Virus record (IMG/VR): IMGVR_UViG_3300009104_000014
Coordinates: 7,020-71,019 of that record
Direction: 5' to 3' (one strand)
Source: a virus
Length of the DNA: 64,000 bases
In this document: piece after piece, positions 1 through 64,000 of the stretch
Position numbering within the stretch: position 1 is the first letter of the stretch
Layout: every line of letters begins with the position of its first letter
Notes under the pieces: model-generated
What the model saw: only the letters and a program-made list of their open reading frames with translations
Told to the model about the DNA's origin: nothing
Databases searched by the model: none
Made by a program: the position numbers and the translations under genes

Positions 1-20
1 TGAGCAGAGGCAGACATAGG

Positions 21-374
21 TTGCTACAAACGCGAATCTACGATTGGTTGAGCGAAGGTAGAATAGCAACTGCCACAGAAATAATTGATTGGTATAAATC
101 AGCATTCAAAGGTGGATATACGAATGGGAAGAAGCCGTATGTGAGAGCGGCGAGGGGTTCGGGAAATATACCCAACGCAAGCACATTAGGCAACATCATG
201 CGTCGTAGCATTCTGTTTGAATGTGTAGAGAACGACAAGCATTCCCGCAAGCACAGAGTATGGGCGGCTCGCCCGTTAGAGGAAGTGGTAGAGAAAGCGA
301 TTCTTGCTAACTCACCACTTAGCAAATACCCCTCTTTCCTAAGGGAAGCAATAGAAATGGAGATGAAAGAATGA
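21..374 (+). CDS. winged-helix protein (DUF3860/HARE-HTH-like), paralog of 6324..6689; true start may lie upstream of the window
   Basis: Helix-'ATATEIIDWY'...'NASTLGNIMRRSILFECV' pattern; C-terminus 'PLEEVVEKAI..PLSKYPSFLREAI' matches 'PLKEAAAKAI..PIHKYPLILREAM' of 6324..6689. Confidence 0.6.
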   Translation: MLQTRIYDWLSEGRIATATEIIDWYKSAFKGGYTNGKKPYVRAARGSGNIPNASTLGNIMRRSILFECVENDKHSRKHRVWAARPLEEVVEKAILANSPLSKYPSFLREAIEMEMKE

Positions 375-796
375 GAACGAAAACATTACACACAATAGAC
401 ATAGGGCCGCAACACGGAAAGCAAACGATACTCCGCGCAATCGCGGAAGTAGACAGGTTGCTAAAGACAGGGTTATTGAGGCGACTCTCAATACAGAATA
501 GCATGATATTTGCTTATAGCCAACCTTGGGCTTCTAACTCGGAGATTCTTTACCAAATCCGATTACCATTCGATTTCAACAGAAAGCAACGAGAACCATC
601 AGACTCAGGGCCTTGGTTCACACCAACTACCGAAGAGGATAACTGGGTGCTATCTTATAGCAACGAGATATTCTCTAACCACACCTTGCTATTCGATTGG
701 CTAAACGAAGTAGTCCGAATAAATACAGGTGATAGGCTACGGATGATACCGACTGCGCCTGAGATATGGGCGGAGATGGATGGAGAGGATGAATGA
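371..796 (+). CDS. hypothetical protein
   Basis: 141-aa ORF with ATGA overlap coupling to both neighbours. Confidence 0.6.
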   Translation: MRTKTLHTIDIGPQHGKQTILRAIAEVDRLLKTGLLRRLSIQNSMIFAYSQPWASNSEILYQIRLPFDFNRKQREPSDSGPWFTPTTEEDNWVLSYSNEIFSNHTLLFDWLNEVVRINTGDRLRMIPTAPEIWAEMDGEDE

Positions 797-934
797 TGCG
801 CTCCTACGAGAGATTCACCGATGACCTTAAAACGGCGATTGCCTTAGTAGTTGATGAGGCGGTGAGCGACGAATGATATTATTCACAACGAAAATAGAAA
901 TAGCAATGGACTACAACCAAGGAGAGAGATACAG

Positions 935-1234
935 ATGAAAGAAGAAGAGATACTAAAGGACATATTGAAAGCAACGGAAAACCTTAGCCCTGCGGGGGTG
1001 AAGGCATTGGTAGAATCGTTGGTAAGGGATAGCACCCAACTAACCGTAGCGATAGTGAGATGCCTACAGGCCCTCAAAGCGATACAAGAAGGACTTGAAC
1101 CGTTGGGAGATGTTAGCAAGGACTTCCCCGAACTATCAAATAAAGTTGATGAGATAATGGAGAAGGTTATCCAATCTTGCCCTGATATATCAAGACAGGT
1201 AATCAGGGAAAGCCTCGAAGAGGGGGTTGAGTAA
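935..1234 (+). CDS. hypothetical helical protein
   Basis: 99-aa ORF, purine-rich RBS-like sequence upstream, abuts next ORF. Confidence 0.6.
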   Translation: MKEEEILKDILKATENLSPAGVKALVESLVRDSTQLTVAIVRCLQALKAIQEGLEPLGDVSKDFPELSNKVDEIMEKVIQSCPDISRQVIRESLEEGVE

Positions 1235-1963
1235 ATGGAGAACCTAACTGCATGGGTATTATCCACAGGAAGGGCCGACCCTGTCCCTATAGATGGGCTA
1301 TGGGCGGAACAACCGTTAGATACGGACTGGGTAGAGCATCTACAACACACATACCCTGACGAGTATTGGGCTATCGAAAAGATGCTATGCAACAACTATA
1401 CCGGCGAAGCACAATTAGCAAACGCCAATACACACAACGGACAGACATTCCCACACCCTGCTGATGGAACGAGGGTAGAGATATGCGGAATCCTATACAA
1501 CCTTAGCAACCAAGACGATATACGAACACCCTACAATACCAACTTAGGTTGCTTCGTTCTACATTGGAACCAAGACAAAGACCGAGATTCGCTAAAGCAA
1601 CATTTTGTTCGTGGTAGAGTAGTTATCATTTGTCGGTATTTAGCAAAGGGTGATGAAAGAGCAGATGATTTCATACCGGCTAAAGAATATCGCCCATTTA
1701 TCGCTAAGTCTAACGAGGTCATTGCTAATTTGGAAGTCAATGAGAACCCAATTATGATTCAATTAGAGGCCGAAGGCTACAACACAAAGGCATTACGCAA
1801 CATGGTTGAGCGAGGGGCTTTAGCAAGTGTGCGTGGTATGGACTTTGAACCCGAAATGGATGAGTTGATGGAGATAGCAACCCACATCCCAATTCCGGCG
1901 TTAGAGAGAATTATGAGGTCCCTAATAGATACTGATGAGATGCAAGAATGGTTGGGGGAATGA
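1235..1963 (+). CDS. hypothetical protein
   Basis: 242-aa ORF in a tightly packed operon; no family recognised. Confidence 0.7.
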   Translation: MENLTAWVLSTGRADPVPIDGLWAEQPLDTDWVEHLQHTYPDEYWAIEKMLCNNYTGEAQLANANTHNGQTFPHPADGTRVEICGILYNLSNQDDIRTPYNTNLGCFVLHWNQDKDRDSLKQHFVRGRVVIICRYLAKGDERADDFIPAKEYRPFIAKSNEVIANLEVNENPIMIQLEAEGYNTKALRNMVERGALASVRGMDFEPEMDELMEIATHIPIPALERIMRSLIDTDEMQEWLGE

Positions 1964-1966
1964 AAC

Positions 1967-2797
1967 ATGGAAGAACAGAATGATTTGGAATTGCTAAGTG
2001 GATGGATAGATGAACTGGTAGATGCGTATGAAGATGGTATGGATAATGTGCGTTTGGCCTATGGATATTTGGTTCAACTAATGGGAGCATTACATGGCAT
2101 AGGCTTGCCTTTGGACCCTGTAGAGGGTATGTTCATTATCAAGCACAACAAAAGCGAACCCAATGTTCTACACGACTCGATAGCAGAAACACTAACGATG
2201 ACTCAAGTTAGGCGAGTCCACTTGCTAATTGATACGGCATACGAAATGATACGACAAGAGGGAACTTATCCTGAGTCATTCGTCATGCACTACTCCACTC
2301 GACTGTATGAGAATGCAGTTATACACGCACACACCGGACATTCGATACCGGCTGACGAGATGTTGATTAAGACTATGGTTGCTATAATCGAAGAAGGGCT
2401 ACCAAAGACCTACAGTAAACAGGTAGCATTTGATATTGCCTTTGAAACAAAGTTGGCCTGTTCGCAACTAACTCTACAGAACTTCGCAAAAGCAGGGGTA
2501 AGTGGCTTTATCTTAGATTCTCGCGGGTTCGTTGCTATTGATGAAGAACACATACCAAAGGAATGCGAGCAGTTCCTTGCCTTCTTGTCCCATCACTTAG
2601 ACGAGATGGGCGGTAGAGCGAGAGCAAAGGCAAAGGGCGAGGACTCGGAGAAGTTAATCGAAGAAGAGATTGCTAAAATCATGGATGAAGACGAAGGGGA
2701 AAGGTTCATCCCACCTTCTTACCGTAGGCATTTTGAGGTCGGAGAAGATATGGACCCCGATTCAGATGAGAATGACGACGAGGTAGTGAGATGGTAG
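1967..2797 (+). CDS. hypothetical protein with acidic C-terminus
   Basis: 276-aa ORF; no family recognised. Confidence 0.7.
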   Translation: MEEQNDLELLSGWIDELVDAYEDGMDNVRLAYGYLVQLMGALHGIGLPLDPVEGMFIIKHNKSEPNVLHDSIAETLTMTQVRRVHLLIDTAYEMIRQEGTYPESFVMHYSTRLYENAVIHAHTGHSIPADEMLIKTMVAIIEEGLPKTYSKQVAFDIAFETKLACSQLTLQNFAKAGVSGFILDSRGFVAIDEEHIPKECEQFLAFLSHHLDEMGGRARAKAKGEDSEKLIEEEIAKIMDEDEGERFIPPSYRRHFEVGEDMDPDSDENDDEVVRW

Positions 2798-3354
2798 ACC
2801 ACCACACAGTAAAATTGAGTATCGAATTGATACCAAGCAACTCCTATGGGAACAACCTAAGGGGCCTTCTCAGAGGTTGCACATGGGATAGGTTGCGAAA
2901 AGCAACATACGAAGAGGCAGACCACCAATGCGAGATTTGCGGTAGCAACGGATTAGCACAGGGTAGAAAGCACCGAGTAGAAGCCCACGAAGTGTGGTCA
3001 TACGACGACGAAAATAGGATTCAGACATTGGAACGACTACAGGCATTATGCCCGTTATGCCATCAAGCAAAGCACATAGGCAGAAGCCTATCCGTAGGGG
3101 CCGGAGCAAGGACCGTTAGGCATTTAGCAAAAGTGAACCGTCTGACGAAAGAGGTAGCAGAAGATTACATCAACCGTTCTTTGGAAGAGCATACTCTCCG
3201 TTCTCACGGAGATGCTTGGTTGCTAAACATAAGTCATTTACTGACTCACCCTGCATTAACAGATGCAGACATTAGAGATTTACCCTACAATGTGGATGGA
3301 GTGTTTATATCCCATCCAATATCGGGTGATAACGAACACACAACAGAGGAATGA
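2791..3354 (+). CDS. HNH endonuclease
   Basis: CEIC...EAHEVWSY...LQALCPLCHQAKH: Zn-binding HNH signature. Confidence 0.85.
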   Translation: MVDHHTVKLSIELIPSNSYGNNLRGLLRGCTWDRLRKATYEEADHQCEICGSNGLAQGRKHRVEAHEVWSYDDENRIQTLERLQALCPLCHQAKHIGRSLSVGAGARTVRHLAKVNRLTKEVAEDYINRSLEEHTLRSHGDAWLLNISHLLTHPALTDADIRDLPYNVDGVFISHPISGDNEHTTEE

Positions 3355-3358
3355 GAAC

Positions 3359-3622
3359 ATGGATAGAAATGAGAGAAAAATAGCAAGAGGAAGCCTTGTT
3401 GGGCCTATCAGAACAACGAGTGGGAACACCTACCTGCGTTTGGATGATGTTAGCGCAATAACAACCAACACGAAAGACCACGAAGCAACATTGGTGGATA
3501 TACACTTGAAGAGTGGAACAATCTTCACCGTGTATGGTAGCGAATGGCGCATAGTCCAAGCAATGGGGTTGCCAATCGAAATAATCAATGGTGGCGATGA
3601 AGGAGTTGGTATGGATGAGTAG
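3359..3622 (+). CDS. hypothetical protein (start re-assigned to ATG 3359)
   Basis: In frame with track ORF 3263..3622; ATG lies just after the HNH stop, with GAGG upstream. Confidence 0.55.
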   Translation: MDRNERKIARGSLVGPIRTTSGNTYLRLDDVSAITTNTKDHEATLVDIHLKSGTIFTVYGSEWRIVQAMGLPIEIINGGDEGVGMDE

Positions 3623-3767
3623 TGACTGGGATTACTTTCAAGCAGAGCGAGATATGGGGCAGGTCTGCAAGCACTTAGCAAGCGCGAGCGCATCCAAGGC
3701 CATTAAGTCAAGAGCAACAAAGTTGCTAAACGCTATCACAAAAGAAGCAGAGGAACGGTCGGCATGA
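3615..3767 (+). CDS. small hypothetical protein (50 aa, not in ORF track)
   Basis: MSSDWDYFQAERDMGQVCKHLAS...; fills the gap and has an ATGA overlap with 3764. Confidence 0.55.
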   Translation: MSSDWDYFQAERDMGQVCKHLASASASKAIKSRATKLLNAITKEAEERSA

Positions 3768-4120
3768 AAGACGAATTGTTAGAACACATTTGGTATTACG
3801 AAATGGCCGATGAGAGGATGGAACGAACCACAGAGATATGGGATGAGATGGCTGACGACTTCATGCGCTCGCATGGTTGGGATGGGCCACACTTGGCGTA
3901 TGATACTAACAGAGATACAGGCACACTATGGGTGCTAATTGGTAGCAACCAAGTTGGCCTTGACTTAGTAGAGATATGGGAAGACACCGGTATTCCTGAG
4001 AGAGAAGGGGATAGGTTGCTAACTTCAATGTATGATTACGCAGAAGAACTTGCTTACGAGAACTGGATTATTAGCGGAGATGCCTTAGAATGGGAAGGGT
4101 GGTCGCCTGACGAAGTATGA
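3764..4120 (+). CDS. acidic hypothetical protein
   Basis: 118-aa ORF, translationally coupled. Confidence 0.65.
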   Translation: MKDELLEHIWYYEMADERMERTTEIWDEMADDFMRSHGWDGPHLAYDTNRDTGTLWVLIGSNQVGLDLVEIWEDTGIPEREGDRLLTSMYDYAEELAYENWIISGDALEWEGWSPDEV

Positions 4121-4133
4121 GAAATACCAAGTC

Positions 4134-4451
4134 TTGCCAACAAAGGGATTACTACTGATAGCAAAGAACGGAAAGATACAGAAAATCCGAGGGAACGAAG
4201 TATCAGTTAGATATGAAAGTAGCAACGCTACCTATTCGGAAGAGGAATGGTTTTGTCTGTTAGACAAAATCGGCGTGTGGATAATAGCGAGAAGCATCGT
4301 ATCAGCACCTGTTCAAATAGCAAGTAGCGTCTTAGCAGACCCAAGTCTAACTTGTGCTAACGCAGTATGGGCGGCTATGGAAGATAGCCAACGAGAAAGG
4401 TATACCCGCCGAAGACCAAAGTTGTTTGAGATGGAGTGGTTGAATGAGTAA
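4134..4451 (+). CDS. hypothetical protein
   Basis: 105-aa ORF with TTG start; start uncertain. Confidence 0.5.
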   Translation: MPTKGLLLIAKNGKIQKIRGNEVSVRYESSNATYSEEEWFCLLDKIGVWIIARSIVSAPVQIASSVLADPSLTCANAVWAAMEDSQRERYTRRRPKLFEMEWLNE

Positions 4452-4650
4452 AGACGAGCCACCGTTGCTACATTTAGCAAATGTAAACGGTCCTATTTGC
4501 GGATTCAAATATGAATCCAAGTGGAATGAAGAGATGCAAGAATACGAATGCACTTTCCCAAAGAAATACCTTGACGATTCACTAACTAAATTACGACCAC
4601 GATGCCCTGATTGCTTACGGGTTTATAGGGAGCAGTATACCAAGGAATAA
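4444..4650 (+). CDS. small putative Zn-binding protein
   Basis: H..ICG...CPDC pattern in 68 aa. Confidence 0.55.
   Translation: MSKDEPPLLHLANVNGPICGFKYESKWNEEMQEYECTFPKKYLDDSLTKLRPRCPDCLRVYREQYTKE
4619..4630 (+). promoter_or_regulatory. archaeal TATA-box promoter (GGGTTTATAGGG class) driving the non-coding region
   Basis: Same motif lies 29-32 nt before ATGs at 6324, 11679, 15723 and 19111; here +30 falls on 4652, the start of a long stem. Confidence 0.7.
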
Positions 4651-4651
4651 T

Positions 4652-4781
4652 TGGTGGTAGTTAGAAAGAGTTGCTAATCTAACCGAGGGGTCGTATTTGT
4701 ATTACAGAAAAGGCCGATTGTTGGTGAAGCATTTGTTGTTATTGTTTGTCTTTCTTGTGTCCCTCTTTCTAATTACCACCA
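4652..4781 (+). ncRNA. putative structured ncRNA 1 (~130 nt)
   Basis: 19-bp closing stem 4652-4670/4763-4781 (one G-U pair), irregular internal hairpin, U-rich internal strand, no credible ORF, starts at predicted TSS. Confidence 0.6.
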
Positions 4782-4790
4782 CACACAAAA

Positions 4791-4986
4791 GGGGGAATAG
4801 CAACTAAAGACTGGCGCGGCTAACGAAAACAAGGTGTTAGCCCAAAACCTATACCATGTTCGGTCTAAATGTGGAAGTAATTAGCCACAGTATAGGGATG
4901 ACGGCATCCCGCGAATCGTATGAAAGAAGGATAAGCCAAGAAGGGTCGGAGAGAGATTAGACAATTGCGCCCGTTGCTATTCCCCC
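4791..4986 (+). ncRNA. putative structured ncRNA 2 (~196 nt, multi-stem)
   Basis: Perfect 14-bp closing stem 4791-4804/4973-4986 with nested helices 4813-17/4967-71, 4818-24/4836-42, 4863-68/4957-62, 4870-74/4885-89, 4895-4900/4905-10. Confidence 0.6.
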
Positions 4987-5001
4987 ACCTTACAATAAGA
5001 G

Positions 5002-5346
5002 ATGAGTAAAATGGCAAACAGAAGAAATAAACATCGTTTAACCAAGCGTGGAAGATGGGATAGAAGCAAGGCTTTGGAATGTGCCGCAAGGTATCTCGTT
5101 GAACAAGGCAGACCATTGTCTGCCGCCACCGTATATGATAACATGAGATTCAAAGATAGAAGGAAGAGAGATGGGGGCGGTATTGGCAATCTCTATAGAA
5201 ACAATAGAACCGCACAATCATACGGACAAATCGCGGCAAGGATGCTAAGATGCCCTGCCTTTAAGCAAATTGGCAAAAACCCAATCCTTTTCTCTTGTGA
5301 TGCAGAAGCCTATGAAAATTGGTGGCCGGTTGACCCACTACAATAA
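5002..5346 (+). CDS. basic winged-helix protein (DUF3860-like paralog)
   Basis: 'RYLVEQGRPLSAATVYDNM...SYGQIAARMLRCPAFKQIG' wHTH pattern. Confidence 0.55.
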   Translation: MSKMANRRNKHRLTKRGRWDRSKALECAARYLVEQGRPLSAATVYDNMRFKDRRKRDGGGIGNLYRNNRTAQSYGQIAARMLRCPAFKQIGKNPILFSCDAEAYENWWPVDPLQ

Positions 5347-5391
5347 ATGCTCAAGCAAACCGTGATATATCCGTAGATACCTACTCGGTAT

Positions 5392-6120
5392 ATGCGACAC
5401 CCGTTGCTATTCGGTGGGAACTTCCTACTTACAACACCGGATTTGATAGAAGTTGTAGATTTCAAAGCATGGAGAAAGGTAAACAACCCAAGAGAGAATA
5501 GAAAAAGACGCAGATTCTCACCGTATCTAACACTTAGATGTGGGGAAACCTTGCTAAAATTGGTTGGTTATAGTGCAGTATGGGAGTTCTTAGATGCAAT
5601 CCAGCCTGATTTACCAAGAATACCAATCAATTCGGTTATGAAAGGATATGAGTTCTATGATATAGAAACCATGTCTTTCTTGGAAGAGGTTGCTTGGTTC
5701 TTGGTAGAGAGTGATGAAGCGTTTATTGGATTCAAGATAAACGATAATGGTTTAGCAAGAGCAGTCAAGAAACCACTTAGCAACATCCCGATAGCCAGCA
5801 AAGAATACACAGGAGCGTCAGAATTGACGCTTTTTGATGCCACAAGATATTATGTTGCTATCTTAGAAAGCAAATGCACCAGCAAATACTTTGTTTACAC
5901 CATAGGTTATGGTGTTAGACCCCTGAAAGGAAAGGTGTTTAGCAAGATAGATGAAGCGCAGATGTATGCTGTAAGAACCACCCATGAGATAGCAAGCACA
6001 GAGAATGTTATCGGCCACCAAATCCTGAGGTTCGGGATGTTTGATGAAGAGGTAGATTCATTGGAGAATGAGTTATTCTTTCAGTTATTGAACGAAACTG
6101 AAAACCAAATTACTACTTAG
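5392..6120 (+). CDS. hypothetical protein
   Basis: 242-aa ORF; TATA-like TGATATAT 29 nt upstream (leaderless). Confidence 0.7.
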   Translation: MRHPLLFGGNFLLTTPDLIEVVDFKAWRKVNNPRENRKRRRFSPYLTLRCGETLLKLVGYSAVWEFLDAIQPDLPRIPINSVMKGYEFYDIETMSFLEEVAWFLVESDEAFIGFKINDNGLARAVKKPLSNIPIASKEYTGASELTLFDATRYYVAILESKCTSKYFVYTIGYGVRPLKGKVFSKIDEAQMYAVRTTHEIASTENVIGHQILRFGMFDEEVDSLENELFFQLLNETENQITT

Positions 6121-6290
6121 CAGTAAAGCGGTTTGCTAATTCTTTCTATTCTCTATAGGACATTAAGGGAATATACTGTAGTATAACTCCCTGATATACC
6201 CCTTGAACAATAAAAAGAATAGAAAAAGTGTGATACTGCTCCGCAGTAATATGGTCTAAAATGAACAGAAACAATAGAAAGAATAAGTGG
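6072..6290. repeat. ~215-bp imperfect palindromic element, copy A (origin-like)
   Basis: ATTCTTT at 6075 and 6139, AAAGAAT at 6214 and 6278, CAGTA/TACTG pair, central TATACT-gt-AGTATA; homologous to 59695..59910. Confidence 0.75.
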
Positions 6291-6300
6291 GTTTATACGG
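6289..6300 (+). promoter_or_regulatory. TATA-box promoter of the helicase operon
   Basis: GGGTTTATACGG about 32 nt upstream of ATG 6324. Confidence 0.65.
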
Positions 6301-6323
6301 ACAACCACATACCATAGGTATGA

Positions 6324-6689
6324 ATGGGTAGCGGAAGAGCAGGTCAAACAAAGAGATTACAACAAACCGTCTATAGGCTGATACAGGAAGAGGGGCCGGC
6401 TACGGCTGATTATTTAGCGCGTCGCTACAATGACCGCCCTTATCATGCTGGCAGACAGACTCGCGGTATGAATCACGGAACCAACGCAAGAAGGTTAGCG
6501 GCAGTTATGGCTACAAGTGTTCTATTCGAGCCGGTAGGTGTAGTGAATATACCAAAAGTGGGGGCGGTTGCTATGTGGGGAACTGTCCCTCTGAAAGAAG
6601 CGGCCGCTAAAGCAATTGCTTCTAAAAGGCCCATACACAAATACCCACTAATACTACGCGAAGCAATGAAGGAGATGATGATACAATGA
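6324..6689 (+). CDS. winged-helix protein (DUF3860-like paralog)
   Basis: 'LQQTVYRLIQEEGPATADYLARRY...TNARRLAAVMATSVLFEPVG'; clear paralog of 21..374. Confidence 0.65.
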   Translation: MGSGRAGQTKRLQQTVYRLIQEEGPATADYLARRYNDRPYHAGRQTRGMNHGTNARRLAAVMATSVLFEPVGVVNIPKVGAVAMWGTVPLKEAAAKAIASKRPIHKYPLILREAMKEMMIQ

Positions 6690-7420
6690 GAGAGAGTGCT
6701 AACGATGTGGATATTTATTGGGAGAAAGAAATAGAGGGCTTGATAACAAGAGTTGTTATCGTCTGCGCCCAAGAACCATGCCCCATCCCTACAATCCTAA
6801 CCGACAATATAGACAAAGACGGAGTAAGGGTTGCTACGGTCTTATCCAAATTAGGTCGAGTTATGCCCTTCTTTGATATTGATTCTGATTTTGGAACGGT
6901 GATTTACCAACACAACCAAACATTGGTTATCAACTTCCGCGACTTTCATTCGATAGCGGGGGGAAACCATTGGTTATTCGGTTATCCTATTGTTAGAGAA
7001 ACAGTAGAGTCAGTATTGAACCGTCTATCGGAGCAACCATCAATGCCTTCTGTAGTAATAGCAACATCTACTGTTTATTGTGCGGAGCCGAAGAAGTATC
7101 TCGTAAAGAGTGAAAGTGAATCAACTCATTTTAGCAAGCAATTCAATGAATTGGAAGAAGAGATACTTCCGATGTTCGCGTATGTGAGCGCGTGGTTAGC
7201 ACAACAGAGAGGGATTGGGGCTACTATTGTTTTCTTCCGAGCAACAATAGACCAAGTAATGACTCAACAGATGTTTGCCGATGGAGTAGGCTTATTCTCT
7301 ATGATAGAACTGCCTGTAGACATAGATAAGGCGCAAGATTCTTATGATGAATACGAATCCGAGTGGGGTGTAGGTGAAATGCTTGAGTCAGATTCAGGAG
7401 TTGGGGGAATGTTTACTTGA
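6686..7420 (+). CDS. hypothetical protein, possible PAC2 (proteasome assembly chaperone)-like fold
   Basis: Size and 'SAWLAQQRGIGATIVF' resemble the PAC2-family C-terminal motif; weak similarity recalled by eye. Confidence 0.35.
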   Translation: MRESANDVDIYWEKEIEGLITRVVIVCAQEPCPIPTILTDNIDKDGVRVATVLSKLGRVMPFFDIDSDFGTVIYQHNQTLVINFRDFHSIAGGNHWLFGYPIVRETVESVLNRLSEQPSMPSVVIATSTVYCAEPKKYLVKSESESTHFSKQFNELEEEILPMFAYVSAWLAQQRGIGATIVFFRATIDQVMTQQMFADGVGLFSMIELPVDIDKAQDSYDEYESEWGVGEMLESDSGVGGMFT

Positions 7421-8763
7421 TGGTTAATGATAGTGAGATGGATATATTCGATGAGTTGCAGTCTTTCTGTGATGCCAACCACTATGTAGCGGTTGATGAT
7501 AAATTACCAATCTTCATTTGTAGTGTGGGAGCGCACATATTCAATGCGATAAACAAATGTTCTCGTTGCGATTTCACAGTAGAGAACCCCGTTGATGGTT
7601 ATTTCTCAATCCCCAATTGTCCCTTGCGACATGATAATAACCCAATATACACACCTATGAGTAGACTTGCAGATACAAGAGTCCATATCCTCATGCGAGG
7701 AAAGAAAGGTTCAGGAAAGAATGTTCTAATTGACTTATTTTTAGCGGAAGGGACTGGCCTACTATGGAATCCCGAAGGATTCAACGGCGTTGGTTTTAGA
7801 ACCATGATAGGTGCTAACTCTATCACAGAAGCGGGATTATTCGGTAGTGTGAATGAAGATGGTTATGTTGCCGGAAGACCTGTAGCGAGAGAGTTATGCG
7901 GTGGGTTCCTTGGGTTTGAAGAGTTCTCATCCCTAACAGATGCTACAAAGAAAGACCACAGTATGGATATGAAGAACCAGTTGCTAACAAGTCTTGATAG
8001 CGGGAGAGTGAACAAGGGTATGAGGCATGGTTGGGTTAGATACAATACGCGCTATACCTGTTGGGCGGGAACTCAACCCGCAAGGTTTGAATTGGAGTCG
8101 GGTCTTGACCGTAGGTTCTTCATTATAGAGATTGAGATGAGTCCTACAATTGAATTGGAATACAAAATAGCACAAAATAAACAGGCTCGCATGACTCCAT
8201 CAGAAAGAGCGGAGTTAGCAACTAAGGCTATGGAAATGAGAGCGTGGTTCTACAAGCGCATGGAAGATGCTATACTAACCCCACCAACGAGTGTGTCTTT
8301 CACCCCTACTTTTGAGGAATGGGTTTTGCGAGATACCGTAAGGTCATTTGAGGCAGATTTGTTTAGAAGATTATCAATTGGATATGCTATGATGCAACCC
8401 GATTATGAGGGTGGGAAACCGTTGCTCGTTGATATTGATGACCGACTCTCACTTATCCTATCCCAATCATTAGCAATGAGAAGGACAGTTATGGATGCTG
8501 ATGTTGCTCTGATTAAGGCCATGTATTGGGGCCAAGAAATACCAAAGTCTACTATGCTAAAGGAGATTGCTAAGGTAATTACCAACGGTGATTATCAAAG
8601 TGCTAAGAGATGGGTAGAGGAAAACCTTGTGGGGGAGTCTTGGTATGAAGAATATACCCCGAAGGTAGTTGGTAAAAGAGGAAGAAGGGGGGTGGCTTGT
8701 CGTATAGGAGAGAAGCCGCCGGAACCCGACGAGTTCGCTACATGGGGTAATGGTAATGCGTAG
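7417..8763 (+). CDS. mcm: MCM-like replicative helicase (AAA+), N-terminally reduced
   Basis: Walker A GKKGSGKN, 'SITEAGLFGSV' (cf. MCM SSxAGLTA), Walker B 'GFEEFSS', arginine finger 'GLDRRF'. Confidence 0.75.
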   Translation: MMVNDSEMDIFDELQSFCDANHYVAVDDKLPIFICSVGAHIFNAINKCSRCDFTVENPVDGYFSIPNCPLRHDNNPIYTPMSRLADTRVHILMRGKKGSGKNVLIDLFLAEGTGLLWNPEGFNGVGFRTMIGANSITEAGLFGSVNEDGYVAGRPVARELCGGFLGFEEFSSLTDATKKDHSMDMKNQLLTSLDSGRVNKGMRHGWVRYNTRYTCWAGTQPARFELESGLDRRFFIIEIEMSPTIELEYKIAQNKQARMTPSERAELATKAMEMRAWFYKRMEDAILTPPTSVSFTPTFEEWVLRDTVRSFEADLFRRLSIGYAMMQPDYEGGKPLLVDIDDRLSLILSQSLAMRRTVMDADVALIKAMYWGQEIPKSTMLKEIAKVITNGDYQSAKRWVEENLVGESWYEEYTPKVVGKRGRRGVACRIGEKPPEPDEFATWGNGNA

Positions 8764-9007
8764 AAAAAGGGTTCACTTTATCCATTCTTGTTTAGAATAC
8801 TTGCTAAAAGCGGGACCGACTACTACCATAGAACTTATTGATAATGTTCGCAATAGTAGAGGTAAGAAGCACCATTATAGACCAAGTGTCGCTGAGTTGG
8901 GGCAGTTATTGAGAATTGATAAGAGGTTTGTAGTAGTAGGGACTACTACAGAATCCATTAGTCTATGGTCATTAGCAGAAGAGTTAGCAACAGGTGAAGA
9001 GGAATGA
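8750..9007 (+). CDS. winged-helix protein (DUF3860-like paralog)
   Basis: 'LEYLLKAGPTTTIELIDNV...PSVAELGQLLRIDKRFVVVG'. Confidence 0.6.
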   Translation: MVMRRKRVHFIHSCLEYLLKAGPTTTIELIDNVRNSRGKKHHYRPSVAELGQLLRIDKRFVVVGTTTESISLWSLAEELATGEEE

Positions 9008-9051
9008 CTGATATATCACTTAAAGGAAATATGCTTTGAAGAGGACTGAAC

Positions 9052-9153
9052 TTGAGTGGAAGAATAGCGAGGAAATGCGAAAACAAAGATTGCGAAAACC
9101 ATACTTTTGACTTATGGATAGGGTTATGTGAAAGTTGTAGAGAAGAGGAATAG
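9052..9153 (+). CDS. 33-aa Zn-finger microprotein (not in ORF track)
   Basis: MSGRIARKCENKDCENHTFDLWIGLCESCREEE; GAGGA upstream. Confidence 0.5.
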   Translation: MSGRIARKCENKDCENHTFDLWIGLCESCREEE

Positions 9154-9156
9154 ATT

Positions 9157-9777
9157 ATGAAATCAAAGTGGTTAATAGAACAAAGATTGGCTTATGAAGA
9201 GGACCCTGAAACAATCAGGGTGCTAAAGTGGGTGTTAGAAAGCCCCGAATGCCCTTTATGCAACCACAACCAAAGAAAGGACATAGAGTATATCGTTGCT
9301 AAAGGCACACAGTCCCCCTCTTACTTAGAAGAAAAGTATGGGTGGGCGAATGGTATTATCACCGAACACATGAATGAACACATAGAATACGACCCCGAAG
9401 AGGCCGGCCGCATAGAAAAGTTGCGTGATGAAAGCATTACCACCTTAGAAATGGCGGAAGATGTTTTCTCTCGTATTCAATCATGGTTAGATGAGTGGGA
9501 ACAAAAGAAAGACCAAGAAGGGATTTCAAGAGAATGGATTGGCGAAGCAACGAAATTGGTAGCGGCGGCAAATACCAACCTAAAGTTGATTGGAACATTG
9601 AAGAAAGAGATAGGGGTTGATTCGCAGTTGCTATTAGCCCACCAACAAATCAACGGTGTTATGGGTGTGCTGGTAGATGTTCTGCGTGATGAACCTGCGT
9701 TGCTAAATCAAATGGAGTTGCGATTAGCGGCACTAAAAGCCCCCACTATAGATGTAGAGTTCGAGGTAGTTGAATGA
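9157..9777 (+). CDS. Zn-HTH plus coiled-coil protein (possible terminase small subunit or regulator)
   Basis: CPLCNH..R..IE...HTH...H..EH followed by long helices. Confidence 0.45.
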   Translation: MKSKWLIEQRLAYEEDPETIRVLKWVLESPECPLCNHNQRKDIEYIVAKGTQSPSYLEEKYGWANGIITEHMNEHIEYDPEEAGRIEKLRDESITTLEMAEDVFSRIQSWLDEWEQKKDQEGISREWIGEATKLVAAANTNLKLIGTLKKEIGVDSQLLLAHQQINGVMGVLVDVLRDEPALLNQMELRLAALKAPTIDVEFEVVE

Positions 9778-9911
9778 ATGGTCTTGATAGTGAAACCGAA
9801 CAATGGTGCGAAGAGCGTTTTGCGCGACTGGCTCTATATCGGACTGTCGGGTCAGCGTTGAACATCGTTCTCTCTATGGTTGTAATTGCTAAGTTGTTTG
9901 GGTGGATATGA
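9774..9911 (+). CDS. 45-aa membrane microprotein (not in ORF track)
   Basis: ATGA overlaps at both ends; hydrophobic C-terminus ALNIVLSMVVIAKLFGWI. Confidence 0.55.
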   Translation: MNGLDSETEQWCEERFARLALYRTVGSALNIVLSMVVIAKLFGWI

Positions 9912-10198
9912 TGAGTAGAGAGGCCGGTAAGAAAATTAAGTGGCGACCACATTTTAACCAATTGATTGCTCGCCCCATTCCTAAGTCAGAGTTCCCTAAG
10001 ATAGTGGAAAAGATGATAGAAGATGGTTTGGTCTGTGTCCTACATTTGGGGGGCTACCAATGGTATAGTGGTAGATACCGAGTGTCTGCGTCGGCCGTCA
10101 GAGAGATATGGTGTCTTTCTCAATCCCAATGGAGCAGGTTCATGGGATGGGTTTATAGCCATGACCCGTTCTCATCAATTGATGACGAAGACATATAG
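9908..10198 (+). CDS. hypothetical protein
   Basis: Trp-rich ORF with ATGA-coupled start. Confidence 0.6.
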   Translation: MMSREAGKKIKWRPHFNQLIARPIPKSEFPKIVEKMIEDGLVCVLHLGGYQWYSGRYRVSASAVREIWCLSQSQWSRFMGWVYSHDPFSSIDDEDI

Positions 10199-10436
10199 AC
10201 GAAAAGCAGTAGCGGAAGCAGTCAAACAATGGGCGAGAAGCGAATGGTTCACCGCAGGTGAGTTGTTAGACTTAGCGTCACAGTTGAATACCCAACCAAG
10301 GGGTGGTTTAACAGTATTCTCGGTGTCGAGAATACTAACTGGGTTTGAGGCTAAAGGCGTGGTAGAATCAAGAAAAAAGTTGGGTAAAAAAATATACAGG
10401 AGAATAGAAAATGGGCGTGGTTATTTACACGAATAG
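10182..10436 (+). CDS. winged-helix DNA-binding protein (start re-assigned to 10182)
   Basis: 'WFTAGELLDLA...LTVFSVSRILTGFEAKGVVESRKKLGKKIYRR' classic wHTH. Confidence 0.65.
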   Translation: MTKTYRRKAVAEAVKQWARSEWFTAGELLDLASQLNTQPRGGLTVFSVSRILTGFEAKGVVESRKKLGKKIYRRIENGRGYLHE

Positions 10437-11055
10437 GCCCGATAGGTATACAGACAACGATACTGTCTATATGGAAGGTAGGCTTAGGTATCCCCCCACA
10501 GGGCAGGGGGTCACATACGCTCTAAGTGGCACTATGTCCTTGAAAGAGGCGATTGATTTAGCACCCTCTGTTGGATATAGATTGGTAATTACACCCAAAA
10601 ATAAACCAACATTTGGTAGCGAAGGGAATGTTATTGTTGATTGGGAAGAAAGGAAGGAGAACTTCAACTCAATTATTTCGGGTATCTACAGATTCCCACA
10701 AAGAGATATGTTGCTAAAGCGATTACAAAAGGTCCCTATACCATATCTTTTGGCGAGTTGTTCTAACATCAGAGATTACCGGCTTTGGAACTTGATTGCT
10801 AAAGCAAACATGGTTTTGCCTGATGAGTATGTAAGAGCATTGATAGCGTTTGGTGTTAAACCACACCCTAAGGTTGCTAAATCAAAGGGGAAGAAAACAA
10901 AGCCAACTTCTCATCCTTTATTTAGAGAATCGGACCAGTATATTGATTTCATAATACGCAATTCAGAAGAGGTTGCTAATGAGTTGAGGCAAGTTGCGCC
11001 CGATTTGATACCTAAAGGGGTAAAGAAAACAATACAAACGGGGGATTCTATATGA
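10411..11055 (+). CDS. hypothetical protein
   Basis: 214-aa basic ORF in the replication region. Confidence 0.7.
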   Translation: MGVVIYTNRPDRYTDNDTVYMEGRLRYPPTGQGVTYALSGTMSLKEAIDLAPSVGYRLVITPKNKPTFGSEGNVIVDWEERKENFNSIISGIYRFPQRDMLLKRLQKVPIPYLLASCSNIRDYRLWNLIAKANMVLPDEYVRALIAFGVKPHPKVAKSKGKKTKPTSHPLFRESDQYIDFIIRNSEEVANELRQVAPDLIPKGVKKTIQTGDSI

Positions 11056-11225
11056 CTGCAAGTGCGGGGGCTTGTTGGATTGCGTTTTGGATAATTGCTA
11101 TATCGTATTTTTTCATCCCTCTCGGCGTTGGTTTACTCCGTATTTGGCTTAGAGGTATTGTTGGTAGTGGGGAAGCCCCTACTACAGAAGAGTGGACTTG
11201 GGTATCTTCATTCAACAACCAATGA
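11052..11225 (+). CDS. 57-aa membrane microprotein (not in ORF track)
   Basis: ATGA overlap; hydrophobic stretch CWIAFWIIAISYFFIPLGVGLL. Confidence 0.5.
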   Translation: MTASAGACWIAFWIIAISYFFIPLGVGLLRIWLRGIVGSGEAPTTEEWTWVSSFNNQ

Positions 11226-11253
11226 TATACCCGTATTTGTCTGTATTGAATAG

Positions 11254-11655
11254 ATGAGTGCGAACAATAGACGGTTGCGTCGGCTCGTCGTGGATATACT
11301 GTTCACAGAAGGGCCATTAACGAGGACTCAAATAGCAGAAAAACTTGCTAATTTACGCTCGCTTAGAGAGGTCCCAAGCGACAACAGTCTTTCGAGTGTG
11401 CTTGCTAAAAATGTTCAGTTGGAATCAGTAGGCTTTGCTAAAGTAGAGAAACTAAATGGGAACAAAACAAAACACATGGTGTTTGATATTAAGCGTGATT
11501 TGATTAGCAACCATGAAGAGATAGAACAAACGAGGCCAATGTCTTGTATGACTGCTCAAGAGAGAACCTTAGCATCAAGGTGTCCTCAATGCGGAAGACA
11601 TAGAATACTTCCAAAGGATAAGAATGTCTGTCTTCATTGTGTTAAGGGTTTATAG
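11254..11655 (+). CDS. DUF3860-like winged-helix protein with C-terminal Zn finger
   Basis: 'LVVDILFTEGPLTRTQIAEKL...PSDNSLSSVLAKNVQLESVGFAKV' plus CPQC...CLHC. Confidence 0.65.
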   Translation: MSANNRRLRRLVVDILFTEGPLTRTQIAEKLANLRSLREVPSDNSLSSVLAKNVQLESVGFAKVEKLNGNKTKHMVFDIKRDLISNHEEIEQTRPMSCMTAQERTLASRCPQCGRHRILPKDKNVCLHCVKGL

Positions 11656-11657
11656 GG
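11646..11657 (+). promoter_or_regulatory. TATA-box promoter (leaderless)
   Basis: GGGTTTATAGGG, TTTATA 30 nt upstream of ATG 11679. Confidence 0.65.
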
Positions 11658-11678
11658 AGTATACTCTCCCTTTGAAGT

Positions 11679-12293
11679 ATGACTACACCAGTAATTATTG
11701 GAATAACAGGAAAGATGCGAAGCGGTAAATCCACTCTTGCTAATGCTTTAGCATACAATAACAACACTAATGTTCTATCATTTGCACAATATGTTAGAAG
11801 AGAGGTTGCTGAAGCCTTCTTCGGTCATAGTATAGACCCGACCGCAGAACTCATGGCCCAAGAAGCCGCCGATAAAGGAACAATACGACCTATCCTACAA
11901 GCATTTGGTCATGGAAAAAGAATGCTAATTGACGAGAATTATTGGGTAGAGCAACTTGCTAAAGATGTTAGAAAGAACTTCTCTGATAAGAGGGTGATAT
12001 TTATTGATGATGTGCGCTATCCTAATGAAGTAGAGTATATCATCAAAAATGGTGGGTTTATCGTTAGGCTCGTATGCGACGCGCAAACCCTGATTCATCG
12101 TGGTGCTTCGGAGTCTGCCTTGGAGCATCCGAGTGAGAATGCGCTCGACTCTGATAATTTAACAATAGCAGAAAGTATGCTACCACACCACACATTAGCA
12201 TTAGATAGTGGCATGAGTGACCAAGAGGCCCTACAAAGGTGGACTACTGATTGGTTGCTAAATAACCAAGTAGAACTCAAGAAGGTTGCCTGA
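11679..12293 (+). CDS. deoxynucleoside monophosphate kinase (T4 gp1-like)
   Basis: IIGITGKMRSGKST P-loop, SFA..VR, 'IDDVRYPNE', 'HPSE' motifs. Confidence 0.85.
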   Translation: MTTPVIIGITGKMRSGKSTLANALAYNNNTNVLSFAQYVRREVAEAFFGHSIDPTAELMAQEAADKGTIRPILQAFGHGKRMLIDENYWVEQLAKDVRKNFSDKRVIFIDDVRYPNEVEYIIKNGGFIVRLVCDAQTLIHRGASESALEHPSENALDSDNLTIAESMLPHHTLALDSGMSDQEALQRWTTDWLLNNQVELKKVA

Positions 12294-13247
12294 ATGTTGA
12301 AGACAGTATGGTCAGAAAAACACCGGCCTTCTTATCTTAGTGATATAGCAGGGCAAGATGCAGTTATAGTAGAACTGCAATCAGTAGTTGAAGGCCAAGT
12401 ATCGCCCCAACATTACATTTTCTATAGTCCACAAGCCGGAACAGGAAAGACCACAGTTGCGAGAGCATTTGCTAAAGAGTTAGGGTGGCCTATACATGAG
12501 TTCAATGCTTCCACAAAGAAAATGAGAGGCATTGAGTTCATTGAAGAAGAAATCATCCCTTTGTGTAATGTGGGAGCGAAGACAATCTATCTATTAGACG
12601 AAGCAGACCAATTAACAACCGCCGCACAATCGGCATTAAAGGGGGTAATAGAGAATGCAGATGGTATATTCATTTTAACCTGCAACGATATTAGCAAGTT
12701 ATCACCTTGGATACAATCGAGATGTTCGATAAAGAGGTTCCAACCCATCCCCATAGATTGGATGGTTGCGACATTAAAGAAGATAGCAACCGACGAAGGT
12801 CTACCTGCCGATGATAAGCATTCTTTGTGTATCAATAGGATTGCTAAAGCACATGAAGGAGATTTACGGAGTGCTATCAATGCACTACAGGCCATGTCTT
12901 GTCTTCATGTAGATGATAGGGATAGATTCACTTTAGCAATGGGCGACTCTCAATTAGATTACGAATTGTTTTTGAGAATGTGTTTTCGAGATAAGGATAT
13001 TGAGTCAGCAGTTAGGTTGCTAAATCCTTACGATACAAGAAAGGTTATCCGAGAGGTATTCTCATTTGCTATTTCTTCCAACGCTACTCCTGAATCCAAG
13101 ATGAAGGTTGTAGAAGCCGCCATCATTTGTGAGCGTGATTGTATTAACGGCGTTCAAGATGAGATAATTAAGTGGGCCTTCTGCACGATGCTTTGTAGGG
13201 GGTTTATAGGGAGATGGGATTTAGGACAGATTACAACAGATAGGTGA
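12294..13247 (+). CDS. rfcS: replication factor C (clamp loader) small subunit
   Basis: WSEKHRP, GTGKTT, EFNAS, LDEADQLT..AQSAL, 'IQSRC', GDLRSAINALQ. Confidence 0.92.
   Translation: MLKTVWSEKHRPSYLSDIAGQDAVIVELQSVVEGQVSPQHYIFYSPQAGTGKTTVARAFAKELGWPIHEFNASTKKMRGIEFIEEEIIPLCNVGAKTIYLLDEADQLTTAAQSALKGVIENADGIFILTCNDISKLSPWIQSRCSIKRFQPIPIDWMVATLKKIATDEGLPADDKHSLCINRIAKAHEGDLRSAINALQAMSCLHVDDRDRFTLAMGDSQLDYELFLRMCFRDKDIESAVRLLNPYDTRKVIREVFSFAISSNATPESKMKVVEAAIICERDCINGVQDEIIKWAFCTMLCRGFIGRWDLGQITTDR
13199..13212 (+). promoter_or_regulatory. TATA-box promoter with leader and AGGTGA RBS for the SSB/ATPase operon
   Basis: GGGGTTTATAGGG at 13199; AGGTGAG just upstream of ATG 13253. Confidence 0.6.
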
Positions 13248-13252
13248 GATAT

Positions 13253-14476
13253 ATGTTAGATGGAATGATTGAGAAGATTGCGGCCAATATAGGTTGCACA
13301 AGTGAAGAACTGATGAAAGCGCATGAGGCGGTCAAGGTTGACCACCATGCTAATTTCCTCGCGGCGGGGAAGAGTGACGAGGAAGCAAACACTTTGTGTT
13401 TGAGAATGGCCTCTACTACAATAAGGAAGAAATCAATGGCCCTGTCGAGAAGTGGACTTGAAGAATACGAAGGAGTATTCCTGAGTGTGCCGAGAGCAAA
13501 GGATTTTGCTGAGATGGCTTATAACAAGACTGCGGGGATATTGAACGGTTTGGGTCCTGAGGGTAGAGAGAACTTGGTTGCTAACGGCCAAGTAATGCTC
13601 TACACCCCTACAGGCGATGGTGGGTATACGCGCCTTGCGAACCCAAGCCTCGTCGCCAAGTTGCCTTTTGAAGCAGGGCAGACTGCTCAATCTACGGTTG
13701 CTAATTTACCCAAGCACACCATGTCTTTGAATGACGGAACTCTTTTCTCATGCGTATGGAACAATACCATGCCTACATTCCCTAATGGGAATGCTAATTA
13801 CAAATATGGTCAACCAAGACCGCTCTCAGAACCTGAGAGAGTATCAACATTCTTGGGAAGGAAGAGGGGGTCAGATAGCGCACCTTCTCTAATGAAGGTA
13901 TATGCGAGTGGTAAGTTGAGTAGGGCTTCCTTCCCAACACTAACTACAGGATTTATCGCAGGTAAAGCAAACGCTAACAACGACAGGCTCTACCTAAAGG
14001 CAGACCTTAGCACATGGAATGATGACCATGAAGTAGCAACCATGTTTGGTAGCCCACCGCATGAATGGAATCTATTGGACTTAGGAGTCACCCCTCTTGA
14101 GGGTCTTGATTCGATAGAAGAGTATGTTGGTTCTCTCGGTGAAAAGGAGAAGTGGGATGCTTTGTGTGCAGTTCGCTTAGAGGTTCTACACATTGACCCA
14201 CAGGACAACGGGGGCTTTGTGGTGACTTTGGGTGATTTGGATTACACCAGTCTATCCATGCCTATTGAACTTTGGATACCAAAGTCACAGGAGAAATACA
14301 TTGATTTCGGAGTAGGTTCAACAGTCATGGCTATCGGCCAAGCATGGATGGGTAGAGATGGCGACGGTAGAATGAGCATTACGGGTTGGTGTGTTATGGA
14401 TAACTTGAAGCCGGCCGATGTTCCTTTGGAAGAAGCAACCGATGAGGCAACCGATGAAGTAGAGGGGTGGGAGTAG
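13253..14476 (+). CDS. probable RPA/SSB-like single-stranded DNA-binding protein
   Basis: N-terminal helical domain, C-terminal OB-fold-like strands ('FGVGSTVMAIGQAW'), acidic tail, position in replication module. Confidence 0.55.
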   Translation: MLDGMIEKIAANIGCTSEELMKAHEAVKVDHHANFLAAGKSDEEANTLCLRMASTTIRKKSMALSRSGLEEYEGVFLSVPRAKDFAEMAYNKTAGILNGLGPEGRENLVANGQVMLYTPTGDGGYTRLANPSLVAKLPFEAGQTAQSTVANLPKHTMSLNDGTLFSCVWNNTMPTFPNGNANYKYGQPRPLSEPERVSTFLGRKRGSDSAPSLMKVYASGKLSRASFPTLTTGFIAGKANANNDRLYLKADLSTWNDDHEVATMFGSPPHEWNLLDLGVTPLEGLDSIEEYVGSLGEKEKWDALCAVRLEVLHIDPQDNGGFVVTLGDLDYTSLSMPIELWIPKSQEKYIDFGVGSTVMAIGQAWMGRDGDGRMSITGWCVMDNLKPADVPLEEATDEATDEVEGWE

Positions 14477-15447
14477 TGTCTTGGGGACAAGCCGTTCCTT
14501 CCTCTACGGAGAAGCCCATTGAAGAGAGGACCGTCTACAATAAGGATTACTATACTGGTCTACTGACTGAATCAAAGGTCAACCAATTCCCAGTTAGAAT
14601 AGCGGCAGTTGGTAAAGAAAACACCGCTAAAACAGGATTGCTAATTGATATGGCCCTCAACAACACCGATAAGGATATTATCATCTTGGATATTGATAAT
14701 AGCGCGTCACAGACGGTTATGGTGAATTATCCCAATAACAACCGAATAAAAGTAATCCCCATCTATGATGCGGCTGATAGTTCCATCTTCAATGAAGACA
14801 ACTCTACTAATTGGGTTGCTTTGGTTGATAAAATGAGTTGGTTCATGCGTATCTTAGGCGAACAGAGTAGAAAGGGAGAAGTGGGAGCAGTAATCATAGA
14901 CGGTTGCTCTACTTTCCTTAAGTGGTGTGAGTTCAGTATGACCGATGTTCTCCTTAGAAGGGGAGTAATAGAGCAAGAGGGGGATGCTTTTAATCAGAAG
15001 GAATGGCGAACTCGAAATCAACTCTTCCGTGATGTTATCAATAGAGCGCATCAACTTCAAGTTCCCTTCGTTGGTTATACCTTCCATCTGAAAGATGTAA
15101 AGGAATATATGGATATTGGCAACGGCCAAAAGGGATTAACTAAGGTTGGTGAAACCCCTGAGTGGGAAAATGGAACAAAGAGATTGTTTTCGCAACAGGT
15201 ATGGCTCACCCGATATAGTAAGAAAGGAGATTTGGCGGCAGGGGTCAAGAAGGATGATAGCCTAAATAGCAACGAGTGGGTTGTTAGAGCAACCATTAGT
15301 GAAATGAAAGGTCTTCATCAAGAATACTTGGGGACAACACACGATGTGCTTAGTGTAAATGATGGAGAGGTCACATGGTATGGTCTTCCTTTCTTGCATT
15401 GGAATGGCAAGAACGAGAAAGAGGCTACCAATAATGGCGAGGCGTAA
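14476..15447 (+). CDS. RecA/RadA-superfamily ATPase (Sak4/AAA_24-like recombinase)
   Basis: Variant Walker A GKENTAKT, 'IIILDID', Walker B 'VIIDG'; follows the SSB gene; GTG start overlaps upstream TAG. Confidence 0.7.
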   Translation: MSWGQAVPSSTEKPIEERTVYNKDYYTGLLTESKVNQFPVRIAAVGKENTAKTGLLIDMALNNTDKDIIILDIDNSASQTVMVNYPNNNRIKVIPIYDAADSSIFNEDNSTNWVALVDKMSWFMRILGEQSRKGEVGAVIIDGCSTFLKWCEFSMTDVLLRRGVIEQEGDAFNQKEWRTRNQLFRDVINRAHQLQVPFVGYTFHLKDVKEYMDIGNGQKGLTKVGETPEWENGTKRLFSQQVWLTRYSKKGDLAAGVKKDDSLNSNEWVVRATISEMKGLHQEYLGTTHDVLSVNDGEVTWYGLPFLHWNGKNEKEATNNGEA

Positions 15448-15745
15448 TTATTTTGTTAAACGATGGATAATTACTGCCCTTTCTACAGTAGATACACCAG
15501 TCACCGCGAGAGCGGTTGTTGATATAATCAAACAACACCGCGACCCCAAAATAAATAGGAACTCTCGCCGTTCTGCTAACATATCAGCCGTAAAGATTGG
15601 GGCTATAATGTCGAGAATGGAAGAGGTAAAGGTGTTCCGAGCATCAAGCAACTCAGAAAGAAACCTGTATCAGATTAGACCGCAGTATAGGGGTTTATAT
15701 GGGGACAGGGAGAGAGGTATATATGAGCGGAAGAAAAAACAATGA
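15434..15745 (+). CDS. winged-helix protein (DUF3860-like paralog; start re-assigned to 15434)
   Basis: 'WIITALSTVDTPVTARAVVDII...ISAVKIGAIMSRMEEVKV...NLYQI'. Confidence 0.55.
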   Translation: MARRNYFVKRWIITALSTVDTPVTARAVVDIIKQHRDPKINRNSRRSANISAVKIGAIMSRMEEVKVFRASSNSERNLYQIRPQYRGLYGDRERGIYERKKKQ

Positions 15746-16562
15746 TGTTGCGTTCAACAATACTGCTCTTCAAAATGCTCTAAGGGCCGCGAGAAGATTC
15801 ACATTTGTTGGTGGCGCAAAGCAACCCCAATGTTATGCTTGCATCATTAAAGTCGGACCGACGGTTGCTAAAATTGTAAGCGGAGTGAAAGACGGGATAA
15901 CGAGTGTGCATGATATAGCAATCACTTTGGAAGAACCGGCAACCGAATGCGAACTTTGCATCCCTAATTTGAATGATGTTATAGGGGCGTTGAAAACACA
16001 TGGGGATATTGTATATCTATCACACAAACCAAATGGTAATTTGCTAATTCATTCAAATAAAAGACAAACGACATTTATGTCTTCTCCTTTAGCAAAGGCT
16101 TATCCCTCTTCTCGCAACTCAATAATCAAACAACATCAAGATGCAGTAGAGATAGCAAGTCGCTTCGATAAAGACATGGCTATTTACACCGATACCAAGG
16201 GGAAAAAACATAGCCCTGTATGTATTATCAACTTAAAGCGAGATATATTGGTTGATGCTTTGTCGGTTGCTAATTTGAACGGACAGAACGAATCAACCTG
16301 TAGTATGGAACCAATGGAAGATTCTACCTTCATTAAGACTGGTAATACTTTGAAAGGTCAGACTTCTACTCTTATTCATCCCCACCAAATACCAACGGAA
16401 CCCTTCAAGTTCGGCGGTGGTTTAGAAAACCTACTTCCTGTCTTCGGAGAAGAAATTAAATTACACATTTACGACATGAGAGATTTTGGGGGAAAATATG
16501 TCTTGGCGTTTAGCGACGGCCATGCTTTGGTTTTACAGGTAGGTGTTCCCCATGAGGTTTAG
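15723..16562 (+). CDS. probable DNA sliding clamp (divergent PCNA/beta-clamp fold)
   Basis: ~280 aa with two alpha/beta repeats, upstream of polB in a genome with RFC; promoter GGGTTTATATGG 29 nt upstream. Confidence 0.55.
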   Translation: MSGRKNNDVAFNNTALQNALRAARRFTFVGGAKQPQCYACIIKVGPTVAKIVSGVKDGITSVHDIAITLEEPATECELCIPNLNDVIGALKTHGDIVYLSHKPNGNLLIHSNKRQTTFMSSPLAKAYPSSRNSIIKQHQDAVEIASRFDKDMAIYTDTKGKKHSPVCIINLKRDILVDALSVANLNGQNESTCSMEPMEDSTFIKTGNTLKGQTSTLIHPHQIPTEPFKFGGGLENLLPVFGEEIKLHIYDMRDFGGKYVLAFSDGHALVLQVGVPHEV

Positions 16563-16863
16563 ATGTAGTGTTTGTGATAAGGTAATGCAATACCATATAG
16601 AGTGTAGCGTTGGTTCATCTAACCATCATATTCAATGCGAGTGCGGAACTACCTTTGTAGTAAACATAGCCGCTCACAAAGAAGACAATAGAGATAGGGG
16701 GTATAGAGATGCAGATACTCTTCGTTCACTATACGAGGAACAGGGAAAAACAATGCAACAACTTGCTTGGAAATACGCAGTATCACCAATGACTATCAAT
16801 CTATGGCTTAAGAGGCATGGAATAGCAACGAGAAGAAGAGGAAGGGTCAAGCGTGATAATTGA
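16552..16863 (+). CDS. Zn-ribbon plus HTH protein
   Basis: CSVC...CECG then 'LRSLYEEQGKTMQQLAWKYAVSPMTINLWLKRHGIATR'. Confidence 0.75.
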   Translation: MRFRCSVCDKVMQYHIECSVGSSNHHIQCECGTTFVVNIAAHKEDNRDRGYRDADTLRSLYEEQGKTMQQLAWKYAVSPMTINLWLKRHGIATRRRGRVKRDN

Positions 16864-19090
16864 GCGCAAGGGCCGTAATAAAATCACTATCCGACGGCGA
16901 CAAGAAGACGGAAAGCGGATAACAGAGGAACATATTTGCCAACCATTCTTCTATGTAGAAGATAATGCAGTCCCCCTACAACACAATGGGGTTTTGCGCT
17001 ATGAAACAGGGCATAAGGGGGTCTATGGTCAACCACTAACTAAGGTATATACCCATACTCCCGAAGACATTTACGAAATAAGGCAAGCATTCCCCCATTT
17101 AGAAACATGGGAAGCAAACATACCGTATGTAAACAGAGCATTAGCAGAGAATGGTTTATTGCCTGATAATTACAACCATAGAACTTGGTATTTAGATTGC
17201 GAATGGTCCGTTAATACAGGGAAACTAACAATCATGGTTGTCTATGATACATTTAGCAACGACTATTTCGTATTCTTTACCCACCCTGATTACGAAGCGG
17301 GATACCATGATACATTTCCTTGTCTAAATCACCCTGATGGTATAACAGAACTTAATCTTAGCAAACCCGCTATTGCCTTCAAGAACGAGAAAGCAATGCT
17401 AAGAGCATTTGCTAAACACTTAAGGAAACAAGACCCCGACATAATTACTGGTTGGAATGTGGTTAATGCGGATATTCAAAAAATCATTAAGAGATTCCAA
17501 GCAAACGGGTTGGACCCAAGAAAATTATCCCCTATCAATAGGATTAGGTATACCTTTGGTGAGTGGGCGCAACCAATAGGTGGTATCAATGTAGTTGATA
17601 TGATGTTATCATTCACAAGATTATGGGTAATGAAGAACGGACAATTACCAAATAAGAAATTAGAAACGGTTGCCTCGGAATGTTTAGGAGAAACAAAGGT
17701 AGAGTTAGCAGACGGACACGATACATATTACTCTGACTTTGGAACATACCTATCGTATGCTATCCAAGATGTGAAATTGTTGCCTAAATTGAACTCATTG
17801 AATAATTGTATAGAACATTACACGGCTATACAACATATCGTTGGTTGCGATATACGAACCACCCCATTTATCACTAAGATTCTAACTGTTCTTGCTCTGA
17901 GAGATAAGGACTTTGACCTAAGAATACCAACCAAACCGCAATTCGACTATGAACCCTATGATGGAGCATCAATAGAAATTAGCAATGCTGGCGTATATGA
18001 GAATGTTGCTATCTTGGATATACAGGCTATGTATCATTCTAATGTTGATTTACACAACATAGGACACGAAACATTAGATAGCAACGGTAAGGATTGTGGA
18101 AACGGCGTATGTTTTAGCCAAGGGAAACCAAGTCTGTTGCTAAGACAAATGAATAAGATGACTACTCTTAGGCAAGAATACAAAGCACAACTTAGACTTG
18201 CTAAAACAGACGAAGAAAGAAGCCGTTATGATGCTTTACAATTTGCTACAAAATCATTGGTTGCTTCTTTGTATGGTGCGGCAGGGGATTCAAAGTATGG
18301 GCTTTATCACCCGAAGGTAGCGGCGGCTATCACATACACATCTCGGATGACTCTCAAAAGATTAAGAACGGAATGCGAGAAGAGGGGGCATGAAGTCCTA
18401 TATTCACACACCGATTCTGCTTTTGTTGTTGTCCCAAACCCCGAAACAGGGTTGCTATTGACTGCCGAATTGAACGAAACAATGAGTCCTATTGTGTGCG
18501 AGTTCGAGAAATGGTGTTCTGCTATGTTGCTAAAAGCGAAGAATAGGTATGCTGGTTTAGTAGAGTGGACCGATGGTAGACAACATGATGTTGAATTATA
18601 TGTTAAGGGGATTGAATTAAAGCAAGCAAAGATGTTCCCTCTCGTCAAGAACTTGCTAACTTATGTGATTAAATCTATACTGTTAGGTTCCGACCAAGGT
18701 TATGTGACTCGGCAGATAGTAGAAATCATCGAAGATGTGTTGTCTGAAAAATATCCTATAGAAGACCTGTGTATGAAAACGGAACTCAAAAAGGATTTGA
18801 GCAAATACAAGGTTTTGTCGGGTGCATCAGCCGGTGCTAAATGGGCTAATGATAATCTCGGTAAAGGTTATCGCAACGGAAGCACTTTCCTATTGACTTT
18901 GGATAGCAACGGGAAATATATTGCCTTCGATGAACCGAGCGATATAGAGGGGTTTGCTACTGTGGGGTATTACCACATTTTAGAAAGATTCGTAGTAAAG
19001 AAGGTAGAACCATTTTACGAGTTGGCCGAGTGGGATATGCAACCCATATACAATGCTCTACATAGATTACCAACAGTTGGGTTTATATGA
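16853..19090 (+). CDS. polB: family B DNA polymerase with 3'-5' exonuclease
   Basis: ExoI YLDCEW, ExoII GWNVVNAD, ExoIII YAIQD; polymerase motifs DIQAMYHS, KSLVASLYG, YSHTDS, KNRYAG, KGIE. Confidence 0.95.
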   Translation: MIIERKGRNKITIRRRQEDGKRITEEHICQPFFYVEDNAVPLQHNGVLRYETGHKGVYGQPLTKVYTHTPEDIYEIRQAFPHLETWEANIPYVNRALAENGLLPDNYNHRTWYLDCEWSVNTGKLTIMVVYDTFSNDYFVFFTHPDYEAGYHDTFPCLNHPDGITELNLSKPAIAFKNEKAMLRAFAKHLRKQDPDIITGWNVVNADIQKIIKRFQANGLDPRKLSPINRIRYTFGEWAQPIGGINVVDMMLSFTRLWVMKNGQLPNKKLETVASECLGETKVELADGHDTYYSDFGTYLSYAIQDVKLLPKLNSLNNCIEHYTAIQHIVGCDIRTTPFITKILTVLALRDKDFDLRIPTKPQFDYEPYDGASIEISNAGVYENVAILDIQAMYHSNVDLHNIGHETLDSNGKDCGNGVCFSQGKPSLLLRQMNKMTTLRQEYKAQLRLAKTDEERSRYDALQFATKSLVASLYGAAGDSKYGLYHPKVAAAITYTSRMTLKRLRTECEKRGHEVLYSHTDSAFVVVPNPETGLLLTAELNETMSPIVCEFEKWCSAMLLKAKNRYAGLVEWTDGRQHDVELYVKGIELKQAKMFPLVKNLLTYVIKSILLGSDQGYVTRQIVEIIEDVLSEKYPIEDLCMKTELKKDLSKYKVLSGASAGAKWANDNLGKGYRNGSTFLLTLDSNGKYIAFDEPSDIEGFATVGYYHILERFVVKKVEPFYELAEWDMQPIYNALHRLPTVGFI

Positions 19091-19110
19091 ACAAGTGTGG
19101 TGGTAGGGTT

Positions 19111-19392
19111 ATGAGAAGGTTAGAGGGCAGAATGGAAAAATGGTGGGCGTTAAAGTGGATTCGCCAAATGTGGGAAGAAAGAAACCACGAACCATTTACT
19201 ACTGTAGACGCAGAAGATTGGTTAAGAAACAATGTTCACTACGCAAAGAGGATGCGTTGTTCTGCCGCTACCCTATCAGGTAAGTTCAGTAGAAGTAGAT
19301 TTATACAACCTGTTGGTTATACTAAAGTCAGAGGTTTTACGGGAAATACCAGTCAATACAGGACATACGAATGGAGAGATTGTGATGAATAG
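19111..19392 (+). CDS. DUF3860-like winged-helix protein
   Basis: 'EPFTTVDAEDWL...SAATLSGKFSRSRFIQPVGYTKVRG...YEW'; promoter GGGTTTATATG 29 nt upstream. Confidence 0.6.
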   Translation: MRRLEGRMEKWWALKWIRQMWEERNHEPFTTVDAEDWLRNNVHYAKRMRCSAATLSGKFSRSRFIQPVGYTKVRGFTGNTSQYRTYEWRDCDE

Positions 19393-19666
19393 AGAAAAAA
19401 CGACAAAGGAACTTAGCAACGACATTGCTGAACTAACTCAGCATATAGAAAACCTACACAGGGGATTACAAGTAGTTCTCGCGGAAACAAATATCGTATC
19501 TACGCTATTACTACATGACCTAAAGGCGAGGGGCTTGCTTAGACAAGCGAACTGCGTTAATTGTGACTTTTTCAACAATATACCCCTGATAGAGGGTATG
19601 GAAGTTGAGAATGTGGACTGTAGGGCCTGTGGTAAGAGTATAGATGTGAAGGAAGAGGAAGAATGA
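19385..19666 (+). CDS. coiled-coil plus Zn-ribbon protein
   Basis: Heptad N-terminus, CVNC...CRAC. Confidence 0.6.
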   Translation: MNREKTTKELSNDIAELTQHIENLHRGLQVVLAETNIVSTLLLHDLKARGLLRQANCVNCDFFNNIPLIEGMEVENVDCRACGKSIDVKEEEE

Positions 19667-19758
19667 ACGATAGAGTCTGCTCTATCTGTTCGGTAGTCCT
19701 ATACGCAACAGAAAAAAAGGTGTGCAGTCCCTGTAAGAGGAATACAGATGGGGTGTGA
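19663..19758 (+). CDS. 31-aa Zn-finger microprotein (not in ORF track)
   Basis: MNDRVCSICSVVLYATEKKVCSPCKRNTDGV; ATGA overlap. Confidence 0.5.
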   Translation: MNDRVCSICSVVLYATEKKVCSPCKRNTDGV

Positions 19759-20632
19759 TTGTGTTATCCATCCCGATACTGGGGTTTGTATGAAGTGTGC
19801 AACAGACGAGCAGTTGTATGAGTTGTCTTCGTATGACCCCACAGACGAGGGTAAAGTCCTAAGGGTGTCTAAATCATCATTTATGAATTACGAGTATTGT
19901 CCCCGCCAATACTACTGGGATAAGGTCATACTAAAGGATTTGAGAATGCCCCCAAGTGAGGCTATGGTAAGGGGAACTTATGTTCATCAGGGCTTAGAAG
20001 ATTTCTACGAAGTATGGGATGGTCAGCACCACCTAATTCCTTTATTCCCTGAGGATGAAGTGTTTGAAACATTGGCACAATTAGAGCAACGAAGATTAGA
20101 GGAATGGGGTATAGAGCATTTCCCCCCAGTAGAAGCAGAAAAGAAGCGCATCTATTACAATGAAAAATATGATATTGTAATCACAGGTATGATTGATGGT
20201 GTAGTAAGACATGAGGATGGGACTTTAGCAATACTTGAATTGAAAACAGGAAATAGCAACGAAAGTAAAATCTCTAAAACTCGAAAAGAATTGTGCTTCT
20301 ATAGGATGGTTCTTAACGACATGGATGGGGAGTTAGCAACCCGATTCATTTATGTCCTTCCCGACGCAACAGATTCAAAGTTATTACAATCTCTTTTATC
20401 AAAGAAAAGTAAAACCGTTTGGGTAGGTAAGGAAGCGGGAATTACTATGGTTGAAAAGGTTAATAAGAGAAGTGTATCATCTTTTGAATCCCGCTTCGAG
20501 GGATTTCTTGAGCGTATCAGGAACCATGAGTGGGAAATGAATTGGGATGATTGGAGATGCCCTCAATGGTGTTCTTTCAATATGTCTTGTGAAGAAGAAA
20601 TAGCAGGTGTGGGTTTTGATGATACAATGTGA
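19748..20632 (+). CDS. Cas4-like PD-(D/E)xK exonuclease
   Basis: 'SKSSFMNYEYCPRQY', G..VH, 'GMIDGV', 'ELKTG', C-terminal CPQWC...C (Fe-S ligand pattern). Confidence 0.85.
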   Translation: MGCDCVIHPDTGVCMKCATDEQLYELSSYDPTDEGKVLRVSKSSFMNYEYCPRQYYWDKVILKDLRMPPSEAMVRGTYVHQGLEDFYEVWDGQHHLIPLFPEDEVFETLAQLEQRRLEEWGIEHFPPVEAEKKRIYYNEKYDIVITGMIDGVVRHEDGTLAILELKTGNSNESKISKTRKELCFYRMVLNDMDGELATRFIYVLPDATDSKLLQSLLSKKSKTVWVGKEAGITMVEKVNKRSVSSFESRFEGFLERIRNHEWEMNWDDWRCPQWCSFNMSCEEEIAGVGFDDTM

Positions 20633-20774
20633 AGAATGCGACTCAGCAGATTTTGAGGACATAGAATCCTATGTTCAAGTGACCGGACAGGAAGAAAACC
20701 CAACCTTGGAAGTTATCACGGCTAAATGCCGCATTTGCGGACATAAAGGTGTGATAGAAACGAGGGTGGTTTAA
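20619..20774 (+). CDS. 51-aa Zn-ribbon protein, TFS/TFIIS-C-like (not in ORF track)
   Basis: CEEC...QVTGQEENPT...KCRICGH. Confidence 0.5.
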   Translation: MIQCEECDSADFEDIESYVQVTGQEENPTLEVITAKCRICGHKGVIETRVV

Positions 20775-20776
20775 CC

Positions 20777-21784
20777 GTGTTGCTATCTTTCCCCCGACAA
20801 ATAGGGCTAAAGAGAGCCTTATGTCTTACTGAAAACGACTTTAACCAATATATCAGTAGGCTTAGAAACCTATCATCCACATACACCAGTCTGTATGCGT
20901 TTGATAATCTACTTGATGAAAGAAAGGTAGATTATGATTCAGCAATTATGGATAGGGCTTGGTGGGATTTTGATATTACACATAATCTAACTATGGACCA
21001 AGTAAAGAGTGATGTTGCTAATTTGATAAATCGTTTGGATGGAGATGTTAGAGCCGTTGCTACGGGAAGAGGATTTCATGTTCACCAATTTTTCGATAAG
21101 CCAGTAATTGGTAGGGATTGGGCTACAAAGTTAGATTCTTATGAAAAGAAGATGGCCGAAGGCTTGGTATCATTAGATGGTGTGGGCTACCCTGAAAAGT
21201 TAGCAAGAGTCCCCGACACATATAACCCAAAGAGGGGTAGGTGGGCCGTCACAATTGACGCAAGAGCATTTGCTCAAGACCCCTTCGGCTATAAGATACC
21301 AAAAATACCGGACCCAACAATAAGTCATCTCAACCCTTTTAATGGGGTTCCATTGACTGAAAGAATCAGTCTTACCAAGTGGTGTAGGGATAACAAACAT
21401 CTATTTGAAACCCCTACAGAAGCCTCTACGACGCTCCCTGACGACTTCAACCCCTCTCAAGGTATGGTCCCCTTGCCTACCTGTTTAGAGAGGGCTATAC
21501 GGGTGTCTAATCCCCCTCATCATGTGCGTGTTGCGCTCGGCCAACACATGGCGGCTACCCTTAGATGGTATGCCGACCCTGAGGACTTAACGGCCGAACA
21601 GACGCAATTTATTGAGGATGAGATTTGCTCTTTCATATCTACCCTGAACTGGTCCGACTACAAACCAAGCGTGACCCGAAAAGCAGTTAAGTCACTACTG
21701 AAATACAAACGCTACCCGTCGCCGGTTTGGTATAGAAAGAATAATTTGTGTGACGGCAAAGGTTGTTGGTATTGTGGTAATTAG
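20777..21784 (+). CDS. priS: archaeo-eukaryotic primase, PriS fused to a PriL/PriX-like C-terminal domain
   Basis: 'WWDFD', 'TGRGFHV', 'LARVPDTYN'; C-terminal 'LPTCL...NPPHHVRVAL...W.DY...T' and Cys cluster. Confidence 0.85.
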   Translation: MLLSFPRQIGLKRALCLTENDFNQYISRLRNLSSTYTSLYAFDNLLDERKVDYDSAIMDRAWWDFDITHNLTMDQVKSDVANLINRLDGDVRAVATGRGFHVHQFFDKPVIGRDWATKLDSYEKKMAEGLVSLDGVGYPEKLARVPDTYNPKRGRWAVTIDARAFAQDPFGYKIPKIPDPTISHLNPFNGVPLTERISLTKWCRDNKHLFETPTEASTTLPDDFNPSQGMVPLPTCLERAIRVSNPPHHVRVALGQHMAATLRWYADPEDLTAEQTQFIEDEICSFISTLNWSDYKPSVTRKAVKSLLKYKRYPSPVWYRKNNLCDGKGCWYCGN

Positions 21785-21806
21785 AGAAAGCGAAGAATGT
21801 AGAATA

Positions 21807-21914
21807 ATGGTAAGTTGCCCCTTTTGTGGTAGCCACAAGGGGTTTGTGGAAGTTCATGGTTCCAAAGCGTGTCTAAACTGTAAAACAAAGGTAGTTGGTT
21901 GTTGCGGGGATTAG
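21807..21914 (+). CDS. 35-aa Cys-rich Zn-finger microprotein (not in ORF track)
   Basis: MVSCPFCGSHKGFVEVHGSKACLNCKTKVVGCCGD. Confidence 0.55.
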   Translation: MVSCPFCGSHKGFVEVHGSKACLNCKTKVVGCCGD

Positions 21915-21950
21915 CAACCATTGATTAAGGCGTAATAAAGTCGCAGTAGT

Positions 21951-22670
21951 GTGGTAGTCTACATAGACGATAGAGAGAACCCCGCGCTCATACATTTGTT
22001 GTTAGGTAGATTAGGAGATGCCGAATTATCCAGCAAGGGTGCTGGTAAGGTAAAGAGATTAGCAACGGGCGACTATGTGATAGGTAGTTGGGGCGTAGAA
22101 GCAAAGGAGATAAACGACCTATACCGCTCTATTTTGGGTATAGGAAGGAATAGAAATCTAACCCAACAGTTAGCAGACCTCTGCGACGCATACGAATACC
22201 CCATTTTAGCAGTATATGGTAGCCAATTAAAACCCTATTTCACAAGGGGGACCAGCAAGAAAACGGTTGCTCAAGAAGTAATGAAGATGAAAGGTGTTAT
22301 TCGTAATTTCAAATTAAATCTGTATGCTCGTTTCCCCAAAGTTAGATACATTGAGTTCGCTACTATGGAAGATTATGTGGATTGGATAGTCACATCACAT
22401 ACTAAATTAACTATTAGCAAGGCCATAGCAACCCAAAAAAGGATACGAAGAAGTGGAGATTTTTCTGAGGATTATAGGGCCGTGATGTTAGCAACAATCC
22501 CCGGAGTCACCTTAGATTCTGCTCATGCGTTGCTAAAGGAGTTCGGTTCTTTGAGAAATCTGTTGCTAAAGAAGACGAACAAAAAAGCACTTACAAAAGT
22601 AAGGGGGATTAGCAACCCTACTGCTGAAAGAATACTCTCAATCAGAGAGGACTATGAGGATAATCAGTAA
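21951..22670 (+). CDS. ERCC4/XPF-family nuclease with C-terminal HhH (probable resolvase)
   Basis: 'IDDRE', 'LATGDYVI', 'VEAKEINDL..S', two HhH motifs 'IPGV' and 'VRGIS'. Confidence 0.88.
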   Translation: MVVYIDDRENPALIHLLLGRLGDAELSSKGAGKVKRLATGDYVIGSWGVEAKEINDLYRSILGIGRNRNLTQQLADLCDAYEYPILAVYGSQLKPYFTRGTSKKTVAQEVMKMKGVIRNFKLNLYARFPKVRYIEFATMEDYVDWIVTSHTKLTISKAIATQKRIRRSGDFSEDYRAVMLATIPGVTLDSAHALLKEFGSLRNLLLKKTNKKALTKVRGISNPTAERILSIREDYEDNQ

Positions 22671-25600
22671 GGTTTGAACTTTTTGGCCTGTGATATAGAG
22701 GGGTTTGTTGCTCTTCTTGTAGCAAGTGATACATTATGTATCCTCAATGCTCTGTATTTAGCATCATCGCTACCAGTTCCGGGGTTTCTACTAATTGTTA
22801 TCTTTAAGTTGCTACCAGCAGTTGCTCCCTTTATTTTCTGAGAAAACAAAGTGTATTCTTTCCTATCGGCAGAGCCGGAAGCAATGGTCTTAGTAGTAGT
22901 AGCGTAATAATCGTTTTCTTCTGACTCTACTTTGGTAGTCATAACTGCGTTTTGTGCCGCCGTTTGTTTCTTGCCATCAAGAGTGACTTTCGCTTTGATG
23001 GTCACATAAGAATCCAAAGCATCACTCGGTATTCTAACAGAAAATGTCTGTTCGTGTTTCAACCCTGCTCTATCTTCCCCATCAGAGTTAATATAGACCC
23101 CCGGCAAAACGAACCCATCACTACAATTAACACTACCGCTACCGCTTGCTATAGAATCGAACCCGTCTATGGTGCTATTAGCAGAAGAGGATTTGCCTAT
23201 CTTCTTTTGGCCGAGAATACCCCACTCGGCCTCGCTACTTGTGCCATCCCCTGTGAACTCCGTTCTACCGGTCATTCTGCTCATAGTGGTCGAACTAAAT
23301 GTGTTAATGCTTTGCCCTTCATCTCTTCTTCCGCCTTCTTTGTTGGGAGAGGATGGTCCTTGCCCTTGGGGTTGTGATGGTTGGAACATCTGTTGCCCCT
23401 CTCCATCTTGAACTCCGGTTGTAGGTTTACCGTCTTTGAATAAGGATGCTAATGTCTTCTTGAAGCGAGATTCATTTCTCTCTAATGCTAATTTCAAAGA
23501 GGGTTCTCCTTGGTGAGTTCTACTATAGGCTAATCCTTTAATTACCATATTTTGAGATGTTAAATCTAAATTAGCATCTGTTATTGTTAGATTTGTAGAT
23601 GGATAATAGGCCATATCATCAACAATATGTAATCTCGGTGCATACCATATCAGCCTATCATCTGATATACCACCTTCGTTTGAGTATTCTCTAAACCCTA
23701 ATGGGAACAATGACCTTGCATCAAGTGTGCTAAATGTTGAAAGGCCCGTAATACTATTAGCATTTTTGATTTGGTCGCCACATCTGTTTCGTAAAATTGC
23801 TCTTAGGTATTCTGCATTTACCGAAATAATCATTTTAGAACCTGCTGGTGCGCCATAGGTAGATGGGAATGCTAATTCATAAAAACCACTACCGAAAACA
23901 CTTACTGAACTATCTGATTTGTATGTAGGGGTAAACTGAGAAGGGGAACCAGTATTAGCAAAGGAATAATCTATTGCGTGAACAGTAAAGACCGCATCAT
24001 CGGCACTTGTTCCACTTGCTACACTAATTCCCATCCTTAGTTCTGACCCCCAATTAGCACTTACGCTTGGAACATCTTTTGGGATATGAACTATTTGCAT
24101 AGCATGAGATAAACTTCTTGACCCGTAATTATAGTAGGATTCATCAGCATTATATGTCTTAATGTATTCTATGTTTTCTTGGGTATCTGAAACACCATCT
24201 AAACTGGTCACATAAAGTGTTATTGAATGACCACCTGCTGATATAGTAATTACTTTGTTTTGGTTAGCACCTAAACTGGGGTCGCCCAATACATGGCTTC
24301 CCGTAGCAGAAGTATCAGAAGAATCCTTAAACCAATCTATAGTATTCGCAGAAGTCCGCCACTTTAATTTACCATTATTACCTACCGTTTGGTTAGTTCC
24401 TAATGGAGTTAAGTTAATTGCTAAAGGAGTAGTTCTATCATTGTAGATAGCACTTACCACCGCAGTTCCCGTATCAGAACGACTAAATCTACCATCTAAA
24501 GCATTGCACATCCCCGGATATGGAATACCACCGAACAGAGAAGTCCAAGAACAAGCATACTTCTTATATCCGGTTAAATCTAATGTGACGACTGCGGGGT
24601 CTGCAATATACCCATGTTTACCACCTGAAAATAATGCGTCTGTTTCTGTGCCACTACCGATTAAATCCACATTAACAGTAAATGCGCTTGTTTGATTCAT
24701 TTCATATTCTTTCTTTGCTAATGCTAATGCTTCTGTTTTACTTCGCACTCTTGATAGGTCTAATATCTTCCATCTTGCTTCTAAGCCTGTTGTTGGAGTA
24801 GGATAATCTACAAATGATTTATTGCCATCGTAATATGCCCTAACATTCGTGACTATACCGGTTGCTTCTATTGATAAATTAGCATTCTTCATGTTGCTTC
24901 TTGTTAAAGTAATACCGGTATTGTAGGATGGTCTGTAATCATATCTTCCATCTCTACCCACTACTCTTGTAAAGGTTTTAGTAGTGCCACTCGAACCCGA
25001 ACCGCTATTTCTTCTCACAATATCAACTGCTCCAGCAAAAGTAGTCGCCCTCAGGTCACTAACACTTCCATAATCTTCATAATCGGTTCCACTATGACCA
25101 ACCTGAGTGTTAGTCATGCTTTTTGTAATAGGCACATTGTTAATATCTACTATAGCAGAAAGGTGAGAGTTCCGAGTCCAACTATCTAATGTGGCAATGT
25201 TTTGTAAGAGTCTAATTTTATCATTTTCAAAATATGTTCCTATGTTTTTATCTTCTACAAAACCTTCCAAGTTCATTAGCAACCTTAAACCATATAATGC
25301 GGCTGGTGTATTGTAGACAACTATTGAATCATAACCTTCTTCGGTGCTATTCTCTTCATCAAACATAATTTGTATTTGGCTACCTGTGGACCAAAGCCCT
25401 GAATCTTCATCTAAAAATGCTCTTATGCTTACTGGGTCCGTATTTACATCACCATATCCTTGAACATACACATTAGTTAGTGTATTTGTATTTGCTATTA
25501 CTCCATTCCATCTAAGAGCAAATAGATATTGTTCATTTTTCTTCGTTGCTAAAATTACACCATACCCGTCAACACCTGAGCCTAAATTAAAGTGGGTAGC

Positions 25601-28600
25601 ATCTTCAATTGCTAATGTTGTTTGGCCGCCACTAATACCATCTTCTGCTAACGCAGTAGCATCATTTAGGAAGTTAAATTGGTTTGGGTGGTTTGCTATG
25701 TTAGTAGTGGTGGTTCCGGCTAAATTGGTTCCGCTAATTTGGTAATTAGCAACCGCATATTTCCAATAATTATCCAATAGGTAGGGAGTTCCAGCAATAG
25801 GAATATCGTAATCACTAAAATGTGCTATACCCCCAACATCATACCCCGGCCTTCCATTACTTGCTTCAGTATTTAAGTTGAAAAACTTGCTTGCATCAAT
25901 AACCAAGAAAGCCCCGCCTTTATTCTTCCAATCAGAATATGGATTGCTACCAGTTCCTGTTAGGTCTGCTATCTTATAGGTATCAGAAGCATTTGCTAAA
26001 TCAGACCAATCACCCCCACTATATGGTTCTACATCAGCATCTATGTTCCATATATCAAGTTCCTCTCCTATTTTCAAAGTAATAAAGGCGGTGTTATCTC
26101 CATCTTCGTCAAACTGTTCAGCAAAAGCGATATTCAAATTGTAATTTTCAACAGTAGGAAGCATTAAACCGAAATCGCTTACATTGTATCCCCCGTTAGC
26201 ATCAGCATTACCATCATTTCTCATATCTCTCCATAGCAACCAAATGTGTTTGTAGCCGTTGCTTTCATTTATCTTCCTATATCTGTAAAGAAAATCTCCT
26301 TGGGTCCAATCCTTTCTTTGCCCCTTAACATTCTGTATTGTGAAGGAACCATAATGCACAAGACCTGTCTTTGAAGCATAAGATACTATAGAGGGTAAAA
26401 CATTGTAATTAGTATTTGCAGTTGTAGGACTACCTATGGTATTTGTATAGTCATACAGCGTAAAGTTCTCAAAGGTAGTAATGGTTTTCTTACCCAAAAT
26501 AGGCCATAACTTATCAGGGTCGCTAAACCAAGGAGATGTAGAGTCGTTAATATCTTTTGATTTGCTATCAAACCCTTCTATTCTAACTGCGGCATATTTA
26601 GTGACCCCACTACCCTGCGAATAAATACCGCTTACTTGGAATACACCATTTAATCTCCAATCATCAAAACCAGTATGAACTACAATATCCCATAGTTGGA
26701 TGGTTTCGTTGCTAACTTGAAATCCGTTATACCATTGTTTACCACCAATGGTGACCCAAGAACCACTATTGAACTGAATATATGTGAGTGTAGCACTACT
26801 GGGCGCAGTAGTCCCATCAAAAAGAATAGTATCTCTTTCCAAAGTATCGGGGTTAATTACATCTAAAATCCCCGGTTTGCCTTTTACTACATTCCAATAC
26901 CAAATGGCAGGGTCATCACAAGTAAGACTGGTGCTACTTGTAGTGAAGGTAGAAATACCAACCATAGTAGAAGTATCGGGCGAATAATTACTTGCTTCAT
27001 TAGGGGAAACTGGGTTGTTAGTTATAGTGGATTTACCTGCGCTATGGTGGCAATCCTTAGAGATAACTCCGAACTTAGATTTGAACCATAATGATTCAGA
27101 AATATCTCTCATCCAACGAGTATGAACATTTCTACTTGCTCTATCAGCCTTTGATATATAGTAATCTGTTTGTTGTTTACCTATGATATGTAAGTTATTA
27201 TCTGTGACCCCATAATCGTTATGGTCTTCATCTATGATAGGCAAACGGTAATTTGCGTTTCCAAAATTGGTTGTGCTGGATACCTCAAGTATGTTCATAT
27301 TGGTGACTTCTATATCAAAAGTAGTTGTTGTGGGAACTCCCAATACTCTATATCTCCCACCATCAAATAAGAAACTACCGCTTACTATTTCGTTATTACT
27401 TGAAGAATCTATTACAGAACCAAATAAAATCTCATCACCCAAAGAAAGATTGTGTGCAGAAGCAGTAGTAAAACGCAACATCTTCTTGGTAGTATTGACT
27501 TTATCGCTACTAATCCATTTGTATTGTGTGCATAACGCATTAGGGGTTAGGTTTCTTCTACTACTGTCTGAAACCTTAATTGCTTTGTAAGAAGTAGGGG
27601 TTTCATCAGGGGCATCGCTACTTCTGCTCTTGCTAATTATTGAATCTATGGTGAAAACATTAGTAGTTCCGGTTGTGTTAGTATGTGTGACCATAACTTG
27701 GTCAGAAGCAGATACCCCACTACTACCAACCAAATATGCGCTTGAGTCTACAATGTAATGTTGATAATTTCCAGTAGGGTTTTGAATATACCTTACATCT
27801 GTAAGCATATATTTTGGCGAATCGAAACCATCCCATTCCCTTTCTGCGTTATTGGGTCCGTCTACATCTTCATTGATATACATTTGAATAGGATGCGAGG
27901 AATTGAGAGAAGTTCTTTGCTTATCTACTTCTACAAAATCAGAATCAACAAAACCAATAGTAGAGTTCAGGAACTTGAGATTTGATGCACCAGTATTCAA
28001 AATATCTCCCATATTCTTAACTTGATTATACCTCTTTTCTATCTGAGTGTTGAGTGCTAAGTGGCCTTCTTGTGATAAATACGCGGCTTGGCCCATTTCC
28101 CAAATAGGAAGTTGTCTATCAAATAAACCATATTTTTCTTCTGCCAAAAATTGAGTATCTAATGTGTTTCTTTTGGAAGATTGTGTGTGGTTTATACCTG
28201 TTAAAGTCCCCCACCATACAGGTCTATTTAGGTTATCTTTGAAGATTACCAATCCCCATTCTTCAAACCCAGTAGAAGATAGCAACGGAGCAACAGAAAA
28301 TCTATTATCGTCGTCTAAAATGGTGACCATTGCAGTTGAAATAGAATCGGTTGTATTGTTAATCTGAACTTGGTGTAAAGGAGTGTAATCTGTATCTTCT
28401 ACTGCATCGCCTAAACTAATGTAAAGGGAAGCCCTATCAATACAGGTAATCATCCCTACATTTTGGGTCATACCCCCGGCACAGTTCACATCTAAGGACC
28501 AACCATATATGTCTGATGCAGACCAATTATTAGTGAATGAACCACTACTAACTAATGAGCCGTCAGCGTATGCTTTGTAGGTATTGGCAGAAAAATCTAA

Positions 28601-29653
28601 CACAACATCTATATCAGTCCATTGGTCATCATTGTCTGCCGCAGTATAGTTGTCTATTTCCAAATAATTTCCGCTATTGTAATTTAGATTGCTGGTTGAT
28701 ATATCAATAGATAGCAACGGATTGCTACCAAACGCCTGAGTGCTTTTGTTAAAACCATCTGCTTTTTTGTATCCTAAATTAAGAGTATATCGAGCATCAG
28801 CCCACCCCCCCATTGCGTGTGAAGCAATACGAATAGTAAATGTATCACCTAATCCTTGGAATCTCATAGGACCATCATAATTTAGGATTCTATGTCTACC
28901 CGCCGAAGTTCCAAATAACTTAGATACTAAAAATGGCTTACCTGAGGGGGATTTGAGGGGGAATAAATGCTTTGTAGCAGTATCTCTGCTTGCGTAAGCA
29001 GTATTCATTCTCTCTCCCATTAGAACCCCTGCCAAAGATACGGAATGAGATGCAAATTGCCCTTCTGTTTCTACTCTTAGGTGCGCTCCCGCACCCTCGA
29101 ACATATCTCCGTCATTGTCTTTGGCGGCTGATTCATACACTCTCGACCTACCTGCCGTAGAATCCATTGCTTTGAGTGGGGCGTAATATGTTCCCAAAGT
29201 ATCATTACCATTCACAAATGCTTCATAGGAATCACCAGCCGCACCATTGAATCTTTGTCTTGTCCCTCTTCTTGAATCAGGATATTGTAATTGCGCTCTT
29301 CCTTCCCATCTCTTCGCTTTACTTTTGCTTAAATCAAGAGTTAGCCATTCGTGGTGTCCGTCGTTGCTATCTCGCTTTTTAGCAACCGTAGCAAATAACT
29401 GAGAGGCAGAATAAGAGTCATCAGCAGAAAGATAAGAAGCACTTTGCATTCTATCGGGATAAGAATAACGAAAGGTAGGGTTGAGTAAAGCATGGCCGTT
29501 CATGGGATTTCCATGATGTGTTAGTGTGTGGTCGGGGTCCATCTTACTTGCAGAGTTAAGGTCGTCTGCTACAGACCTACACGACTGGAAGTCGTCATAG
29601 TATCCTACCAACCATACGCTAAAATCATCATCTGTAGTTCTCATTTTTATCAC
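22664..29653 (-). CDS. very large tail-tip/baseplate hub protein (2329 aa)
   Basis: Directly downstream of the tape measure; beta-rich; hub-like segments near both ends. Confidence 0.65.
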   Translation of the reverse strand: MIKMRTTDDDFSVWLVGYYDDFQSCRSVADDLNSASKMDPDHTLTHHGNPMNGHALLNPTFRYSYPDRMQSASYLSADDSYSASQLFATVAKKRDSNDGHHEWLTLDLSKSKAKRWEGRAQLQYPDSRRGTRQRFNGAAGDSYEAFVNGNDTLGTYYAPLKAMDSTAGRSRVYESAAKDNDGDMFEGAGAHLRVETEGQFASHSVSLAGVLMGERMNTAYASRDTATKHLFPLKSPSGKPFLVSKLFGTSAGRHRILNYDGPMRFQGLGDTFTIRIASHAMGGWADARYTLNLGYKKADGFNKSTQAFGSNPLLSIDISTSNLNYNSGNYLEIDNYTAADNDDQWTDIDVVLDFSANTYKAYADGSLVSSGSFTNNWSASDIYGWSLDVNCAGGMTQNVGMITCIDRASLYISLGDAVEDTDYTPLHQVQINNTTDSISTAMVTILDDDNRFSVAPLLSSTGFEEWGLVIFKDNLNRPVWWGTLTGINHTQSSKRNTLDTQFLAEEKYGLFDRQLPIWEMGQAAYLSQEGHLALNTQIEKRYNQVKNMGDILNTGASNLKFLNSTIGFVDSDFVEVDKQRTSLNSSHPIQMYINEDVDGPNNAEREWDGFDSPKYMLTDVRYIQNPTGNYQHYIVDSSAYLVGSSGVSASDQVMVTHTNTTGTTNVFTIDSIISKSRSSDAPDETPTSYKAIKVSDSSRRNLTPNALCTQYKWISSDKVNTTKKMLRFTTASAHNLSLGDEILFGSVIDSSSNNEIVSGSFLFDGGRYRVLGVPTTTTFDIEVTNMNILEVSSTTNFGNANYRLPIIDEDHNDYGVTDNNLHIIGKQQTDYYISKADRASRNVHTRWMRDISESLWFKSKFGVISKDCHHSAGKSTITNNPVSPNEASNYSPDTSTMVGISTFTTSSTSLTCDDPAIWYWNVVKGKPGILDVINPDTLERDTILFDGTTAPSSATLTYIQFNSGSWVTIGGKQWYNGFQVSNETIQLWDIVVHTGFDDWRLNGVFQVSGIYSQGSGVTKYAAVRIEGFDSKSKDINDSTSPWFSDPDKLWPILGKKTITTFENFTLYDYTNTIGSPTTANTNYNVLPSIVSYASKTGLVHYGSFTIQNVKGQRKDWTQGDFLYRYRKINESNGYKHIWLLWRDMRNDGNADANGGYNVSDFGLMLPTVENYNLNIAFAEQFDEDGDNTAFITLKIGEELDIWNIDADVEPYSGGDWSDLANASDTYKIADLTGTGSNPYSDWKNKGGAFLVIDASKFFNLNTEASNGRPGYDVGGIAHFSDYDIPIAGTPYLLDNYWKYAVANYQISGTNLAGTTTTNIANHPNQFNFLNDATALAEDGISGGQTTLAIEDATHFNLGSGVDGYGVILATKKNEQYLFALRWNGVIANTNTLTNVYVQGYGDVNTDPVSIRAFLDEDSGLWSTGSQIQIMFDEENSTEEGYDSIVVYNTPAALYGLRLLMNLEGFVEDKNIGTYFENDKIRLLQNIATLDSWTRNSHLSAIVDINNVPITKSMTNTQVGHSGTDYEDYGSVSDLRATTFAGAVDIVRRNSGSGSSGTTKTFTRVVGRDGRYDYRPSYNTGITLTRSNMKNANLSIEATGIVTNVRAYYDGNKSFVDYPTPTTGLEARWKILDLSRVRSKTEALALAKKEYEMNQTSAFTVNVDLIGSGTETDALFSGGKHGYIADPAVVTLDLTGYKKYACSWTSLFGGIPYPGMCNALDGRFSRSDTGTAVVSAIYNDRTTPLAINLTPLGTNQTVGNNGKLKWRTSANTIDWFKDSSDTSATGSHVLGDPSLGANQNKVITISAGGHSITLYVTSLDGVSDTQENIEYIKTYNADESYYNYGSRSLSHAMQIVHIPKDVPSVSANWGSELRMGISVASGTSADDAVFTVHAIDYSFANTGSPSQFTPTYKSDSSVSVFGSGFYELAFPSTYGAPAGSKMIISVNAEYLRAILRNRCGDQIKNANSITGLSTFSTLDARSLFPLGFREYSNEGGISDDRLIWYAPRLHIVDDMAYYPSTNLTITDANLDLTSQNMVIKGLAYSRTHQGEPSLKLALERNESRFKKTLASLFKDGKPTTGVQDGEGQQMFQPSQPQGQGPSSPNKEGGRRDEGQSINTFSSTTMSRMTGRTEFTGDGTSSEAEWGILGQKKIGKSSSANSTIDGFDSIASGSGSVNCSDGFVLPGVYINSDGEDRAGLKHEQTFSVRIPSDALDSYVTIKAKVTLDGKKQTAAQNAVMTTKVESEENDYYATTTKTIASGSADRKEYTLFSQKIKGATAGSNLKITISRNPGTGSDDAKYRALRIHNVSLATRRATNPSISQAKKFKPY

Positions 29654-32600
29654 ACAGGCACACCTTGTCCTCGTAGGTTCATTATTACCCCTTCGGACAC
29701 TCTATCTATTGCTTCGTCTAAGGTCACTCCGTTAAACACATTGGTTTGCATAATCTCAACACGATGTAGCAAACTTTCTACGCCACCTTGAGTGATTTGT
29801 CTGTAAATGGCTCCTTGGAATTGCGCTTGGTTGCCGAAAAACAACTCTTCTCTCTTGCTATCGAACTCATTAAGTGCTTCTAAGGCAGTTCCGGTTGCAT
29901 CACCAAACGCTGATACACCATTCCCCACATTAACCAATAATTCAGCATAATAATCAGCCACCGCTACACCTGCGGCTTCTGCTTCACGGACTAATTCAGC
30001 ATTCATCTCTTCCATTATTTGGTTTCTTTCTTCCGCGCTATCGTAAACTGTGGCTACTCCTGTTATCCCATAACCTATATTATCTCCAATGTAAGAATAC
30101 ATTTCCAAGTAATTTTCTAAGTCTTGTTCGGTCATAAGCCCTGCTTGCCACATCGCGGCATTATGTTGCATAACAGAATAATTCATTTCCGCTATAAAAT
30201 TAGAGGGGTCCGTCATCCACTCCATAGTTAGGTTTTCATAATCCATGTGGCCTGTTTGCCAAGGTTTGTGTAGCCCCCCCGTATAATCTTGTTCTGTTTT
30301 TGATAAAGAATTGTGAGCATCATTTAATGCGCTAACCTCTTGTGTTAATCTATTGTAATATCCAGCCTTTGTTTCCAAAGCAATTAGTTCTGCTTCGGTA
30401 TAGTTATCAACATCTTCTGATAACTCCGTGTAATAATCATATTCCTTTTGTAATGAAGCAAGCGACGAAGCAGTTAGTTCTGCATCTGCTCTTAAGTCAT
30501 TGAAAGTAATTCCACCCAAAAGAGCCTCGTCTACTCGAACATCACCTTTCTTTGATAAGTCTGTAAGTGTAGTATGGAATTGGTTTAAGTTTTCCGTCAC
30601 ATCATTTATTGATTCCAAATCACTTACAAAATCGTTATCCGGCTTAAACTTCTTCCAAATAAGACCACCAATTGCTAACGCCGCTATTGCGGCTATACCA
30701 CCACCTAAAGCAACCATAGCCCCTCTTGCTAAAATTGCTCTTGCGGCCATACCTTCGGCGGATTTACCCACCGCCCACATAGATGCGCTCGCACCCGCAT
30801 TAACAATTGTTCCACCTATTAGAGAAGCGTTCATTAAATCTTGATTATGTGTGAACATGGCAGTCATACCAAGTAAACCATTCATAGAAGTCATCATACT
30901 ATTTACTGTAGTTTTAGTGGCTTCGGCGGTTCCGAACATTTGGTTTTGAACATACTCTTGAGTTTCAGCAAAATACAAGAATGTTGCGGTTAGAAGGTTT
31001 GCTTCATCACCTAATGATTCCATGTGGTGTTCCAAACTATTTAGAGTTAGTTCAGTTGCTCGGTTTCTCTGTGCTAATTGGTCATTAGCATTTATTAGAC
31101 CTTCAATACCTACTCTTTCTTCACCTAATGTTTTGATATTTTCTTGTCTAAGGTTTATTTCTGTAAGAGTATTCATTGTTTCTTCTTCGGATAAATCATC
31201 AAGTTCCAGTCTTCTTCTTGCCTCTGCTAATAAAAGTTGTTCAGTTAGCATCCTTTCGTTATTTGCTTGTTGCCTTACTGCTAAATGAGTTAATTCATCC
31301 TCAGTTAATTCAGTAAATAAAACAATATGGTTTGCTAAATAATCTGCTTCTCGTTGAATATGACCCAAAAATTGCCTCTGTTCCTTTTGTTGATTTGCTC
31401 TAAAACCAGCACTAAGAGTATAGTAATCAAGTTGCCCTTTCATTACTTCTTCTTGAACTGTGCGTATTCGCATTAGTGCCTGTGCTTCACCATCTTTCAT
31501 AATCAACATTTCATTATGTTCGGCTATCTTTTGCACCCTATACTCTTTATCCAACATCAACTCATTGCTTCTAAGTTGTTTCTTGTAAGTGTCTATTTGT
31601 CCCATTGCTATTACTTCTTGATGAATCCTCTCAATAGCCCTGTCGTGGCTTGCTTTGGAACTGGCCGCATTTGCTTTTTGTATGTTGATTTGTTGGATGC
31701 TTTGATTTATTGCGCCCATCTGTGCCGCTTGAATATCTTTGATTGCTTGTATTTCTTCGTGAGCGAACTTCTTTCTTAGAGCGGCATCTTGTTCTCTCAT
31801 AAACAACCTTCTTTGGAAGGCTTCTGTGTGCATATTTTCCATTTGGTTAGTTTGTTTGAGGATAACTTGGAGTGTTTTCATAGATACAAAGATATTTCCT
31901 ATTCCCATAAGGAAGTTAATTGGAACTTCCATTTGTTGCATTGTTTCAGCAAGAAACATCAAATTACCCATAAAGGTGTTCATTCTTTTCCCAACGCCAA
32001 TACCCATGAACTTAGTTTGTTCATCGGTTATCTTCTCAAGACCCTGTAGGAAATAGTATTGCGGCCCCATTGCTCTAATGTAAGCATCAACAAGATTCTC
32101 TCCCACTTCTACTCTTAGGTTCTCAATAGCGGCATTTGCCTTATCAATTTTGAAAACATCTGATGCTTGCCTGTTAGCGAACTCGTCTGCCGCAGTATAG
32201 GCTCCCGAATAGGCCATTTCATTTAGAGTTAGCAACCGTTCTTGGTTTTCCAACAACTTCTGCAATTTTACATAGTGTCTGTTTCCGGCTACTGCTTGTG
32301 TTAATCTAACCTTTTCAAGGTCTTCTAACTCTTTGTAATAAGGAGTAAGTTCTGTAATAATTTCAGTTAGACTCATCATAGAGATTTCTTGGGCTTCTAA
32401 GTGTGGTATAACCTCGGCCAAAGCCAGCGAAGCATCTCCACCGTCTACTGCTAATCGAGAAAATATCATACGCAGACCCGTTCCCGCTCTGCTTGTTTCT
32501 TCTCCAGCCTCAAGTAGCATGGCGGCTAATGCGGCCATACTTCCCATTGTTTCTCCAGCAAGATTAGCCTGAGATGCAAATTGGTTGAGAACGAAAGTCA

Positions 32601-33228
32601 TGTCTTGCATTGTAGCAACGCTTGAGTTCTCAATAGTGTTTAGTTGGTCAAGAACTCTTATTGTATTTCCACGAATGATATTGGCTTGTTCCATAGGCTC
32701 TAACATATCATACTGCGCCTTAGTTAATCCGCCCATGTGGAATTGTGTTTGTTGCATTAGGCTTGTTAGTTTCTTCATTCCCTCTTGGGTTTCCATATTT
32801 CCTATTTCAGAAAAGAGAAGCCCCATTTCTGTTCCTGTAATAACTGCTTCTTTACTACCCAAAACAGACTTCATTTGAGCCATATTAGCGGCGGCTTTAA
32901 GTGCTTCTGCACCACTAAAACCAAAGGTTTCTCCAAGTCTTTTTGATTCATCAGCAAAGAATTGCACATCTTCTGCCGAACCTTGATAGAACTTTCTAAC
33001 TTGAATCATTTGCTCTTCAAAAGCATAGAAAGCATCAATTTGTTCTTGGATTAAGTCGCTAACTCCTTCTACTGCGAACTGGACTGCTTCTACAACGCCC
33101 CCTGCGGCATCGAGTAAGATTGCTTGCATGACCGTTGAAGTGGATTCAACATCTTTGAGTAGCCTTTGAGCCTGAAAAGAACCCACTACCTCGAAGAATA
33201 CTCTTGCCGAGCCTGTTCGTGAAGCCAT
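29650..33228 (-). CDS. tail tape measure protein
   Basis: 1192 aa, helical, TP901-type core 'AGEETSRAGTGLRMIFSRL', hydrophobic segment, follows the tail chaperones. Confidence 0.9.
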   Translation of the reverse strand: MASRTGSARVFFEVVGSFQAQRLLKDVESTSTVMQAILLDAAGGVVEAVQFAVEGVSDLIQEQIDAFYAFEEQMIQVRKFYQGSAEDVQFFADESKRLGETFGFSGAEALKAAANMAQMKSVLGSKEAVITGTEMGLLFSEIGNMETQEGMKKLTSLMQQTQFHMGGLTKAQYDMLEPMEQANIIRGNTIRVLDQLNTIENSSVATMQDMTFVLNQFASQANLAGETMGSMAALAAMLLEAGEETSRAGTGLRMIFSRLAVDGGDASLALAEVIPHLEAQEISMMSLTEIITELTPYYKELEDLEKVRLTQAVAGNRHYVKLQKLLENQERLLTLNEMAYSGAYTAADEFANRQASDVFKIDKANAAIENLRVEVGENLVDAYIRAMGPQYYFLQGLEKITDEQTKFMGIGVGKRMNTFMGNLMFLAETMQQMEVPINFLMGIGNIFVSMKTLQVILKQTNQMENMHTEAFQRRLFMREQDAALRKKFAHEEIQAIKDIQAAQMGAINQSIQQINIQKANAASSKASHDRAIERIHQEVIAMGQIDTYKKQLRSNELMLDKEYRVQKIAEHNEMLIMKDGEAQALMRIRTVQEEVMKGQLDYYTLSAGFRANQQKEQRQFLGHIQREADYLANHIVLFTELTEDELTHLAVRQQANNERMLTEQLLLAEARRRLELDDLSEEETMNTLTEINLRQENIKTLGEERVGIEGLINANDQLAQRNRATELTLNSLEHHMESLGDEANLLTATFLYFAETQEYVQNQMFGTAEATKTTVNSMMTSMNGLLGMTAMFTHNQDLMNASLIGGTIVNAGASASMWAVGKSAEGMAARAILARGAMVALGGGIAAIAALAIGGLIWKKFKPDNDFVSDLESINDVTENLNQFHTTLTDLSKKGDVRVDEALLGGITFNDLRADAELTASSLASLQKEYDYYTELSEDVDNYTEAELIALETKAGYYNRLTQEVSALNDAHNSLSKTEQDYTGGLHKPWQTGHMDYENLTMEWMTDPSNFIAEMNYSVMQHNAAMWQAGLMTEQDLENYLEMYSYIGDNIGYGITGVATVYDSAEERNQIMEEMNAELVREAEAAGVAVADYYAELLVNVGNGVSAFGDATGTALEALNEFDSKREELFFGNQAQFQGAIYRQITQGGVESLLHRVEIMQTNVFNGVTLDEAIDRVSEGVIMNLRGQGVPV

Positions 33229-33230
33229 GC

Positions 33231-33518
33231 TTAATCATTCTCCATATTACCAAACGCCTCATTTAACACTTCCCCTAAGCCTTGAGCATCTATCATAGCC
33301 GCTCTACGCTGATTTCGCTTATTAACGGCCTTTTTAGCCCTTCTTGAAGCGGCGGCGGGGGAATCTTGGTCTGCTTGCTCTGTTATTCTTTCAGAGATTT
33401 CAGATGCTACCGCCAAGTCTATTTCCATCATGTGTCTTCCGCCCTCTTGTGCATATTTCATCCTTAGTTCACTCGGCAAAATGCCTTTGAACGAAGAACA
33501 TAACGCAGGGGCTACCAT
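33231..33518 (-). CDS. tail assembly chaperone, gpT-like part (reached by -1 frameshift)
   Basis: Lies in the -1 frame of the upstream ORF and is open from the slippery site. Confidence 0.75.
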   Translation of the reverse strand: MVAPALCSSFKGILPSELRMKYAQEGGRHMMEIDLAVASEISERITEQADQDSPAAASRRAKKAVNKRNQRRAAMIDAQGLGEVLNEAFGNMEND

Positions 33519-33871
33519 CAGGAACTCGACAAAGGGATACCGCCCCCTTCATCGTCGCCCCTAACAAATCTAAGGATTTCTTGTAGTTCTGAGGAAGTCA
33601 AATCGTTTACATCAACATTTTCCGAGAGAATACATAATGGAACCCAAGCCGCTATTTGCGCGGTTGGGCCGCAGTCTGCTTCGTCTAAAGCCTCTGCGAA
33701 TTGCATTTGTTGGTCTTCTGACCACTCTAAGGGGTTAGGTCCAAAGTCGCGCATTGAGCGAAACACTCTTGCTTGCTTTGCATCTAATTCTAATCGTTCA
33801 AGTCCTGATACTTGGCGCACCAAGACCTTGCTTCCGTCATCTAATTCTATTTCTTTTTTCAATACTGGCAT
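33518..33871 (-). CDS. tail assembly chaperone gpG-like
   Basis: Position between tail tube and tape measure; ends with slippery heptamer. Confidence 0.8.
   Translation of the reverse strand: MPVLKKEIELDDGSKVLVRQVSGLERLELDAKQARVFRSMRDFGPNPLEWSEDQQMQFAEALDEADCGPTAQIAAWVPLCILSENVDVNDLTSSELQEILRFVRGDDEGGGIPLSSS
33530..33536 (-). other. -1 programmed ribosomal frameshift site C CCT TTG
   Basis: Minus strand ATC CCT TTG TCG AGT TCC TGA; -1 frame reads CCC TTT GTC GAG TTC CTG ATG GTA GCC into the gpT ORF. Confidence 0.8.
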
Positions 33872-33914
33872 ATTTTCTCACTCTTTACTATACTAATCTA
33901 TTCTCTAACTAATC

Positions 33915-34100
33915 TCATGTTTCGTAGGTAATATACGCAATGTAATTATTACCTGCGGCCTTCTTGACGATGGTAATATCGTGGATAATATCACCATTTG
34001 AAAGTGTCCTAAGGAAGGTTTGCACACTTGCTCCTAAACCAGTATGCGAGCCAATAATAGTATTGACTGTTAAATTGCTTGCGGCAGTTATGGCTCCCAT
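33915..34100 (-). CDS. small virion-module protein
   Basis: 61-aa ORF with AGGTGA RBS. Confidence 0.65.
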   Translation of the reverse strand: MGAITAASNLTVNTIIGSHTGLGASVQTFLRTLSNGDIIHDITIVKKAAGNNYIAYITYET

Positions 34101-34110
34101 TTAATCACCT

Positions 34111-35157
34111 TCACGCATCCAAATCTACTTTTGCTCCACCTGTGAAGGCCGTAGATGCAGATGAGAAGGTAATTTTAGCCATCTCTGTTTCTGTTTCGTC
34201 ATACAATCCAATAAAGTTGACCGACATTGTTTGACTATCTCTACCGCTTACACTTGTCTGTGGGGCCTCATAATGAACTTTGTGAATATCTAATCGAATC
34301 GAGTTGCTTGCATCTACATAGAAAAGCATTGAAATGGCTGGCGCGGCCGCGCTTCCATTTACTAAATCTCCAGTTAGTAGATTAACGAAATCAGGTTCGT
34401 TAGTTGCCACATCACCAGCCAAAACATTCTTGTGGAATGTAATAGTCCCCGAAACCTCTCTTAGGCCCAAGGGTGGGTTGCGTGTGCAGGTAGAATCTCC
34501 TAAATTGTATGAGTTATCAATATCTCTGTTGGTTTTAATATCAACAGAGATGCTTTGAACCAACTTGGAATATGCAGAAGTAGTTGCCGCTCCCTCAAAG
34601 TTCACATAAGCACCTACGAAGTGTGCCGCATCTCCGGTATAATCATAAGAAGGGGTTGCTAAAGTTCCGGGGGCTACTGCCGCTCCGGTTGCTAAACTAA
34701 AGTTGCTTCTCATACCAGTTGTATTAAAGGAAATCATAGCGTATTCGCCAACGGATGCGCTAATCGAACAACTTTCAATAGCCTGACCAGCATACAAGAA
34801 CTCCTTATCATCCCTACCAACTCTGAAAGTAAATGATTTGAGCAAACCGGAACTTAGTTCTGTAAGAGTATCATTGGTTCCGGGGGTTCCACCGGGGGTG
34901 TGTGTGCCGAAAAGACCGTGTAGACACATCATAGTGAATCTATCAGGTTGTAGAGGCATTGAAAAAGACCCATCAGCATAATGCTTTGAATCCATTGCCT
35001 TTTGCGTTCCATATCTGTTCATATCTGAGCGTTGTAGAACATCAAAAGACTCTTGAAATCCTTCATCATCAACTTCACCGTATGCGGTTGCGCTGACTGG
35101 GGTTCCAAAGGTCGCTTCCTTCCCAACTGCTACATATCTATTTGCGAATGTCGTCAT
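34111..35157 (-). CDS. major tail tube protein
   Basis: 'YVAVGKEATFGT' start, 'SFTFRVG', 'GLREVSGTITF' tail-tube motifs; start re-assigned to 35157. Confidence 0.85.
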   Translation of the reverse strand: MTTFANRYVAVGKEATFGTPVSATAYGEVDDEGFQESFDVLQRSDMNRYGTQKAMDSKHYADGSFSMPLQPDRFTMMCLHGLFGTHTPGGTPGTNDTLTELSSGLLKSFTFRVGRDDKEFLYAGQAIESCSISASVGEYAMISFNTTGMRSNFSLATGAAVAPGTLATPSYDYTGDAAHFVGAYVNFEGAATTSAYSKLVQSISVDIKTNRDIDNSYNLGDSTCTRNPPLGLREVSGTITFHKNVLAGDVATNEPDFVNLLTGDLVNGSAAAPAISMLFYVDASNSIRLDIHKVHYEAPQTSVSGRDSQTMSVNFIGLYDETETEMAKITFSSASTAFTGGAKVDLDA

Positions 35158-35205
35158 GTCGTCGCCTCTAAACCAATACACTCTGTCTGTGATATTTAAC
35201 TGTTA

Positions 35206-36291
35206 TCATATCTCTCTACGAGTCATGTTTACTCTCTTCATGTATGATAAATTAAGTTGGTGGATGCAAACTGCCTCATCTTCATCCATTTTTGTATCAA
35301 ATGTTAGATTATACCCAATTAAGGAATCAATACTGCCCTCTAAACCAGTCTTAGTATACAGTTCATCAAAACATTCCCCTAAGATAGAAAGACCCAATCT
35401 ATATGCGTTTTTGTAATCTGTTCCTCTTGTAGTCACATATAAATCAATAGTATAATCTTGCTCTGTATTTGCTCCGGCCAAAGTATTGAATTGGGGGGAT
35501 GCAGAAGTAGTAATAACTACATGAATAGTGGGTGGAGTAAGTCTACTTACCATACCACTCGATAAATCATAGCCATAAATGATAGAGGAAGGGGTCACAT
35601 GGTTCTTAATGAAGAATCTCTTAGAGTTCTTGAGAACTTCTACTACAGATAACCCAGTTCTAATAAAAGATGTAGTCACAAAATCGCTAATGTCCATTTC
35701 ATCAGGTGAATATGCGCCTTGTGTAGTGCAATAAACGAGTTCCCAATCTAATGTTCCTGTAGTATTGCCCCAATAAATACCACTACTACTGGATGAAGAC
35801 CCTGTGACGCTCAGATAATGCGTGTTTGCATCATCATCCTCTATAATGTCGTCAAAATACAACTCAGCCTTGCCGTTTGAGTCTAAAGTAAGCCTTAGTA
35901 AAACAGGAACAGACCAATCTTCGCTTGCATCCAAATCCAAATCCGATTTAGTAGCAGTAGTAGCACCAACTAATTTGATTTGCTCGTTGCTACTTGCTAT
36001 TTGCACTTCTGCTCTATGAGTCCCATTATCAATAGCCATAACGACTTCATCAGCATCCGGTTTAGCAACATAAACAAAACTGGCAACGAGAGTGTTGCTA
36101 TTTCCAGCACTTACTTTCCATGTTTGTCCCCCCGAACCACTTACTATTCTCCAATTACTATCATTTGCCGAACCATCTCCAGCACTTCCAGCACTTAAAG
36201 CCCAATCTACATTGTTTGCTCCATTAGCACTACTTGGGTCTGCCAAATTAGTTCTACTGGTCCAATAATGAGTTCTATCCGATATAGCCAT
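35206..36291 (-). CDS. probable tail terminator/neck protein with N-terminal lectin-like beta domain
   Basis: Immediately upstream of the tail tube; C-terminal ~150 aa resemble a tail-completion fold. Confidence 0.5.
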   Translation of the reverse strand: MAISDRTHYWTSRTNLADPSSANGANNVDWALSAGSAGDGSANDSNWRIVSGSGGQTWKVSAGNSNTLVASFVYVAKPDADEVVMAIDNGTHRAEVQIASSNEQIKLVGATTATKSDLDLDASEDWSVPVLLRLTLDSNGKAELYFDDIIEDDDANTHYLSVTGSSSSSSGIYWGNTTGTLDWELVYCTTQGAYSPDEMDISDFVTTSFIRTGLSVVEVLKNSKRFFIKNHVTPSSIIYGYDLSSGMVSRLTPPTIHVVITTSASPQFNTLAGANTEQDYTIDLYVTTRGTDYKNAYRLGLSILGECFDELYTKTGLEGSIDSLIGYNLTFDTKMDEDEAVCIHQLNLSYMKRVNMTRREI

Positions 36292-36292
36292 T

Positions 36293-37021
36293 CTATACAC
36301 TTCCACTTCTAAATCCTAATGCGCTTCCCAAGAACTCAAGTCGCCTTGGTATCCACTTTTCTCTGAAATCTTCTCTAATCATATTTTCCATAAAGGCAGT
36401 ATAATCATATCTTTTCCTACCTGTAAATCCGGGGTGCTTGCCCTTTAGCGACATTGGTAATGAACTCATTACGCTATATGGGTTTACACCGGCCGCTTTC
36501 TTTGCGACTCCATGTCTAACAGAAGACCTTACAGTAGGTGGTAGATTGGTTAATCTACCCTTTTTTCTATAGGTGAATGGACTCATACCGCGCTTTACTA
36601 TCTGAGCAATGGTTTTCTTTGTATTTTCAGGTTGTCTTTGACCCTTAACACCATAAGGAAGTGGAAAAGAACCCGCTCTTACTATACCATCAGGCATAAC
36701 CTCTGCATCCAAAGAGTCAGCAACTCTTCTGTATATACTCTTGGTTGTTTTGAATTGTCTTGTTGGTGGTAGTGATTGGTTCCATGTTGTAGGGTCTTTT
36801 TTCTTGAGTTGTGCTTGAGCCGCAGGTATTACCTGTGATTTCAAATAGCCCCAAATCTCATACGCCAACCATTGTTTTGAATCATTTATTTCCGTATCCA
36901 AATCTTCTATGGCTTTAATAAGCCCTCTATCATAATACCCTACTCTAAATTGAACGGCAGAACCCATGTTTGCCCCACCACTACGGCGGCGATAAGGGGA
37001 TAATTGGCGGGTATACGGCAT
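36293..37021 (-). CDS. basic neck/tail-completion protein (HK97 gp10-like position)
   Basis: Basic, 'HPG' near C-terminus, synteny. Confidence 0.45.
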   Translation of the reverse strand: MPYTRQLSPYRRRSGGANMGSAVQFRVGYYDRGLIKAIEDLDTEINDSKQWLAYEIWGYLKSQVIPAAQAQLKKKDPTTWNQSLPPTRQFKTTKSIYRRVADSLDAEVMPDGIVRAGSFPLPYGVKGQRQPENTKKTIAQIVKRGMSPFTYRKKGRLTNLPPTVRSSVRHGVAKKAAGVNPYSVMSSLPMSLKGKHPGFTGRKRYDYTAFMENMIREDFREKWIPRRLEFLGSALGFRSGSV

Positions 37022-37560
37022 TAGTCAACACTTCCAAGGTGGGCTAAACGAGATAGATTATCATTTCCTCTTGACCTTAGAGTGTTAGTTCTCAAACCAC
37101 CATCCCTTAAACCACCTTGCTGAAACACAGAGTCATCTTCTAAGTAGTAGGATGCGGCTAAATCAGCGCAAATCTCTCTAATAACATGAGCAAACTCTCC
37201 TTCTTGAACGGTCACACCGGATAAATGGTCTGCGGATATTCCTGATACACCAGTTAAGGTATGTGTAGATTTACCAGTCCACGAAAACGAATCTCCATCT
37301 ATATTCCCATTACCAGCAGAGGCAAAAGAAGCACCATCGGTTAGAAGTATACTCGTAGCACCTGCGGCAACTGCGCCATTCAAAGTGGTTTCGCCTATTT
37401 CTCTGCTTGGTGCATCTCTTCCATAATCCCTAAAGGCTTGGTCTATATCTATTGTAGCCCTTCTGATAGCACTTGTTAATCTTGTAGCGGCTCTGCTTCT
37501 TTGTGCAGAATCAAGACCTAATCTTTGGCCCACATCAGCATTAGAACAATAATAACTCAA
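37021..37560 (-). CDS. head-tail adaptor (gp15/gp36-like) with inserted beta module
   Basis: 'YYCSNADV', 'AIRRATIDID', 'IREICADLAASYY'; TTG start at 37560. Confidence 0.7.
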   Translation of the reverse strand: MSYYCSNADVGQRLGLDSAQRSRAATRLTSAIRRATIDIDQAFRDYGRDAPSREIGETTLNGAVAAGATSILLTDGASFASAGNGNIDGDSFSWTGKSTHTLTGVSGISADHLSGVTVQEGEFAHVIREICADLAASYYLEDDSVFQQGGLRDGGLRTNTLRSRGNDNLSRLAHLGSVD

Positions 37561-37805
37561 AGAAACACACCCGCTAAGAAACACAATGCACAGAGCCTCA
37601 AGGCCCACACTATTCTGTTCATTAAGGTCGCTGACCTATCAATCTGTCGGTCATATTTAACCAACTTTTCGTATTGTATATTCTGTATTGTAGTAGCCAT
37701 CGCTATTACCCTCTCTTCTAAAGTGTGTATTCTCCATTCTATTCGAGAAAGTTCAGGGTTAGGTTCCCGCTCTGAATCCACTCCTTTACTGTCTGAACCT
37801 CGCAA
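37557..37805 (-). CDS. small coiled-coil membrane protein (start uncertain)
   Basis: C-terminal hydrophobic helix. Confidence 0.4.
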   Translation of the reverse strand: MRGSDSKGVDSEREPNPELSRIEWRIHTLEERVIAMATTIQNIQYEKLVKYDRQIDRSATLMNRIVWALRLCALCFLAGVFL

Positions 37806-38110
37806 AACTCGCCCCCCTCAATGTGATAGCCTACCGGCGTTATCAAATAGGTTGCGAAGGTCGTATAAACGCTTCCTTCAAAGTCGGTTTCGTTATTAGC
37901 CGTTCCATTAAACACTATGTAGTAATCAGTATTTAAGTAATTTGTTTCGTAGTATTTATCAACCACATAACCCTCTACCCAATAACAATCATCCGTAAAT
38001 ATCAAGCCTGACGGCTTGTAAGGGGATAATGCACTTGCAGTAATAGTAATCAGAACCACAAAAAAAAGAAACAAAGCACCGCCCTGTTCTTCGTAGTCCG
38101 AATCTAACAT
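37739..38110 (-). CDS. membrane-anchored protein
   Basis: N-terminal transmembrane segment 'ALFLFFVVLITITASAL'. Confidence 0.6.
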   Translation of the reverse strand: MLDSDYEEQGGALFLFFVVLITITASALSPYKPSGLIFTDDCYWVEGYVVDKYYETNYLNTDYYIVFNGTANNETDFEGSVYTTFATYLITPVGYHIEGGEFCEVQTVKEWIQSGNLTLNFLE

Positions 38111-38428
38111 CTACTCAGCACCGGAAATGCGCTCGATTAAATCGGCTTTAGTTCCGGTAGTAGAAAGTCCTTTTTCTTTAGCGATAGCGATTAACTCAGC
38201 CTTTTTCTTGGTTTCAAGAGCCTCTTCCAAATCTTCTGCGGCATCAACTATTTTGTCTGCGAACTTTTCGCCTTCTTCGACTGCTCCAAGAACTTCATCA
38301 AGTGTTATTTTACCATCAGCATTGATTTGTTGATACTTCTTAAGACCCCATATAGCACCTGCGCCTACTGCGGCGGCAAGACCAAGCCATATCTCTAACT
38401 CTACTCCATAAATCTGTATATCATTCAC
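38111..38428 (-). CDS. TM plus EF-hand-like plus SAP/HeH domain protein
   Basis: TM helix, 'NADGKITLDE', C-terminal 'KKAELIAIAKEKGLSTTGTKADLIERI'. Confidence 0.75.
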   Translation of the reverse strand: MNDIQIYGVELEIWLGLAAAVGAGAIWGLKKYQQINADGKITLDEVLGAVEEGEKFADKIVDAAEDLEEALETKKKAELIAIAKEKGLSTTGTKADLIERISGAE

Positions 38429-38588
38429 CCCCTTTGTATTGTATTTCCTTAACTGCGGAATGTGGAATTACTGTAAATGGGCCATCTTCGCCCACTCTGT
38501 ATATCTTGTATCCGTGTGTGGTTTCTTCTATGAGAACTCTCGTATAACACTTTTCGGGTGGTTGATATACAATTTTACCTTCTTTCAT
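38421..38588 (-). CDS. small beta-rich protein
   Basis: MKEGKIVYQPP...; GGTG RBS upstream. Confidence 0.55.
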   Translation of the reverse strand: MKEGKIVYQPPEKCYTRVLIEETTHGYKIYRVGEDGPFTVIPHSAVKEIQYKGGE

Positions 38589-38589
38589 A

Positions 38590-39141
38590 TTAACACCATC
38601 TCGGTCCTTCATACCATCCCACAAGACTGTTTCTATTACCCTCTGTAATAGGGGAAACTGCGTGGTCGTAGTATGATACAAATGCTATGATTGTTCCTCG
38701 CCTTTTAACCGCTTCGGAATCGGGGTTTTGTGTGGTCATAAAGGAGAACTCTCCCCCTTCGTAATCTTTTGGGTCTGATAATTGAATAACTACAGATATT
38801 TTTCTGTGCAAACCATCATCTCTATCCCAATCTACATCATGGTGGTCGCCATAGAAATGCCCTATGTCTTTGTATTCAGTATATTGAAGATAAGGAAGTT
38901 CTGTTATATGCAACTTAAAATGCTTGTTGGCTTCTCTTGCATATTTATCTACCAACTCCAATATATCAGGGAACCTATCACTATGAATCCACCTAACTTG
39001 TGTTTTTCTGTTAGGGTCGTCTTCATCTTTGAATGTTCTTGCTTTTTGTGGCTCTAAGGTTTGGCCGGATGCAATGATATAATCGCATTGTTCATCTGTT
39101 AATTCTGCTTCCCACATCATCCAAGCGGGGTGCTTTCTCAT
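38590..39141 (-). CDS. 2OG-Fe(II) dioxygenase (prolyl-hydroxylase-like)
   Basis: HxD 'HHDVD', 'RKISVVIQLS...YEGGEF', 'HAVSPITEGNRNSLVGW'; own TATA (TTTAATA) 29 nt upstream. Confidence 0.9.
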   Translation of the reverse strand: MRKHPAWMMWEAELTDEQCDYIIASGQTLEPQKARTFKDEDDPNRKTQVRWIHSDRFPDILELVDKYAREANKHFKLHITELPYLQYTEYKDIGHFYGDHHDVDWDRDDGLHRKISVVIQLSDPKDYEGGEFSFMTTQNPDSEAVKRRGTIIAFVSYYDHAVSPITEGNRNSLVGWYEGPRWC

Positions 39142-39181
39142 AATACAACCTCAACATGATAGGTATTAAACATTGGTATTA

Positions 39182-39436
39182 CTAAACCACCCAATTCGGG
39201 GTATCAGGAAAGTTCTCACCAGCAAGATTAGCCGTTTCGTAATCTGTAATATCCCGTAGGGCTTGTCTGTAAGTAGTAAGTTCAGTTTTCTGTTCCTCAG
39301 TTAATTTTTCATATCTATCGGCCAGCATCCATAAATCACTTTGAATCAACAAAGATAATCTCAAAGATAATACATCTTGCCACCCAAGTTCAGTATAAGA
39401 TACTTCTCCATCAGTTTTTCTCATTCGTATATTCAT
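39182..39436 (-). CDS. fibre assembly chaperone (Tfa-like)
   Basis: 'R..LLIQSDLW...YRQALRDIT...FPDTP' motif. Confidence 0.8.
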   Translation of the reverse strand: MNIRMRKTDGEVSYTELGWQDVLSLRLSLLIQSDLWMLADRYEKLTEEQKTELTTYRQALRDITDYETANLAGENFPDTPNWVV

Positions 39437-39443
39437 ATTATCA

Positions 39444-41411
39444 TCATCCTATCACACAATAAACCTGTGGAATCATATAAGCCCAATACCCGCTTATACT
39501 CGAAGGGCTTGAAGGTAAAGAAGTCGCGTTATTGTTGCTTCTTACATTAACTCGCGAGGCCTGATTTCCACCAGCCTGACCTGAATAGGTTATTGCCCTA
39601 TTTGAAGTATTACTACCATAAAGTGAGTTATTCACGCTTGAGTCATCAACCATATATCCGACCCAATACTGAGTTCCTTTGACTAATGTAATCGTTGAAT
39701 CGAACTGTGTGGAGTCAAATGCGGCGGCTGAATCAATACTGATTTCAACCCTACCTAATTTTGAAGCCGGAGAGCCATTAGAGTCTGAGTAAATCCCTAT
39801 TTGCACATCTGCATCACCAGCATAGTTATGCACTCTTATACCGAGTTTTGTTATATTTCCTGAATCAGGCGCAAGGAATGGGAAGTATTGAACATAAGAA
39901 GTAAATGGATTTCCATAAGCCATTTGAGCATCACCGAAGGGGTAAAGTTGGTTAAGGTAAGATTGAGGAATATCAATTAACTTTGCACCATCAAAGTGAG
40001 AAGAACCACCGCCAGCATCTTCCCATGCTACTGCGCTACCTGTTGAAGTGAGAACCTGTCCGTCTGAACCAACTGAACCATTGATTTTGAGAATTGAATT
40101 GGGGATATTGACCGAACCATCACTTTCTCCTGTTATCCATACGGGAGTTGTGCTATCTCCCGCACTTATTGATAACTGCCTATTTGCCGTTGCGCTCGGA
40201 ACATCTGCCCTTCCGATTACAACATTTCCTGTTCCGGTAGTGATATTATCTCCAGCGTATTGACCTAATGCGATGTTATAGTGTCCGGTAGTAGCGGCTC
40301 TCAAAGCATTTCCACCGACACCTGTATTTCTTTGGCCTGTAGTGATAAACATTCCAACATCTTGACCGACGGCCACATTAACATATCCATCTGTTGTTGA
40401 CTTTAATGTCTGATGACCTACGGCTACATTTCCACCGCCTGTTGTATTATCGTTTAATGCTAAATCACCTATACCTACATTTTCTCCGGCACTTGTAGTG
40501 GATTCACCCGCTTCCCAACCAACATAAACATTTTTGTAGCCGGTAGTTATTCCCGAACCTGCTTTATGACCTAATGCTACATTTCCATCTCCGCTTGTTA
40601 TTGCATCTCCGGCATAATTACCAATTGCGAGATTCTGCTCGCCACCGGCAATAGAACCACCTAAAGCATCATATCCAATTGCTATGTTATCCGATTCTGT
40701 ATCTGCATTATCATAAGCCTTGTAGCCAATAGCAATATTTCTAAGACCTGTTGTATTATTATGTCCGGCTTCTTTCCCAATAAAAACTAAGTTTGAAGCA
40801 GTTGATATATTACGACCTGCACTTTCTCCAATTGCTACATTATCATCTCCGGTTGTTAGTCCATCTCTCATAGCATACTTGCCTATTGCGACATTGTTGT
40901 TAGCAACACCATTTATTGCATACATAGCATTATCGCCAATAGCAACATTGTATGAAGATGCAACGCCGCTCGAATTACCTTTTGAGGCGTTTCCACCAAT
41001 ACAGATATTACCTGCACCATTGGTTATGTTTTGACCTGCACCCGAACCAATACCTATATTATTTGATTGAGTAGTTATTTTTTGTAATGCACCCCAACCG
41101 CCTATTGCTATGTTATAACCACCTGTAGTTATATCATTAAGTGATTGATTTCCTATAGCAATATTATAATCAGCAGATGTTAAATTGGCTAAAACATCTT
41201 CTCCAAGACCGACATTTCCTGTTGCGCTATTTAGTGTTCCTGTTGTTGGGGCTGAACCATCACTATTTAATTGAAGTAAGAACCCGTTAGTAAAGTTAGT
41301 AGCATCCATCAATACATCATCTAAACCACCAATAGCAGAAGCACCACCGGCACTTGTCCCATCATCTATTGTGTTGTCTGCTTTCCTTCTCCTAAACGGT
41401 TGCCTACCCAT
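39444..41411 (-). CDS. fibre/spike protein with YadA-head-like (N.AIG) repeats
   Basis: ~14-aa 'NIAIG..A' repeats, 'GQVLTSTGSAVAW' linker, distinct C-terminal tip domain. Confidence 0.8.
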   Translation of the reverse strand: MGRQPFRRRKADNTIDDGTSAGGASAIGGLDDVLMDATNFTNGFLLQLNSDGSAPTTGTLNSATGNVGLGEDVLANLTSADYNIAIGNQSLNDITTGGYNIAIGGWGALQKITTQSNNIGIGSGAGQNITNGAGNICIGGNASKGNSSGVASSYNVAIGDNAMYAINGVANNNVAIGKYAMRDGLTTGDDNVAIGESAGRNISTASNLVFIGKEAGHNNTTGLRNIAIGYKAYDNADTESDNIAIGYDALGGSIAGGEQNLAIGNYAGDAITSGDGNVALGHKAGSGITTGYKNVYVGWEAGESTTSAGENVGIGDLALNDNTTGGGNVAVGHQTLKSTTDGYVNVAVGQDVGMFITTGQRNTGVGGNALRAATTGHYNIALGQYAGDNITTGTGNVVIGRADVPSATANRQLSISAGDSTTPVWITGESDGSVNIPNSILKINGSVGSDGQVLTSTGSAVAWEDAGGGSSHFDGAKLIDIPQSYLNQLYPFGDAQMAYGNPFTSYVQYFPFLAPDSGNITKLGIRVHNYAGDADVQIGIYSDSNGSPASKLGRVEISIDSAAAFDSTQFDSTITLVKGTQYWVGYMVDDSSVNNSLYGSNTSNRAITYSGQAGGNQASRVNVRSNNNATSLPSSPSSISGYWAYMIPQVYCVIG

Positions 41412-41422
41412 ATTTAATCACC

Positions 41423-52419
<10,997 letters not shown>

Positions 52420-52421
52420 GC

Positions 52422-52817
52422 TTACTCAATCCTTGTGCTACTCTTTGTCGTGTAGAATGCAGTTCCGCCTTCTTCCGCTATGAGTGCAAGGACTTCGTTA
52501 GCCTGTTTTTGCATCGTTTCTAATTGAGTTCTCAACCTTATGTCCTGTTGTCTAAACTCATTCTCAGGCACATACATTGGGGCCGTATCTATCAGCACCC
52601 TTAGACAATCACAACAAACCAAGTATTTGATAGCATCCGATTTTTCTGCGTCACTTACTGCATAAGTGGATACATTGTAGTCTGTTCCTCTTGCCATTTT
52701 TACTACTTGATTTGTTCTAATTGTGATATATTCGGAGATTGTTCCTTCATTCAACCCCTTAGGTCTATTCAGTAAATCTCTAATTTGATTATTAGTCACC
52801 GAAATAGCCATTATCAT
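52422..52817 (-). CDS. probable head-tail connector (gp6/gp15-like)
   Basis: '[11 protein letters not shown]...TISEYI', size and position downstream of the capsid gene. Confidence 0.55.
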
Positions 52818-53137
52818 TCCTCTTCGTCTGTATTAAAATTGAGCGGTATATCCAAGAAAACCGCATCTTTGGGACAAGAGGGAGTTCTACCCATCAAAAA
52901 TACTTCGCCTGATTTAACAATCTGTCGGGCGAACTCGCTATTTGGGACCCAATAGGTAAACCCTGTAGCAAGGATATTTTGAGGACCTTCTCTTCTTGGT
53001 CTTCGTATAAGACGGATAAGCCAACCATTACCTTCTTCCCAGTTGTTTAGCCTATGCTCTAAATTAGCGATAGTAGGCTCACTCGGAACTGGTATCTGCT
53101 TCTTCCTCAACTGACTCGTCAACGATGCTCTGCTCAT
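52814..53137 (-). CDS. hypothetical protein
   Basis: 107-aa ORF, ATGA-coupled. Confidence 0.6.
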   Translation of the reverse strand: MSRASLTSQLRKKQIPVPSEPTIANLEHRLNNWEEGNGWLIRLIRRPRREGPQNILATGFTYWVPNSEFARQIVKSGEVFLMGRTPSCPKDAVFLDIPLNFNTDEEE

Positions 53138-53327
53138 CCTTTACACTCTCCTTTTTCTTATATGTTCTCTTTGGGACTTTCTTTTCGACCTTAGCCTTAG
53201 CCTTAGCCATAACCCAATCTCTAACTTGTCTTCGTGTGACGAAATCTTCGATTTCCTCAATCTCACTCTTGGTCAAATCACGACCAAGTTTGCGAGAAGA
53301 ATAAGTTAGTAGAAAATCATCAACCAT
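53079..53327 (-). CDS. hypothetical protein
   Basis: 82-aa ORF after the capsid gene; overlaps next ORF. Confidence 0.5.
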   Translation of the reverse strand: MVDDFLLTYSSRKLGRDLTKSEIEEIEDFVTRRQVRDWVMAKAKAKVEKKVPKRTYKKKESVKDEQSIVDESVEEEADTSSE

Positions 53328-53428
53328 TTTATCAATCCTTCAAAAAGCATACGCCATCACAAAGAAGGCAATATCCGGTGTTTTCGCATACCATACTAAC
53401 CATCACCTGTAATTAACCCTCATTGCGC

Positions 53429-54331
53429 TTATGCGGCAATGTTGGTTATCTTACAGATGCGGTTATTCTTGCCGCTTGCCGCACCGTCTTGGTGTTCGTG
53501 GATTACACATCCCATGTATCCAGTTAGAATCCAATCGTAGCCGACTCCCGGTAGACGGGTGAGTTCGGTTTCCATGAAACCAGCACCGTTATACTGGAAG
53601 AACTCGCCGGTTTCTGCACCGGGAACCATCAGTAGAGCGGTATCAGCCAATCTTGAGTTGCGACTGAAGTAAACAGTTAGGTTAGCAATTCGAGCCAAGT
53701 GGTCCGAAAGTGACTCAACAACATTTCCATAAAGGGTTGTGTTAAGCAATGTGCTTCGTAGTTTCGCTGGAACGATTAGAGCAAGAGGCTCATCGCCGCT
53801 TACGCGACCACTCTCGAAAATCTTATCCATAGCGGACAAAATATCTGCTTCTGCATCCTCAGTTGCCGTGTCCCATTCGCTACCTGCGCTAACTGCTACA
53901 GACTGACCTGCTCCATCAATCAACTTCTCAAGGATTAGGTCGTCTATTACATCTGCGCGGTTGCGGACAATTGCGAGTTGCTGGCGGTCCATTGTTTCAA
54001 AGGACTCTCCCCTTAGAAGGGTTGAGTCAAGGAAAACAGTTCGGCCCTGACCCTTTAGTAGGTTAGCCTCGTAGGACTGTGTGCCTATGTGAGTTGGGTC
54101 AACAACTGCGTTATCATCGAGTGGGTATGTGAAAGTTCCATCAACTCCAGTATACCACTTAAAAGTTAGCCAGTCTACTGTTCGCACACCAACTACCTGT
54201 GTTCCAACTGCAATCAAAGTAGATTGTAGTTGGATAAAGTCACGGAGCGTCTGCTCCATAACGGCGTTCCCCGGTCCAAAAGGACCACTTGCGGCTTCTA
54301 CATTCAAAATCTCATCTAAAGTCTTTACCAT
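53429..54331 (-). CDS. major capsid protein (HK97 fold)
   Basis: ~300 aa, downstream of protease and decoration genes, GAGGGG RBS, typical A-domain segment 'DILSAMDKI...ALIVP'. Confidence 0.8.
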   Translation of the reverse strand: MVKTLDEILNVEAASGPFGPGNAVMEQTLRDFIQLQSTLIAVGTQVVGVRTVDWLTFKWYTGVDGTFTYPLDDNAVVDPTHIGTQSYEANLLKGQGRTVFLDSTLLRGESFETMDRQQLAIVRNRADVIDDLILEKLIDGAGQSVAVSAGSEWDTATEDAEADILSAMDKIFESGRVSGDEPLALIVPAKLRSTLLNTTLYGNVVESLSDHLARIANLTVYFSRNSRLADTALLMVPGAETGEFFQYNGAGFMETELTRLPGVGYDWILTGYMGCVIHEHQDGAASGKNNRICKITNIAA

Positions 54332-54344
54332 CTTAATCAACCCC

Positions 54345-54806
54345 TCAAGCAATTGCCGCTCCATGTGTATCAACAGAAATCATAGCACCCTCAGTCGCTG
54401 ATGCGGTGTCGCCCGATAGTGGGGCGGCGAGGGCGGTTGCGGCGTGTGCGGAATCTCCGACATATAGCCCCAAGACCTTCTTACTGCTTGCAGACGAATC
54501 AGATGCAAGACCACTTGCACCCGCGTAAACGGTATCGCCAAAGTCGAATGTGGATGAAGCATCAGCCTGAACCATTAGGACTCCGCCCAATGGGACATAG
54601 GAAACGGTTGCTCCTGTCGTATCAAGAGCGTTATCTGCTCCTTCGCGGCTTGAAGATGCAACCGTAATTCCAATAGCAACTGCGCCATTACTGCACAGGT
54701 CTGCGTGGTTAGCGGTTGAACCAACCTTCAATATCTTTCCAGCACCGTAAATCACGGTGGAATCTTCTAATTCAATGTTCCTTGGTGTCTTTCCTTCGTA
54801 TAGCAT
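54345..54806 (-). CDS. capsid decoration/cement protein
   Basis: Ala/Gly/Ser-rich beta protein between protease and MCP; 'FGDTVYAGASG' DUF2190-like pattern. Confidence 0.65.
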   Translation of the reverse strand: MLYEGKTPRNIELEDSTVIYGAGKILKVGSTANHADLCSNGAVAIGITVASSSREGADNALDTTGATVSYVPLGGVLMVQADASSTFDFGDTVYAGASGLASDSSASSKKVLGLYVGDSAHAATALAAPLSGDTASATEGAMISVDTHGAAIA

Positions 54807-56245
54807 CAGTTATCACTCCTAATTTGCTCAAACGACTTAGCCCTAAATTGTGACTCAGCCGGTGTGAGTGTGCGGTTCCATGCGGAAACCCATGTATTGT
54901 AAGCCGCAGAATACACACTTACTGGTGTTTCCATGCGCTCTTGGTTAAGGAAGTTCGCTACAACATCGGTTTCTTCAACTGGTGTTGCTGGAGCAACTGG
55001 CTCATCTTCTACAGATGCACCTACTGGCTCCATAACTACTTCCTCTTCCTCTACGACTGGGTGTGCTTCGTTCCATGAAGCAATCAGTCCTCGTAGAGTA
55101 TCAGCAGAAAGGTCATCGTGACCCTTCATACCAAGAGAAGTTGCCTCTTCGACAAGGTCTGTCCTCTCGGCCTCTGCTTTTGCGGCCTTCTCGTTCTCAT
55201 ATTCCGCAACTTGAGCCTCAAGCATAATCTTCTCTGCTATTAGGGCTTCCATCTCTGCGGAATTATCTTCAACAACTTCTGTGTGTGTAATTTCTTCACT
55301 CATAGTAATCAATTCCCCTTTGGGATGTTCAATGCTACTGTCGCAGTCATATTTAACCGTAGCGGATATTTCTACCTCTTTTCGCTTAACAGAAGTTATT
55401 TTCGCATCGGGATATGCAGGTTTATGCACAATAGCCAAATGGTCGAAATCAAAATTGGTAGCGAAGGTAAACATCATTCTACCGTTCTCTGCCTCTATCG
55501 TATCGTCAGGGATACCAGTTCCCCCAATACTAACTCCATAACCTTCTCTTAGCCAAAGACCTGACTCAAGACTGGCAAACAGTTCTTCTCTTAGAATATC
55601 TCCACTAAAACCAACCTCAAAGGTATTTCCTTCCTTGTAGTGAACATAAGCATCAGTAATTACTCCTACAACCGCTTCATCTACGCCACCACTCATATTG
55701 CGGCTAAATCTTCCGTTTTCTACAGAAGGATGGTTAAGTGTAATGTCGGCTTGAATCATAGATTTAGCAACATATTCAGCCAAATCTGCACTTATTTCCC
55801 AACCATTCTTATTGAACCCATCGTGGAATGCAATTCCTTTGATTGTAATAACAGACCTGCCATTTTCTGCCACAACGCTTGTTTCTACAGAAGTTAAGTC
55901 AATTTCTAATGTGACTGCTATAGGTTGGCATTTACCATCTCTCATTTCTTCTCCTACAGGGCAAGTATCGCTATCTGTGTAAGATTCTACTGATTGCGTC
56001 GCTTGAGTCTTCTCAATGTATTCTTCGTGGGTTCTGCAAGGCATATAAACTCTTGCTCCATCTTGTTCGTGACTGTGTATAGTATTGCACCCAAGTTCTC
56101 CCGCTCTTTCTCTCGCTTCTTGCTCATTATCGAAGGTATCTTGACCTACCTCTTCGGCAAGAGCCTTTTCACCGGAACAACCGCAACCGCAACCCACGCT
56201 TTCAGAATCTGCCCCTGTTTCATAAACCTGTTGCTCGTTTTCCAT
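54806..56245 (-). CDS. prohead protease fused to scaffold
   Basis: 'GIAFHDGFNKNGW', 'LNH', 'GVSIGG', 'HLAIVHKPAYPDA' protease motifs; acidic coiled-coil C-terminus; Cys-rich N-terminal modules. Confidence 0.85.
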   Translation of the reverse strand: MENEQQVYETGADSESVGCGCGCSGEKALAEEVGQDTFDNEQEARERAGELGCNTIHSHEQDGARVYMPCRTHEEYIEKTQATQSVESYTDSDTCPVGEEMRDGKCQPIAVTLEIDLTSVETSVVAENGRSVITIKGIAFHDGFNKNGWEISADLAEYVAKSMIQADITLNHPSVENGRFSRNMSGGVDEAVVGVITDAYVHYKEGNTFEVGFSGDILREELFASLESGLWLREGYGVSIGGTGIPDDTIEAENGRMMFTFATNFDFDHLAIVHKPAYPDAKITSVKRKEVEISATVKYDCDSSIEHPKGELITMSEEITHTEVVEDNSAEMEALIAEKIMLEAQVAEYENEKAAKAEAERTDLVEEATSLGMKGHDDLSADTLRGLIASWNEAHPVVEEEEVVMEPVGASVEDEPVAPATPVEETDVVANFLNQERMETPVSVYSAAYNTWVSAWNRTLTPAESQFRAKSFEQIRSDN

Positions 56246-56259
56246 TTATCATCACCATC

Positions 56260-56964
56260 TCAAGAAAGGGATATATCCAACCAATCTGTCCCGATTGTAT
56301 ATTCATCATTAAACCTAAAGGTAGAGAAAATATCATAGCGACCTTGAGGAACAGAGAAAGTTATATTCACATAATCCCAATTCTGATAATAGGTTTCATA
56401 GGTATGTTCCTCTTGAATACCTGACCAATTCCCTGTATCATTATGATAGAAGGTCCAAATCAAAGTTAAGTTGTGTGGTGCATCATCACAAGTTAGGTCT
56501 GCATCCCAATGAATAGTGATGTTGCCTGTTTCGTTGTTATACTCATAATAGGAATCCCACATTTGAGGATAACAGTCTTCCTCAATGGTTTCATTATTCG
56601 TTTGATTAGTAGTGTTGTTATTATCAATTACTACCGTTGTATTATTCGACGGGGCCGGTGGCGGGTCATCAGGTTCGTCTGAACCATCGCGGCAATTCTT
56701 GTATCCATCATCAACAAGAGATGCTTGAATGGTAGAACCATCACCACAAGTAAAGTCATCTTCCCATTCCCAATCATCATCTCCTATCCACTCGTCATCC
56801 CCTTCTCCGTATGGGGTTAAGTCTACAATACCAACCATTTCTACTGCTGGCATCAAAATAGCAATGATAGAGCCTATAGTAATAATCAATTGTCTAATTT
56901 CCATAGCCCTTTCATTGATAGTATCAATTATGGAGTCTGCTTCATCCTGAGTCAACATCTTCAC
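56260..56964 (-). CDS. membrane protein with LDL-receptor class A-like module
   Basis: TM helix then 'FTCGDGSTIQASLVDDGYKNCRDGSDE'; many NxT/S sequons. Confidence 0.7.
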   Translation of the reverse strand: MKMLTQDEADSIIDTINERAMEIRQLIITIGSIIAILMPAVEMVGIVDLTPYGEGDDEWIGDDDWEWEDDFTCGDGSTIQASLVDDGYKNCRDGSDEPDDPPPAPSNNTTVVIDNNNTTNQTNNETIEEDCYPQMWDSYYEYNNETGNITIHWDADLTCDDAPHNLTLIWTFYHNDTGNWSGIQEEHTYETYYQNWDYVNITFSVPQGRYDIFSTFRFNDEYTIGTDWLDISLS

Positions 56965-57299
56965 CTTCTGCCGCCGTAGTATTCTGTAGCATGACCCTCA
57001 CTTATCAACTGTGCGTTGATATTCTTCTCATTAACATACAATGTTCCAAGGCATCTACCAAACTTCCCTACTCCATGCGACTTAATTACAACTTCTTTAT
57101 CTTCCAATAATTGTTCCAATCTTTCTTTAGCCGCCAAGCCTCTAATCTTTTCCTCTTTATTTCGTGTTCTTGATTCGGGAGCATTCATCCCATACATACG
57201 CACACGAACATTGAAATGGACTTTGAAGCCTAAATCTACCCGCACATCTACGGTATCGCCGTCTACGACCCTAAGGACTTCTGCTTGATATTCCCACAT
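56961..57299 (-). CDS. thermonuclease (SNase-like)
   Basis: 'RVVDGDTV', 'VRMYGMNAPES', 'GKFGRCLG', 'NAQLISEGHA'. Confidence 0.9.
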   Translation of the reverse strand: MWEYQAEVLRVVDGDTVDVRVDLGFKVHFNVRVRMYGMNAPESRTRNKEEKIRGLAAKERLEQLLEDKEVVIKSHGVGKFGRCLGTLYVNEKNINAQLISEGHATEYYGGRR

Positions 57300-57363
57300 T
57301 AGATTAACACCCCAAGTTTTCTGAGTAGCCAAACCCAAATAGAGTTGCCGTCGTAGTGCATCA

Positions 57364-57882
57364 TCATTCCTCAGATGAAGCATCCATGTGGTGGTCATCG
57401 TTTCCGGTGACTGTAAACGCTTCCATTCTGAGTTCGTGAGCCTTTTGCATGGCTTCCATATCTAAGTCGTGTCTAATCTTAATTTCTTCTAACAACCTTA
57501 CATGAGCCTTTTCAGCCTCTGCTGATGCAACATCAGATGCAAGTTGTTCAGGTAAAATGTTGATTTTAGCACTTTCTTTGCCTTTGAACAAATCAAGAAC
57601 AGATGTGATGATAAGAAGAGCCGGACCACCCAATAGACCAATTACTGTTAATTGGCTGTCTGAAATCTCTCTCTCTTCTACTATACTAAAATAGGATGCT
57701 GATGCGGCTATAACTACCCAAGCCATAACTACCCCCATACCGAAGGTCAACATCAACTTCTCATTGGGATTACCCATCTTCATAGATGGACAGGGGTTCC
57801 TTTGACCTATAACTTTTGCTATCGTCACCCAAACAATAGATACAATAATTACTGCTACAATAATAGATAATGTGACTATCAT
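57364..57882 (-). CDS. multi-pass membrane protein (holin-like candidate)
   Basis: Three hydrophobic helices and a charged C-terminal coil. Confidence 0.55.
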   Translation of the reverse strand: MIVTLSIIVAVIIVSIVWVTIAKVIGQRNPCPSMKMGNPNEKLMLTFGMGVVMAWVVIAASASYFSIVEEREISDSQLTVIGLLGGPALLIITSVLDLFKGKESAKINILPEQLASDVASAEAEKAHVRLLEEIKIRHDLDMEAMQKAHELRMEAFTVTGNDDHHMDASSEE

Positions 57883-59333
57883 TCGTCTACCTCAGGCTCT
57901 TCTACCTCAACTTCTTCTTCTACCGGTTCTTCTACCTCTTGGTTAGGTTGTGAATCTCTACGAGGCAACTCTCCAGTTCCCGAAGATTCTCCTTCTTGCT
58001 TTCTTTCATCGCCTATTCTACCTACGCTTTGCTCACCAACGGTTTCGAGGGCTTGATTAAGCGTAAGAATACCTGAATTGTATCCAAGAACTGCTCTTTG
58101 CATTCTTACTGTAGGAGATTCATCTTCTACAGGAGAGAACTCTAACTTGGGTATATCTTTCATTTGATGCTCGATACCCAACAACTCTAAGTGTTTTGAA
58201 AACATATCATGGACTGATTGCACCAAAATACCTTGTAGCCTCTTAATTGCAGTAGTAGCCCACACATTCGCGTTATATGTGGCCGCAAAGGTAGAACCTC
58301 TTTCTTGCCCTGCGGCTACTCTTGGAACTTGAAGCACCGCCGCAATATCAGCGTTTACGGTATCGAGGAATGATGTATTATCAGGGATTGTGTTTCTTGT
58401 GTCTGTGTGGTGAATCTCTATGTAGTCAGGGAAAATAGGCACTTGGTCGCCTCTTAGTGACTCTAAGGTTTTCACTACCTCATCCATGATATATGTTAAT
58501 CGAGCCTTTTGCTCGTCAGGGTCAGTAATGTGTTCTATAGCAGACCTGTTAATTGTAATGAATTGTTTGGTCATAGACTCTTCCAAAGCCATTCTATTAT
58601 TGAGAGTATTGTATTTTGCTCTTATTGCTTGTTTCAAAGAAGAAAACCGAGAAGCACCCCATACGCCGTAGGTATCTCTGTTTTCACTATCTGTAAACCA
58701 ATTACTCCTATAATCAATTCTAATGTGTAGTATCTCATCGGAACTGAATTGTTCCTCTGTTGCATCTCCTTCTCTAATAATGTATGTGGTCGGGTCTATG
58801 ATTGGGTTCATTCTATCAGTCTGTTGTGTGCTTGGTCTTCCATCAGTAATGCTCATTTGTGAAATTGGTAAGGATTGCACTTGTGTTATACCAACACCAG
58901 TTCTACCAACCAGTTTGTTTATATCATTACCATATACCATTAGGTTCCTCATAGCATTGATGAGTATATCATCAAAGTCAATTGTTTCTTCTACTAACAT
59001 TCTGACTGATTCTCTTATGTTTGCGTTCTTTGCGCTCTTGTAATTCAAAGTGTAATTGTTAGCCGTAAGCGAAACCGCTCTTACTGCACCGTTCAATTCG
59101 GGGTCCAACTCAAGCATAGAGTCGTATATATCAAAATCAGTAGTAAAATTAGTGTTTGTGCGTAATTTATTGGAGTCTACCATTATATCGCTAAGACCTG
59201 CGGCGGCGGCAAGTAGCAAAGGATTTTCGCTTGTGTCTGCTTTTCTTGCATTAGCCCAAGCAGATGCAATGTTTATTTCGGGTTTTTCGACTTTTTCGTC
59301 GTTTCTACCCAAGATTCTATCAAATAAGCCCAT
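57879..59333 (-). CDS. portal protein
   Basis: 'MGLFDRILG' start, 'NLMVYGN', 'EILHIR', 'GILTLNQALE'; leaderless promoter GTTGATATAT 30 nt upstream. Confidence 0.88.
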   Translation of the reverse strand: MGLFDRILGRNDEKVEKPEINIASAWANARKADTSENPLLLAAAAGLSDIMVDSNKLRTNTNFTTDFDIYDSMLELDPELNGAVRAVSLTANNYTLNYKSAKNANIRESVRMLVEETIDFDDILINAMRNLMVYGNDINKLVGRTGVGITQVQSLPISQMSITDGRPSTQQTDRMNPIIDPTTYIIREGDATEEQFSSDEILHIRIDYRSNWFTDSENRDTYGVWGASRFSSLKQAIRAKYNTLNNRMALEESMTKQFITINRSAIEHITDPDEQKARLTYIMDEVVKTLESLRGDQVPIFPDYIEIHHTDTRNTIPDNTSFLDTVNADIAAVLQVPRVAAGQERGSTFAATYNANVWATTAIKRLQGILVQSVHDMFSKHLELLGIEHQMKDIPKLEFSPVEDESPTVRMQRAVLGYNSGILTLNQALETVGEQSVGRIGDERKQEGESSGTGELPRRDSQPNQEVEEPVEEEVEVEEPEVDE

Positions 59334-59367
59334 ATTTCTTCCAGTATGTCTTTGATATATCAACTTT

Positions 59368-59646
59368 TCACGCAATCATTTGGTAAAGAAGAAACAAAAT
59401 CATACCCATACCACCAGTCATTTGTGCTACTCGCTTAGTAATAAAGCGGTCGAGGCTATATACTGGCCCTTCCAGTATCTTCTTTTGGTTTTCTTTTACA
59501 TCTTCTAATGAAACCTCTACTTCGTCTAATCTTTTTCCGTGTTGTATGTGTTCATTCTGTTGTTCCCTAAGCACAGTCTTAATATCCGACACATCATCCC
59601 TCACAAGGTCTAATCGAGCCATGACCGCGAGCGTTGCGTCATCCAT
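59368..59646 (-). CDS. small coiled-coil protein with C-terminal TM
   Basis: Heptad repeats plus hydrophobic end; start re-assigned to 59646. Confidence 0.6.
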   Translation of the reverse strand: MDDATLAVMARLDLVRDDVSDIKTVLREQQNEHIQHGKRLDEVEVSLEDVKENQKKILEGPVYSLDRFITKRVAQMTGGMGMILFLLYQMIA

Positions 59647-59694
59647 GCCCGAAAAGAATATAGAATGATTTATTACCATTTACATACATTGTCT

Positions 59695-59910
59695 GTTTAT
59701 TCTTTTTGTGCCTGAAAATAATGAAAACAAATTACTTGCTTTCAGTATAGCGATTTCTAAATTGTTTCTATTCTCTATAGGGTATTAGGAGATATATACT
59801 CCCCCCTTATCCTAAAATGTCCTATAGAGTATTGAAAGAATAAGAAAAGTGTTATACTGCGAACTTGTTATTTGTTTGAGATTATTTCTAATACCAAAAA
59901 GAATGAAAGT
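59695..59910. repeat. ~215-bp imperfect palindromic element, copy B, between divergent late operons
   Basis: ATTCTTT 59699, ATTGTTT 59761, AAAGAAT 59835 and 59898; 17/17 direct match 59765-59781 to 6143-6159; 22/24 inverted match 59816-59839 to 6141-6164. Confidence 0.8.
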
Positions 59911-59939
59911 TGATAAGGCATCAGTTTCTACGAATGGTT

Positions 59940-61178
59940 ATGGGAACCGCCAACAACAGTAAGTATGACCATGTGTCGGTAATAACAAGTCATTTAGAAG
60001 AATGGAAAGAATTAGGCTCAGATACAGCCTTTTCACGATACCTCGCGGGAGTATACCCGAACAAGTCGAGTGAGGCTTGGCGTTGGAATATCAGAATGTA
60101 TAGGCAACACAATTTAGGCGACATACCTGAAACCTACTACGAAAGAACATCTGACTATGCTAAGTTCATTCCGAAGTCTTGGGAAGGTAGCGCGAACTCA
60201 TTATCTCGTAAATTACACTCAGAGCATCCTGAAATTAGTAGAAAGGGTTGGGAAGCAAGAATCCACCAAGCCAAAATGAATGGTGCAATTAGTATCACAG
60301 AGAAGAATGACTTTACATCAACACACTTCAAAGGTAGTAGTCAGACCATAGAAGACTTATGGGAGTCAGTTGAAGAACTTTCAACAAAGAGTATAGAGAA
60401 CTTAGAGAGTGCAAGGTGGGCTGAAATAACATTCAACTCAAAGAACTATATTGGTGTTGCATTAGCAAGCGACCAACACATAGGCAATACCAAAACCGAC
60501 CACGCGCGTATGCGCGAAGACGCTGAATTAGTCCGAAATACAGATAATTGCTTTGTTATCCATGCTGGAGATTTCATAGACAACTTCATGGTTGATAAGC
60601 CCAAACCAGCAATGAGGCAGAAAATCCCCCCTTCAACCCAATGGAAGTTGTGTGACCACTACTTAGATATGTTCGGTGATAAGATACTGGCTATTGTAGC
60701 AGGTAATCACGACCTATGGACCAGTAGTCTAACAGACTACGACCCTTTGGGTAAGAAAGCAAGTGATTTAGATGTTATCTATCATCCACATGAACTAAAT
60801 GTTCGATTGTTAGTAAACAATATCCCCTATAACTTTTCGATAAGACATAAGAGAAGAGGCAACTCTGCTTTGAATCCAGCAAGAGTAGTCAAAAAGATGT
60901 GGGAAGATGGCGAGTGTGATTTCGATATTGGAGTAGTAGGTCATCATCACACCCCAGTTAGTGAACCTTTCACAAGACATGGTTTAGAAAGGTGGGCTAT
61001 CAGGCCGGGGTCGTATAAGATGATAGACGGCTTTTCTGAAATGATAGGTTATCAAGCAGAAAGGGCTACCTGTCCGTTGGTTATCTTATCCCCTGATAAG
61101 AGAAGTATACAGGTCTTTACAGACTTAAGAGATGGTATTAGAACACTTAAAGTTCTAAATGGTGATTTAGATGAATGA
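59940..61178 (+). CDS. calcineurin-like metallophosphoesterase with duplicated N-terminal HTH-like repeats
   Basis: SDQH, GDFIDN, GNHD, H, GHHH motifs; promoter GTTGATAAG 30 nt upstream. Confidence 0.85.
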   Translation: MGTANNSKYDHVSVITSHLEEWKELGSDTAFSRYLAGVYPNKSSEAWRWNIRMYRQHNLGDIPETYYERTSDYAKFIPKSWEGSANSLSRKLHSEHPEISRKGWEARIHQAKMNGAISITEKNDFTSTHFKGSSQTIEDLWESVEELSTKSIENLESARWAEITFNSKNYIGVALASDQHIGNTKTDHARMREDAELVRNTDNCFVIHAGDFIDNFMVDKPKPAMRQKIPPSTQWKLCDHYLDMFGDKILAIVAGNHDLWTSSLTDYDPLGKKASDLDVIYHPHELNVRLLVNNIPYNFSIRHKRRGNSALNPARVVKKMWEDGECDFDIGVVGHHHTPVSEPFTRHGLERWAIRPGSYKMIDGFSEMIGYQAERATCPLVILSPDKRSIQVFTDLRDGIRTLKVLNGDLDE

Positions 61179-61401
61179 TTCATGGACTACAGAAGACTCT
61201 TGCGTAATAATCGGAGAATCATCTGACGATGAAGATTCTCTCATTCTTTGTATACTTGATAGTGATGCACACATGATGACCGCTATTCTCGATAGGCAAG
61301 AAATAGAAAGTCTTGTTGAGTATATGGCTGAATGGGTGGGTTTCCCCTTGATTCTATCAAATACAACAGTAGGGGGCTATAATGACTGGCCTGATGAGTA
61401 G
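61171..61401 (+). CDS. small acidic protein
   Basis: 76-aa ORF overlapping both neighbours. Confidence 0.55.
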   Translation: MNDSWTTEDSCVIIGESSDDEDSLILCILDSDAHMMTAILDRQEIESLVEYMAEWVGFPLILSNTTVGGYNDWPDE

Positions 61402-62890
61402 TTTCAATCTACAGAGAAGTAGATATGACCATCAGCATTTTTACGAATGGCTTGGTTATACTTGGGGTAAACATATTGGTGAGTGGTTTGATTTATTCAA
61501 TGATAGAAAGGGTGCGGCCGTTCATCGTGTTTTATTGATTGCTCCGCGTGACCACAGTAAATCAACTACACTAAGAGTTAAGGCTTTACATTCCCTTCTT
61601 TTCGAGAAGTGGCGTAATAAGCCGTTTACTACATGGCTTTTCTCTGCCAGTAAAGAATTGGCCGCTAATAGACTTGAAGAGATTAGAGAAGATTTGAGAA
61701 GGCATCCCGATTTATCTAAGTTGTTAGATGAAAAGCGCGGTGGTAAGTGGGAGTTGCGTTTAACTAATGGTTCTTGGATTAAAGCATCATCTGTAGGTTC
61801 TGCTATTCGTGGAGAACACCCTGCGCGTATCATTTTAGACGATGTGTTAGATGATTCAGCCGATATGTCCGATGATGTAGTTAGGAATTGGTTTCGTAAG
61901 AAATTAACTCCAATGTTGAGTCCTGATACATCTATATTCGTAGTAGGAACACCTTTGGCTCTAACTGACCTATACCACACAGAAATGCTAAACAATGAGG
62001 CTTGGAAGTCTTGGAAGCAGGGTAGCATTCTTAATTATGACGAATGGGCTAAAGACCCTGAGAATATAGAACCTATTTGTTTATGGCCTGAATATAGAAG
62101 TGTAGACTTCTTACTTGAACAGAGAGTTGCTATGGGTGAATTAGCGTTTTCTCAAGAATACCTATGTAGGGTTGTTGATGATGACTCTGCGGTATATCCC
62201 TCTCGACTAACAAGACAACATCTTAACATGGATGCTACCTTAGAACATGAAAAATTGCATGGCGGCAGATATGTGATTGGTTTTGACCCTTCTCATGGTA
62301 TTGGTAAAGACTATAGCGTTATGGTAATAGTTCGTCAAGATAATGAGGGTTTCTTACACATAGTAGATATTTGGCGACATAATGACTTTGAACCTACTAA
62401 ACAAGTAGAAGAAATCATTAGGTTATGCACACTTTACAGAAACCCTATCTTTGCGGCTGAGTCTGCTGGCTTCCAACGGTTATATCATACTCTCATAAGA
62501 AATAAAGGAGCCAATGTTGATTATAGAGCAAGCCCTGTTCAGAATAGAGTTCTCAAACAATCCCTACTAATGAGGCTTCGGTCTTGGTTTGAACAGGGTA
62601 AAATCGTTGTCCCCTATGGTAATGACCATACGAGGAAGGTAATGAATGAGATGTTAGAGGAATTAGAAACCCATGCTTGGGATAATGGCATCATTGTAGA
62701 CAAAGGTAAGCATAATGATATTGTTATGGCTTTGGCTCACGCCGTAGACCAGTTCCAAAGTAAGGGGGGCAATGATGCTCCTATGGTAGGCAACTCTGCA
62801 TCAGTTGGTGGTTGGAGTCTATCTAAGGATAAACCTACAACTACCGTTCATAGAGATGCGAACTCTCGTTATGTGAGGTTCAGACTTTAG
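61382..62890 (+). CDS. terL: terminase large subunit
   Basis: 'APRDHSKST', 'IRGEHP..IILDD', 'VVGTP', 'FSQEYLC', nuclease 'GFDPS' and 'HNDIVMALA'. Confidence 0.95.
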   Translation: MTGLMSSFNLQRSRYDHQHFYEWLGYTWGKHIGEWFDLFNDRKGAAVHRVLLIAPRDHSKSTTLRVKALHSLLFEKWRNKPFTTWLFSASKELAANRLEEIREDLRRHPDLSKLLDEKRGGKWELRLTNGSWIKASSVGSAIRGEHPARIILDDVLDDSADMSDDVVRNWFRKKLTPMLSPDTSIFVVGTPLALTDLYHTEMLNNEAWKSWKQGSILNYDEWAKDPENIEPICLWPEYRSVDFLLEQRVAMGELAFSQEYLCRVVDDDSAVYPSRLTRQHLNMDATLEHEKLHGGRYVIGFDPSHGIGKDYSVMVIVRQDNEGFLHIVDIWRHNDFEPTKQVEEIIRLCTLYRNPIFAAESAGFQRLYHTLIRNKGANVDYRASPVQNRVLKQSLLMRLRSWFEQGKIVVPYGNDHTRKVMNEMLEELETHAWDNGIIVDKGKHNDIVMALAHAVDQFQSKGGNDAPMVGNSASVGGWSLSKDKPTTTVHRDANSRYVRFRL

Positions 62891-63210
62891 AATGCGGCTA
62901 TAGCAACGATGGCATCATTACCGGGGTCTGCGGAGAAAACAACAGTCACGGTGTTTGCGCCGGTCGCCTTAGCGGTTTTGATGGTCACATTGTTTGACCC
63001 GTCATCCTTAAGTGTAGCAATTATCTTAGAAGATGTAGTCACGCCACTAACGGTGATGGCCTCAGTAGCACTTCCGCCAGCAGTAGTCTTTTCGACTGCA
63101 TAGTCCGCTAAAACTGCGGTGACTGCTGATGATAGGTCTGCGGTATCCACTCCACCGTCTACGATGTGGTGTCCCATGATTACATTCTTCAATTGTCGGT
63201 TCTTAGGCAT
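62887..63210 (-). CDS. small beta-rich probable virion protein
   Basis: Thr/Ala/Val-rich 107 aa; late-type promoter GTTGATAAAT 30 nt upstream. Confidence 0.65.
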   Translation of the reverse strand: MPKNRQLKNVIMGHHIVDGGVDTADLSSAVTAVLADYAVEKTTAGGSATEAITVSGVTTSSKIIATLKDDGSNNVTIKTAKATGANTVTVVFSADPGNDAIVAIAAF

Positions 63211-63279
63211 ACATCAACGAGTATTCCTTTGATTTATCAACATTATGTAAGTTTTATATTGTTTATGGGGGATTTAGCG

Positions 63280-63345
63280 GTTTTTGGAAAAAAAATTGTA
63301 TATTTTGAGAGGGGGTTGGCGACCAACCACCTCACCGAGGGGTAA
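63280..63345. other. T/A tract plus GC hairpin in a divergent intergenic region (possible genome end or pac region)
   Basis: TTTTTGGAAAAAAAATT followed by GAGG-GGGTTGG-cga-CCAACC-ACCTC hairpin. Confidence 0.35.
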
Positions 63346-63462
63346 ACATTTGGCGTCAATTTTTGCTTGCTAATTCGGTTGCTAAAACGACGAAAACCGA
63401 TGGACTGCAAGCCTGTTAGCACCCTGAGATAGGTTAAAGTTCTCACTCGCTTACGGTTGAAC

Positions 63463-63972
63463 ATGGCTAAAATGCCGAACCGAGATGACGACAGACCCGA
63501 AAATGCCGAAGATGTGGAACCCTTTAGGGTTCCAATATCCGAAAGACCCCATGCCGACGGAGCAATTTTTCTTCCGTCAAATGGCTTTTGGTATGACTTA
63601 CCCGTCAACCGATGGCCTCACTACGACCTATTAGACCTAAAGGTCTACCAAGACGATGACCCAACCTCTGATGATGCAATTCTGCTGATTCGATACCAAG
63701 ACGACGAAGGAGATATAGTGATTCAATGGATTGGAATTGAAGCAGAGAAAACGCTTGACCGAGAGGCTGTTGACCTGATGCTCGACCTGATGATTTACCA
63801 CCAAAATGACGACTATGGAACCGTCGAAACCTGCACAGATTGTCCGGTTGAAGCCGATGAAGAATGGGTAGAAATCATCGAAGCGATTGAGAATGATGAA
63901 ATCGAAAGACTGCAAGCCGAAAAGCAGATTTTTCAGGATGACTGGAGTAGTGTTGATTCAATCTACGATTGA
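63463..63972 (+). CDS. acidic hypothetical protein (probable early gene)
   Basis: D/E-rich 169 aa; GGTTAAAG TATA-like box 29 nt upstream. Confidence 0.7.
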   Translation: MAKMPNRDDDRPENAEDVEPFRVPISERPHADGAIFLPSNGFWYDLPVNRWPHYDLLDLKVYQDDDPTSDDAILLIRYQDDEGDIVIQWIGIEAEKTLDREAVDLMLDLMIYHQNDDYGTVETCTDCPVEADEEWVEIIEAIENDEIERLQAEKQIFQDDWSSVDSIYD

Positions 63973-64000
63973 AAGTGAGATTTGGGGTGGTGGTTTCTGA

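Follow-up and report, generated by a model that had tools for sequence, protein, structure and literature searches.

Why should a single hexamer, TTGCTA (TAGCAA on the other strand; fuller form GTTGCTAA), recur so often in the DNA of a virus, and what might read it? In the stretch analysed here, 64,000 nt in length and hereafter referred to as the window, the word occurs 189 times (TTGCTA 104, TAGCAA 85) compared to approximately 39 expected copies; under an order-1 Markov model no other hexamer scores as high (189 vs 38.8, z 24). Cellular genomes offer examples of hyper-abundant words under selection, among them HIP1, uptake sequences and Chi sites; what these words do is in many cases still debated. 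Searches for it in magrovirus and Poseidoniales-virus papers, including the main text of PMC5434244, PMC8651126, PMC11706807 and PMC10160649, brought up no mention of the word.

Our hypothesis, to which we give a probability of about one half, is that the hexamer is a recognition word maintained by selection on the DNA duplex over a contiguous ~40-kb half, the early/replication half, of a tailed virus whose replication genes are of archaeal type. The word is in excess, independently of both codon usage and palindrome avoidance; it is under purifying selection, fills its available slots to near saturation, exists in dialects, and follows a domain pattern that is shared between clades.

Abundance of the word and null models

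Hand counts made in an earlier note on this DNA proved exact on recounting: 43 copies in positions 1-6000, 25 in 22700-29600, 6 in 53400-59400 and 6 in 59900-64000. Positions 1-38000 hold 158 sites (4.2/kb) and positions 38001-64000 hold 31 (1.2/kb). Within genes there are 178 sites, distributed over 65 ORFs; relative to the coding strand they divide 89:89 between sense and antisense, and all four stop-free frames are occupied (34, 55, 54 and 35 sites). In the word-rich domain (Table 1) density in intergenic DNA (5.0/kb) is equal to that in coding DNA (4.55/kb). Given the strand balance, the use of all four open frames and the equality of intergenic and coding density, the signal lies at the level of the DNA duplex. 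Distances between sites are near-geometric with a shortfall below 40 bp (15 observed vs 32 expected): the spacing analysis gave neither a preferred pairing nor a helical period, in keeping with sites that are read singly. In 5-kb bins there was no polarity of orientation. Tight clusters of sites number two in this genome, both of them genic (for one see Table 1).

Markov models of order 0 to 4, applied to the rich domain, predict 20.8, 21.8, 31.1, 94.9 and 122.9 sites, compared to 152 observed. The excess thus remains under a null that preserves 4-mers; a null that preserves 5-mers (order 4) nearly absorbs it, because the 5-mers of the word themselves carry the signal (TAGCA 409 vs 145; AGCAA 430 vs 166). 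It is the codon-level nulls that are decisive as to the reality of the excess. Free permutation of synonymous codons gave 56.9±6.3 sites against the 178 observed (maximum 80 in 100 shuffles), and a constrained permutation, which keeps the protein, the codon usage and palindrome avoidance by being barred from creating absent palindromes, gave 72.5±6.6 (maximum 85 in 30 shuffles). The fuller 8-mer (GTTGCTAA/TTAGCAAC) is present in 46 copies vs 9.4±2.9. The enrichment therefore survives nulls that preserve both codon usage and avoidance, and the contention of the earlier note – that the word is no simple codon effect and is selected at the DNA level – stands.

The same comparisons bear on an origin as a passive by-product, an explanation that we find barely credible: the word would accumulate as avoided restriction sites (TAGCTA or TTGCAA) decay to TTGCTA, or would reflect mutation bias or a preference for certain codons or dipeptides. 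Both palindromes, each a single change from TTGCTA, have 0 copies here, as do most others (47 of the 64 hexamer palindromes are absent, and these genomes are without nearly all palindromes other than the sister dialect described below); moreover, the 4-mers AGCA, GCTA and CTAA are enriched, and the order-4 model comes close to the observed count. A by-product should nevertheless not exceed the constrained shuffle as it does, and one-mismatch variants of the word reach only 0.6-2.6 times expectation, the rich and poor halves do not differ in codon usage outside the word, and synonymous positions inside it are conserved. Two natural controls refute the specific notion of a sink fed by avoidance of AGCT and CTAG, which had been put forward as a competing source of the word. 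The relative G001 shows the same avoidance, being without CTAG, AGCT, GATC and GTAC and having only 2 ACGT, yet its 44 TTGCTA-type sites are at baseline (order-1 expectation ~39); the relatives G006 and G007 tolerate CTAG (362 and 375 copies) and yet carry GTTGCTA in 142 and 153 copies, vs 13 and 16 for the reversed word.

A rich and a poor half of the genome

Table 1. Positions, within the window, of the two domains and of individual features.
Feature	Position	Strand	Basis or detail
Word-rich domain: early genes, replication module, 2329-aa tail gene, tape measure	1..33228		152 sites, 4.57/kb
Word-poor domain: tail tube, collagen-like fibres, capsid, portal, Mre11-like phosphoesterase, large terminase	33229..62887		33 sites, 1.11/kb
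Start of rich domain, sharp edge just past large terminase gene	62890..64000		Step in slot occupancy
Tight cluster of three word sites in 2329-aa gene	29364..29394		Genome positions 36383(+), 36399(-), 36408(-)
Family B DNA polymerase gene, densely written	16853..19090	+	Pfam DNA_pol_B E 1.9e-28
84-aa winged-helix protein c1, candidate reader	10182..10436	+	Predicted fold, co-occurrence with word
Weakly winged-helix-like protein, one of two paralogs (other at window ~0-371)	6324..6686	+	Poor reader candidate

The word had earlier been described as a genome-wide site with a gradient of density. Density is indeed uneven, but it takes two states (152 sites in the rich domain vs 33 in the poor) rather than a smooth gradient along the genome, and selection is limited to ~40 kb. 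The rich domain extends leftwards through the 7,019 bases that precede the window, back to ~62.9 kb on the circular assembly. Between 35 and 70% of the slots compatible with the protein sequence are filled per 3-kb bin up to ~32 kb; from there to the end of the window occupancy is ~0.12-0.29 per 3-kb bin, near the 0.10-0.17 of word-less relatives, and the number of sites in the poor domain compares with ~26 expected from the summed codon null. At the other edge occupancy rises from 0.12 (bin 58,982-61,981) to 0.27 (61,982 to the end of the window) and then to 0.50-0.68 in the three bins that follow the wrap across the contig ends, the first starting 7,018 bases ahead of the window and the last stopping at window position 1,981. 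The gene at 62890-63210 carries 2 sites.

Restriction of selection to the ~40-kb early/replication half holds in both clades. The family B DNA polymerase gene contains 14 TTGCTA-type sites here and 14 in the relative G003, and its ortholog in G001 contains 15 copies of the sister word TTGCAA. The poor half was not imported recently, since four-fold sites compared between this genome and G001 are equally saturated in the two halves (0.39 vs 0.43). Nor does the rich domain equal any transcription unit: the two genes at the distal end of the long minus-strand late operon belong to it, the plus-strand terminase genes do not.

The position of the edge invites comparison with Chi sites, the short, lineage-specific and over-represented words of RecBCD/AddAB, whose protection rises with their density, and which are read on one strand and strongly orientation-biased. 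A Chi-like word would attenuate a processive nuclease, or load a recombinase, at DNA ends, and would be concentrated where packaged ends fall, such as in a headful series from a pac site beside the terminase gene. We regard this as doubtful. It would account for a density in which more is better and sites are single and independent, for a sharp edge that adjoins the large terminase gene with decay ~40 kb away, and, if ends are entered from both sides, for a need of both orientations or of a palindrome; the virus also encodes recombination nucleases of its own (PD-(D/E)XK, ERCC4 and the Mre11-like phosphoesterase). Unlike Chi, however, the word is balanced in orientation everywhere (104:85 in the window as well as 89:89 against the coding strand), and one of its dialects is palindromic; no enzyme of RecBCD/AddAB type was identified. 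The terminal overlap of 119 bp shows only that the assembly of the ~71-kb genome is circular or permuted, and the break in G003 lies elsewhere. The recombination signal suggested in the earlier note thus finds no counterpart in the orientation of the sites.

Conservation, saturation and dialects

Purifying selection is evident from comparisons with relatives. When identical word hexamers are set against words of the same composition, the word is kept above background in all four genome pairs (82% vs 57%, 69% vs 40%, 94% vs 87% and 43% vs 18%). In codon alignments 153 of 188 sites are kept (99.5±6.5 expected), and third codon positions are identical in 94% of cases within the word, compared to 80% elsewhere. 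Relatives thus preserve the sites at synonymous positions, a matter on which the earlier note had let its proposal depend. The fraction of protein-compatible slots that is filled amounts to 0.41-0.44 in this genome (G000) and G003, 0.40 in G006/G007 and 0.64 in G001, vs 0.07-0.17 in controls. Filling is highest in the early/replication half, where it reaches 83%, and across the replication half the word occupies approximately half of the places that the protein sequence allows.

The word is a feature of a small clade of marine viruses, whose complete genomes use three dialects: TTGCTA (this genome and G003) and GTTGCT(A) (G006/G007), which belong to the clade of this virus, and the palindrome TTGCAA (G001/G002), which belongs to its sister clade. 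TTGCAA is present at 213 sites in G001 and 185 in G002 and is absent from the other two groups; in the clade of this virus, 0 of 262 slots are filled by it. Only 18 of 144 word sites coincide with TTGCAA in G001, 17 of these in conserved hydrophobic-Ala-x slots, and yet the per-gene densities of the two words correlate between clades (Spearman 0.78, n=43), which suggests that density, not position, matters. Together, TTGCTA and the word of the sister clade, which differs by one letter, point to a factor that reads viral DNA.

Comparable words of cells both resemble the viral word and differ from it. As described by Elhai (2015; PMC4390886), HIP1 (GCGATCGC) and the alternate HIPs of cyanobacteria are palindromic octamers, rich in GC, which are found in cellular genomes together with cognate orphan methyltransferases; as with the viral word, these are short, appear from approximately once per few hundred bases to once per kb in coding and non-coding DNA and in any frame, and are replaced by another word in some lineages. 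TTGCTA shares the frame-independent abundance, coding and non-coding, of HIP-type words, but it is a viral hexamer, is asymmetric in this clade (only the sister word TTGCAA is palindromic), and is confined to roughly half of the genome.

By analogy with HIP1, the word might be a target of DNA modification, marked by a host methyltransferase or an unrecognised viral one, with modification-dependent repair or selection creating and keeping the sites. The sister dialect is perfectly palindromic over its 6 bp, as type II targets typically are and as a restriction or modification enzyme would read it, and its toleration at 213 sites in G001, when other palindromes are nearly all missing, suggests that these sites are protected; replacement of the word by lineage matches the alternate HIPs reported by Elhai, and biased repair would likewise mimic purifying selection. 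Nevertheless, six-frame searches of 5 viral genomes with three Pfam families (PF01555, N6_N4_Mtase; PF00145, C5 DNA_methylase; PF02086, D12) gave no methyltransferase domain, a result that weighs against the self-marking modification site envisaged in the earlier note and, at least over these families, separates the word from HIP1. The dialects in the clade of this virus are, moreover, asymmetric, and an enzyme acting genome-wide would not explain why half of the genome is at baseline. We thus consider modification rather unlikely.

DNA uptake sequences provide a second precedent. Those of the Neisseriaceae (DUS) form dialects by lineage (PMC3630211) and are read by a dedicated protein, ComP (PMC3868556); like DUS and the USS of the Pasteurellaceae, the viral word lies in both orientations inside genes and has single-letter dialects of its core in sister lineages. 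DUS and USS, however, are 9-12 bases long and serve DNA uptake by competent bacteria, where a competence pilin reads them, whereas the viral word is shorter and no uptake step is expected. The likeness raises the possibility of molecular drive without viral benefit, in which a putative HNH endonuclease (2791-3351), biased repair or gene conversion favours word-bearing alleles during co-infection, much as uptake bias does for DUS. One-letter dialects of sister clades resemble those of DUS (PMC3630211), every word-bearing genome has the HNH gene, which the word-less G004/G005 lack, and TTGCAA has been eliminated completely from this clade. Drive alone does not account, though, for a word that keeps to one half of the genome, and the HNH match is below the Pfam cut-off (19.6 vs 21.4 bits); this explanation appears distinctly improbable.

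A candidate reader

If the hexamer is a recognition word read as duplex DNA, its best candidate reader is c1. The AlphaFold2 model of this protein is moderately confident (mean pLDDT 79.4) and consists of helices 2-16, 25-35 and 45-57 followed by strands 61-66 and 69-74, that is, a three-helix bundle and then a beta-hairpin wing. Its best PDB fold matches, among those listed, are DNA-binding domains of Zur, Fur, PadR and ArsR (TM-score 0.6-0.72, 3 at E<=1e-3). The earlier note had remarked that TAGCAAC matches, perhaps by coincidence, the half-site of eukaryotic RFX winged-helix factors; no RFX entry title appears among the best 50 matches listed. The gene is found at 4 of 4 word-bearing PolB loci and at 0 of 52 word-less ones, and the 6 further contigs that carry it are all word-bearing; because it rests on a single clade, this link amounts to one evolutionary event. 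In an alignment of 10 sequences, and thus a shallow one, the recognition helix differs between the two TTGCT dialects at one position (F or L) and in the TTGCAA clade at 7. The presence pattern of c1 at PolB loci is shared by a dNMP-kinase-like gene (11679-12290) and a 144-aa ORF (19232-19663), and, across the whole genomes compared, roughly twelve further ORFs are likewise confined to the clade.

A family of winged-helix paralogs had previously been proposed as reader. The member at 6324-6686 has a model pLDDT of 84.9 and a best fold match of E 9e-3, most of the matches listed being winged-helix. An iterated HMM search seeded with this one family recovered two members from each of this genome and G003 and one from each of G006 and G007; the TTGCAA genome G001 yielded none, and the word-less G004/G005 gave weak matches only. 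The distribution of the family does not follow the word, and it is a poor candidate for the reader.

Fur boxes are read as hexamer units, and c1 is predicted to have a DNA-binding fold of the Fur/Zur type. Fur and Zur act at a few promoters and have, in addition, a domain for dimerisation and metal sensing; c1, by contrast, would be a DNA-binding domain alone, with ~220 presumed sites, mostly inside genes. The reader would be a trans-acting, sequence-specific DNA-binding factor of monomer size, for which the density of sites and not their position would count; the word would be written one copy at a time, on either strand, into any slot that the protein tolerates. By binding approximately one site per 200 bp, c1 could coat or mark the early/replication half and might thereby organise, protect or silence it, while the late structural genes, which are heavily used, would stay free. 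The asymmetric dialect may have arisen because this clade, like most of its relatives, cannot tolerate the palindrome TTGCAA. More tentatively, the tiny winged-helix protein and the hexamer could form a two-part self-marking system. Restriction pressure that forbids TTGCAA in one clade would then have switched the dialect between this palindrome and its asymmetric one-letter variant TTGCTA, and a virus-specific chromatin domain would set the replicating or early half apart from the late structural one; such a system would correspond, in a virus and with a protein as reader, to the dialects of uptake sequences.

Because the selected word resides here in viral genomes that are both small and complete, it is unusually tractable. 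Sister clades provide three dialects; added to these are synonymous slots that are nearly saturated, a clear on/off domain boundary common to clades in which synonymous sites are saturated, and a short list of clade-specific genes that includes one predicted DNA-binding protein of 84 aa; the reader and the purpose of the word are thus directly testable with recombinant proteins and synthetic DNAs, despite the host being uncultured. The word shows, moreover, that in a virus selection at the DNA level can take precedence over codon choice at hundreds of positions, which is of relevance to host prediction based on codon usage and to models of viral sequence evolution.

Abundance, reading frames and null models

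The window contains 189 copies of the hexamer TTGCTA and its complement TAGCAA (together, the word), and the whole genome (G000) contains 224. No other hexamer is as over-represented under an order-1 Markov model (189 vs. 38.8 expected), and the hand counts by region in the earlier note (43, 25, 6 and 6) were exact on recount. The 5' flanking base is G at 94 of the 189 sites and the 3' flanking base A at 106; G never follows TTGCTA, because CTAG is absent from the genome. Within genes, the word appears in all frames in which it introduces no stop codon (TTG-CTA, 34; xTT-GCT-Axx, 55; xTA-GCA-Axx, 54; xxT-AGC-AAx, 35), and sense and antisense orientations are balanced (89:89), by which an RNA-level signal is rejected. 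The lack of orientation bias also bears on a rival reading, in which the word is a Chi-like end-protection signal: the likeness to Chi lies in how the word would work, but the orientation does not match.

Null models were generated by shuffling synonymous codons within each of 65 ORFs. Free shuffling gave 56.9±6.3 sites and shuffling barred from creating the five absent tetramer or the absent hexamer palindromes gave 72.5±6.6, against 178 observed. A codon or dipeptide effect is rejected: all open frames are used, the shuffles fall short, and codon usage is equal in both halves of the genome. The claim that enrichment would survive nulls preserving codons and 4- or 5-mers stood for codons and palindrome avoidance. 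It comes formally close to refutation under one null alone, a 5-mer-preserving Markov model, which almost accounts for the excess (152 observed vs. 122.9 expected, bases 1–33228); such an outcome is no surprise, since the 5-mers that make up the word are about threefold enriched (2.6–2.8×).

Spacing between sites is near-geometric, with close neighbors scarce (15 vs. 32 expected below 40 bp). Searches for preferred inverted or direct pairing, dimer sites, a helical period and orientation polarity found none; a 75 bp period (Rayleigh z 5.8), one of eight tried, is taken as a multiple-testing result. The sites are single, without paired or phased arrangement. Densities in intergenic and coding DNA are alike, and among the 16 clusters of at least three sites in five genomes scanned, 15 lie wholly inside genes and one, in the relative G001, extends into intergenic DNA: since all are at least partly within genes, intergenic operator arrays are rejected. 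A second over-represented set in the right half of the window (CCAGTA, CAGTAG, AGGTCC, GGACCA) is not a DNA word; it comes from the collagen-like coding repeats of giant proteins.

Dialects, palindromes and conservation

Three groups of complete genomes define dialects of the word. In G000 and its close relative G003 the top word is TTGCTA (224/226 sites, 5.3–5.4 times expectation); in the relatives G006 and G007 it is GTTGCT, usually followed by A (252/269 sites, 8.0 times expectation); and the sister clade, G001 and G002, has a palindrome as its top word, TTGCAA (213/185 sites; in G001, 7.3 times expectation), and favors A/T two bases out on both sides. TTGCAA is absent from G000 (0 of 262 compatible slots, that is, sites where the protein sequence permits the word), G003, G006, G007 and the word-less relative G004, and has normal frequency in word-less G005. 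Since TTGCAA numbers 0 in this clade and 213 in the sister clade, TTGCTA may be the closest spelling left to genomes in which the palindrome is barred. No such word occurs in relatives that are further removed (PolB about 50% identical). Dialects are also a feature of the uptake sequences DUS and USS; the virus differs in having no uptake step. The record of G004 (L067) carries, at about 44–56 kb, 88 copies of TATGCTACAAA(TTT). Of these, 56 are intergenic; the copies crowd into a single 12-kb early region, where they form arrays spaced at about 15 bp. These TATGCTACAAA arrays look like operator or iteron arrays and are a separate phenomenon: the core TGCTA is in common, the distribution quite different.

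CTAG, GATC, GTAC, AGCT and ACGT are absent from G000, as are 47 of the 64 hexamer palindromes (71 kb). G001 (PolB 65% identical) is without the first four, has ACGT only twice and also lacks 47 of 64 hexamer palindromes (the set is not identical); its TTGCTA-type sites number 44, against an order-1 expectation of ~39. G006 and G007 (terminase 87–88%, PolB 76%) hold CTAG 362/375 times, GTAC 281/229 times and ACGT about 100 times, and their GTTGCTA counts are 142/153, against 13/16 for the word reversed. By these natural controls the competing explanation put forward in the earlier note, that the word is a sink for avoided AGCT and CTAG, is rejected: G001 avoids the same palindromes yet has TTGCTA at baseline, and G006 and G007 keep CTAG yet carry the word. 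Tolerated palindromes vary among relatives (G003 has 59 CTAG; G004 accepts AAATTT, GAATTC and AGCGCT). In each of the 41 tabulated PolB-related loci (8 kb or longer) GATC occurs at most once and AGCT not at all; both are present in more distant terminase relatives (L079–L083). The non-palindromic AAATTC, CCAGAA, ACCAGA and ACCAGG are also at zero in the window despite expectations of 25–55, which hints that asymmetric sites are avoided too.

Word sites are conserved at synonymous positions, as the earlier note had anticipated. In codon alignments of 63 ortholog pairs, G000 and G003 (86.8% identical in nucleotide sequence) share 153 of 188 sites intact, vs. 99.5±6.5 predicted from the remaining hexamers of each gene in the matching frame; where both codons specify one amino acid, their third bases agree in 94.0% of cases (315/335) inside the word and 79.7% outside it. 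BLAST alignments of four genome pairs agree: word hexamers are identical more often than same-composition words in all four (G000–G003, 82% vs. 57%; G006–G007, 69% vs. 40%; G001–G002, 94% vs. 87%; G000–G006, 43% vs. 18%). Across the dialect boundary, 18 of 144 G000 sites line up with TTGCAA in G001, where independence would give 0.43; 17 of the 18 fall in conserved hydrophobic-Ala-x tripeptides for which each lineage uses its own synonymous spelling. Positions are thus mostly not shared across this boundary; what is kept is density. Per-gene densities in G000 and G001 correlate (Spearman 0.78 over 43 ortholog pairs, four pairs shorter than 300 bp having been dropped; 0.67 within the rich half). 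One rival account of such a word is that it spreads by molecular drive.

The word fills 203 of 494 slots in G000 (0.41), 0.44 in G003 and 0.40 in G006/G007; TTGCAA fills 196 of 305 in G001 (0.64), and 72–83% in its replication half. Control occupancies are 0.10–0.17 for TTGCTA-type slots (G001, G004, G005) and 0.07 for TTGCAA slots in G005. Of the 213 TTGCAA sites in G001, 28 run through a cysteine codon (frame xxT-TGC-AAx) and 68 through Leu-Gln. Either genome offers 16–18% more compatible slots for its own word than the other does, so some amino-acid choices, too, seem to have been shaped by the word. That the word is a passive by-product is effectively excluded.

Genome content and the word-rich domain

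The window spans bases 7020–71019 of a 71,019-bp viral contig. The ends of this contig overlap by 119 bp; the assembly is therefore circular or permuted. Its sequence is present in contigs of marine metagenome runs, and its closest named PolB in the GenBank phage set (23% identity) comes from haloarchaeal tailed viruses. Genome content, nearest polymerases and marine source fit the magrovirus description in PMC5434244, and the virus may be a member. Two scans of cellular genomes (PolB; alignment of c1, an 84-aa protein) found no cellular relatives.

Features of the genome (window positions unless stated)
Feature	Position	Strand	Remarks
Clamp-loader-like AAA+ ATPase, dNMP-kinase-like protein, family B DNA polymerase, PD-(D/E)XK nuclease, ERCC4 nuclease		+	
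ORF whose real protein is c1 (84 aa, 10182–10436)	10023–10433	+	word-bearing loci only, 4/4 vs. 0/52
dNMP-kinase-like protein	11679–12290	+	Pfam DNMK, E 7e-11; 4/4 vs. 0/52
144-aa ORF	near polymerase		4/4 vs. 0/52
2329-aa protein, tape measure, tail tube, collagen-like fibers, capsid, portal	long block	-	
Giant repetitive proteins (2623, 1029, 655 aa)	41426–52419 and 39447–41411	-	collagen-like repeats
Mre11-like phosphoesterase, large terminase		+	
AAA_5 ATPase (577 aa), then DUF7192 protein (339 aa)	L069:933–3719		in the 7 kb before the window

In G000 the word fills 0.44–0.70 of its slots over a stretch that starts right behind the terminase gene (window ~62.9 kb) and runs across the contig ends to window ~29 kb. 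Occupancy drops across the 2329-aa and tape-measure genes, first to 0.35 and next to 0.18, and is 0.12–0.29 over the genes for tail, fiber, head, portal and terminase. The corresponding genes of G001 follow this pattern too. Codon-bias constraint in the structural genes is rejected (apart from the word itself, the two halves use its component codons equally often), as is recent import or exchange of the word-poor half (four-fold sites are equally saturated, with G000–G001 identities of 0.39 vs. 0.43 in the two halves). A replication-linked gradient also fails: GC and AT skew track gene strand, and their switch points (~22.7 and ~59.8 kb) miss the domain edges.

Candidate readers of the word

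Another rival makes the word a modification target of the HIP1 type. It resembles HIP1 in its working, but TTGCTA is no palindrome, and DNA methyltransferase domains of three common families were undetectable in all five genomes searched. Three proteins encoded near the polymerase (c1, the dNMP-kinase-like protein and the 144-aa ORF) are present in all four word-bearing loci and in none of 52 word-less loci; their neighbors occur in 27–37 or more of the latter. In some phages dNMP kinases accompany modified nucleotides.

c1 has only nine database homologs. Its predicted structure is a winged helix (pLDDT 79.4), and the best PDB matches of the model are DNA-binding domains of Zur, Fur, PadR and ArsR-type regulators. 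In all six new c1-bearing contigs (L097, L104–L108) TTGCTA or GTTGCTA is the top word; the other matches were genomes already in the comparison. One F/L position of the presumed recognition helix differs between the two TTGCT dialects, and seven differ in the TTGCAA clade. In the c1 variants P0008 and P0009 the recognition helix is different again. The co-occurrence of c1 and the word is only suggestive of c1 as reader; it amounts to a single event, because all word-bearing genomes form one clade, and other clade-specific ORFs match the same presence pattern. The wHTH paralog family proposed earlier is a poor candidate: its two members in G000 are weakly winged-helix-like, and the family is missing from G001 and faint in word-less genomes.

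The AAA_5/DUF7192 pair ranks with the most diverged of all when the dialect clades are compared (27–30% identity, against 50–87% for most replication and structural core pairs). A McrBC-like reader is rejected here: no defense family matches, and the two are probably a CobS/CobT-like pair. PMC11706807 mentions a CobT VWA domain for Poseidoniales viruses. PHROGs, PADLOC and NCBIfam searches of clade-specific ORFs, an ESM Atlas search of two 240-aa ORFs, and PDB profile searches with A3 and A4 gave no informative match.

Searches of magrovirus and Poseidoniales-virus papers found no description of such a word in archaeal tailed viruses; it works like HIP1, the DUS/USS dialects or Chi, yet fails a defining feature of each. 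The word is duplex-level, blind to frame and orientation, selected for density, dialect-bearing and domain-restricted, and because of these properties a monomer-sized DNA-binding factor is the best fit. We give a protein-read word in general roughly even odds (about 0.5). For the factor itself c1 is favored, tentatively and at clearly less than even odds. A monomer-sized, sequence-specific factor of this kind would occupy the early/replication half of the genome at about one site per 200 bp.

Follow-up and report, generated by a model that had tools for sequence, protein, structure and literature searches.

Background

Small winged-helix and ribbon-helix-helix proteins of archaeal viruses, including the F-93 type of the fuselloviruses, are presumed transcription regulators. 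Winged helices may, however, bind proteins or RNA rather than DNA, and PadR proteins dimerise through an architecture of winged helix plus C-terminal helix. Marine Group II archaea (MGII; Poseidoniales) are thought to be the hosts of magrovirus-type viruses. The Pfam family DUF3860 (PF12976) has a structure in the PDB, 2OD5, a small MGII protein solved by structural genomics from an ocean metagenome source. It was deposited under the title 'putative nucleic acid binding protein', and DBD-Hunter's table enters it as DNA-binding. The term DUF3860 does not occur in the literature searched. Here we describe an archaeal ocean virus with seven diverged copies of a small winged-helix protein of putative DNA-binding type; a distant relative of this protein is encoded by a highly conserved MGII gene.

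Results

The window analysed is a 64-kb stretch of a complete 71-kb magrovirus-type genome. A first-pass annotation, made from the sequence alone, had proposed that about eight paralogous, DUF3860-like winged-helix proteins are interleaved here with replication genes. All eight small open reading frames (ORFs) are present on the + strand (Table 1), with one correction: c1, which ends at position 374, does not start from the TTG at position 21, its start codon being an ATG that lies a single base outside the window. Orthologue starts agree with the short starts of c5 and c7; those of c5 and c8 are backed by GGTTTATA boxes lying 31-32 nt ahead of them. All eight proteins are basic, with a pI of 8.9-11.1 and three to six Lys/Arg among residues 1-15. 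Of the core replication genes named as neighbours, searches confirmed polB (ahead of c8) but not 'MCM' and 'recombinase'.

Table 1. Small ORFs, promoter-like elements and palindrome of the replication module (window positions).
Feature	Position	Strand	Description
c1	1..374 (ATG at genome 7019)	+	124 aa; c3 paralogue with the same two-helix C-terminal extension
c2	5002..5346	+	114-aa member; core HMM E 5e-20 (in-sample)
AT-rich imperfect palindrome	6072..6290	.	Inverted repeats carrying AAAGAAT/ATTCTTT boxes; immediately ahead of c3
GGTTTATA promoter-like box	6290..6297	+	34 nt ahead of c3 ATG
c3	6324..6689	+	121-aa member; winged helix, then two C-terminal helices
c4	8750..9007	+	85-aa minimal member; 14-nt overlap with helicase-like ATPase gene end ('post-helicase slot')
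GGTTTATA box	10150..10157	+	32 nt ahead of c5 ATG
c5	10182..10436	+	84-aa winged helix, Fur-DBD type; family membership borderline or separate
TATA-like GATATAC	11224..11230	+	~30 nt ahead of c6 ATG
c6	11254..11655	+	133-aa member; winged helix plus C-terminal four-cysteine zinc ribbon
c7	15434..15745	+	103-aa member; 14-nt overlap with AAA_24-like ATPase gene end
GGTTTATA box	19080..19087	+	Within polB 3' end, 31 nt ahead of c8 ATG
c8	19111..19392	+	93-aa probable member; start 21 nt after polB

Profile comparisons establish a single family of small (85-133 aa), basic winged-helix proteins, to which c1, c2, c3, c4, c6, c7 and c8 belong as diverged paralogues; seven of the proposed eight thus belong together, but c5 is borderline. 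Among the eight, BLASTP joined c1 to c3 (33% identity, 118 aa, E 1.5e-12), a relationship already noticed in the annotation, and c3 weakly to c6, and found nothing else. When orthologue profiles were compared in an HH matrix, c1, c3, c4 and c6 were interlinked at 76-100% probability (c4 to c1/c3, 85-88%) and c1 matched c2 at 72%, whereas all control pairs, drawn from nine small ORFs, stayed at or below 4%. A core profile made without the proteins' own clusters reached c7 at 94.9%, c8 at 78.9% and c5 at 66.8%, against no more than 10.6% for controls that included another HTH-bearing small ORF, at 16543. The eight candidates took ranks 1-8 when the core HMM was run against the 322 six-frame ORFs of the genome; the out-of-sample E-values were 8.7e-6 for c8, 1.6e-4 for c7 and 0.077 for c5 (rank 8), with the next ORF at 0.48. 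Iterated searches from c3 and from c4 converged on 196 common proteins among 198 and 209 matches, respectively, and c8 joined an iterated search at E 8.6e-7. As a control for drift, all 229 iterated matches lay on the coding strand, while antisense frames made up 4199 of the 7535 database ORFs. By ESM features, a cluster with PF12976 in 63% of its members ranked third for c8 (score 0.90), which we treat as a lead only.

It is therefore highly improbable that there is no single family and that unrelated small proteins reached a generic winged-helix signature independently, since the controls (the HTH-bearing ORF among them), the ranking and the convergence from different starting points all speak against it, as does the fact that a single PDB chain, that of 2OD5, was matched by the family profile with an E-value below 0.25. 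Independent origins would fit the mostly undetectable pairwise identity, the position of c5 nearer to Fur DBDs and the contact of the family profile with generic HTH proteins, for example a multi-HTH protein of the sigma-70 family (E 2e-9 summed over four stretches).

The exception, c5, is probably a different winged helix resembling the DNA-binding domain (DBD) of Fur proteins. It never merged with the family in iterated searches, and its match to the core profile covers the first 54 aa only. Its own profile aligns across the whole Fur DBD (Zur 3mwm, E 0.026; FurB 2o03), and its structure model (pLDDT 79.7) superposes on Zur/Fur DBDs with a TMq of 0.72, an rmsd of 2.1 Å and 25% identity. In contrast to Fur proteins, the 84-aa c5 is without the metal-sensing dimerisation domain that defines them.

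At the level of profiles, the viral family proves to be a remote homologue of DUF3860. Against the PDB, the family profile matched 2od5_A at E 1.9e-9, with the runner-up at 0.25, and against 1.84 billion representatives it gave 905 matches, including P0126 at E 1.4e-9. The cluster of P0126 includes a 'DUF3860 domain-containing protein [Ca. Thermoplasmatota archaeon]' as well as P0245, for which PF12976 gave 131.9 bits and 2OD5 an E-value of 2.7e-30. Since this profile (A1) was built with the seven window proteins included, neither the 2OD5 match nor the count of seven family matches in the virus's own genome is out-of-sample for them; each of the five other complete records gave four matches, and family members turned up across all the related viral contigs retrieved. 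Compared with an alignment of host DUF3860 proteins, the core profile reached 97.5% (E 5.8e-12), and c1 (96.2%), c3 (94.8%), c6 (92.4%) and c4 (80.5%) were linked directly, with controls at 0.8% or less; c2 (0.3%), c7 and c8 gave 0.3-2.1% and are linked only via the other viral copies. The proposed kinship with Thermoplasmatota proteins is thus real for profiles, but no viral copy passes the Pfam cut-off of PF12976: the Pfam model had zero matches over the viral genome, c4 reached 12.8 bits against a required 27, none of 96 relatives passed (best E 4.9e-4), and single-sequence searches with c4 and c6 did not find 2OD5.

A host homologue does exist, as had been supposed, in the form of DUF3860 genes on MGII chromosomes. 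Relatives in species genomes numbered 151, of which the best 80 all come from MGII/Poseidoniales records and are nearly invariant (80-100% identity). Their neighbours are housekeeping genes. An MGII genome carries two to three copies (three in 4/4 genomes checked), and DUF3860 lay above the cut-off in 42 of 201 genomes sampled from the phylum.

Structure models were made for c3 and c5, and the winged-helix fold expected for the family was borne out: the best match of the c3 model is 2OD5, and those of the c5 model are the Zur/Fur DBDs. The AF2 model of c3 (pLDDT 90.5) has the element order H-H-loop-H-hairpin-H-H. Foldseek placed 2OD5 first (probability 1.00, TMt 0.66, although E-values were weak, at best 8e-3), followed by wHTH regulators, including PadR-like ones; VIA gave 2OD5 a Z of 8.3 (83 aligned at rmsd 4.0), level with 1sfx and the PadR-like 3elk, where a Z of 7-8 counts as 'middling' on that tool's scale. 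The lists also hold the winged helices of Cdt1 and ORC. Together with the overlap with enzyme genes and the fast divergence of the post-helicase slot, this would suit winged helices that bind proteins rather than nucleic acids (cf. the C-terminal WH domain of MCM, Cdt1 and ESCRT-II). We consider this improbable, given the high pI, the Arg/Lys-rich N-terminal arms and the fact that the best relatives in sequence and fold are DNA-binding regulators and 2OD5, with its title and its listing in DBD-Hunter.

Family members fill conserved slots of the replication module, several per magrovirus-type contig in every related contig examined. A member occupies the post-helicase slot at 26 of the 38 loci, these occupants coming from at least seven different sequence clusters; in other magroviruses the c2 sequence type takes this place. 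The c3 slot, ~2.5 kb ahead of the helicase-like gene end, is conserved across related loci; a c1 orthologue was found only in the closest relative, L060, in a synteny survey of these loci. Most conserved is the c6 type (45 unique orthologues), with invariant N4, N5, R7, R9 and R10 and the cysteines C110, C113, C126 and C129; its zinc-ribbon matches in Pfam are weak. The TATA boxes ascribed to several members were recovered as TATA-like boxes of the c6 and c3 types, ~30 nt ahead of the start codon. Of 36 c6-type upstream regions, 30 carry such an element at -38..-20, and 18 of 29 c1/c3-type genes are likewise preceded by one; the figure for control ATGs is 9.5%. The genome has eight + strand copies of GGTTTATA, all 31-43 nt ahead of a start codon. 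A second copy of the palindrome lies at about 59695-59910 (77% column identity between both copies), and at 24 of 26 loci the c3-type gene follows a comparable AT-rich gap containing boxes, the background being 0.17 boxes per 300 nt.

This layout also bears on the possibility, which we rate as less likely but worth weighing, that the proteins are replication factors. They would mark origin-like palindromes of the virus and would load, or anchor, its helicase, recombinase and polymerase, as viral counterparts of an origin-linked DNA-binding protein of the host. The replication module contains all seven; c4 and c7 overlap ATPase gene ends, c8 follows polB, the post-helicase slot is mostly filled and the c3 type abuts the palindrome or gap. 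In the host, a tandem DUF3860 pair adjoins a spacer with an ORB-like 13-mer, exact in locus L113, that, judged by archaeal ORB sequences, is a putative Orc1 box; with up to two mismatches it occurs in 23 of 53 host loci, against 0.05 per kb elsewhere. It is, however, missing from the other 30 even at two mismatches, and the virus shows no enrichment of it (3 matches, 2.24 expected). The origin role of the palindrome is putative only, and at least seven sequence clusters in the post-helicase slot would be unusual for the fixed subunit of a conserved enzyme.

Discussion

Fold, charge and layout are the grounds for reading these proteins as DNA-binding, and we think it likely that they form a virus-owned set of sequence-specific DNA binders regulating expression of the replication module. 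Each paralogue would use helix 3 and its beta-hairpin wing to bind double-stranded DNA, assisted by the Arg/Lys-rich N-terminal arm and the variable basic H2-H3 loop, and divergence of the DNA-contacting parts would let every copy recognise a different target. We envisage the promoter-led c6 and c3 types as regulators translated from leaderless transcripts, with the c3 type most likely acting on the AAAGAAT-box palindrome just upstream. Those placed behind enzyme genes (c4, c7 and c8) may be co-produced with these enzymes, tuning or targeting the same module.

The first-pass annotation had also raised nucleoid proteins that read a TTGCTA motif and mimics of a host protein. We regard it as doubtful that the proteins are nucleoid- or chromatin-type readers of TTGCTA/TAGCAA, or decoys competing with host DUF3860, even though they are small and very basic, the two hexamers together occur 224 times in the genome (42.7 expected, O/E 5.2), and the host homologue hardly varies among MGII genomes, as for a core DNA-associated protein. 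The motif excess is restricted to a close clade (L003/L060, L061 and L062; O/E 5.5-9.1), while the family occurs in all related loci; in the next clade (L002, L038 and L098) O/E falls to 0.45-0.74, yet three to four members persist per locus. When the suggested comparison of paralogue number with motif density was run, no correlation was seen across 52 loci (rho 0.09, p 0.5). Because the excess is clade-restricted and uncorrelated with the family, the TTGCTA idea is without support. In profile alignment the viral copies are ~19% identical to the host protein and therefore far too diverged for close mimics, and seven different recognition helices suit site-specific binding better than generic coating.

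A set of site-specific regulators can be set beside several known systems. With DUF3860/2OD5 the viral family has in common the winged-helix fold, the size class, significant profile-level homology and the order of elements (basic N-terminus, H1, G-x-x-T H2, H3 with S-xx-L-xx-L, wing). It differs in its low identity, in a longer, variable and basic H2-H3 loop, in its additions (c1/c3 end in two extra helices, and c6 carries a zinc ribbon with four cysteines) and in number, with four to seven diverged copies per viral genome versus two to three conserved ones in the host. The c3 model aligns with PadR-family structures (3elk, LmrR) over the winged helix and C-terminal helix (Z 7-8.4), but Pfam and PDB profile searches gave no sequence-level signal linking the viral family to PadR. 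Like the F-93 type of the fuselloviruses, these are small basic proteins of a DNA-binding fold, of which an archaeal virus genome often has several; here, in contrast, a single paralogous family occupies fixed slots of the replication module, and this magrovirus family is homologous to a gene specific to the host lineage.

Results

The source record is complete (71,019 bp, of which the window covers 7020-71019) and carries direct terminal repeats. Genes in the window's first 20 kb lie on the + strand, and those recognised encode a family-B DNA polymerase, an RFC-like clamp loader, a dNMP kinase, a PD-(D/E)XK nuclease and an AAA_24-like ATPase. The gene set agrees with that of magroviruses as given by Philosof et al. 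2017 (PMC5434244), who place an MCM among the core genes. Searches of IMG/VR contigs returned 56 relatives of the polymerase and 40 of a 448-aa P-loop ATPase. The first-pass annotation had named these two genes polB and MCM, and the former name stands. Apart from a hint of a P-loop, sequence searches of Pfam, PHROGs and the PDB matched nothing in the latter gene; by ESM features it lies nearest to clusters of viral hypothetical proteins, in one of which 10% of members carry the SF3-type PF00910. Since the name MCM is unconfirmed by sequence, we refer to it as a helicase-like P-loop ATPase; its product is strongly conserved in relatives (mean column identity of 71% over 20 sequences). No Orc1/Cdc6-type initiator was found among the module genes scanned. 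The small ORF immediately 5' of polB is of DNA-binding type, with a cysteine-rich N-terminus and an HTH-like C-terminus. Related loci contain 46 unique homologues of it, and it falls outside the winged-helix family described below (HH <=10.6%). The 98-aa ORF directly 5' of c5 has 44 unique homologues in related viral loci and no family match.

Window positions of the ORFs and promoter-like boxes discussed in the text
Feature	Position	Strand
c1 (start as first proposed)	21	+
c2 (start)	5002	+
c3 (start)	6324	+
Helicase-like P-loop ATPase	7417-8763	
c4 (start)	8750	+
98-aa ORF 5' of c5	9902-10198	
c5 (start)	10182	+
c6	11254-11655	+
c7 (start)	15434	+
Small ORF 5' of polB	16543-16863	
c8 (start)	19111	+
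GGTTTATA box	4620	+
GGTTTATA box	6290	+
GGTTTATA box	10150	+
GGTTTATA box	11647	+
GGTTTATA box	13201	+
GGTTTATA box	15692	+
GGTTTATA box	19080	+
GGTTTATA box	28189	+
GGTTTATA box	51966	-

Eight small ORFs (c1-c8) had been proposed as paralogues, and all exist as claimed. The true start of c1 is an ATG one base outside the window, giving a protein of 124 aa; the orthologues of c5 and c7 agree with the short starts suggested for these two, and the promoter-like box GGTTTATA lies 31-32 nt 5' of the proposed ATGs of c5 and c8. All eight products are basic (pI 8.9-11.1), with basic N-terminal arms. Taken singly, none matched a Pfam or PHROGs family over threshold, and the sole link noted by BLASTP among them was c1-c3 (33% over 118 aa). 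Iterated HMM searches were carried out against 7,535 ORFs, comprising the six-frame ORFs of 96 related loci and the whole genome. Searches begun with c1, c2, c3 or c4 converged on the same set, c6 and c8 included, and the search begun with c7 reached c6 and c2; c5 never joined the set in these searches. All 229 of the 229 hits are on the coding strand, against 56% antisense ORFs in the database; they are 64-171 aa long and comprise 175 unique sequences in 26 BLAST clusters.

An early, shallow HH comparison (56 loci), in which c1-c3 alone was clear, was superseded after the addition of 40 more loci. Using orthologue-only profiles, in which drift is less likely, the HH probability was 100% for c1-c3, 92% for both c3-c6 and c1-c6, 88% for c3-c4, 85% for c1-c4, 76% for c4-c6 and 72% for c1-c2, compared with 4% or less for pairs with nine control small ORFs. 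A core profile constructed without the c7 and c8 clusters gave 94.9% for c7, 78.9% for c8 and 66.8% for the first 54 residues of c5 (controls <=10.6%). When the same profile was used as an HMM on the 322 ORFs of the genome, c1-c8 took ranks 1-8, with out-of-sample E values of 8.7e-6 for c8, 1.6e-4 for c7 and 0.077 for c5, the next ORF following at 0.48. Based on the orthologue-pair HH values, the leave-out profile and the HMM ranks, seven of the eight (c1-c4 and c6-c8) are paralogues and c5 is borderline.

A homologue search with the 96-sequence viral family alignment, which includes seven window proteins, gave 29 matches, none with a precomputed Pfam domain; they are named 'hypothetical', apart from a single automatic label, 'Fe2+ or Zn2+ uptake regulation protein'. 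The family profile also matched seven separate stretches of P0065 (1034 aa, on a 911-kb contig) and four of P0135 (837 aa, named as sigma-70 family). These matches are probably generic HTH repeats, and the profile is therefore not wholly specific. The presence of multiple small winged-helix genes in one archaeal virus is in itself unsurprising.

The layout of the family was surveyed in 38 helicase-centred loci. In nearly all of them the ATPase gene ends ~2.4-2.6 kb after a c3-type gene and 1.6-3.2 kb before a c6-type gene. At the 3' end of the ATPase gene, the slot occupied here by c4, a member starts between -80 and +150 nt from the gene end in 26/38 loci, and the occupants belong to at least seven different sequence clusters. 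This genome holds seven matches and no more, and five other complete records hold four each.

Eight + strand copies and one - strand copy of GGTTTATA are present. Each + strand copy is 31-43 nt ahead of a start codon, and three of the eight precede c3, c5 and c8; this spacing fits archaeal TATA promoters with leaderless mRNAs. Judging from the copy at 15692, the real start of the gene at 15699 may be the ATG at 15723. Between the copy at 4620 and c2, where ncRNAs were proposed earlier, there is no ORF of >=50 aa. TATA-like elements were then scored at -38 to -20 in unique upstream regions for each gene type, and were present in 30/36 c6-type and 18/29 c1/c3-type regions, in none of the c2-type (0/14), c4-type (0/9) or c7-type (0/6) regions, and at 9.5% of control internal ATGs. 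The family thus consists of promoter-led and operon-internal copies, and several members do have a TATA-like box of their own, as first proposed.

The 200-nt gap 5' of c3 is an AT-rich imperfect palindrome with a second copy near 59.7 kb. Among c3-type genes, 24/26 loci have a preceding gap of 110-230 nt that is 56-76% A+T and contains 1-5 AAAGAAT/ATTCTTT boxes, the background being 0.17 boxes per 300 nt. This recurrent gap points to the c3 type as the best candidate for a protein that would bind the AAAGAAT-box element.

The first-pass annotation had also suggested that the family reads a TTGCTA motif. Over the whole genome, TTGCTA (123 copies) and TAGCAA (101 copies) amount to 224 copies versus 42.7 expected (O/E 5.2). 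The excess is common only to the closest relatives (loci L003, L060, L061 and L062; O/E 5.5-9.1); the next clade has none (O/E 0.45-0.74), yet keeps the winged-helix family. Member density did not correlate with TTGCTA excess (rho 0.09, p 0.5, n=52). With the excess confined to the closest relatives and no correlation with density, the suggestion is unsupported.

The predicted structure of c3, modelled from the 96-sequence alignment, is a winged helix (pLDDT 90.5; H6-23, H28-37, H55-64, E68-76, E80-87) in which helices 2 and 3 are joined by a variable, basic, low-confidence loop and two additional helices follow at the C-terminus. Foldseek ranked 2OD5, the solved structure of DUF3860 (Pfam PF12976), first (probability 1.00, TMt 0.66, E 8e-3), and below it TFE-alpha, PadR, MarR, forkhead and Orc1 winged helices, none with E <= 0.001. 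VIA gave a tie between 3elk (Z 8.4), 2OD5 (Z 8.3, rmsd 4.0, 83 aligned) and 1sfx (Z 8.2). Modelled from 7 sequences, c5 (pLDDT 79.7; H3-16, H25-35, H45-57, E61-66, E69-74) is likewise a winged helix. Both models show a three-helix core that includes a helix-turn-helix and leads into a beta-hairpin wing, and their matches are almost wholly wHTH proteins.

No support was found for c4 being the winged-helix domain of an MCM in detached form, the family profile being without a match to MCM chains in the PDB. A predicted complex of the helicase-like ATPase with c4 scored 0.00, which is neither support nor counter-evidence. In the c6-type alignment, an N-terminal N-N-x-R-x-R-R arm and cysteines C110, C113, C126 and C129 are invariant, and these residues persist across viruses with polymerases only ~50% identical. 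Comparison of this alignment with species genomes gave 177 pattern matches, of which 0 were confirmed; the cellular genomes searched thus yielded no close c6-type gene.

A relationship to DUF3860, as seen in Thermoplasmatota proteins, had been proposed. Against the PF12976 gathering cut-off of 27 bits, c4 scored 12.8 bits (E 0.12), the other seven ORFs gave no match, and the model found nothing in the genome's six frames; 7/96 viral relatives matched at E <= 0.1 (best 4.9e-4). The positive control, the host protein P0245, scored 131.9 bits. Falling below the Pfam threshold, the viral copies are remote relatives of DUF3860 and not members by Pfam's rule. In the PDB, the family profile matched 2od5_A alone (E 1.9e-9; next chain 0.25), and neither c6 nor c4 as single sequences found 2OD5. 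At E <= 1e-3 the profile found 905 proteins among 1.84 billion representatives, 85 of them at <= 1e-10; the best are unnamed proteins from records of marine 'Prokaryotic dsDNA virus sp.', whose contigs reach ~73 kb. One match, P0126 (E 1.4e-9), heads a cluster with 'DUF3860 domain-containing protein [Candidatus Thermoplasmatota archaeon]' that also includes P0245, a protein of 91 aa on 389 contigs, the longest 1.6 Mb. P0245 matches 2OD5 at E 2.7e-30, and this match, together with that to PF12976, indicates that 2OD5 represents a cellular protein. A 2008 paper (PMC2557142) counts 2OD5 among five structures of novel families from ocean metagenomes.

HH comparison with an alignment of 65 unique host DUF3860 domains gave 96.2% for c1, 94.8% for c3, 92.4% for c6 and 80.5% for c4 (controls <=0.8%), and 97.5% (E 5.8e-12) for the viral core profile; direct comparison with this alignment found no relationship for c2 (0.3%), c5 (0.7%), c7 (0.8%) or c8 (2.1%). 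The three host paralogues scored 55.7, 44.0 and 23.5 bits with the viral core HMM. The proposed link is thus upheld at the superfamily or profile level and lies under the PF12976 cut-off. As host and virus share ~75 alignable columns at <20% identity, a phylogeny would not be able to settle the direction of transfer. Neither 'DUF3860' nor 'PF12976' occurs in the literature searched, and a term search of the main texts of three magrovirus papers found no mention of helix-turn-helix or winged-helix proteins.

A scan of species genomes with P0245 identified 151 relatives, the best 80 of which are 80-100% identical and come from records titled Marine Group II, Poseidoniales, Thalassarchaeaceae or unclassified Euryarchaeota / Methanobacteriota / Thermoplasmatota archaeon. 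On a 1.6-Mb contig the host gene neighbours aldolase, FBPase and MoaC, and a third copy neighbours UbiA, OTCase and IMPDH. Three copies, two of them in tandem, occur in 4/4 Marine Group II (MGII) genomes (G006-G009), and 42/201 sampled genomes of the phylum have DUF3860 over the cut-off. At host locus L113 (4836-8255), the tandem pair faces an 874-aa protein without a Pfam match, the third copy being elsewhere. The L113 spacer contains one exact copy of an ORB-like 13-mer, which is found there with <=2 mismatches in 23/53 host loci. A link between the host DUF3860 locus and a replication origin is a lead only. In the virus, the 13-mer was rejected for lack of enrichment (3 matches vs 2.24 expected).

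Discussion

DUF3860 is a near-invariant, multi-copy chromosomal gene of MGII, and in MGII viruses its diverged relatives occupy 4-7 fixed positions of the replication module. DUF3860 and 2OD5 thereby gain their first biological setting, and the family is a possible host-virus marker. We hypothesize that the viral proteins regulate the replication module in a site-specific way; less preferred roles are those of replication-start or replisome accessory factors and, last, of motif-reading nucleoid proteins. A more elaborate proposal, which we consider improbable as a whole, is that the DUF3860 fold would be an MGII lineage-specific replication-start factor that viruses copied and multiplied; that the AAAGAAT-box palindrome would be the viral origin, read by the c3-type copy; that the helicase-like ATPase, the RecA-like ATPase and polB would be brought to it by the copies transcriptionally fused to them; and that the whole would form a virus-encoded, multi-paralogue system for recognising the origin and loading these enzymes. 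In the surface ocean, magroviruses rank among the most abundant archaeal viruses and, to our knowledge, neither they nor their hosts have been cultured. From the analysis come candidate regulators and, as candidate cis elements, GGTTTATA promoters and AAAGAAT-box palindromes, all open to in vitro testing without cultivation.

Two known regulator families were compared with members of this set. The c3 model aligns structurally with the PadR family (Z 7.1-8.4 over residues 1-121), and no PadR sequence signature was found in c1 or c3 by Pfam or PDB sequence match. The Fur family has a C-terminal metal-binding dimerisation domain, whereas c5 and its six orthologues are only 82-90 aa long and therefore have no second domain of this kind, which separates c5 from that family. 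The likeness of c5 is to the Zur/Fur DNA-binding domain, as seen in both its profile (a weak match to Zur, E 0.026) and its predicted structure (TMq 0.72, rmsd 2.1).

Follow-up and report, generated by a model that had tools for sequence, protein, structure and literature searches.

The stretch of DNA analysed here, in the following called the window, comprises 64,000 nucleotides and corresponds to bases 7020–71019 of a 71,019-bp IMG/VR virus record which has direct terminal repeats and is rated complete. The virus encodes a family-B DNA polymerase, a portal protein, a large terminase and a tail tube protein as well as an RFC-like AAA+ clamp loader, a dNMP kinase, a PD-(D/E)XK nuclease and a nuclease with ERCC4 and HhH domains. 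No tRNA or tmRNA genes were found, and no DNA similarity to GenBank phages was detected. Among these phages, the best-coverage matches of the DNA polymerase are haloarchaeal tailed viruses with ~23% identity, and the terminase matches distant bacterial phages only. The promoter type described below, with its TATA core at −30 to −25, together with the RFC-like gene, the ERCC4+HhH (XPF-like) gene and the polymerase matches suggests that the host of the virus is archaeal, and the record probably represents a marine tailed virus of archaea. Next to nothing is known of regulation at the RNA level among viruses whose hosts are uncultured marine archaea, and in those parts of the magrovirus and Poseidoniales-virus literature that our term searches covered, promoters, TATA boxes and non-coding RNA are not mentioned.

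Within the window, a gap of 351 nt separates ORF 4444–4650 from ORF 5002–5346. The start of this gap is occupied by a 130-nt element (positions 4652–4781, hereafter element 1) that begins 1 nt past the stop codon of ORF 4444–4650. Both ends of the element, TGGTGGTAGTTAGAAAGAG at 4652–4670 and CTCTTTCTAATTACCACCA at 4763–4781 on the + strand, are the arms of a 19-bp terminal stem. The inverted-repeat search (pair I19) reports them as 19 nt long, 95% complementary and 92 nt apart, and the fold yields an uninterrupted duplex free of bulges in which the sole non-Watson–Crick position is G4660·U4773 on the + strand. An earlier note made from the sequence had described this pairing with its single G–U pair and had placed an irregular hairpin and a U-rich strand in the interior. 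The pairing is confirmed, and both interior features are present in the window. The inner hairpin (4679–4724, + strand) folds into a lower helix, a middle helix GGUC/GGCC (4689–4692/4712–4715) and an apical stem–loop (4696–4708), and the U/G-rich tract extends from 4725 to 4762 on the same strand. After a spacer of 9 nt follows a second structured RNA on the + strand, element 2 (4791–4986), whose fold has a closing stem at 4791–4804/4973–4986 and a conserved core at 4813–4937. The SD-like sequence GAGATGA (4999–5005, + strand) then leads to a + strand gene whose small, basic product has a weak winged-helix match. The ORF of this gene is listed from 5002; since its relatives match residues 3–114, we place the start at ATG 5011 and refer to the gene as 5011–5346.

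The terminal stem is unusual for this genome. When the 64 kb were scanned for inverted repeats with at least 18 of 19 Watson–Crick pairs and a loop of at most 150 nt, 4652–4781 was the single site found, and 25 dinucleotide shuffles scanned in the same way gave none, the analytic expectation being ~0.002. The 71-kb genome contains no further copies of the element. On the + strand the 130 nt fold with −41.8 kcal/mol (z −4.44), a value that none of 200 shuffles reached, compared with −28.9 kcal/mol on the − strand. The − strand fold is itself better than that of its shuffles (z −3.37), which may leave room for a role at the DNA level or of an antisense transcript.

The earlier note had recognised no known RNA family, and this is borne out by Rfam. 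With release 15 at the gathering score there were no matches in the 64-kb window, and with a relaxed cutoff (E≤10) in the region 4400–5200 the only family matching the element was mir-556, at 19.5 and 17.4 bits, the threshold of this family being 84. This match, which appears on both strands and far below the threshold, was set aside as that of a generic hairpin. Six related loci gave no match at E≤1. For phi29 pRNA, SRP RNA or RNase P RNA, Rfam offers no support either.

The earlier note had itself named compensatory changes in homologues as a test of its proposal, and such changes were found in a diverged relative, here called lineage B, so that the covariation of element 1 consists of one pairwise comparison with the window. 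Lineage B was recovered through flanking-protein searches and DNA-pattern searches and comprises the loci L005 to L008, L024 and the partial L020, on four contigs having the same sequence over the stretch; aligned over 630 columns, it shares 81.6% identity with the window. Of the 19 pairs of the terminal stem, lineage B retains 17, and 12 of these are unchanged. Three positions have changed on both sides (15 A-U to G-C, 17 G-C to A-U and 18 A-U to G-C) and two on one side via G·U (9 G·U to G-C and 12 A-U to G·U). The pairing is disrupted at two of the 19 positions, namely at position 4 by an A·A mismatch and at position 11 by a 1-nt deletion that leaves a bulge. The 5′ arm is identical at 14 of 19 positions, with compensating changes in the partner arm, and the stem is present in lineage B's own minimum-energy fold. 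In a simulation with 5+5 random substitutions the probability of keeping at least 17 pairs was 0.008 and that of at least three double changes 0.007.

As to the strand, the preference of the earlier note for a + strand RNA was well founded, given the folding energies of element 1 (−41.8 vs −28.9 kcal/mol) and the G·U pairs. In lineage B the minimum energy is likewise lower on the + strand (−46.4 vs −42.1 kcal/mol), and the G·U pairs of the covarying helices stand on the + strand, whereas the opposite strand would have A·C mismatches. Judged by this sequence comparison, the 130-nt element is a genuine + strand RNA structure whose pairing is maintained by selection. A mobile inverted repeat such as a MITE was considered and rejected, as element 1 is single-copy, occupies the same syntenic site in lineage B and has flanks (AAT/CAC) without a duplication.

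The interior of the element is conserved very unevenly. Its 5′ part, which includes the inner hairpin, is the best-conserved part, with 48 of 54 positions identical to lineage B plus 12 gap columns. Here, too, helices are kept by substitution: the middle helix GGUC/GGCC reads GGCC/GGCC in lineage B (U·G to C-G), and the apical stem UUUGU/ACAGA has become UUUGCUU/GAGCAGA, with a U-A pair changed to C-G and an 8-nt insertion extending the stem from 5 to 7 bp. The tract 4725–4762, on the contrary, shows the lowest conservation of all segments. No more than 15 of its 38 positions agree with lineage B, without a single indel, and there its composition is mixed and the U-richness is lost.

An ORF overlaps this tract (4697–4807, TTG start) and could be a small protein gene with a hydrophobic product of 36 aa. 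The SD-like sequence GAGGGG is found 6 nt before its start, and in lineage B, too, no stop codon interrupts the frame within the variable tract. However, the 8-nt insertion in lineage B splits the TTG and the SD-like site from the rest of the frame, the residues past RKGRLLV.H are unrelated, and the end of the ORF overlaps the closing stem of element 2, which is conserved. The differences within the tract are spread over the codon positions as 9/11/11 and thus have no third-position bias, which indicates that the tract is non-coding. As neither the start nor the residues are conserved in lineage B, we disfavour this ORF as a gene and regard a coding function as extremely improbable.

Inverted repeats preserve complementarity in DNA as well as in RNA, and element 1 could also act at the DNA level as a cruciform, an operator or a replication-related inverted repeat. 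Such a function might be tied to the motif WTAGCAAC, as TAGCAAC is over-represented genome-wide (94 occurrences vs 7.9 expected). A copy of the motif on the − strand lies at the base of the stem (4670–4677; GTTGCTAA on the + strand, GTTGCTAT in lineage B), and an inverted TAGCAAC pair forms the closing stem of element 2. That the − strand fold also beats its shuffles would suit this explanation. On the other hand, pairing has been kept through G·U, that is, through what would be A·C mismatches on the other strand or in the second hairpin of a cruciform. The separation of the arms by 92 nt is unfavourable for cruciform extrusion as well as for a dimeric operator, WTAGCAAC is absent from the arms themselves, and its density at the locus is close to the mean for the left arm. 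A DNA-level element is for these reasons quite unlikely in our view.

Upstream of the stem and still inside the 3′ end of ORF 4444–4650 lies the sequence GGGTTTATAGGG (4619–4630, + strand), a predicted promoter that resembles a BRE/TATA box, with the core TTTATA at 4622–4627. From the end of this box to the start of the stem there are 21 nt. Exact copies of GGGTTTATAGGG are found at 4619, 11646 and 13200, and seven GGGTTTATA boxes are spread over the + strand from 4.6 to 19.1 kb. The boxes at 10149 and 11646 are followed at 21 nt by the in-frame ATG of an ORF, those at 15691 and 19079 at 20 nt; the box at 6289 has the ATG of an ORF 23 nt downstream, and downstream of the box at 13200 there is a leader of 41 nt that contains a GGTGA site. 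GGGTTTATAGGG and its 21-nt spacing to the stem recur unchanged in lineage B. In the relatives G001 and G002 the box is within the last codons of a zinc-ribbon ORF, and a leaderless kinase gene begins 21 nt later. The 12-mer box is not enriched, as with up to two mismatches it occurs 9 times compared with 5.65 expected and 9 matches were reached in 11 of 100 shuffles. Thus, the argument for a promoter is one of spacing and not of counts.

Archaeal TATA boxes canonically lie at −30 to −25, and the TTTATA core falls there if transcription starts at about 4652. The claim of the earlier note that the element begins 30 nt after a box checks out when it is referred to this core, and the spacing equals that of the ATG-aligned boxes. 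We infer from the spacing a predicted transcript start at about 4650–4653. The alternative that TATAGGGAG is a T7-like promoter was rejected, since among the 29 ORFs scanned there is no gene of the size of a single-subunit RNA polymerase with a Pfam match.

Where a transcript starting at this position would end is indicated by the downstream sequence. Intrinsic terminators consist of a GC-rich hairpin followed by a T-run in bacteria and of an oligo-T tract in archaea. Element 1 is not such a terminator, as its stem is directly followed by CACACACAAAAGGGGG and not by a T-run. In fact, there is no run of five or more T between 4600 and 5830, no terminator-like site on the + strand between 4300 and 5300 and no GGGTTTATA box between 4631 and 5011. 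As neither a T-run or terminator before 5831 nor a further box is present, the transcript most likely runs through to the ATG at 5011. When contigs of three metatranscriptome runs were compared with 4300–5400, none aligned; as these runs contain next to none of the sequence words of the locus, the result is neutral as regards expression.

These observations bear directly on the proposal of the earlier note that element 1 is a discrete RNA of 130 nt. As a stand-alone sRNA of about this size it would act in trans, either as a Y-RNA-like decoy of host Sm-like proteins or by pairing of the variable tract with targets. Several features would fit, namely the start aligned with a promoter box, the closed terminal stem as expected of a compact and stable RNA, the U/G-rich tract 4725–4762 of the window and the hypervariability of this tract without indels (15 of 38 positions identical), as might be seen in a target-matching segment. 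A discrete 130-nt RNA is nevertheless doubtful, because past 4781 there is no terminator or T-run and the next structured RNA is only 9 nt away. The tract has lost its U-richness in lineage B, and the best antisense match elsewhere in the window is 12 nt long and not significant (E 0.37). The idea that the U-rich strand sequesters Lsm proteins fails because this strand is the least conserved segment of the element and is not U-rich in lineage B. The analogy to Y RNAs and decoy RNAs fares no better: Rfam gives no match to Y_RNA or any other family, the stem of the window has no bulge, no LSM gene was found in the virus, and a search of the 71-kb record for a TROVE gene (PF05731) was negative while control genomes were positive. 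Overall we consider a stand-alone sRNA unlikely, and element 1 is probably not a free-standing decoy RNA.

A more elaborate version of the same idea starts from the constant length of the 38-nt tract, of which only 15 positions are identical between viruses having 96% identical terminases. The 19-bp clamp and the inner hairpin would then be the scaffold of a stand-alone sRNA that presents a fast-evolving, exchangeable cassette, a guide or decoy directed at RNA or proteins of the host. If true, uncultured marine archaea would have viruses equipped with a programmable RNA module; we think this very unlikely.

In contrast to its neighbour, element 1 has a narrow distribution. A covariance model of it (R2) matched two of 21 related virus records, which are also two of the seven that are at least 90% complete: the window's own record (G000) and G011, which belongs to lineage B and whose terminase is 96% identical. 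G001 and G002, with terminases 87–88% identical, lack the element, and a match in G013 (E 0.94, 11 bits) was set aside as noise. An exact-pattern search of IMG/VR for element 1 gave nothing beyond lineage B. BLAST of positions 4600–5000 against 10 related records returned only pieces of the promoter box or of element 2 and, in addition, a 23-nt match in G009 (E 0.016). As far as these sequence searches reach, element 1 is confined to two close virus lineages.

Element 2 was found in 11 distinct instances from six or more lineages. The model R1, built on its core from GGCG to GGATAAGCC, matched eight of the 21 related records and five of the seven near-complete ones, with two tandem copies in G002. 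In the window's record its only match is G000:C1:11832-11956, which is 4813–4937 of the window, and element 1 (4652–4781) is not matched by it. Searches of metagenomes and genomes used an element-2 pattern. Of 13 metagenome stretches recovered in this way, 6 are true relatives and 7 (L012, L013, L015, L016, L019, L022 and L023) chance matches; the sole match in genomes, L025, is likewise due to chance. The core of element 2, from GGCG...GGCUA to GGAUAAGCC, is nearly invariant, whereas the peripheral hairpins vary, with a UUCG-type loop in two lineages and a three-way junction in others. The closing stems are built from wholly different sequences (GGGGGAATAGCAAC/GTTGCTATTCCCCC, GGGGGTGTAGTGGG/CCCAC[A/G]CACCCCC and GTGAGGG/CCCTCAC), and the RNAalifold consensus has 18 pairs, six of them with double changes. 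No Rfam match was found for element 2 either. The neighbour at 4791–4986 is thus the more widespread and more informative RNA, and the element 2 family together with the genome-wide WTAGCAAC motif is a more promising lead than element 1.

The relatives that carry element 2 differ in what precedes it. Lineages C, D and E as well as G006 have, at the site of element 1, a long hairpin or two of them, whose sequence is unrelated to it. These analogous hairpins (L009, L011, L014 and L046, with a tandem pair in L014 and L046) are not homologous to element 1; short shared words had been noticed by eye, and MAFFT alignments do not support a homology. They have G-rich stems with C/U-rich partners, the stems being 13 bp long and the z values −3.5 to −4.8, and a compensatory change (A-U to G-C) distinguishes L009 and L011. 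Each is preceded by AGATTCACATAAG, lies 12–14 nt past a stop codon and has no TATA-like box within ~40 nt; by position these hairpins look like 3′-UTR or intercistronic hairpins and not like 5′ ends. L010 has no hairpin at all and carries a TTATAAA box 21 nt ahead of the closing stem of element 2 itself, and in G001 and G002, also without a hairpin, element 2 follows directly after the stop codon. As relatives have unrelated hairpins or none at this site, a long hairpin upstream of element 2 appears to be recurrent but replaceable and dispensable.

The hairpins of these other lineages raise the question whether element 1 belongs to the upstream mRNA (ORFs 4134–4650) and not to the downstream transcript. 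As an intercistronic hairpin it could be a double-stranded site cut by a host or viral endonuclease, as are the RNase III sites in T7 early RNA, or could protect the 3′ end of that mRNA against 3′ exonucleases. The position of its stem 1 nt past the stop codon would agree with this, as would the duplex length of 19 bp, which suits processing of the RNase III type (~20 bp), and the analogues of C, D, E and G006, which likewise follow a stop codon, have no TATA-like box and are sometimes in tandem. The exact promoter box at the spacing of gene starts, however, points to a 5′ end, and neither processing nor 3′ protection would need conserved inner loops. The splicing endonuclease of archaea recognises the bulge–helix–bulge motif, two bulges of 3 nt with a helix of 4 bp between them. 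This motif is missing from the stem of the window; in the stem of lineage B, 6 bp lie between a mismatch and a bulge of 1 nt each. We consider an intercistronic function to be improbable.

What the sequence does establish, within the limits of a comparison of two lineages, is that element 1 is a real RNA hairpin domain, which is under selection and apparently uncatalogued so far. As to its function, we give about an even chance to the reading that it is the 5′-terminal structural module of a non-coding leader of ~360 nt for the gene 5011–5346. Transcription would start from the archaeal-type BRE/TATA box at 4619–4630 such that the RNA begins right with the stem, and with read-through the leader would consist of element 1, the 9-nt spacer, element 2 and the SD-like site ahead of the gene. 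A duplex at the very 5′ end could then render a generic structural service and guard the transcript from 5′ exonucleolytic decay; alternatively, it might allow the conserved element 2 to fold undisturbed. We favour a generic structural role because relatives have at this position either no hairpin or long ones of unrelated sequence. The conserved inner loops of element 1 (48 of 54 positions identical) suggest in addition a sequence-specific role that goes beyond the leader model. If the leader reading is right, the locus provides a testable case of a 5′-terminal clamp hairpin and a concrete promoter model for these viruses, a BRE/TATA box at a fixed distance of 20–21 nt to leaderless starts. 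The ~360-nt leader with its two structured modules would be an exception to the rule of leaderless starts.

Several known RNAs resemble element 1 in part. In Y RNA and YrlA, the terminal stem contains a conserved bulged helix that binds Ro. As in element 1, the 5′ and 3′ ends pair as a long stem that encloses a large internal loop or module. Unlike these RNAs, element 1 has no Rfam match, no bulged Ro-binding helix, no 3′ end signal and no TROVE (Ro/Rsr) gene in the virus; the mismatch and the bulge of the stem occur in lineage B only and are not conserved. In the RNase III hairpins between the early genes of T7, cleavage takes place at an internal loop. These hairpins share with element 1 an intercistronic duplex of ~20 bp directly after a stop codon in an early or replication region. 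The stem of the window is perfect, however, and has a promoter box at its 5′ end, and the enzyme is possibly absent in the host. Finally, the stem–loop in the ompA 5′ UTR of E. coli is a 5′-terminal hairpin that stabilises the mRNA. Hairpins of this type are, like element 1, stable stems at or near the (predicted) 5′ end and upstream of a leadered gene. Element 1 is far larger, with its 19-bp stem, 92 enclosed nucleotides and an inner hairpin, and the host is presumably archaeal.

Candidate structured RNAs from intergenic regions of phages and viruses have also been catalogued from IMG/VR (PMC10690425). From the part of that report available to us, at least three unique regions were required there, and element 1, occurring in two lineages only, falls below this number. 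In kind it is nevertheless comparable to the orphan motifs of this catalogue as far as they are described in that part, being like them intergenic, virus-encoded, maintained as an RNA structure and absent from Rfam.

Element 2, the structured RNA that lies 9 nt downstream of the hairpin module of the putative leader RNA (element 1), is of modular build, as its core is nearly invariant and its peripheral hairpins are swappable. It lies at window positions 4791–4986 and, among related loci, in L043 (minus strand, 1383–1668), L046 (1440–1509) and L010 (9630–9727). There are at least two types of core: one in L046 and in copy 1 within L043, as opposed to the type of the window. In the related virus record G002 element 2 is duplicated in tandem, and the duplication also took in the final codons of the gene upstream. 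Immediately 5′ of each structured module in the relatives stands a short conserved word, AGATTCACATAAG or alternatively AAGATTACAAAT or AAGATTAGAAGT, often directly after a stop codon (L009 772–783; L014 2005 and 2107; L046 1198 and 1299); in L043 and L044 (minus strand) it directly precedes the element 2 core. This word could be a processing site or a scar of duplication.

The genes downstream of element 2 are mutually unrelated and include those for a 111-aa winged-helix-like protein and a 33-aa basic peptide as well as a 242-aa open reading frame. The gene at 5002–5346 is absent from the diverged lineage B (locus L006, about 3895–3990, compared with window 4987–5392), where element 2 is followed by ∼100 nt with another hairpin carrying an A9 loop and then by a homologue of the window open reading frame 5392–6120. 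The 20-letter pattern of element 2 also matched five metagenome contigs (L012, L013, L015, L019, and L023). These are similar to one another, repeat-like and without relation to the virus, and have the appearance of a dispersed repeat from a eukaryote in the samples. They were set aside as chance matches.

Element 2 is closed, in lineages A and B, by a stem made of two inverted copies of the motif TAGCAAC. This heptamer occurs 94 times in the whole window (43 copies on the plus and 51 on the minus strand) compared with 7.9 ± 3.1 expected, and none of 100 shuffles reached this count. The extended consensus is WTAGCAAC, with position −1 never C, and TTAGCAA (106 copies) outnumbers every other heptamer in the window. 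Copies of the motif are most closely packed over the first 24 kb, and three lie near element 1, at 4670–4676 (minus), 4798–4804 (plus), and 4973–4979 (minus).

A promoter-like box, GGGTTTATAGGG, is found repeatedly inside the last codons of small zinc-ribbon open reading frames (CxxC...CxxC), at 4619–4630 and 11646–11657 in the window and near position 1510 in L042 and L045 (minus strand). The ATG of the next gene follows 21 nt after the box; at 4652 the hairpin of element 1 stands there instead.

Within element 1, conserved or covarying helices flank a 38-nt tract (4725–4762) which shares only 15 of 38 positions with L006 (3604–3641), without any insertion or deletion, in two otherwise close viruses. 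The tract may be a hypervariable cassette of fixed length, or its sequence may merely be relaxed.

Follow-up and report, generated by a model that had tools for sequence, protein, structure and literature searches.

A set of 10,006 candidate structured RNA motifs from phages and metagenomes has been described (Fremin, Bhatt and Kyrpides 2023, PMC10690425), and the element studied here, at positions 4791 to 4989 of the window (the whole 64,000-nt stretch of viral DNA that was analysed), resembles the orphan motifs of that set, as they are characterised there, in being a conserved intergenic RNA of viral contigs that is supported by covariation and found in IMG/VR-type data. We found no published description of this RNA, and the candidate list of PMC10690425 may include it. 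In contrast to the named families, it has neither a name nor a model in Rfam 15. When the window was searched with the 4227 Rfam models (including RNase P, SRP, 6S, pRNA, riboswitches and ribozymes), no match reached the gathering score, and a search of positions 4600 to 5050 at E up to 10 returned only six far sub-threshold eukaryotic snoRNA or miRNA matches and one sRNA. Copies of the two other core types described below (types B and C) likewise gave no match in Rfam.

The phi29-type pRNA and the present element are both phage RNAs of 100 to 200 nt with a three-way junction and a long helix formed by their own 5' and 3' ends, and both carry two short complementary single-stranded tracts able to pair within or between molecules. 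Their sequences and helix order are, however, unrelated, the Rfam pRNA models were not matched, and the phage that carries the element has, besides a 71-kb genome with repeats at its termini, a large terminase of the ordinary kind. Twister, pistol, hatchet, HDV-like and preQ1/SAM-II-type folds are similar in size, in their modular stems and in their phage intergenic sites, and in having a hairpin loop that could pair with a downstream strand across an A-rich linker; unlike these ribozymes and aptamers, the element matches no family, has no common gene context and contains no recognised catalytic or ligand core. The arrangement of tandem long hairpins behind a promoter-like box recalls the intercistronic processing hairpins of phage early transcripts, and the end of the long type-A clamp, with a first G, a last C and ACC after it, resembles the acceptor-like terminus of RNase P-processed stable RNAs. 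RNase III sites span about two helical turns, however, and the 14-bp clamp is shorter; the RNase P-type end (a G...C helix plus ACC), present in all six of the long type-A variants listed, is absent from the minimal form L026 and from type B. With tRNA and tmRNA the element shares a terminal helix followed by ACC, but it has no T-arm, D-arm or tag frame, and ARAGORN reported no tRNA or tmRNA gene in the 64-kb window; the ARAGORN and Rfam results agree with the original prediction, which had seen no core of tRNA, tmRNA or other well-known RNAs.

The window covers positions 7020 to 71,019 of a viral record 71,019 bp long that has direct terminal repeats of 119 bp. Throughout its first 22.6 kb every gene lies on the + strand, in a block that encodes an HNH endonuclease, a dNMP kinase, a clamp loader, a family-B DNA polymerase and nucleases, and the structural genes follow on the - strand. 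A blastn search of positions 3500 to 7500 against cultured phages found no similar DNA, the terminase is at most 26% identical to that of any cultured phage, and Pfam and PHROGs searches of 40 neighbouring or early proteins revealed no RNA-processing enzyme and no RNA polymerase. The element sits in the 351-nt interval 4651 to 5001, the largest gap of the + strand block, and its sequence was identical in four DNA sequencing runs (one study; two of the runs possibly the source), with no variants and no joints; the sequencing runs listed as carrying it included no RNA run. A promoter-like box, GGGTTTATAGGG (4619 to 4630, + strand), stands about 33 nt 5' of the hairpin designated ncRNA 1 and is the presumed start signal for both RNAs. 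Exact GGTTTATAnGG sites number five in the window, all on the + strand (4620, 6290, 11647, 13201 and 15692), and four of the five stand 32 to 43 nt before an ORF start or the 5' end of ncRNA 1, while the eight sites obtained with one mismatch are not above the count in shuffles. We consider the box a candidate phage promoter that may yield leaderless or short-leader mRNAs. No terminator-like site was seen adjoining the element, so transcription should continue into 5002 to 6120, and a single transcript initiated at the box would carry ncRNA 1 and the element at its front and run on into that region.

The window copy is enclosed by a clamp helix, P1, whose arms at 4791 to 4804 and 4973 to 4986 on the + strand (14 nt each, 168 nt apart) are 100% complementary and are followed by an unpaired ACC at 4987 to 4989; direct comparison of the arms (14 of 14 pairs) thus confirms the perfect closing stem that had been predicted. 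In a stem scan of the 71-kb genome, this clamp and the 19-bp stem of ncRNA 1 were the longest contiguous long-range stems, collagen-like repeats excepted. The folding energy of the + strand, one of the points on which the element could have been refuted, is unusual (-66.4 kcal/mol vs -47.7 +/- 4.6 for 200 dinucleotide shuffles, z = -4.05), with none of the 200 shuffles folding as well. The - strand folds equally well (z = -4.50), and energy alone therefore cannot assign the strand.

Within the clamp, the parts follow one another along the + strand. The closing helix P2 is formed by UGGC at 4812 to 4815 and by 4935 to 4938; P3 (4818 to 4842) pairs 4818-4824 with 4836-4842 over 7 bp, leaving a loop at 4825 to 4835 that includes AGGU (4832 to 4835); the A-rich joining strand CAAAACCUAUACC (4843 to 4855) contains ACCU at 4847 to 4850, the proposed pseudoknot partner of the P3 loop; and the P4 arm (4857 to 4922), with a base helix of 4857-4862 and 4917-4922, encloses the optional hairpins P5 (4870-4874 with 4885-4889) and P6 (4895-4900 with 4905-4910). 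A conserved 3' strand, AAAGAAGGAUAA, together with GCCA, the 3' strand of P2, occupies 4923 to 4938, and an accessory hairpin read by eye (4943 to 4972; stem GGGUCG/CGCCC with a bulged U, and a conserved loop of 19 nt) leads to the 3' arm of the clamp. The five nested helices proposed at first were partly right: comparison across relatives supports P2, P3, P4, P5, P6 and the accessory hairpin, and does not support several small helices that the single-sequence fold has in the 3' third. A GGCGC/GCGCC helix of the single-sequence fold was also rejected: its 3' partner belongs to the accessory-hairpin stem, and distant homologues place A opposite A.

These comparisons draw on a family that extends well beyond the window, with copies in 24 other IMG/VR records and six metagenome contigs, about 21 distinct sequences and three core types, and we hold with high confidence that positions 4791 to 4989 of the + strand are one copy of a real, conserved structured RNA family that is not in Rfam. 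The carriers are a clade of uncultured marine tailed phages. The loci of the first relatives were found by searches with the flanking proteins, and conserved words of the RNA were then searched in viral contigs and metagenomes. A covariance model of the core (R1) picked up distant copies (L016, L020, G002 and G003), a two-block pattern retrieved 23 viral records, all of them confirmed by covariance models, and a second covariance model (R2) added the third, minimal core type, C, in G001 and G002. The homologue patterns were derived from the window copy, which biases the sample towards look-alikes. An 18-mer searched in metagenomes hit 68 stretches, six of them real copies and 62 chance matches; a 17-mer of the accessory loop hit 13, four of which belong to the family (L012, L013, L016 and L020) and nine of which have no model match; and the exact two-arm pattern of the window stem had no match in viral contigs. 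The sequence of L006, the closest relative, recurs unchanged in L005, L012 and L013.

A few candidate copies were set aside. Two stretches in bacterial MAG contigs, one scoring 19.7 bits at E = 0.009 and the other without a score, were judged by eye to be chance, and no bacterial or prophage copy is claimed. A second, weak R2 match in the window's own genome, G000 (window positions 52928 to 53023, + strand, 18.4 bits), is bordered by GGCGA and GGAUAAGCCA; it lies within a minus-strand ORF and is probably chance, as is its counterpart in the close relative G009.

Across the family, the 14-bp stem proved to be a clamp only; the outer parts are swapped among related phages and the core is kept. 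This conserved core (4812 to 4938 in the window) is a three-way junction composed of the GGC/GCC closing helix, the 7-bp P3 and a P4 of variable length. The GGC/GCC pairs are invariant in 18 of 18 aligned sequences, and in many copies the closing helix extends outward; it is followed by two letters, GA, GU or GC. The five basal pairs of P3 never change, and its loop, which in L006 carries an inserted 15-nt hairpin, has GG in every copy. The first joining strand reads CAAAACC, three letters, then ACC, with CAAAACC and the second ACC invariant in all 18 sequences of types A and B, and its type-C form is CAAACC...AUCC. The second joining strand has GGAUAA at its end, with the GCC of the closing helix following immediately; GGAUAAGCC is identical in 17 of the 18 sequences, the exception being L105 with GGGUAA. 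In type C the strand before P4 is, by eye, fully complementary to GGAUAA, which implies that P4 may stack on the closing helix; such stacking is a tentative proposal, and types A and B allow only part of the pairing.

The periphery is far more variable. The interior of P4 ranges from a 6-nt cUUCGg cap, which replaces everything inside the arm in L026 and L042, to 119 nt in L109, and L028 carries an unrelated 63-nt insert. The accessory hairpin lies 3' of the core in type A, is located within P4 in L016, L104 and L113, and is missing from L014, L026 and most type-B copies; its first pair is G-C in the window, L006, L016, L104 and L113 and U-A in L028, L042 and L120. In G001 a type-C core is set within a clamp and an accessory hairpin that are the same as those of L042, which indicates that core types are interchangeable. 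The minimal natural form of 105 nt (L026) and these natural domain swaps amount to a ready-made mutational series for assays of cleavage, ligand binding or protein capture.

The helices themselves are supported by compensatory changes. In an alignment of 18 sequences fitted to the model, and hence leaning towards the structure, 90.8% of cells pair vs 78.8% after shuffling (0 of 500 shuffles reach the observed value), slid controls give at most 54%, and 32 cells are changed on both sides vs 13.2 in shuffles (0 of 500). In an unfitted MAFFT alignment, P2 and P3 together pair in 89.7% of cells vs 84.6% when shuffled (0 of 500). The seven close type-A variants alone show covariation not above shuffles (one pair; 287 of 500 shuffles as high), so that support for the pairing comes from the more distant types and from P1. 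Individual helices illustrate this. The sixth pair of P3 is CG in eight, AU in six, GC in three and unpaired in one of the 18 sequences; the outward extension of P2 varies compatibly among UA, UG, GC, GU and AU; P4 has three pairs in which both partners differ from type A to type B; and one pair of P5 occurs as UA, UG and CG. Between the window and the L014 type, six of the 14 P1 pairs are changed on both sides, and type-B outer helices have their own, unrelated sequences of 5 to 12 bp, whose cognate flanks pair at -18.4 kcal/mol vs -11.6 for non-cognate flanks. G-U pairs occur in P1 (the U-G pair of L028), P2 and P4, and would be mismatches on the other strand; they point to the + strand for the RNA, in agreement with the + strand of all neighbouring genes. 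The structured RNA first proposed from the window sequence is thereby upheld in its clamp, its hairpin and its arm. The AGGT (4832 to 4835) and ACCT (4847 to 4850) tracts are also where they had been placed, and they could pair in type A and type B and, through GG/CC alone, in type C, with letters that never vary; the GG(U) of the P3 loop may be read as pairing with the first ACC in a putative pseudoknot.

The upstream hairpin shows a looser kind of conservation. ncRNA 1 (4652 to 4781, + strand) is a 130-nt irregular hairpin with a 19-bp terminal stem (z = -4.48), directly upstream of the element, and its stem covaries against L006. Analogous hairpins of other sequence precede the type-A copies of L014, L028, L042 and L120, and such a hairpin is found in front of long type-A forms only, not of L026 or any type-B copy; in L009 and L010 it stands alone (about 2370 to 2470) before a 242-aa gene. 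As a side observation, these long hairpins keep their position and stem pairing and not their sequence (the L014 copy lies at about 785 to 845), two of them stand in tandem before the RNA in L042, and in the L014 lineage CAUAA stands before, and ACC after, each hairpin as well as the clamp of the RNA itself.

It had also been suggested that the element might be a structured leader of the downstream winged-helix gene (5002 to 5346, 114 aa), and this suggestion did not hold. L006 has ncRNA 1 and the element in the same place, directly followed by the window's sequence preceding the 242-aa gene, with no 114-aa gene; conversely, in L002 to L004 the 114-aa gene comes after a homologue of a 448-aa gene and lacks such an RNA upstream. 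The RNA without the gene and the gene without the RNA together show that the RNA is not tied to the 114-aa gene. Elsewhere it precedes unrelated genes, encoding 33-aa, 84-87-aa or 101-aa proteins, a clamp loader, a cytosine-methylase-like protein (by eye) and others. A link through winged-helix paralogues was tried and dropped: BLASTP revealed no similarity between the genes that the RNA precedes in the window and in L114, or between the 114-aa and 101-aa downstream proteins, and Pfam matches stayed below threshold. The 114-aa gene itself behaves as a movable cassette, and in L014, L028 and L042 a gene for a 33-aa basic peptide replaces it behind the same ribosome-binding stretch.

The RNA is always located between genes on the coding strand, 10 to 150 nt from its neighbours, and always 13 to 62 nt before a same-strand ORF. 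Type-B loci usually lie 10 to 18 nt after a stop codon and 17 to 57 nt before the next start, the exceptions being L107 (96 nt after the stop) and G002 (147 nt behind a tandem type-C copy). Seven of the eight records that are at least 97% complete hold the RNA, and nine of ten overall when searched with R2; G004, at 97% completeness, had no copy in the R2 search. Copies number one per genome, rarely two, with one strong copy in G000. The sites shift: at window positions of about 15434 to 15447, which correspond to the RNA site of G003, there are two overlapping genes, no RNA and no target duplication. The terminases of the carriers range from 87% down to 28% identity to that of the window, and the type-B core is almost the same throughout, remaining nearly unchanged in phages whose terminase is only 28 to 30% identical to the window's. 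In the tight genomes of phages, a non-coding module of 100 to 200 nt that is kept across a broad clade must pay its way.

A single copy (rarely two), shifting sites, unrelated neighbouring genes and insulation by a clamp suggest that the RNA most likely functions as a self-contained unit, in effect a separate gene, and we lean, with middling confidence, towards such a unit over a neighbour-specific regulator. A core that is more conserved than the surrounding proteins, mobile, and fitted with exchangeable outer parts is, moreover, the signature of an RNA that recognises something conserved. On this basis, a clamp helix of arbitrary sequence would always insulate the RNA, which would probably be long-lived or excised at the clamp and would probably recognise one conserved partner, be it a host factor, a phage factor or a small molecule, while the adjacent gene would not be regulated by it. 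A more specific version, which we put forward as speculative and in itself unlikely, is that the family may constitute a new small functional RNA class, a free-standing phage gene acting either as a self-cleaving ribozyme or as an aptamer that binds a conserved host molecule. The aptamer would, for example, soak up a signalling nucleotide or capture a host protein, and the clamp would provide for folding wherever the gene is located. Even as one more orphan motif, the family corrects the annotation of the 351-nt "gap" and shows that the 114-aa gene is not its partner.

Several other functions were weighed against the self-contained unit. Small self-cleaving RNAs of phages typically have modular stems, tetraloops and intergenic sites, and the element is small and putatively pseudoknotted, has near-invariant junction strands, stems whose lengths vary freely, tetraloop caps and an accessory domain at differing positions, occurs in tandem in G002 and sits in phage intergenic regions before unrelated genes. 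All of this would suit a new self-cleaving ribozyme, or an RNA-processing insulator cutting a polycistronic transcript between genes, yet these traits suit any compact functional RNA equally; no known ribozyme family was matched even when E was allowed to reach 10, and neither a recognisable catalytic-core motif nor a mark of a cleavage site was seen, and we consider this function rather improbable.

The constant intergenic position on the coding strand also makes a cis role on the operon transcript possible, and its most explicit form would be a riboswitch-like aptamer acting on the following operon, in which a ligand would stabilise the closing helices and alter downstream translation or transcript fate. 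The core is as conserved as such an aptamer would be expected to be, with GGCG, GGCUA..UAGCC, CAAAACC..ACC and GGAUAAGCC invariant or nearly so in the 18 sequences over 28 to 87% terminase identity; a same-strand ORF always begins 13 to 62 nt further on, the G002 copies are in tandem, and in L101, L102, L112 and L116 the flanks by which the closing helix is extended can pair with the GGAG and the start region of the clamp-loader gene. This pairing with the ribosome-binding site is, however, confined to that one lineage, and as a further candidate for an expression platform no adjoining terminator was found; the downstream ORFs are unrelated and share no common function, riboswitch families were unmatched, and a clamp of 12 to 14 bp, as in the window, would form with or without ligand. 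Taken together, the cis-acting aptamer has only a low probability in our estimation.

The loci just mentioned and a few others offer separate observations on how the element meets its neighbours. In L101, L102, L112 and L116, where the two flanks can pair with one another over the GGAG and start codon of the next gene, the upstream stop codon lies in the 5' strand, possibly forming a translational coupling device. The ORFs that precede the RNA in L016, L104, L105, L113 and L114 are unrelated and finish with an acidic, E-rich tail, their stop codons falling at the 5' strand of its outer helix or immediately ahead of it; in these five loci the element seems to supply the last codons of whichever gene precedes it. 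In G002 (equivalent to L099, about 1501 to 1790, - strand) the minimal type-C and the type-B core stand in tandem, with flanks of about 35 nt duplicated on each side.

A purely passive function was considered as well. The element would then be a specially folded stabiliser or roadblock that shields neighbouring mRNA from host ribonucleases, as intercistronic hairpins and nuclease-resistant viral RNAs do, in keeping with its place between genes or near a transcript 5' end alongside other long hairpins and with its clamp helices. Exonuclease-resistant viral RNAs combine a three-way junction with a pseudoknot, a fold type that the junction and putative pseudoknot of the element resemble. For mere protection, however, simple hairpins would suffice, and single strands that hardly vary speak for specific recognition; none of the known resistant RNAs in Rfam was similar, and we regard a passive stabiliser as doubtful, with a slim probability.

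A DNA-level element is considerably harder to reconcile with the comparison and appears highly improbable. It would consist of inverted GTTGCTA copies serving as a protein site or origin, or of a small mobile element with terminal inverted repeats, and for it speak the 12-fold enriched motif in both arms, a - strand that folds as well as the + strand, presence at some orthologous sites and absence at others, and the tandem duplicate in G002. Against it, the L014-type stem has fully covaried and lost the motif, on the opposite strand, as in DNA, the G-U pairs would turn into C-A mismatches, hairpins are inserted and tetraloops cap the arms, and the ends are not conserved. Nor does the element look MITE-like, having a single strong copy in the genome, a stem of changing sequence and, at the single site that was compared, no target duplication. 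The original prediction was right that both arms of the closing stem hold GTTGCTA/TAGCAAC, but the motif is incidental to the stem, which is covaried and without TAGCAAC elsewhere.

That the region encodes the 34-residue peptide of its ATG-started ORF (4856 to 4960) has next to no probability: the 34-codon frame is present, but frames from the same ATG measure 34, 24, 37, 37, 10, 34 and 22 residues in seven variants, with differing C-termini and indels that are not multiples of three, and the minimal type-A forms delete most of it, so that the protein-level selection named at the outset as a challenge to the RNA is not seen.

The GTTGCTA/TAGCAAC motif has a distribution of its own. It occurs 94 times in the window vs 7.8 expected (12-fold enriched), on both strands and inside genes, and 65 of the 94 occurrences fall within the initial 24 kb. 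No copy has G as its next base, and beyond that the flanks share little consensus. The motif is present in relatives too and looks like a DNA-level motif. A separate AT-rich gap at positions 6072 to 6290 of the window contains several inverted AATAGAAAGAAT-type repeats.

Follow-up and report, generated by a model that had tools for sequence, protein, structure and literature searches.

What are the two long, AT-rich palindromes that lie far apart in the genome of a magrovirus, and what do they do there? Magroviruses, which have marine group II archaea as hosts, are uncultured and abundant, ranking with the most abundant virus groups in surface ocean water; to our knowledge, they are known only as gene lists. 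In the window, i.e. the whole 64,000-nucleotide stretch of viral DNA analysed here, the original prediction had placed two homologous elements (A and B) in the same orientation, each itself an imperfect inverted repeat, and had read them as twin replication origins with symmetric initiator sites or as large regulatory or packaging platforms.

Homology and dyad symmetry are both borne out. The local alignment of A with B scores 83 against a shuffle mean of 19.6 (z=25.6), that of A with the reverse complement of B scores 70 (z=19.9), and each element aligns with its own reverse complement (z=5.7 for A and 9.8 for B; 300 dinucleotide shuffles throughout). A repeat search returns a direct repeat between 6102-6170 and 59724-59792 (77%) and an inverted repeat between 6103-6185 and 59795-59877 (72% complementary). 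A and B are homologous, each is an imperfect dyad, and the shuffles exclude chance similarity of AT-rich DNA. No third copy is found in this genome up to E 20, with the exception of a 28-nt fragment at 63391-63418.

The A+T content is 68% for element A and 71% for element B, compared with 57% for the genome window. Element A is placed between ORF 5392..6120 and the gene 6324..6689, both on the plus strand, and has the following parts:

6062..6299, no strand assigned: element A, an imperfect dyad of ~238 bp with 68% A+T (nhmmer envelope, repeats, shuffles, identity to the relative G001)
6075..6081, plus strand: outer-left ATTCTTT box, within the last codons of ORF 5392..6120
6120..6125, plus strand: left GCAGTA site, directly 3' of the TAG stop at 6118-6120
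6139..6145, plus strand: inner-left ATTCTTT box, then CTATTCTCTATAGG
6167..6191, no strand assigned: central small palindrome GGGAATATACTGTAGTATAACTCCC (GGGAATATAC..GTATAACTCCC)
6214..6220, minus strand: inner-right box (AAAGAAT on the plus strand)
6234..6248, no strand assigned: right GCAGT site in both orientations (TACTGC-TCC-GCAGTA)
6278..6284, minus strand: outer-right box (AAAGAAT on the plus strand)
6292..6298, plus strand: TATA-like TTTATAC, 25 nt before ATG 6324 (read from the sequence)

Element B sits at the divergent junction between a structural block on the minus strand and a nuclease/terminase block on the plus strand. It is the most AT-rich 200-bp window of its genome and has the top dyad score there. 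Its parts, with the flanking promoter-like motifs, are:

59691..59918, no strand assigned: element B, an imperfect dyad of ~228 bp with 71% A+T (nhmmer envelope, repeats, shuffles)
59669..59676, minus strand: TATA-like GTAATAAA, 22 nt before the conserved ATGGAT start at 59646-59644
59699..59705, plus strand: outer-left ATTCTTT box
59743..59747, plus strand: left CAGTA site
59761..59767, plus strand: inner-left box (ATTGTTT), then CTATTCTCTATAGG
59788..59806, no strand assigned: centre GGAGATATATACTCC (59788-59802) plus a C run
59835..59841, minus strand: inner-right box
59855..59859, minus strand: right site (TACTG on the plus strand)
59898..59904, minus strand: outer-right box
59910..59917, plus strand: TATA-like TTGATAAG, 16 and 22 nt upstream of the ATG codons at 59934 and 59940, respectively

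The box starts in A (ATTCTTT at 6075 and 6139, AAAGAAT at 6214 and 6278) reproduce the predicted spacings of 64/75/64 bp, and those in B (ATTCTTT at 59699, ATTGTTT at 59761, AAAGAAT at 59835 and 59898) the predicted 62/74/63 bp. The CAGTA and TACTG sites are 113 bp apart in A (6121 and 6234) and 112 bp apart in B (59743 and 59855), also as predicted. The TTG at 59910, which opens a mechanical ORF, is probably part of the TATA-like box and not a start codon. On the left side of B, the leftward gene is likely to begin in reality at ATGGAT (59646-59644), 11 codons into ORF 59368..59679; ATGGAT opens 10 of the 15 left flanks of B-type copies, and at an equal distance the closest relative has GTGATAAA.

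Relatives keep these elements in place. An A-type copy lies upstream of the helicase operon in all 36 loci of a first set (at least 1,559 nt of upstream DNA) and in 68 of the 70 loci of a second set with enough flank; the misses are L166, in which boxes are still visible by eye, and L167. B-type copies are present at 20 of the 24 loci having upstream DNA. The helicase-locus search covered the best 80 of 198 loci, and its reach stops at 60% helicase identity. In ten complete genomes, homologous imperfect palindromes recur in non-coding DNA in 2, 2, 2, 2, 2, 3, 3, 3, 2 and 1 copies, the single copy of G009 being the helicase-linked one. Twin copies are hence not the rule, as complete relatives carry one, two or three. 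All copies fall inside one 16-20-kb arc of the 70-kb genome, where they head transcription blocks. A circular map of 70.9 kb is justified here, since the 119-bp 'terminal repeats' of G000 and G007 are equal in length and since G000 and G001, its 95%-identical relative, have contig ends at different map positions.

Judged from sequence divergence, both elements are under purifying selection along their whole length. Element A is 93.2% identical to its counterpart in G001, with four-fold sites of the flanking genes at 65-78%; A and B are 68-78% identical to those of G002 and G003, with four-fold sites at 26-50%. ORF 5392..6120 overlaps the first 49 nt of copy A, an overlap that had been proposed to reflect constraint beyond coding. 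The outer-left box is indeed read in different frames among relatives (NSF vs LFFQ), which indicates that the constraint acts on the DNA.

A MITE or another selfish repeat could also be palindromic, ~220 bp long and present in several copies. Such an element is contradicted by synteny: the sites are constant in relatives down to 60% protein identity in all three sets of loci. It is also at odds with the strong purifying selection and with the finding that orthologous copies resemble each other more than copies that share a genome (identity of the A copy of G000: 68-92% with the A copies of G001-G003, 59% with its own B). In prokaryote genomes there are 47 pattern matches, about the estimated chance number; none of them is a real element and none has neighbouring viral genes. 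We consider a mobile origin of the elements the least probable of all the explanations weighed here. In one archaeal MAG, which may not be that of the host, cdc6 is packed against its upstream gene, with neither boxes nor an intergenic AT-rich region.

The spaced boxes are likewise kept in relatives, with ATTCTTT/AAAGAAT present in 46 of 48 elements (123 occurrences). The prediction of four boxes per element has to be revised, since the family has six and the two middle ones are degenerate in this window. The six ATTCTTT boxes alternate in orientation at a pitch of ~32 bp (range 30-35) and are mirrored about the dyad centre, at -100(>), -70(<), -35(>), +35(<), +70(>) and +100(<). A GCAGT/ACTGC site lies at ±50-60, fixed in position and free in orientation (direct, inverted or opposite-inverted), and the centre itself varies among relatives in both sequence and length. 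In ~11 A-type relatives the dyad alignment does not extend beyond ±40-50 nt, as their GCAGT sites are direct and not inverted. The elements are the top dyads of G005; in G000 and G007 they rank among the strongest dyads and the windows richest in A+T. The polarity of the arms is invariant, i.e. the left arm is T-rich on the plus strand and the right arm A-rich. The complete mirrored box set is also found in the A- and C-type copies, which lie between genes that share one direction, an arrangement suggestive of a symmetric process.

The original prediction had noted that a spacing of ~63 bp approaches the footprint of an archaeal histone tetramer. The actual pitch of the boxes is 30-35 bp, near the ~30 bp covered by an archaeal histone dimer, as would suit elements that position chromatin by phasing host histones or nucleoid proteins. 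Terminase pac sites would be another use of such DNA, corresponding to the packaging platform of the original prediction; the terminase gene (61382..62890) lies 1.5 kb from B. The A- and C-type copies, however, are far from the terminase gene, and the universal copy is the helicase-linked one. Furthermore, the differing contig ends of two near-identical genomes imply that there is no fixed end at the element. The packaging proposal thus finds no support, and we hold chromatin positioning and pac sites, taken as one alternative, to be very unlikely.

More doubtful still is a structured RNA or single-stranded DNA hairpin folded from the palindrome. Single sequences do fold better than their shuffles (z=-3.1 for A and -6.7 for B), but RNAalifold on 39 family members returns 0 consensus pairs, and only ~67% of the arm pairs are Watson-Crick. 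There is no G:T excess among the mismatches on either strand (GT 190, AC 229, other 901; 48 elements), the flips in GCAGT orientation would break the pairing, and the search of Rfam yields nothing beyond a single chance hit (17.8 bits; gathering score 200). The arms are position-fixed boxes rather than a conserved hairpin.

The outer edges of the elements carry promoter-like motifs. TATA-like octamers are found on the right side of 49 of 70 A-type copies, on the right side of 14 of 18 B-type copies and on the left side of 8 of 15 B-type copies, compared with 56 of 524 other ORF starts in the same loci. It should be noted that the pattern was written after the data had been seen, with the octamer starting 33-27 nt before the first ATG, and that it required an A/T run, which leaves TTTATAC in copy A of this virus unscored. 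The motif-to-ATG distance is mostly 21-23 nt. Archaeal promoters of the TATA type, taken as an octamer ~26 nt upstream of the transcription start with the start codon as proxy, are thereby indicated at the outward edges on sequence grounds. In the assessment of the A- and C-type left arms, a leftward ORF of at least 60 aa is present at only 7 of 92 elements, none of which has a TATA-like box for it. A scan for bacterial-type promoters and terminators, signals that are not applicable to archaea, finds nothing in the element.

In this genome the elements head three blocks, namely: 59934 to 6120 and 6324 to 22670 on the plus strand, and 59646 to 22664 on the minus strand. The idea of a large regulatory platform is upheld by the purifying selection, the synteny and the TATA-like boxes ~22 nt before the first ATG of the outward operons. 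The elements are multi-site DNA platforms that are selected and fused to block promoters.

Their place at block boundaries would also suit cassettes whose T-rich inward arms stop entering transcription and whose edges restart it, possibly also serving as preferred sites of module exchange, a role known for the promoter-stem-loop cassettes of T4-type phages. The invariant arm polarity is in line with this, as are the 5-6 T that follow GCAGTAnnnCG in many A-type left arms just past the upstream stop codon. However, copy A of this window has no run beyond TTT at that place, and B-type copies also have T runs although their divergent flanks should send in no transcription. Position-fixed boxes and GCAGT sites moreover exceed what a terminator needs, and boundary cassettes therefore seem improbable to us.

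Copy A had been predicted to end at the promoter of the MCM operon. A TATA-like box is indeed present, and TTTATAC at 6292..6298 is a putative promoter; the first gene of the operon, however, encodes a winged-helix protein and the second a PAC2-like protein, with the MCM-like ATPase in third place:

6324..6689, plus strand: winged-helix protein, 121 aa (AlphaFold2 pLDDT 88.9, H-H-H-hairpin topology)
6686..7420, plus strand: 244-aa protein (model pLDDT 66.4)
7417..8763, plus strand: MCM-like AAA+ ATPase, 448 aa, with an N-terminal Cys/His cluster

Sequence-only profile searches with these three proteins (Pfam, PHROGs, NCBIfam and PDB) return nothing usable. With Foldseek, the first protein gives weak winged-helix matches only (2od5 at E 0.011, TFE-alpha, FoxO, PadR and Orc1 WH), and the model of the second matches PbaA, PbaB and PAC2 at E 1e-7 to 1e-6 with TM 0.5-0.6; we tentatively assign to the latter a fold like that of PAC2 and the proteasome assembly chaperones. 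Its gene lies between the element and the helicase gene in 16 of 16 loci tested. The third protein has no Pfam (including MCM) or PDB match by sequence alone. It shows the invariant motifs GxKGSGK, FEEFSS and DRRFF, and hhalign against three archaeal MCMs gives a probability of 92.7% (E 4.4e-7, 148 columns), pairing GAKGSGKS with GDPGVAKS, FEEF with IDEF and RRF with SRFD. Its neighbours in the ESM Atlas are viral clusters without names, of which one has 10% RNA_helicase, and one helicase relative has a weak ORC-CDC6-like Pfam match (E 0.08, below any cut-off).

In most relatives the winged-helix gene is the one that directly follows the A-type copy. One subgroup lacks it at that position yet retains the boxes in its elements, and the winged-helix family is 26% identical on average while the boxes stay constant across clades; the winged-helix protein is thus no obvious candidate for binding the boxes. 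A correlation of winged-helix type with the variant of the inner box was also considered and rejected, as L012 and L014 combine clade-III-like inner boxes with a winged-helix protein that is clade-I-like.

These observations bear on a purely transcriptional reading, in which the elements would be operator or enhancer arrays that switch the three gene blocks, bound by the winged-helix protein or a host regulator and with no role in replication. The TATA-like octamers lie on exactly the outward-facing sides, each of the three blocks has an element at its head, the regular box pitch suits cooperative DNA-wrapping regulators, and a gene for a DNA-binding winged-helix protein so often comes first after the A-type copy. 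Such arrays are known from lambda OL/OR and from archaeal Lrp-type regions, which are also homologous multi-site operators heading main early operons, with a regulator gene adjoining the sites and a regular spacing that allows cooperative binding and DNA wrapping. Unlike the present elements, they have no overall dyad of ~220 bp, whereas here the mirrored set is kept even with a one-sided promoter: the left arm of A- and C-type copies without an outward gene still has its boxes. G009, moreover, has several gene blocks and one element, and the constancy of the boxes contrasts with the divergence and displacement of the winged-helix protein. Transcription alone is a credible explanation in our view, nearly as likely as that of replication origins.

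The origin reading, to which we give slightly less than an even chance, is that the elements may be lytic origins at which the adjacent MCM-like helicase is loaded. Both present an AT-rich region (68-71% A+T) flanked by inverted sites in the form of mirrored boxes. The part of the original prediction that concerned twin origins with symmetric initiator sites draws support from the dyad kept beside one-way genes, from the universal linkage to the MCM-like operon and from the AT-richness; the GC skew, the search for an initiator and the copy number of 1-3 speak against it. No Orc1/Cdc6-like or other recognisable initiator is found by Pfam in 45 ORFs (26 + 19; the window and the first 7 kb). The cumulative GC-skew minimum falls at B in G000 and G005, and the window shows no change of skew at A. 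In G009, however, an equivalent minimum coincides with the divergent gene switch, a place that lacks an element. Gene orientation thus accounts for the skew, and the minimum was rejected as evidence for an origin. The confinement of the copies to block heads within one arc is at least as readily explained by promoters as by origins.

If the elements are origins, a conserved factor would bind the six ATTCTTT boxes, the candidates being the N-terminal domain of the MCM-like protein, the winged-helix protein or a host protein, and a second factor would bind the GCAGT sites. Together they would wrap or bend the AT-rich DNA symmetrically about the length-tolerant centre, where the duplex would open and two helicase rings could be loaded head to head. 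By analogy with HSV oriL/oriS, baculovirus hr, T4 and SPP1, each element would then be a lytic origin coupled to its flanking promoters. A more specific proposal for initiation in magroviruses, which we regard as unlikely, is free of Orc1/Cdc6: the origins would be self-contained and wrapped through the six boxes, the PAC2-like chaperone would assemble the head-to-head MCM-like pair across the length-tolerant centre, and leaderless promoters would fire from the same complex.

Among the nearest parallels, HSV oriL/oriS and the baculovirus hr elements, the latter being both enhancers and origins, are also sets of several homologous imperfect palindromes with an AT-rich centre and mirrored factor-binding boxes, placed between promoters or ahead of them. 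The host domain and the replication proteins differ, ATTCTTT and GCAGT are unrelated to their boxes, and six boxes of alternating orientation at a pitch of ~32 bp set the present elements apart. In archaeal chromosomes, ORB and mini-ORB repeats are bound by Orc1/Cdc6; there, too, inverted repeats flank an AT-rich stretch and adjoin a gene of replication initiation, with several origins per genome, but the neighbour here is an MCM-like helicase and not an initiator, and Pfam detects no Orc1/Cdc6 in the ORFs scanned. SPP1 is a tailed virus whose oriL and oriR are two distant homologous copies with repeated boxes and an AT-rich region, and T4 origins coincide with promoters; these phages differ in their bacterial hosts and machinery, in the location of one SPP1 copy inside the initiator gene and in having no 220-bp dyad. 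A term search of those parts of the magrovirus literature that it could reach shows no mention of an origin, palindrome or promoter, the portion of the BJ1 halovirus account consulted describes no comparable element, and we found no description of such elements in the literature searched.

Taken together, A and B are probably virus-specific 'homologous regions', i.e. 220-240-bp dyad arrays of predicted protein-binding sites upstream of block promoters. They are the first defined cis-acting DNA signals for magroviruses and the strongest non-coding conservation in the genome. The family profile provides a sequence handle to recognise and orient magrovirus contigs, and the 220-bp elements can be used as substrates in binding, unwinding and promoter assays without a cultured host. 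As origins, they would reveal how replication begins in a virus that has an archaeal-type replisome and no Orc1/Cdc6, and should the Orc1/Cdc6-free, PAC2-like-assisted reading be true, they would represent a new type of origin and of helicase loading in the archaeal virosphere.

Elements A (6062-6299, before the helicase operon) and B (59691-59918, at a divergent junction) are homologous well beyond the level of shuffled sequence, with an alignment score of 83 against 19.6 ± 2.5 for dinucleotide shuffles. A repeat search recovers them in both direct and inverted relation, and A aligns with the reverse complement of B at a score of 70. As originally noted, each copy is itself an imperfect inverted repeat (self vs. 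own reverse complement: A, z 5.7; B, z 9.8), and the coordinates and spacings of its boxes, ATTCTTT or the reverse AAAGAAT, are exact on re-check. The four boxes counted per copy are present, but the family has six; only four had been noted because the two middle ones are degenerate in the window.

With A and B as its only training sequences, a profile detects homologues in 20 related IMG/VR loci. After iteration, i.e. with the profile trained on its own matches, they are found in 56 of 69 loci. Nine of the 13 loci without a match offer under 1,210 nt of sequence upstream, and the other four are the most distant Metallophos loci (L069-L072); in the two of these that were searched no inverted repeat was found, and one, read by eye, has a mere 90-bp spacer. 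Among relatives with sufficient flanking sequence, 36 of 36 loci carry the element ahead of the helicase gene. The same holds for 68 of 70 loci in a second, partly overlapping set, and in one of its two misses (L166) the boxes are still visible on inspection. Helicase loci were sampled down to ~60% identity (the best 80 of 198 loci in one collection).

Copy number was determined by running a sequence-only model, R1, over ten complete genomes, namely that of the window (G000) and nine relatives (G001-G009). There are two copies each in G000-G004, three each in G005-G007, two in G008 and one in G009. The elements are therefore twins in this genome, as proposed, but one to three in number across the family. 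All copies are confined to one arc of 16-20 kb, in which B lies at the divergent junction adjoining the portal/terminase genes, A precedes the helicase operon and the additional copy, C, is surrounded by small genes at a distance of 7-8 kb from B. Orthologous copies are closer to each other than are the copies within one genome, indicating an old duplication that is not undergoing homogenisation. In the window, a 246-bp divergent intergenic region (63211-63456) contains an element-like fragment (63391-63418), the extended site AGGCTTGCAGT without mismatch (63404-63414, minus strand) and TATA-like palindromes of its own, set between runs of G and C; these sites could be a remnant or minimal relative of the C element. 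A one-mismatch copy of AGGCTTGCAGT is located at 63909-63919, inside the 119-bp repeat of the contig ends.

The anatomy of the element was derived from 48 distinct elements. The box occurs in 46 of them (123 occurrences), and in the window's own genome 35 times, compared to 17.8 expected, with 7 of the 35 in A and B. Exact boxes in the two orientations (> and <) peak, relative to the dyad centre, at -100 (>), -70 (<), -40 to -25 (>), +30 to +40 (<), +70 (>) and +100 (<), which gives six boxes of alternating orientation, ~30-35 bp apart. In addition, GCAGT or ACTGC, with the extended form AGGCTYGCAGTA, is present at ±50-60 in almost every element. The pair is direct in most A-type relatives, inverted in the window and the B-types, and inverted the opposite way in six elements, i.e. 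its orientation is free while its position is fixed. The motif beside the inner box is clade-specific and common to all copies of a genome: CTATAGG in the clade of this window, TTCAATAG in a large 60-65% clade. Arm spacing is nearly free of indels, whereas the centre varies in sequence and, by tens of bases, in length. Both in AT content and in dyad symmetry the elements are near the top of these genomes, and the three strongest dyads of G005 are its three elements.

Between G000 and G001, element A is 93.2% identical, compared to 65-78% at the four-fold degenerate sites of four flanking genes. The identity of A and B to their counterparts in G002 and G003 is 68-78%, compared to 26-50% at such sites. 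The exception, B vs. G001, is uninformative (88.0%, with 89.1% at the neighbouring gene's four-fold sites). In nearly all relatives the outer-left box of A-type elements lies within the C-terminal codons of the upstream gene, where it reads Asn-Ser-Phe in most relatives and Leu-Phe-Phe-Gln in the window. The box is thus kept in different reading frames, so that the constraint lies on the DNA, as had been suspected from the overlap of A with the upstream ORF.

Symmetry of this kind could also reflect a structured RNA or hairpin, and single copies fold better than shuffles. RNAalifold finds no consensus base pairs among 39 sequences, arm positions are only ~67% complementary, arm mismatches are mostly transversions (GT 190, AC 229, other 901) with no G:T excess on either strand, and an Rfam search with the element gives no match. 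Together these results make RNA or hairpin structure very unlikely, and the symmetry is that of putative binding sites rather than of base pairing.

The virus record is 71,019 bp long and rated complete by CheckV, the window being its bases 7020-71019. It has a 119-bp direct terminal repeat (window 63882-64000, i.e. genome 70901-71019, equals genome 1-119). Since the terminal repeat of G007 is exactly 119 bp too, and the contig ends lie between B and A in G000 and elsewhere on the map in the 95%-identical G001, we infer that the map is circular or circularly permuted and the repeat an overlap left by assembly, not a physical end. The genes form three blocks:

~59934 across the ends to 6120, plus strand: gene block
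6324-22670, plus strand: replication gene block
~59646 down to 22664, minus strand: structural gene block

Gene content is of the tailed archaeal virus type. The best named relatives of the family-B polymerase are from haloarchaeal tailed viruses (~23% identity), and an RFC-like clamp loader, dNMP kinase, portal protein, terminase, Mre11-like phosphoesterase and XPF/Hef-like nuclease are also encoded. This content agrees with the magrovirus description in the portion consulted of Philosof et al. 2017 (PMC5434244). The block between B and A includes a MoxR-like AAA_5 ATPase (577 aa), a DUF7192 protein, a DUF3846 protein and an HNH endonuclease, and the structural block a staphylococcal-nuclease-like protein and a protein with an LDL-receptor class A repeat (coordinates, given jointly: genome 933-2666 (L174), window 2791-3354 and 56260-57398). 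Giant minus-strand ORFs of 2,329 and 1,192 aa (22664-29653 and 29650-33228) lie at the convergent junction of the blocks. Two very long minus-strand ORFs of 2,623 and 1,029 aa (41423-49294 and 49330-52419) carry dense repeats of 9-nt period, of GGN CCN type and, read along the coding strand, collagen-like (Gly-X-Y), which raise local G+C to 50-56% and give spurious dyad and repeat signals.

As anchor of each flank served the earliest ATG in the nearest outward-facing ORF. A TATA-like octamer, by a pattern written after the data had been seen, starts 33-27 nt upstream of the ATG in 49/70 A-type right, 14/18 B-type right and 8/15 B-type left flanks, compared to 56/524 other gene starts of the same loci. 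The octamer-to-ATG gap is mostly 21-23 nt, as expected for leaderless or nearly leaderless archaeal mRNAs. In many A-type flanks a purine tract resembling GGAGGTGAT precedes the ATG by 5-14 nt, so that a start exactly at the ATG is tentative. A-type left flanks lack an outward gene; a leftward ORF of at least 60 aa is found in only 7 of 92 elements, none of the 7 with a TATA-like box. The candidates in the window are:

6292-6298: TATA-like TTTATAC, before ATG 6324
59910-59917: TATA-like TTGATAAG, before ATG 59934 or 59940
59676-59669, minus strand: TATA-like GTAATAAA, before a conserved ATGGAT at 59646

TTG 59910 of the mechanical ORF is probably part of the TATA-like box, the likely start being ATG 59934 or 59940, and the leftward gene beside B more likely starts at ATGGAT 59646 than at 59679.

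Downstream of A, the 121-aa product of 6324-6689 has a confident winged-helix fold (predicted model, pLDDT 88.9) with generic structural neighbours only. Mean identity within its family is just 26%, and in one subgroup the gene is missing from this position while the elements still have boxes. The closest solved structure, 2od5 (profile search E 0.18, Foldseek E 0.011), comes from structural genomics of an uncultured marine organism, is annotated as a 'putative nucleic acid binding protein' and possibly represents a related protein of a similar virus. The 244-aa product of 6686-7420 gives a moderate model (pLDDT 66) resembling the proteasome-assembly chaperones PAC2, PbaA and PbaB (Foldseek E ~1e-7, TM 0.5-0.6). 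Its homologues (244-300 aa; L013-L044, L099-L172) are encoded directly upstream of the helicase gene in 16 of 16 loci tested; it would be unusual for the replicative helicase of a virus to have a chaperone-like partner. The 448-aa product of 7417 combines AAA+ motifs with a Cys/His cluster near its N-terminus. Its alignment with the cores of archaeal MCMs has a probability of 92.7%, but it has no sequence match in Pfam or PDB; the name 'MCM operon' can thus stand in the sense of an MCM-like helicase operon.

Taken together, the elements are DNA platforms under selection, with many sites in dyad symmetry, that are joined to the promoters of gene blocks and of which a copy is always present beside the helicase operon. 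This bears out the proposal of a large regulatory platform. It may serve as a promoter-coupled replication origin, to which we give not quite an even chance: the mirrored boxes are all retained where genes share a single direction, the DNA ranks very high in AT content and dyad symmetry, the centre tolerates length change and the elements are tied to the helicase operon. All copies lie in one arc at promoter positions, which is against or neutral for an origin, as is the search for an initiator among 45 ORFs compared with Pfam, in which none was recognised; the suggested GC-skew check was uninformative. A purely transcriptional operator or enhancer array is a serious and nearly as probable alternative. 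What is left of the probability is divided among boundary cassettes, sites for chromatin or packaging, a structured RNA or hairpin, and a mobile element.

Repeated palindromic regions are well known as origins and/or enhancers in herpesviruses, baculoviruses and some phages, and the elements resemble this general kind. A term search of three magrovirus papers (PMC5434244, PMC11706807, PMC10160649) turned up nothing on origins or promoters, palindromes or inverted repeats, and a literature search for Poseidoniales virus replication origins found no paper. Within the literature searched, both the box grammar and the presence of such regions in an archaeal tailed virus are new.
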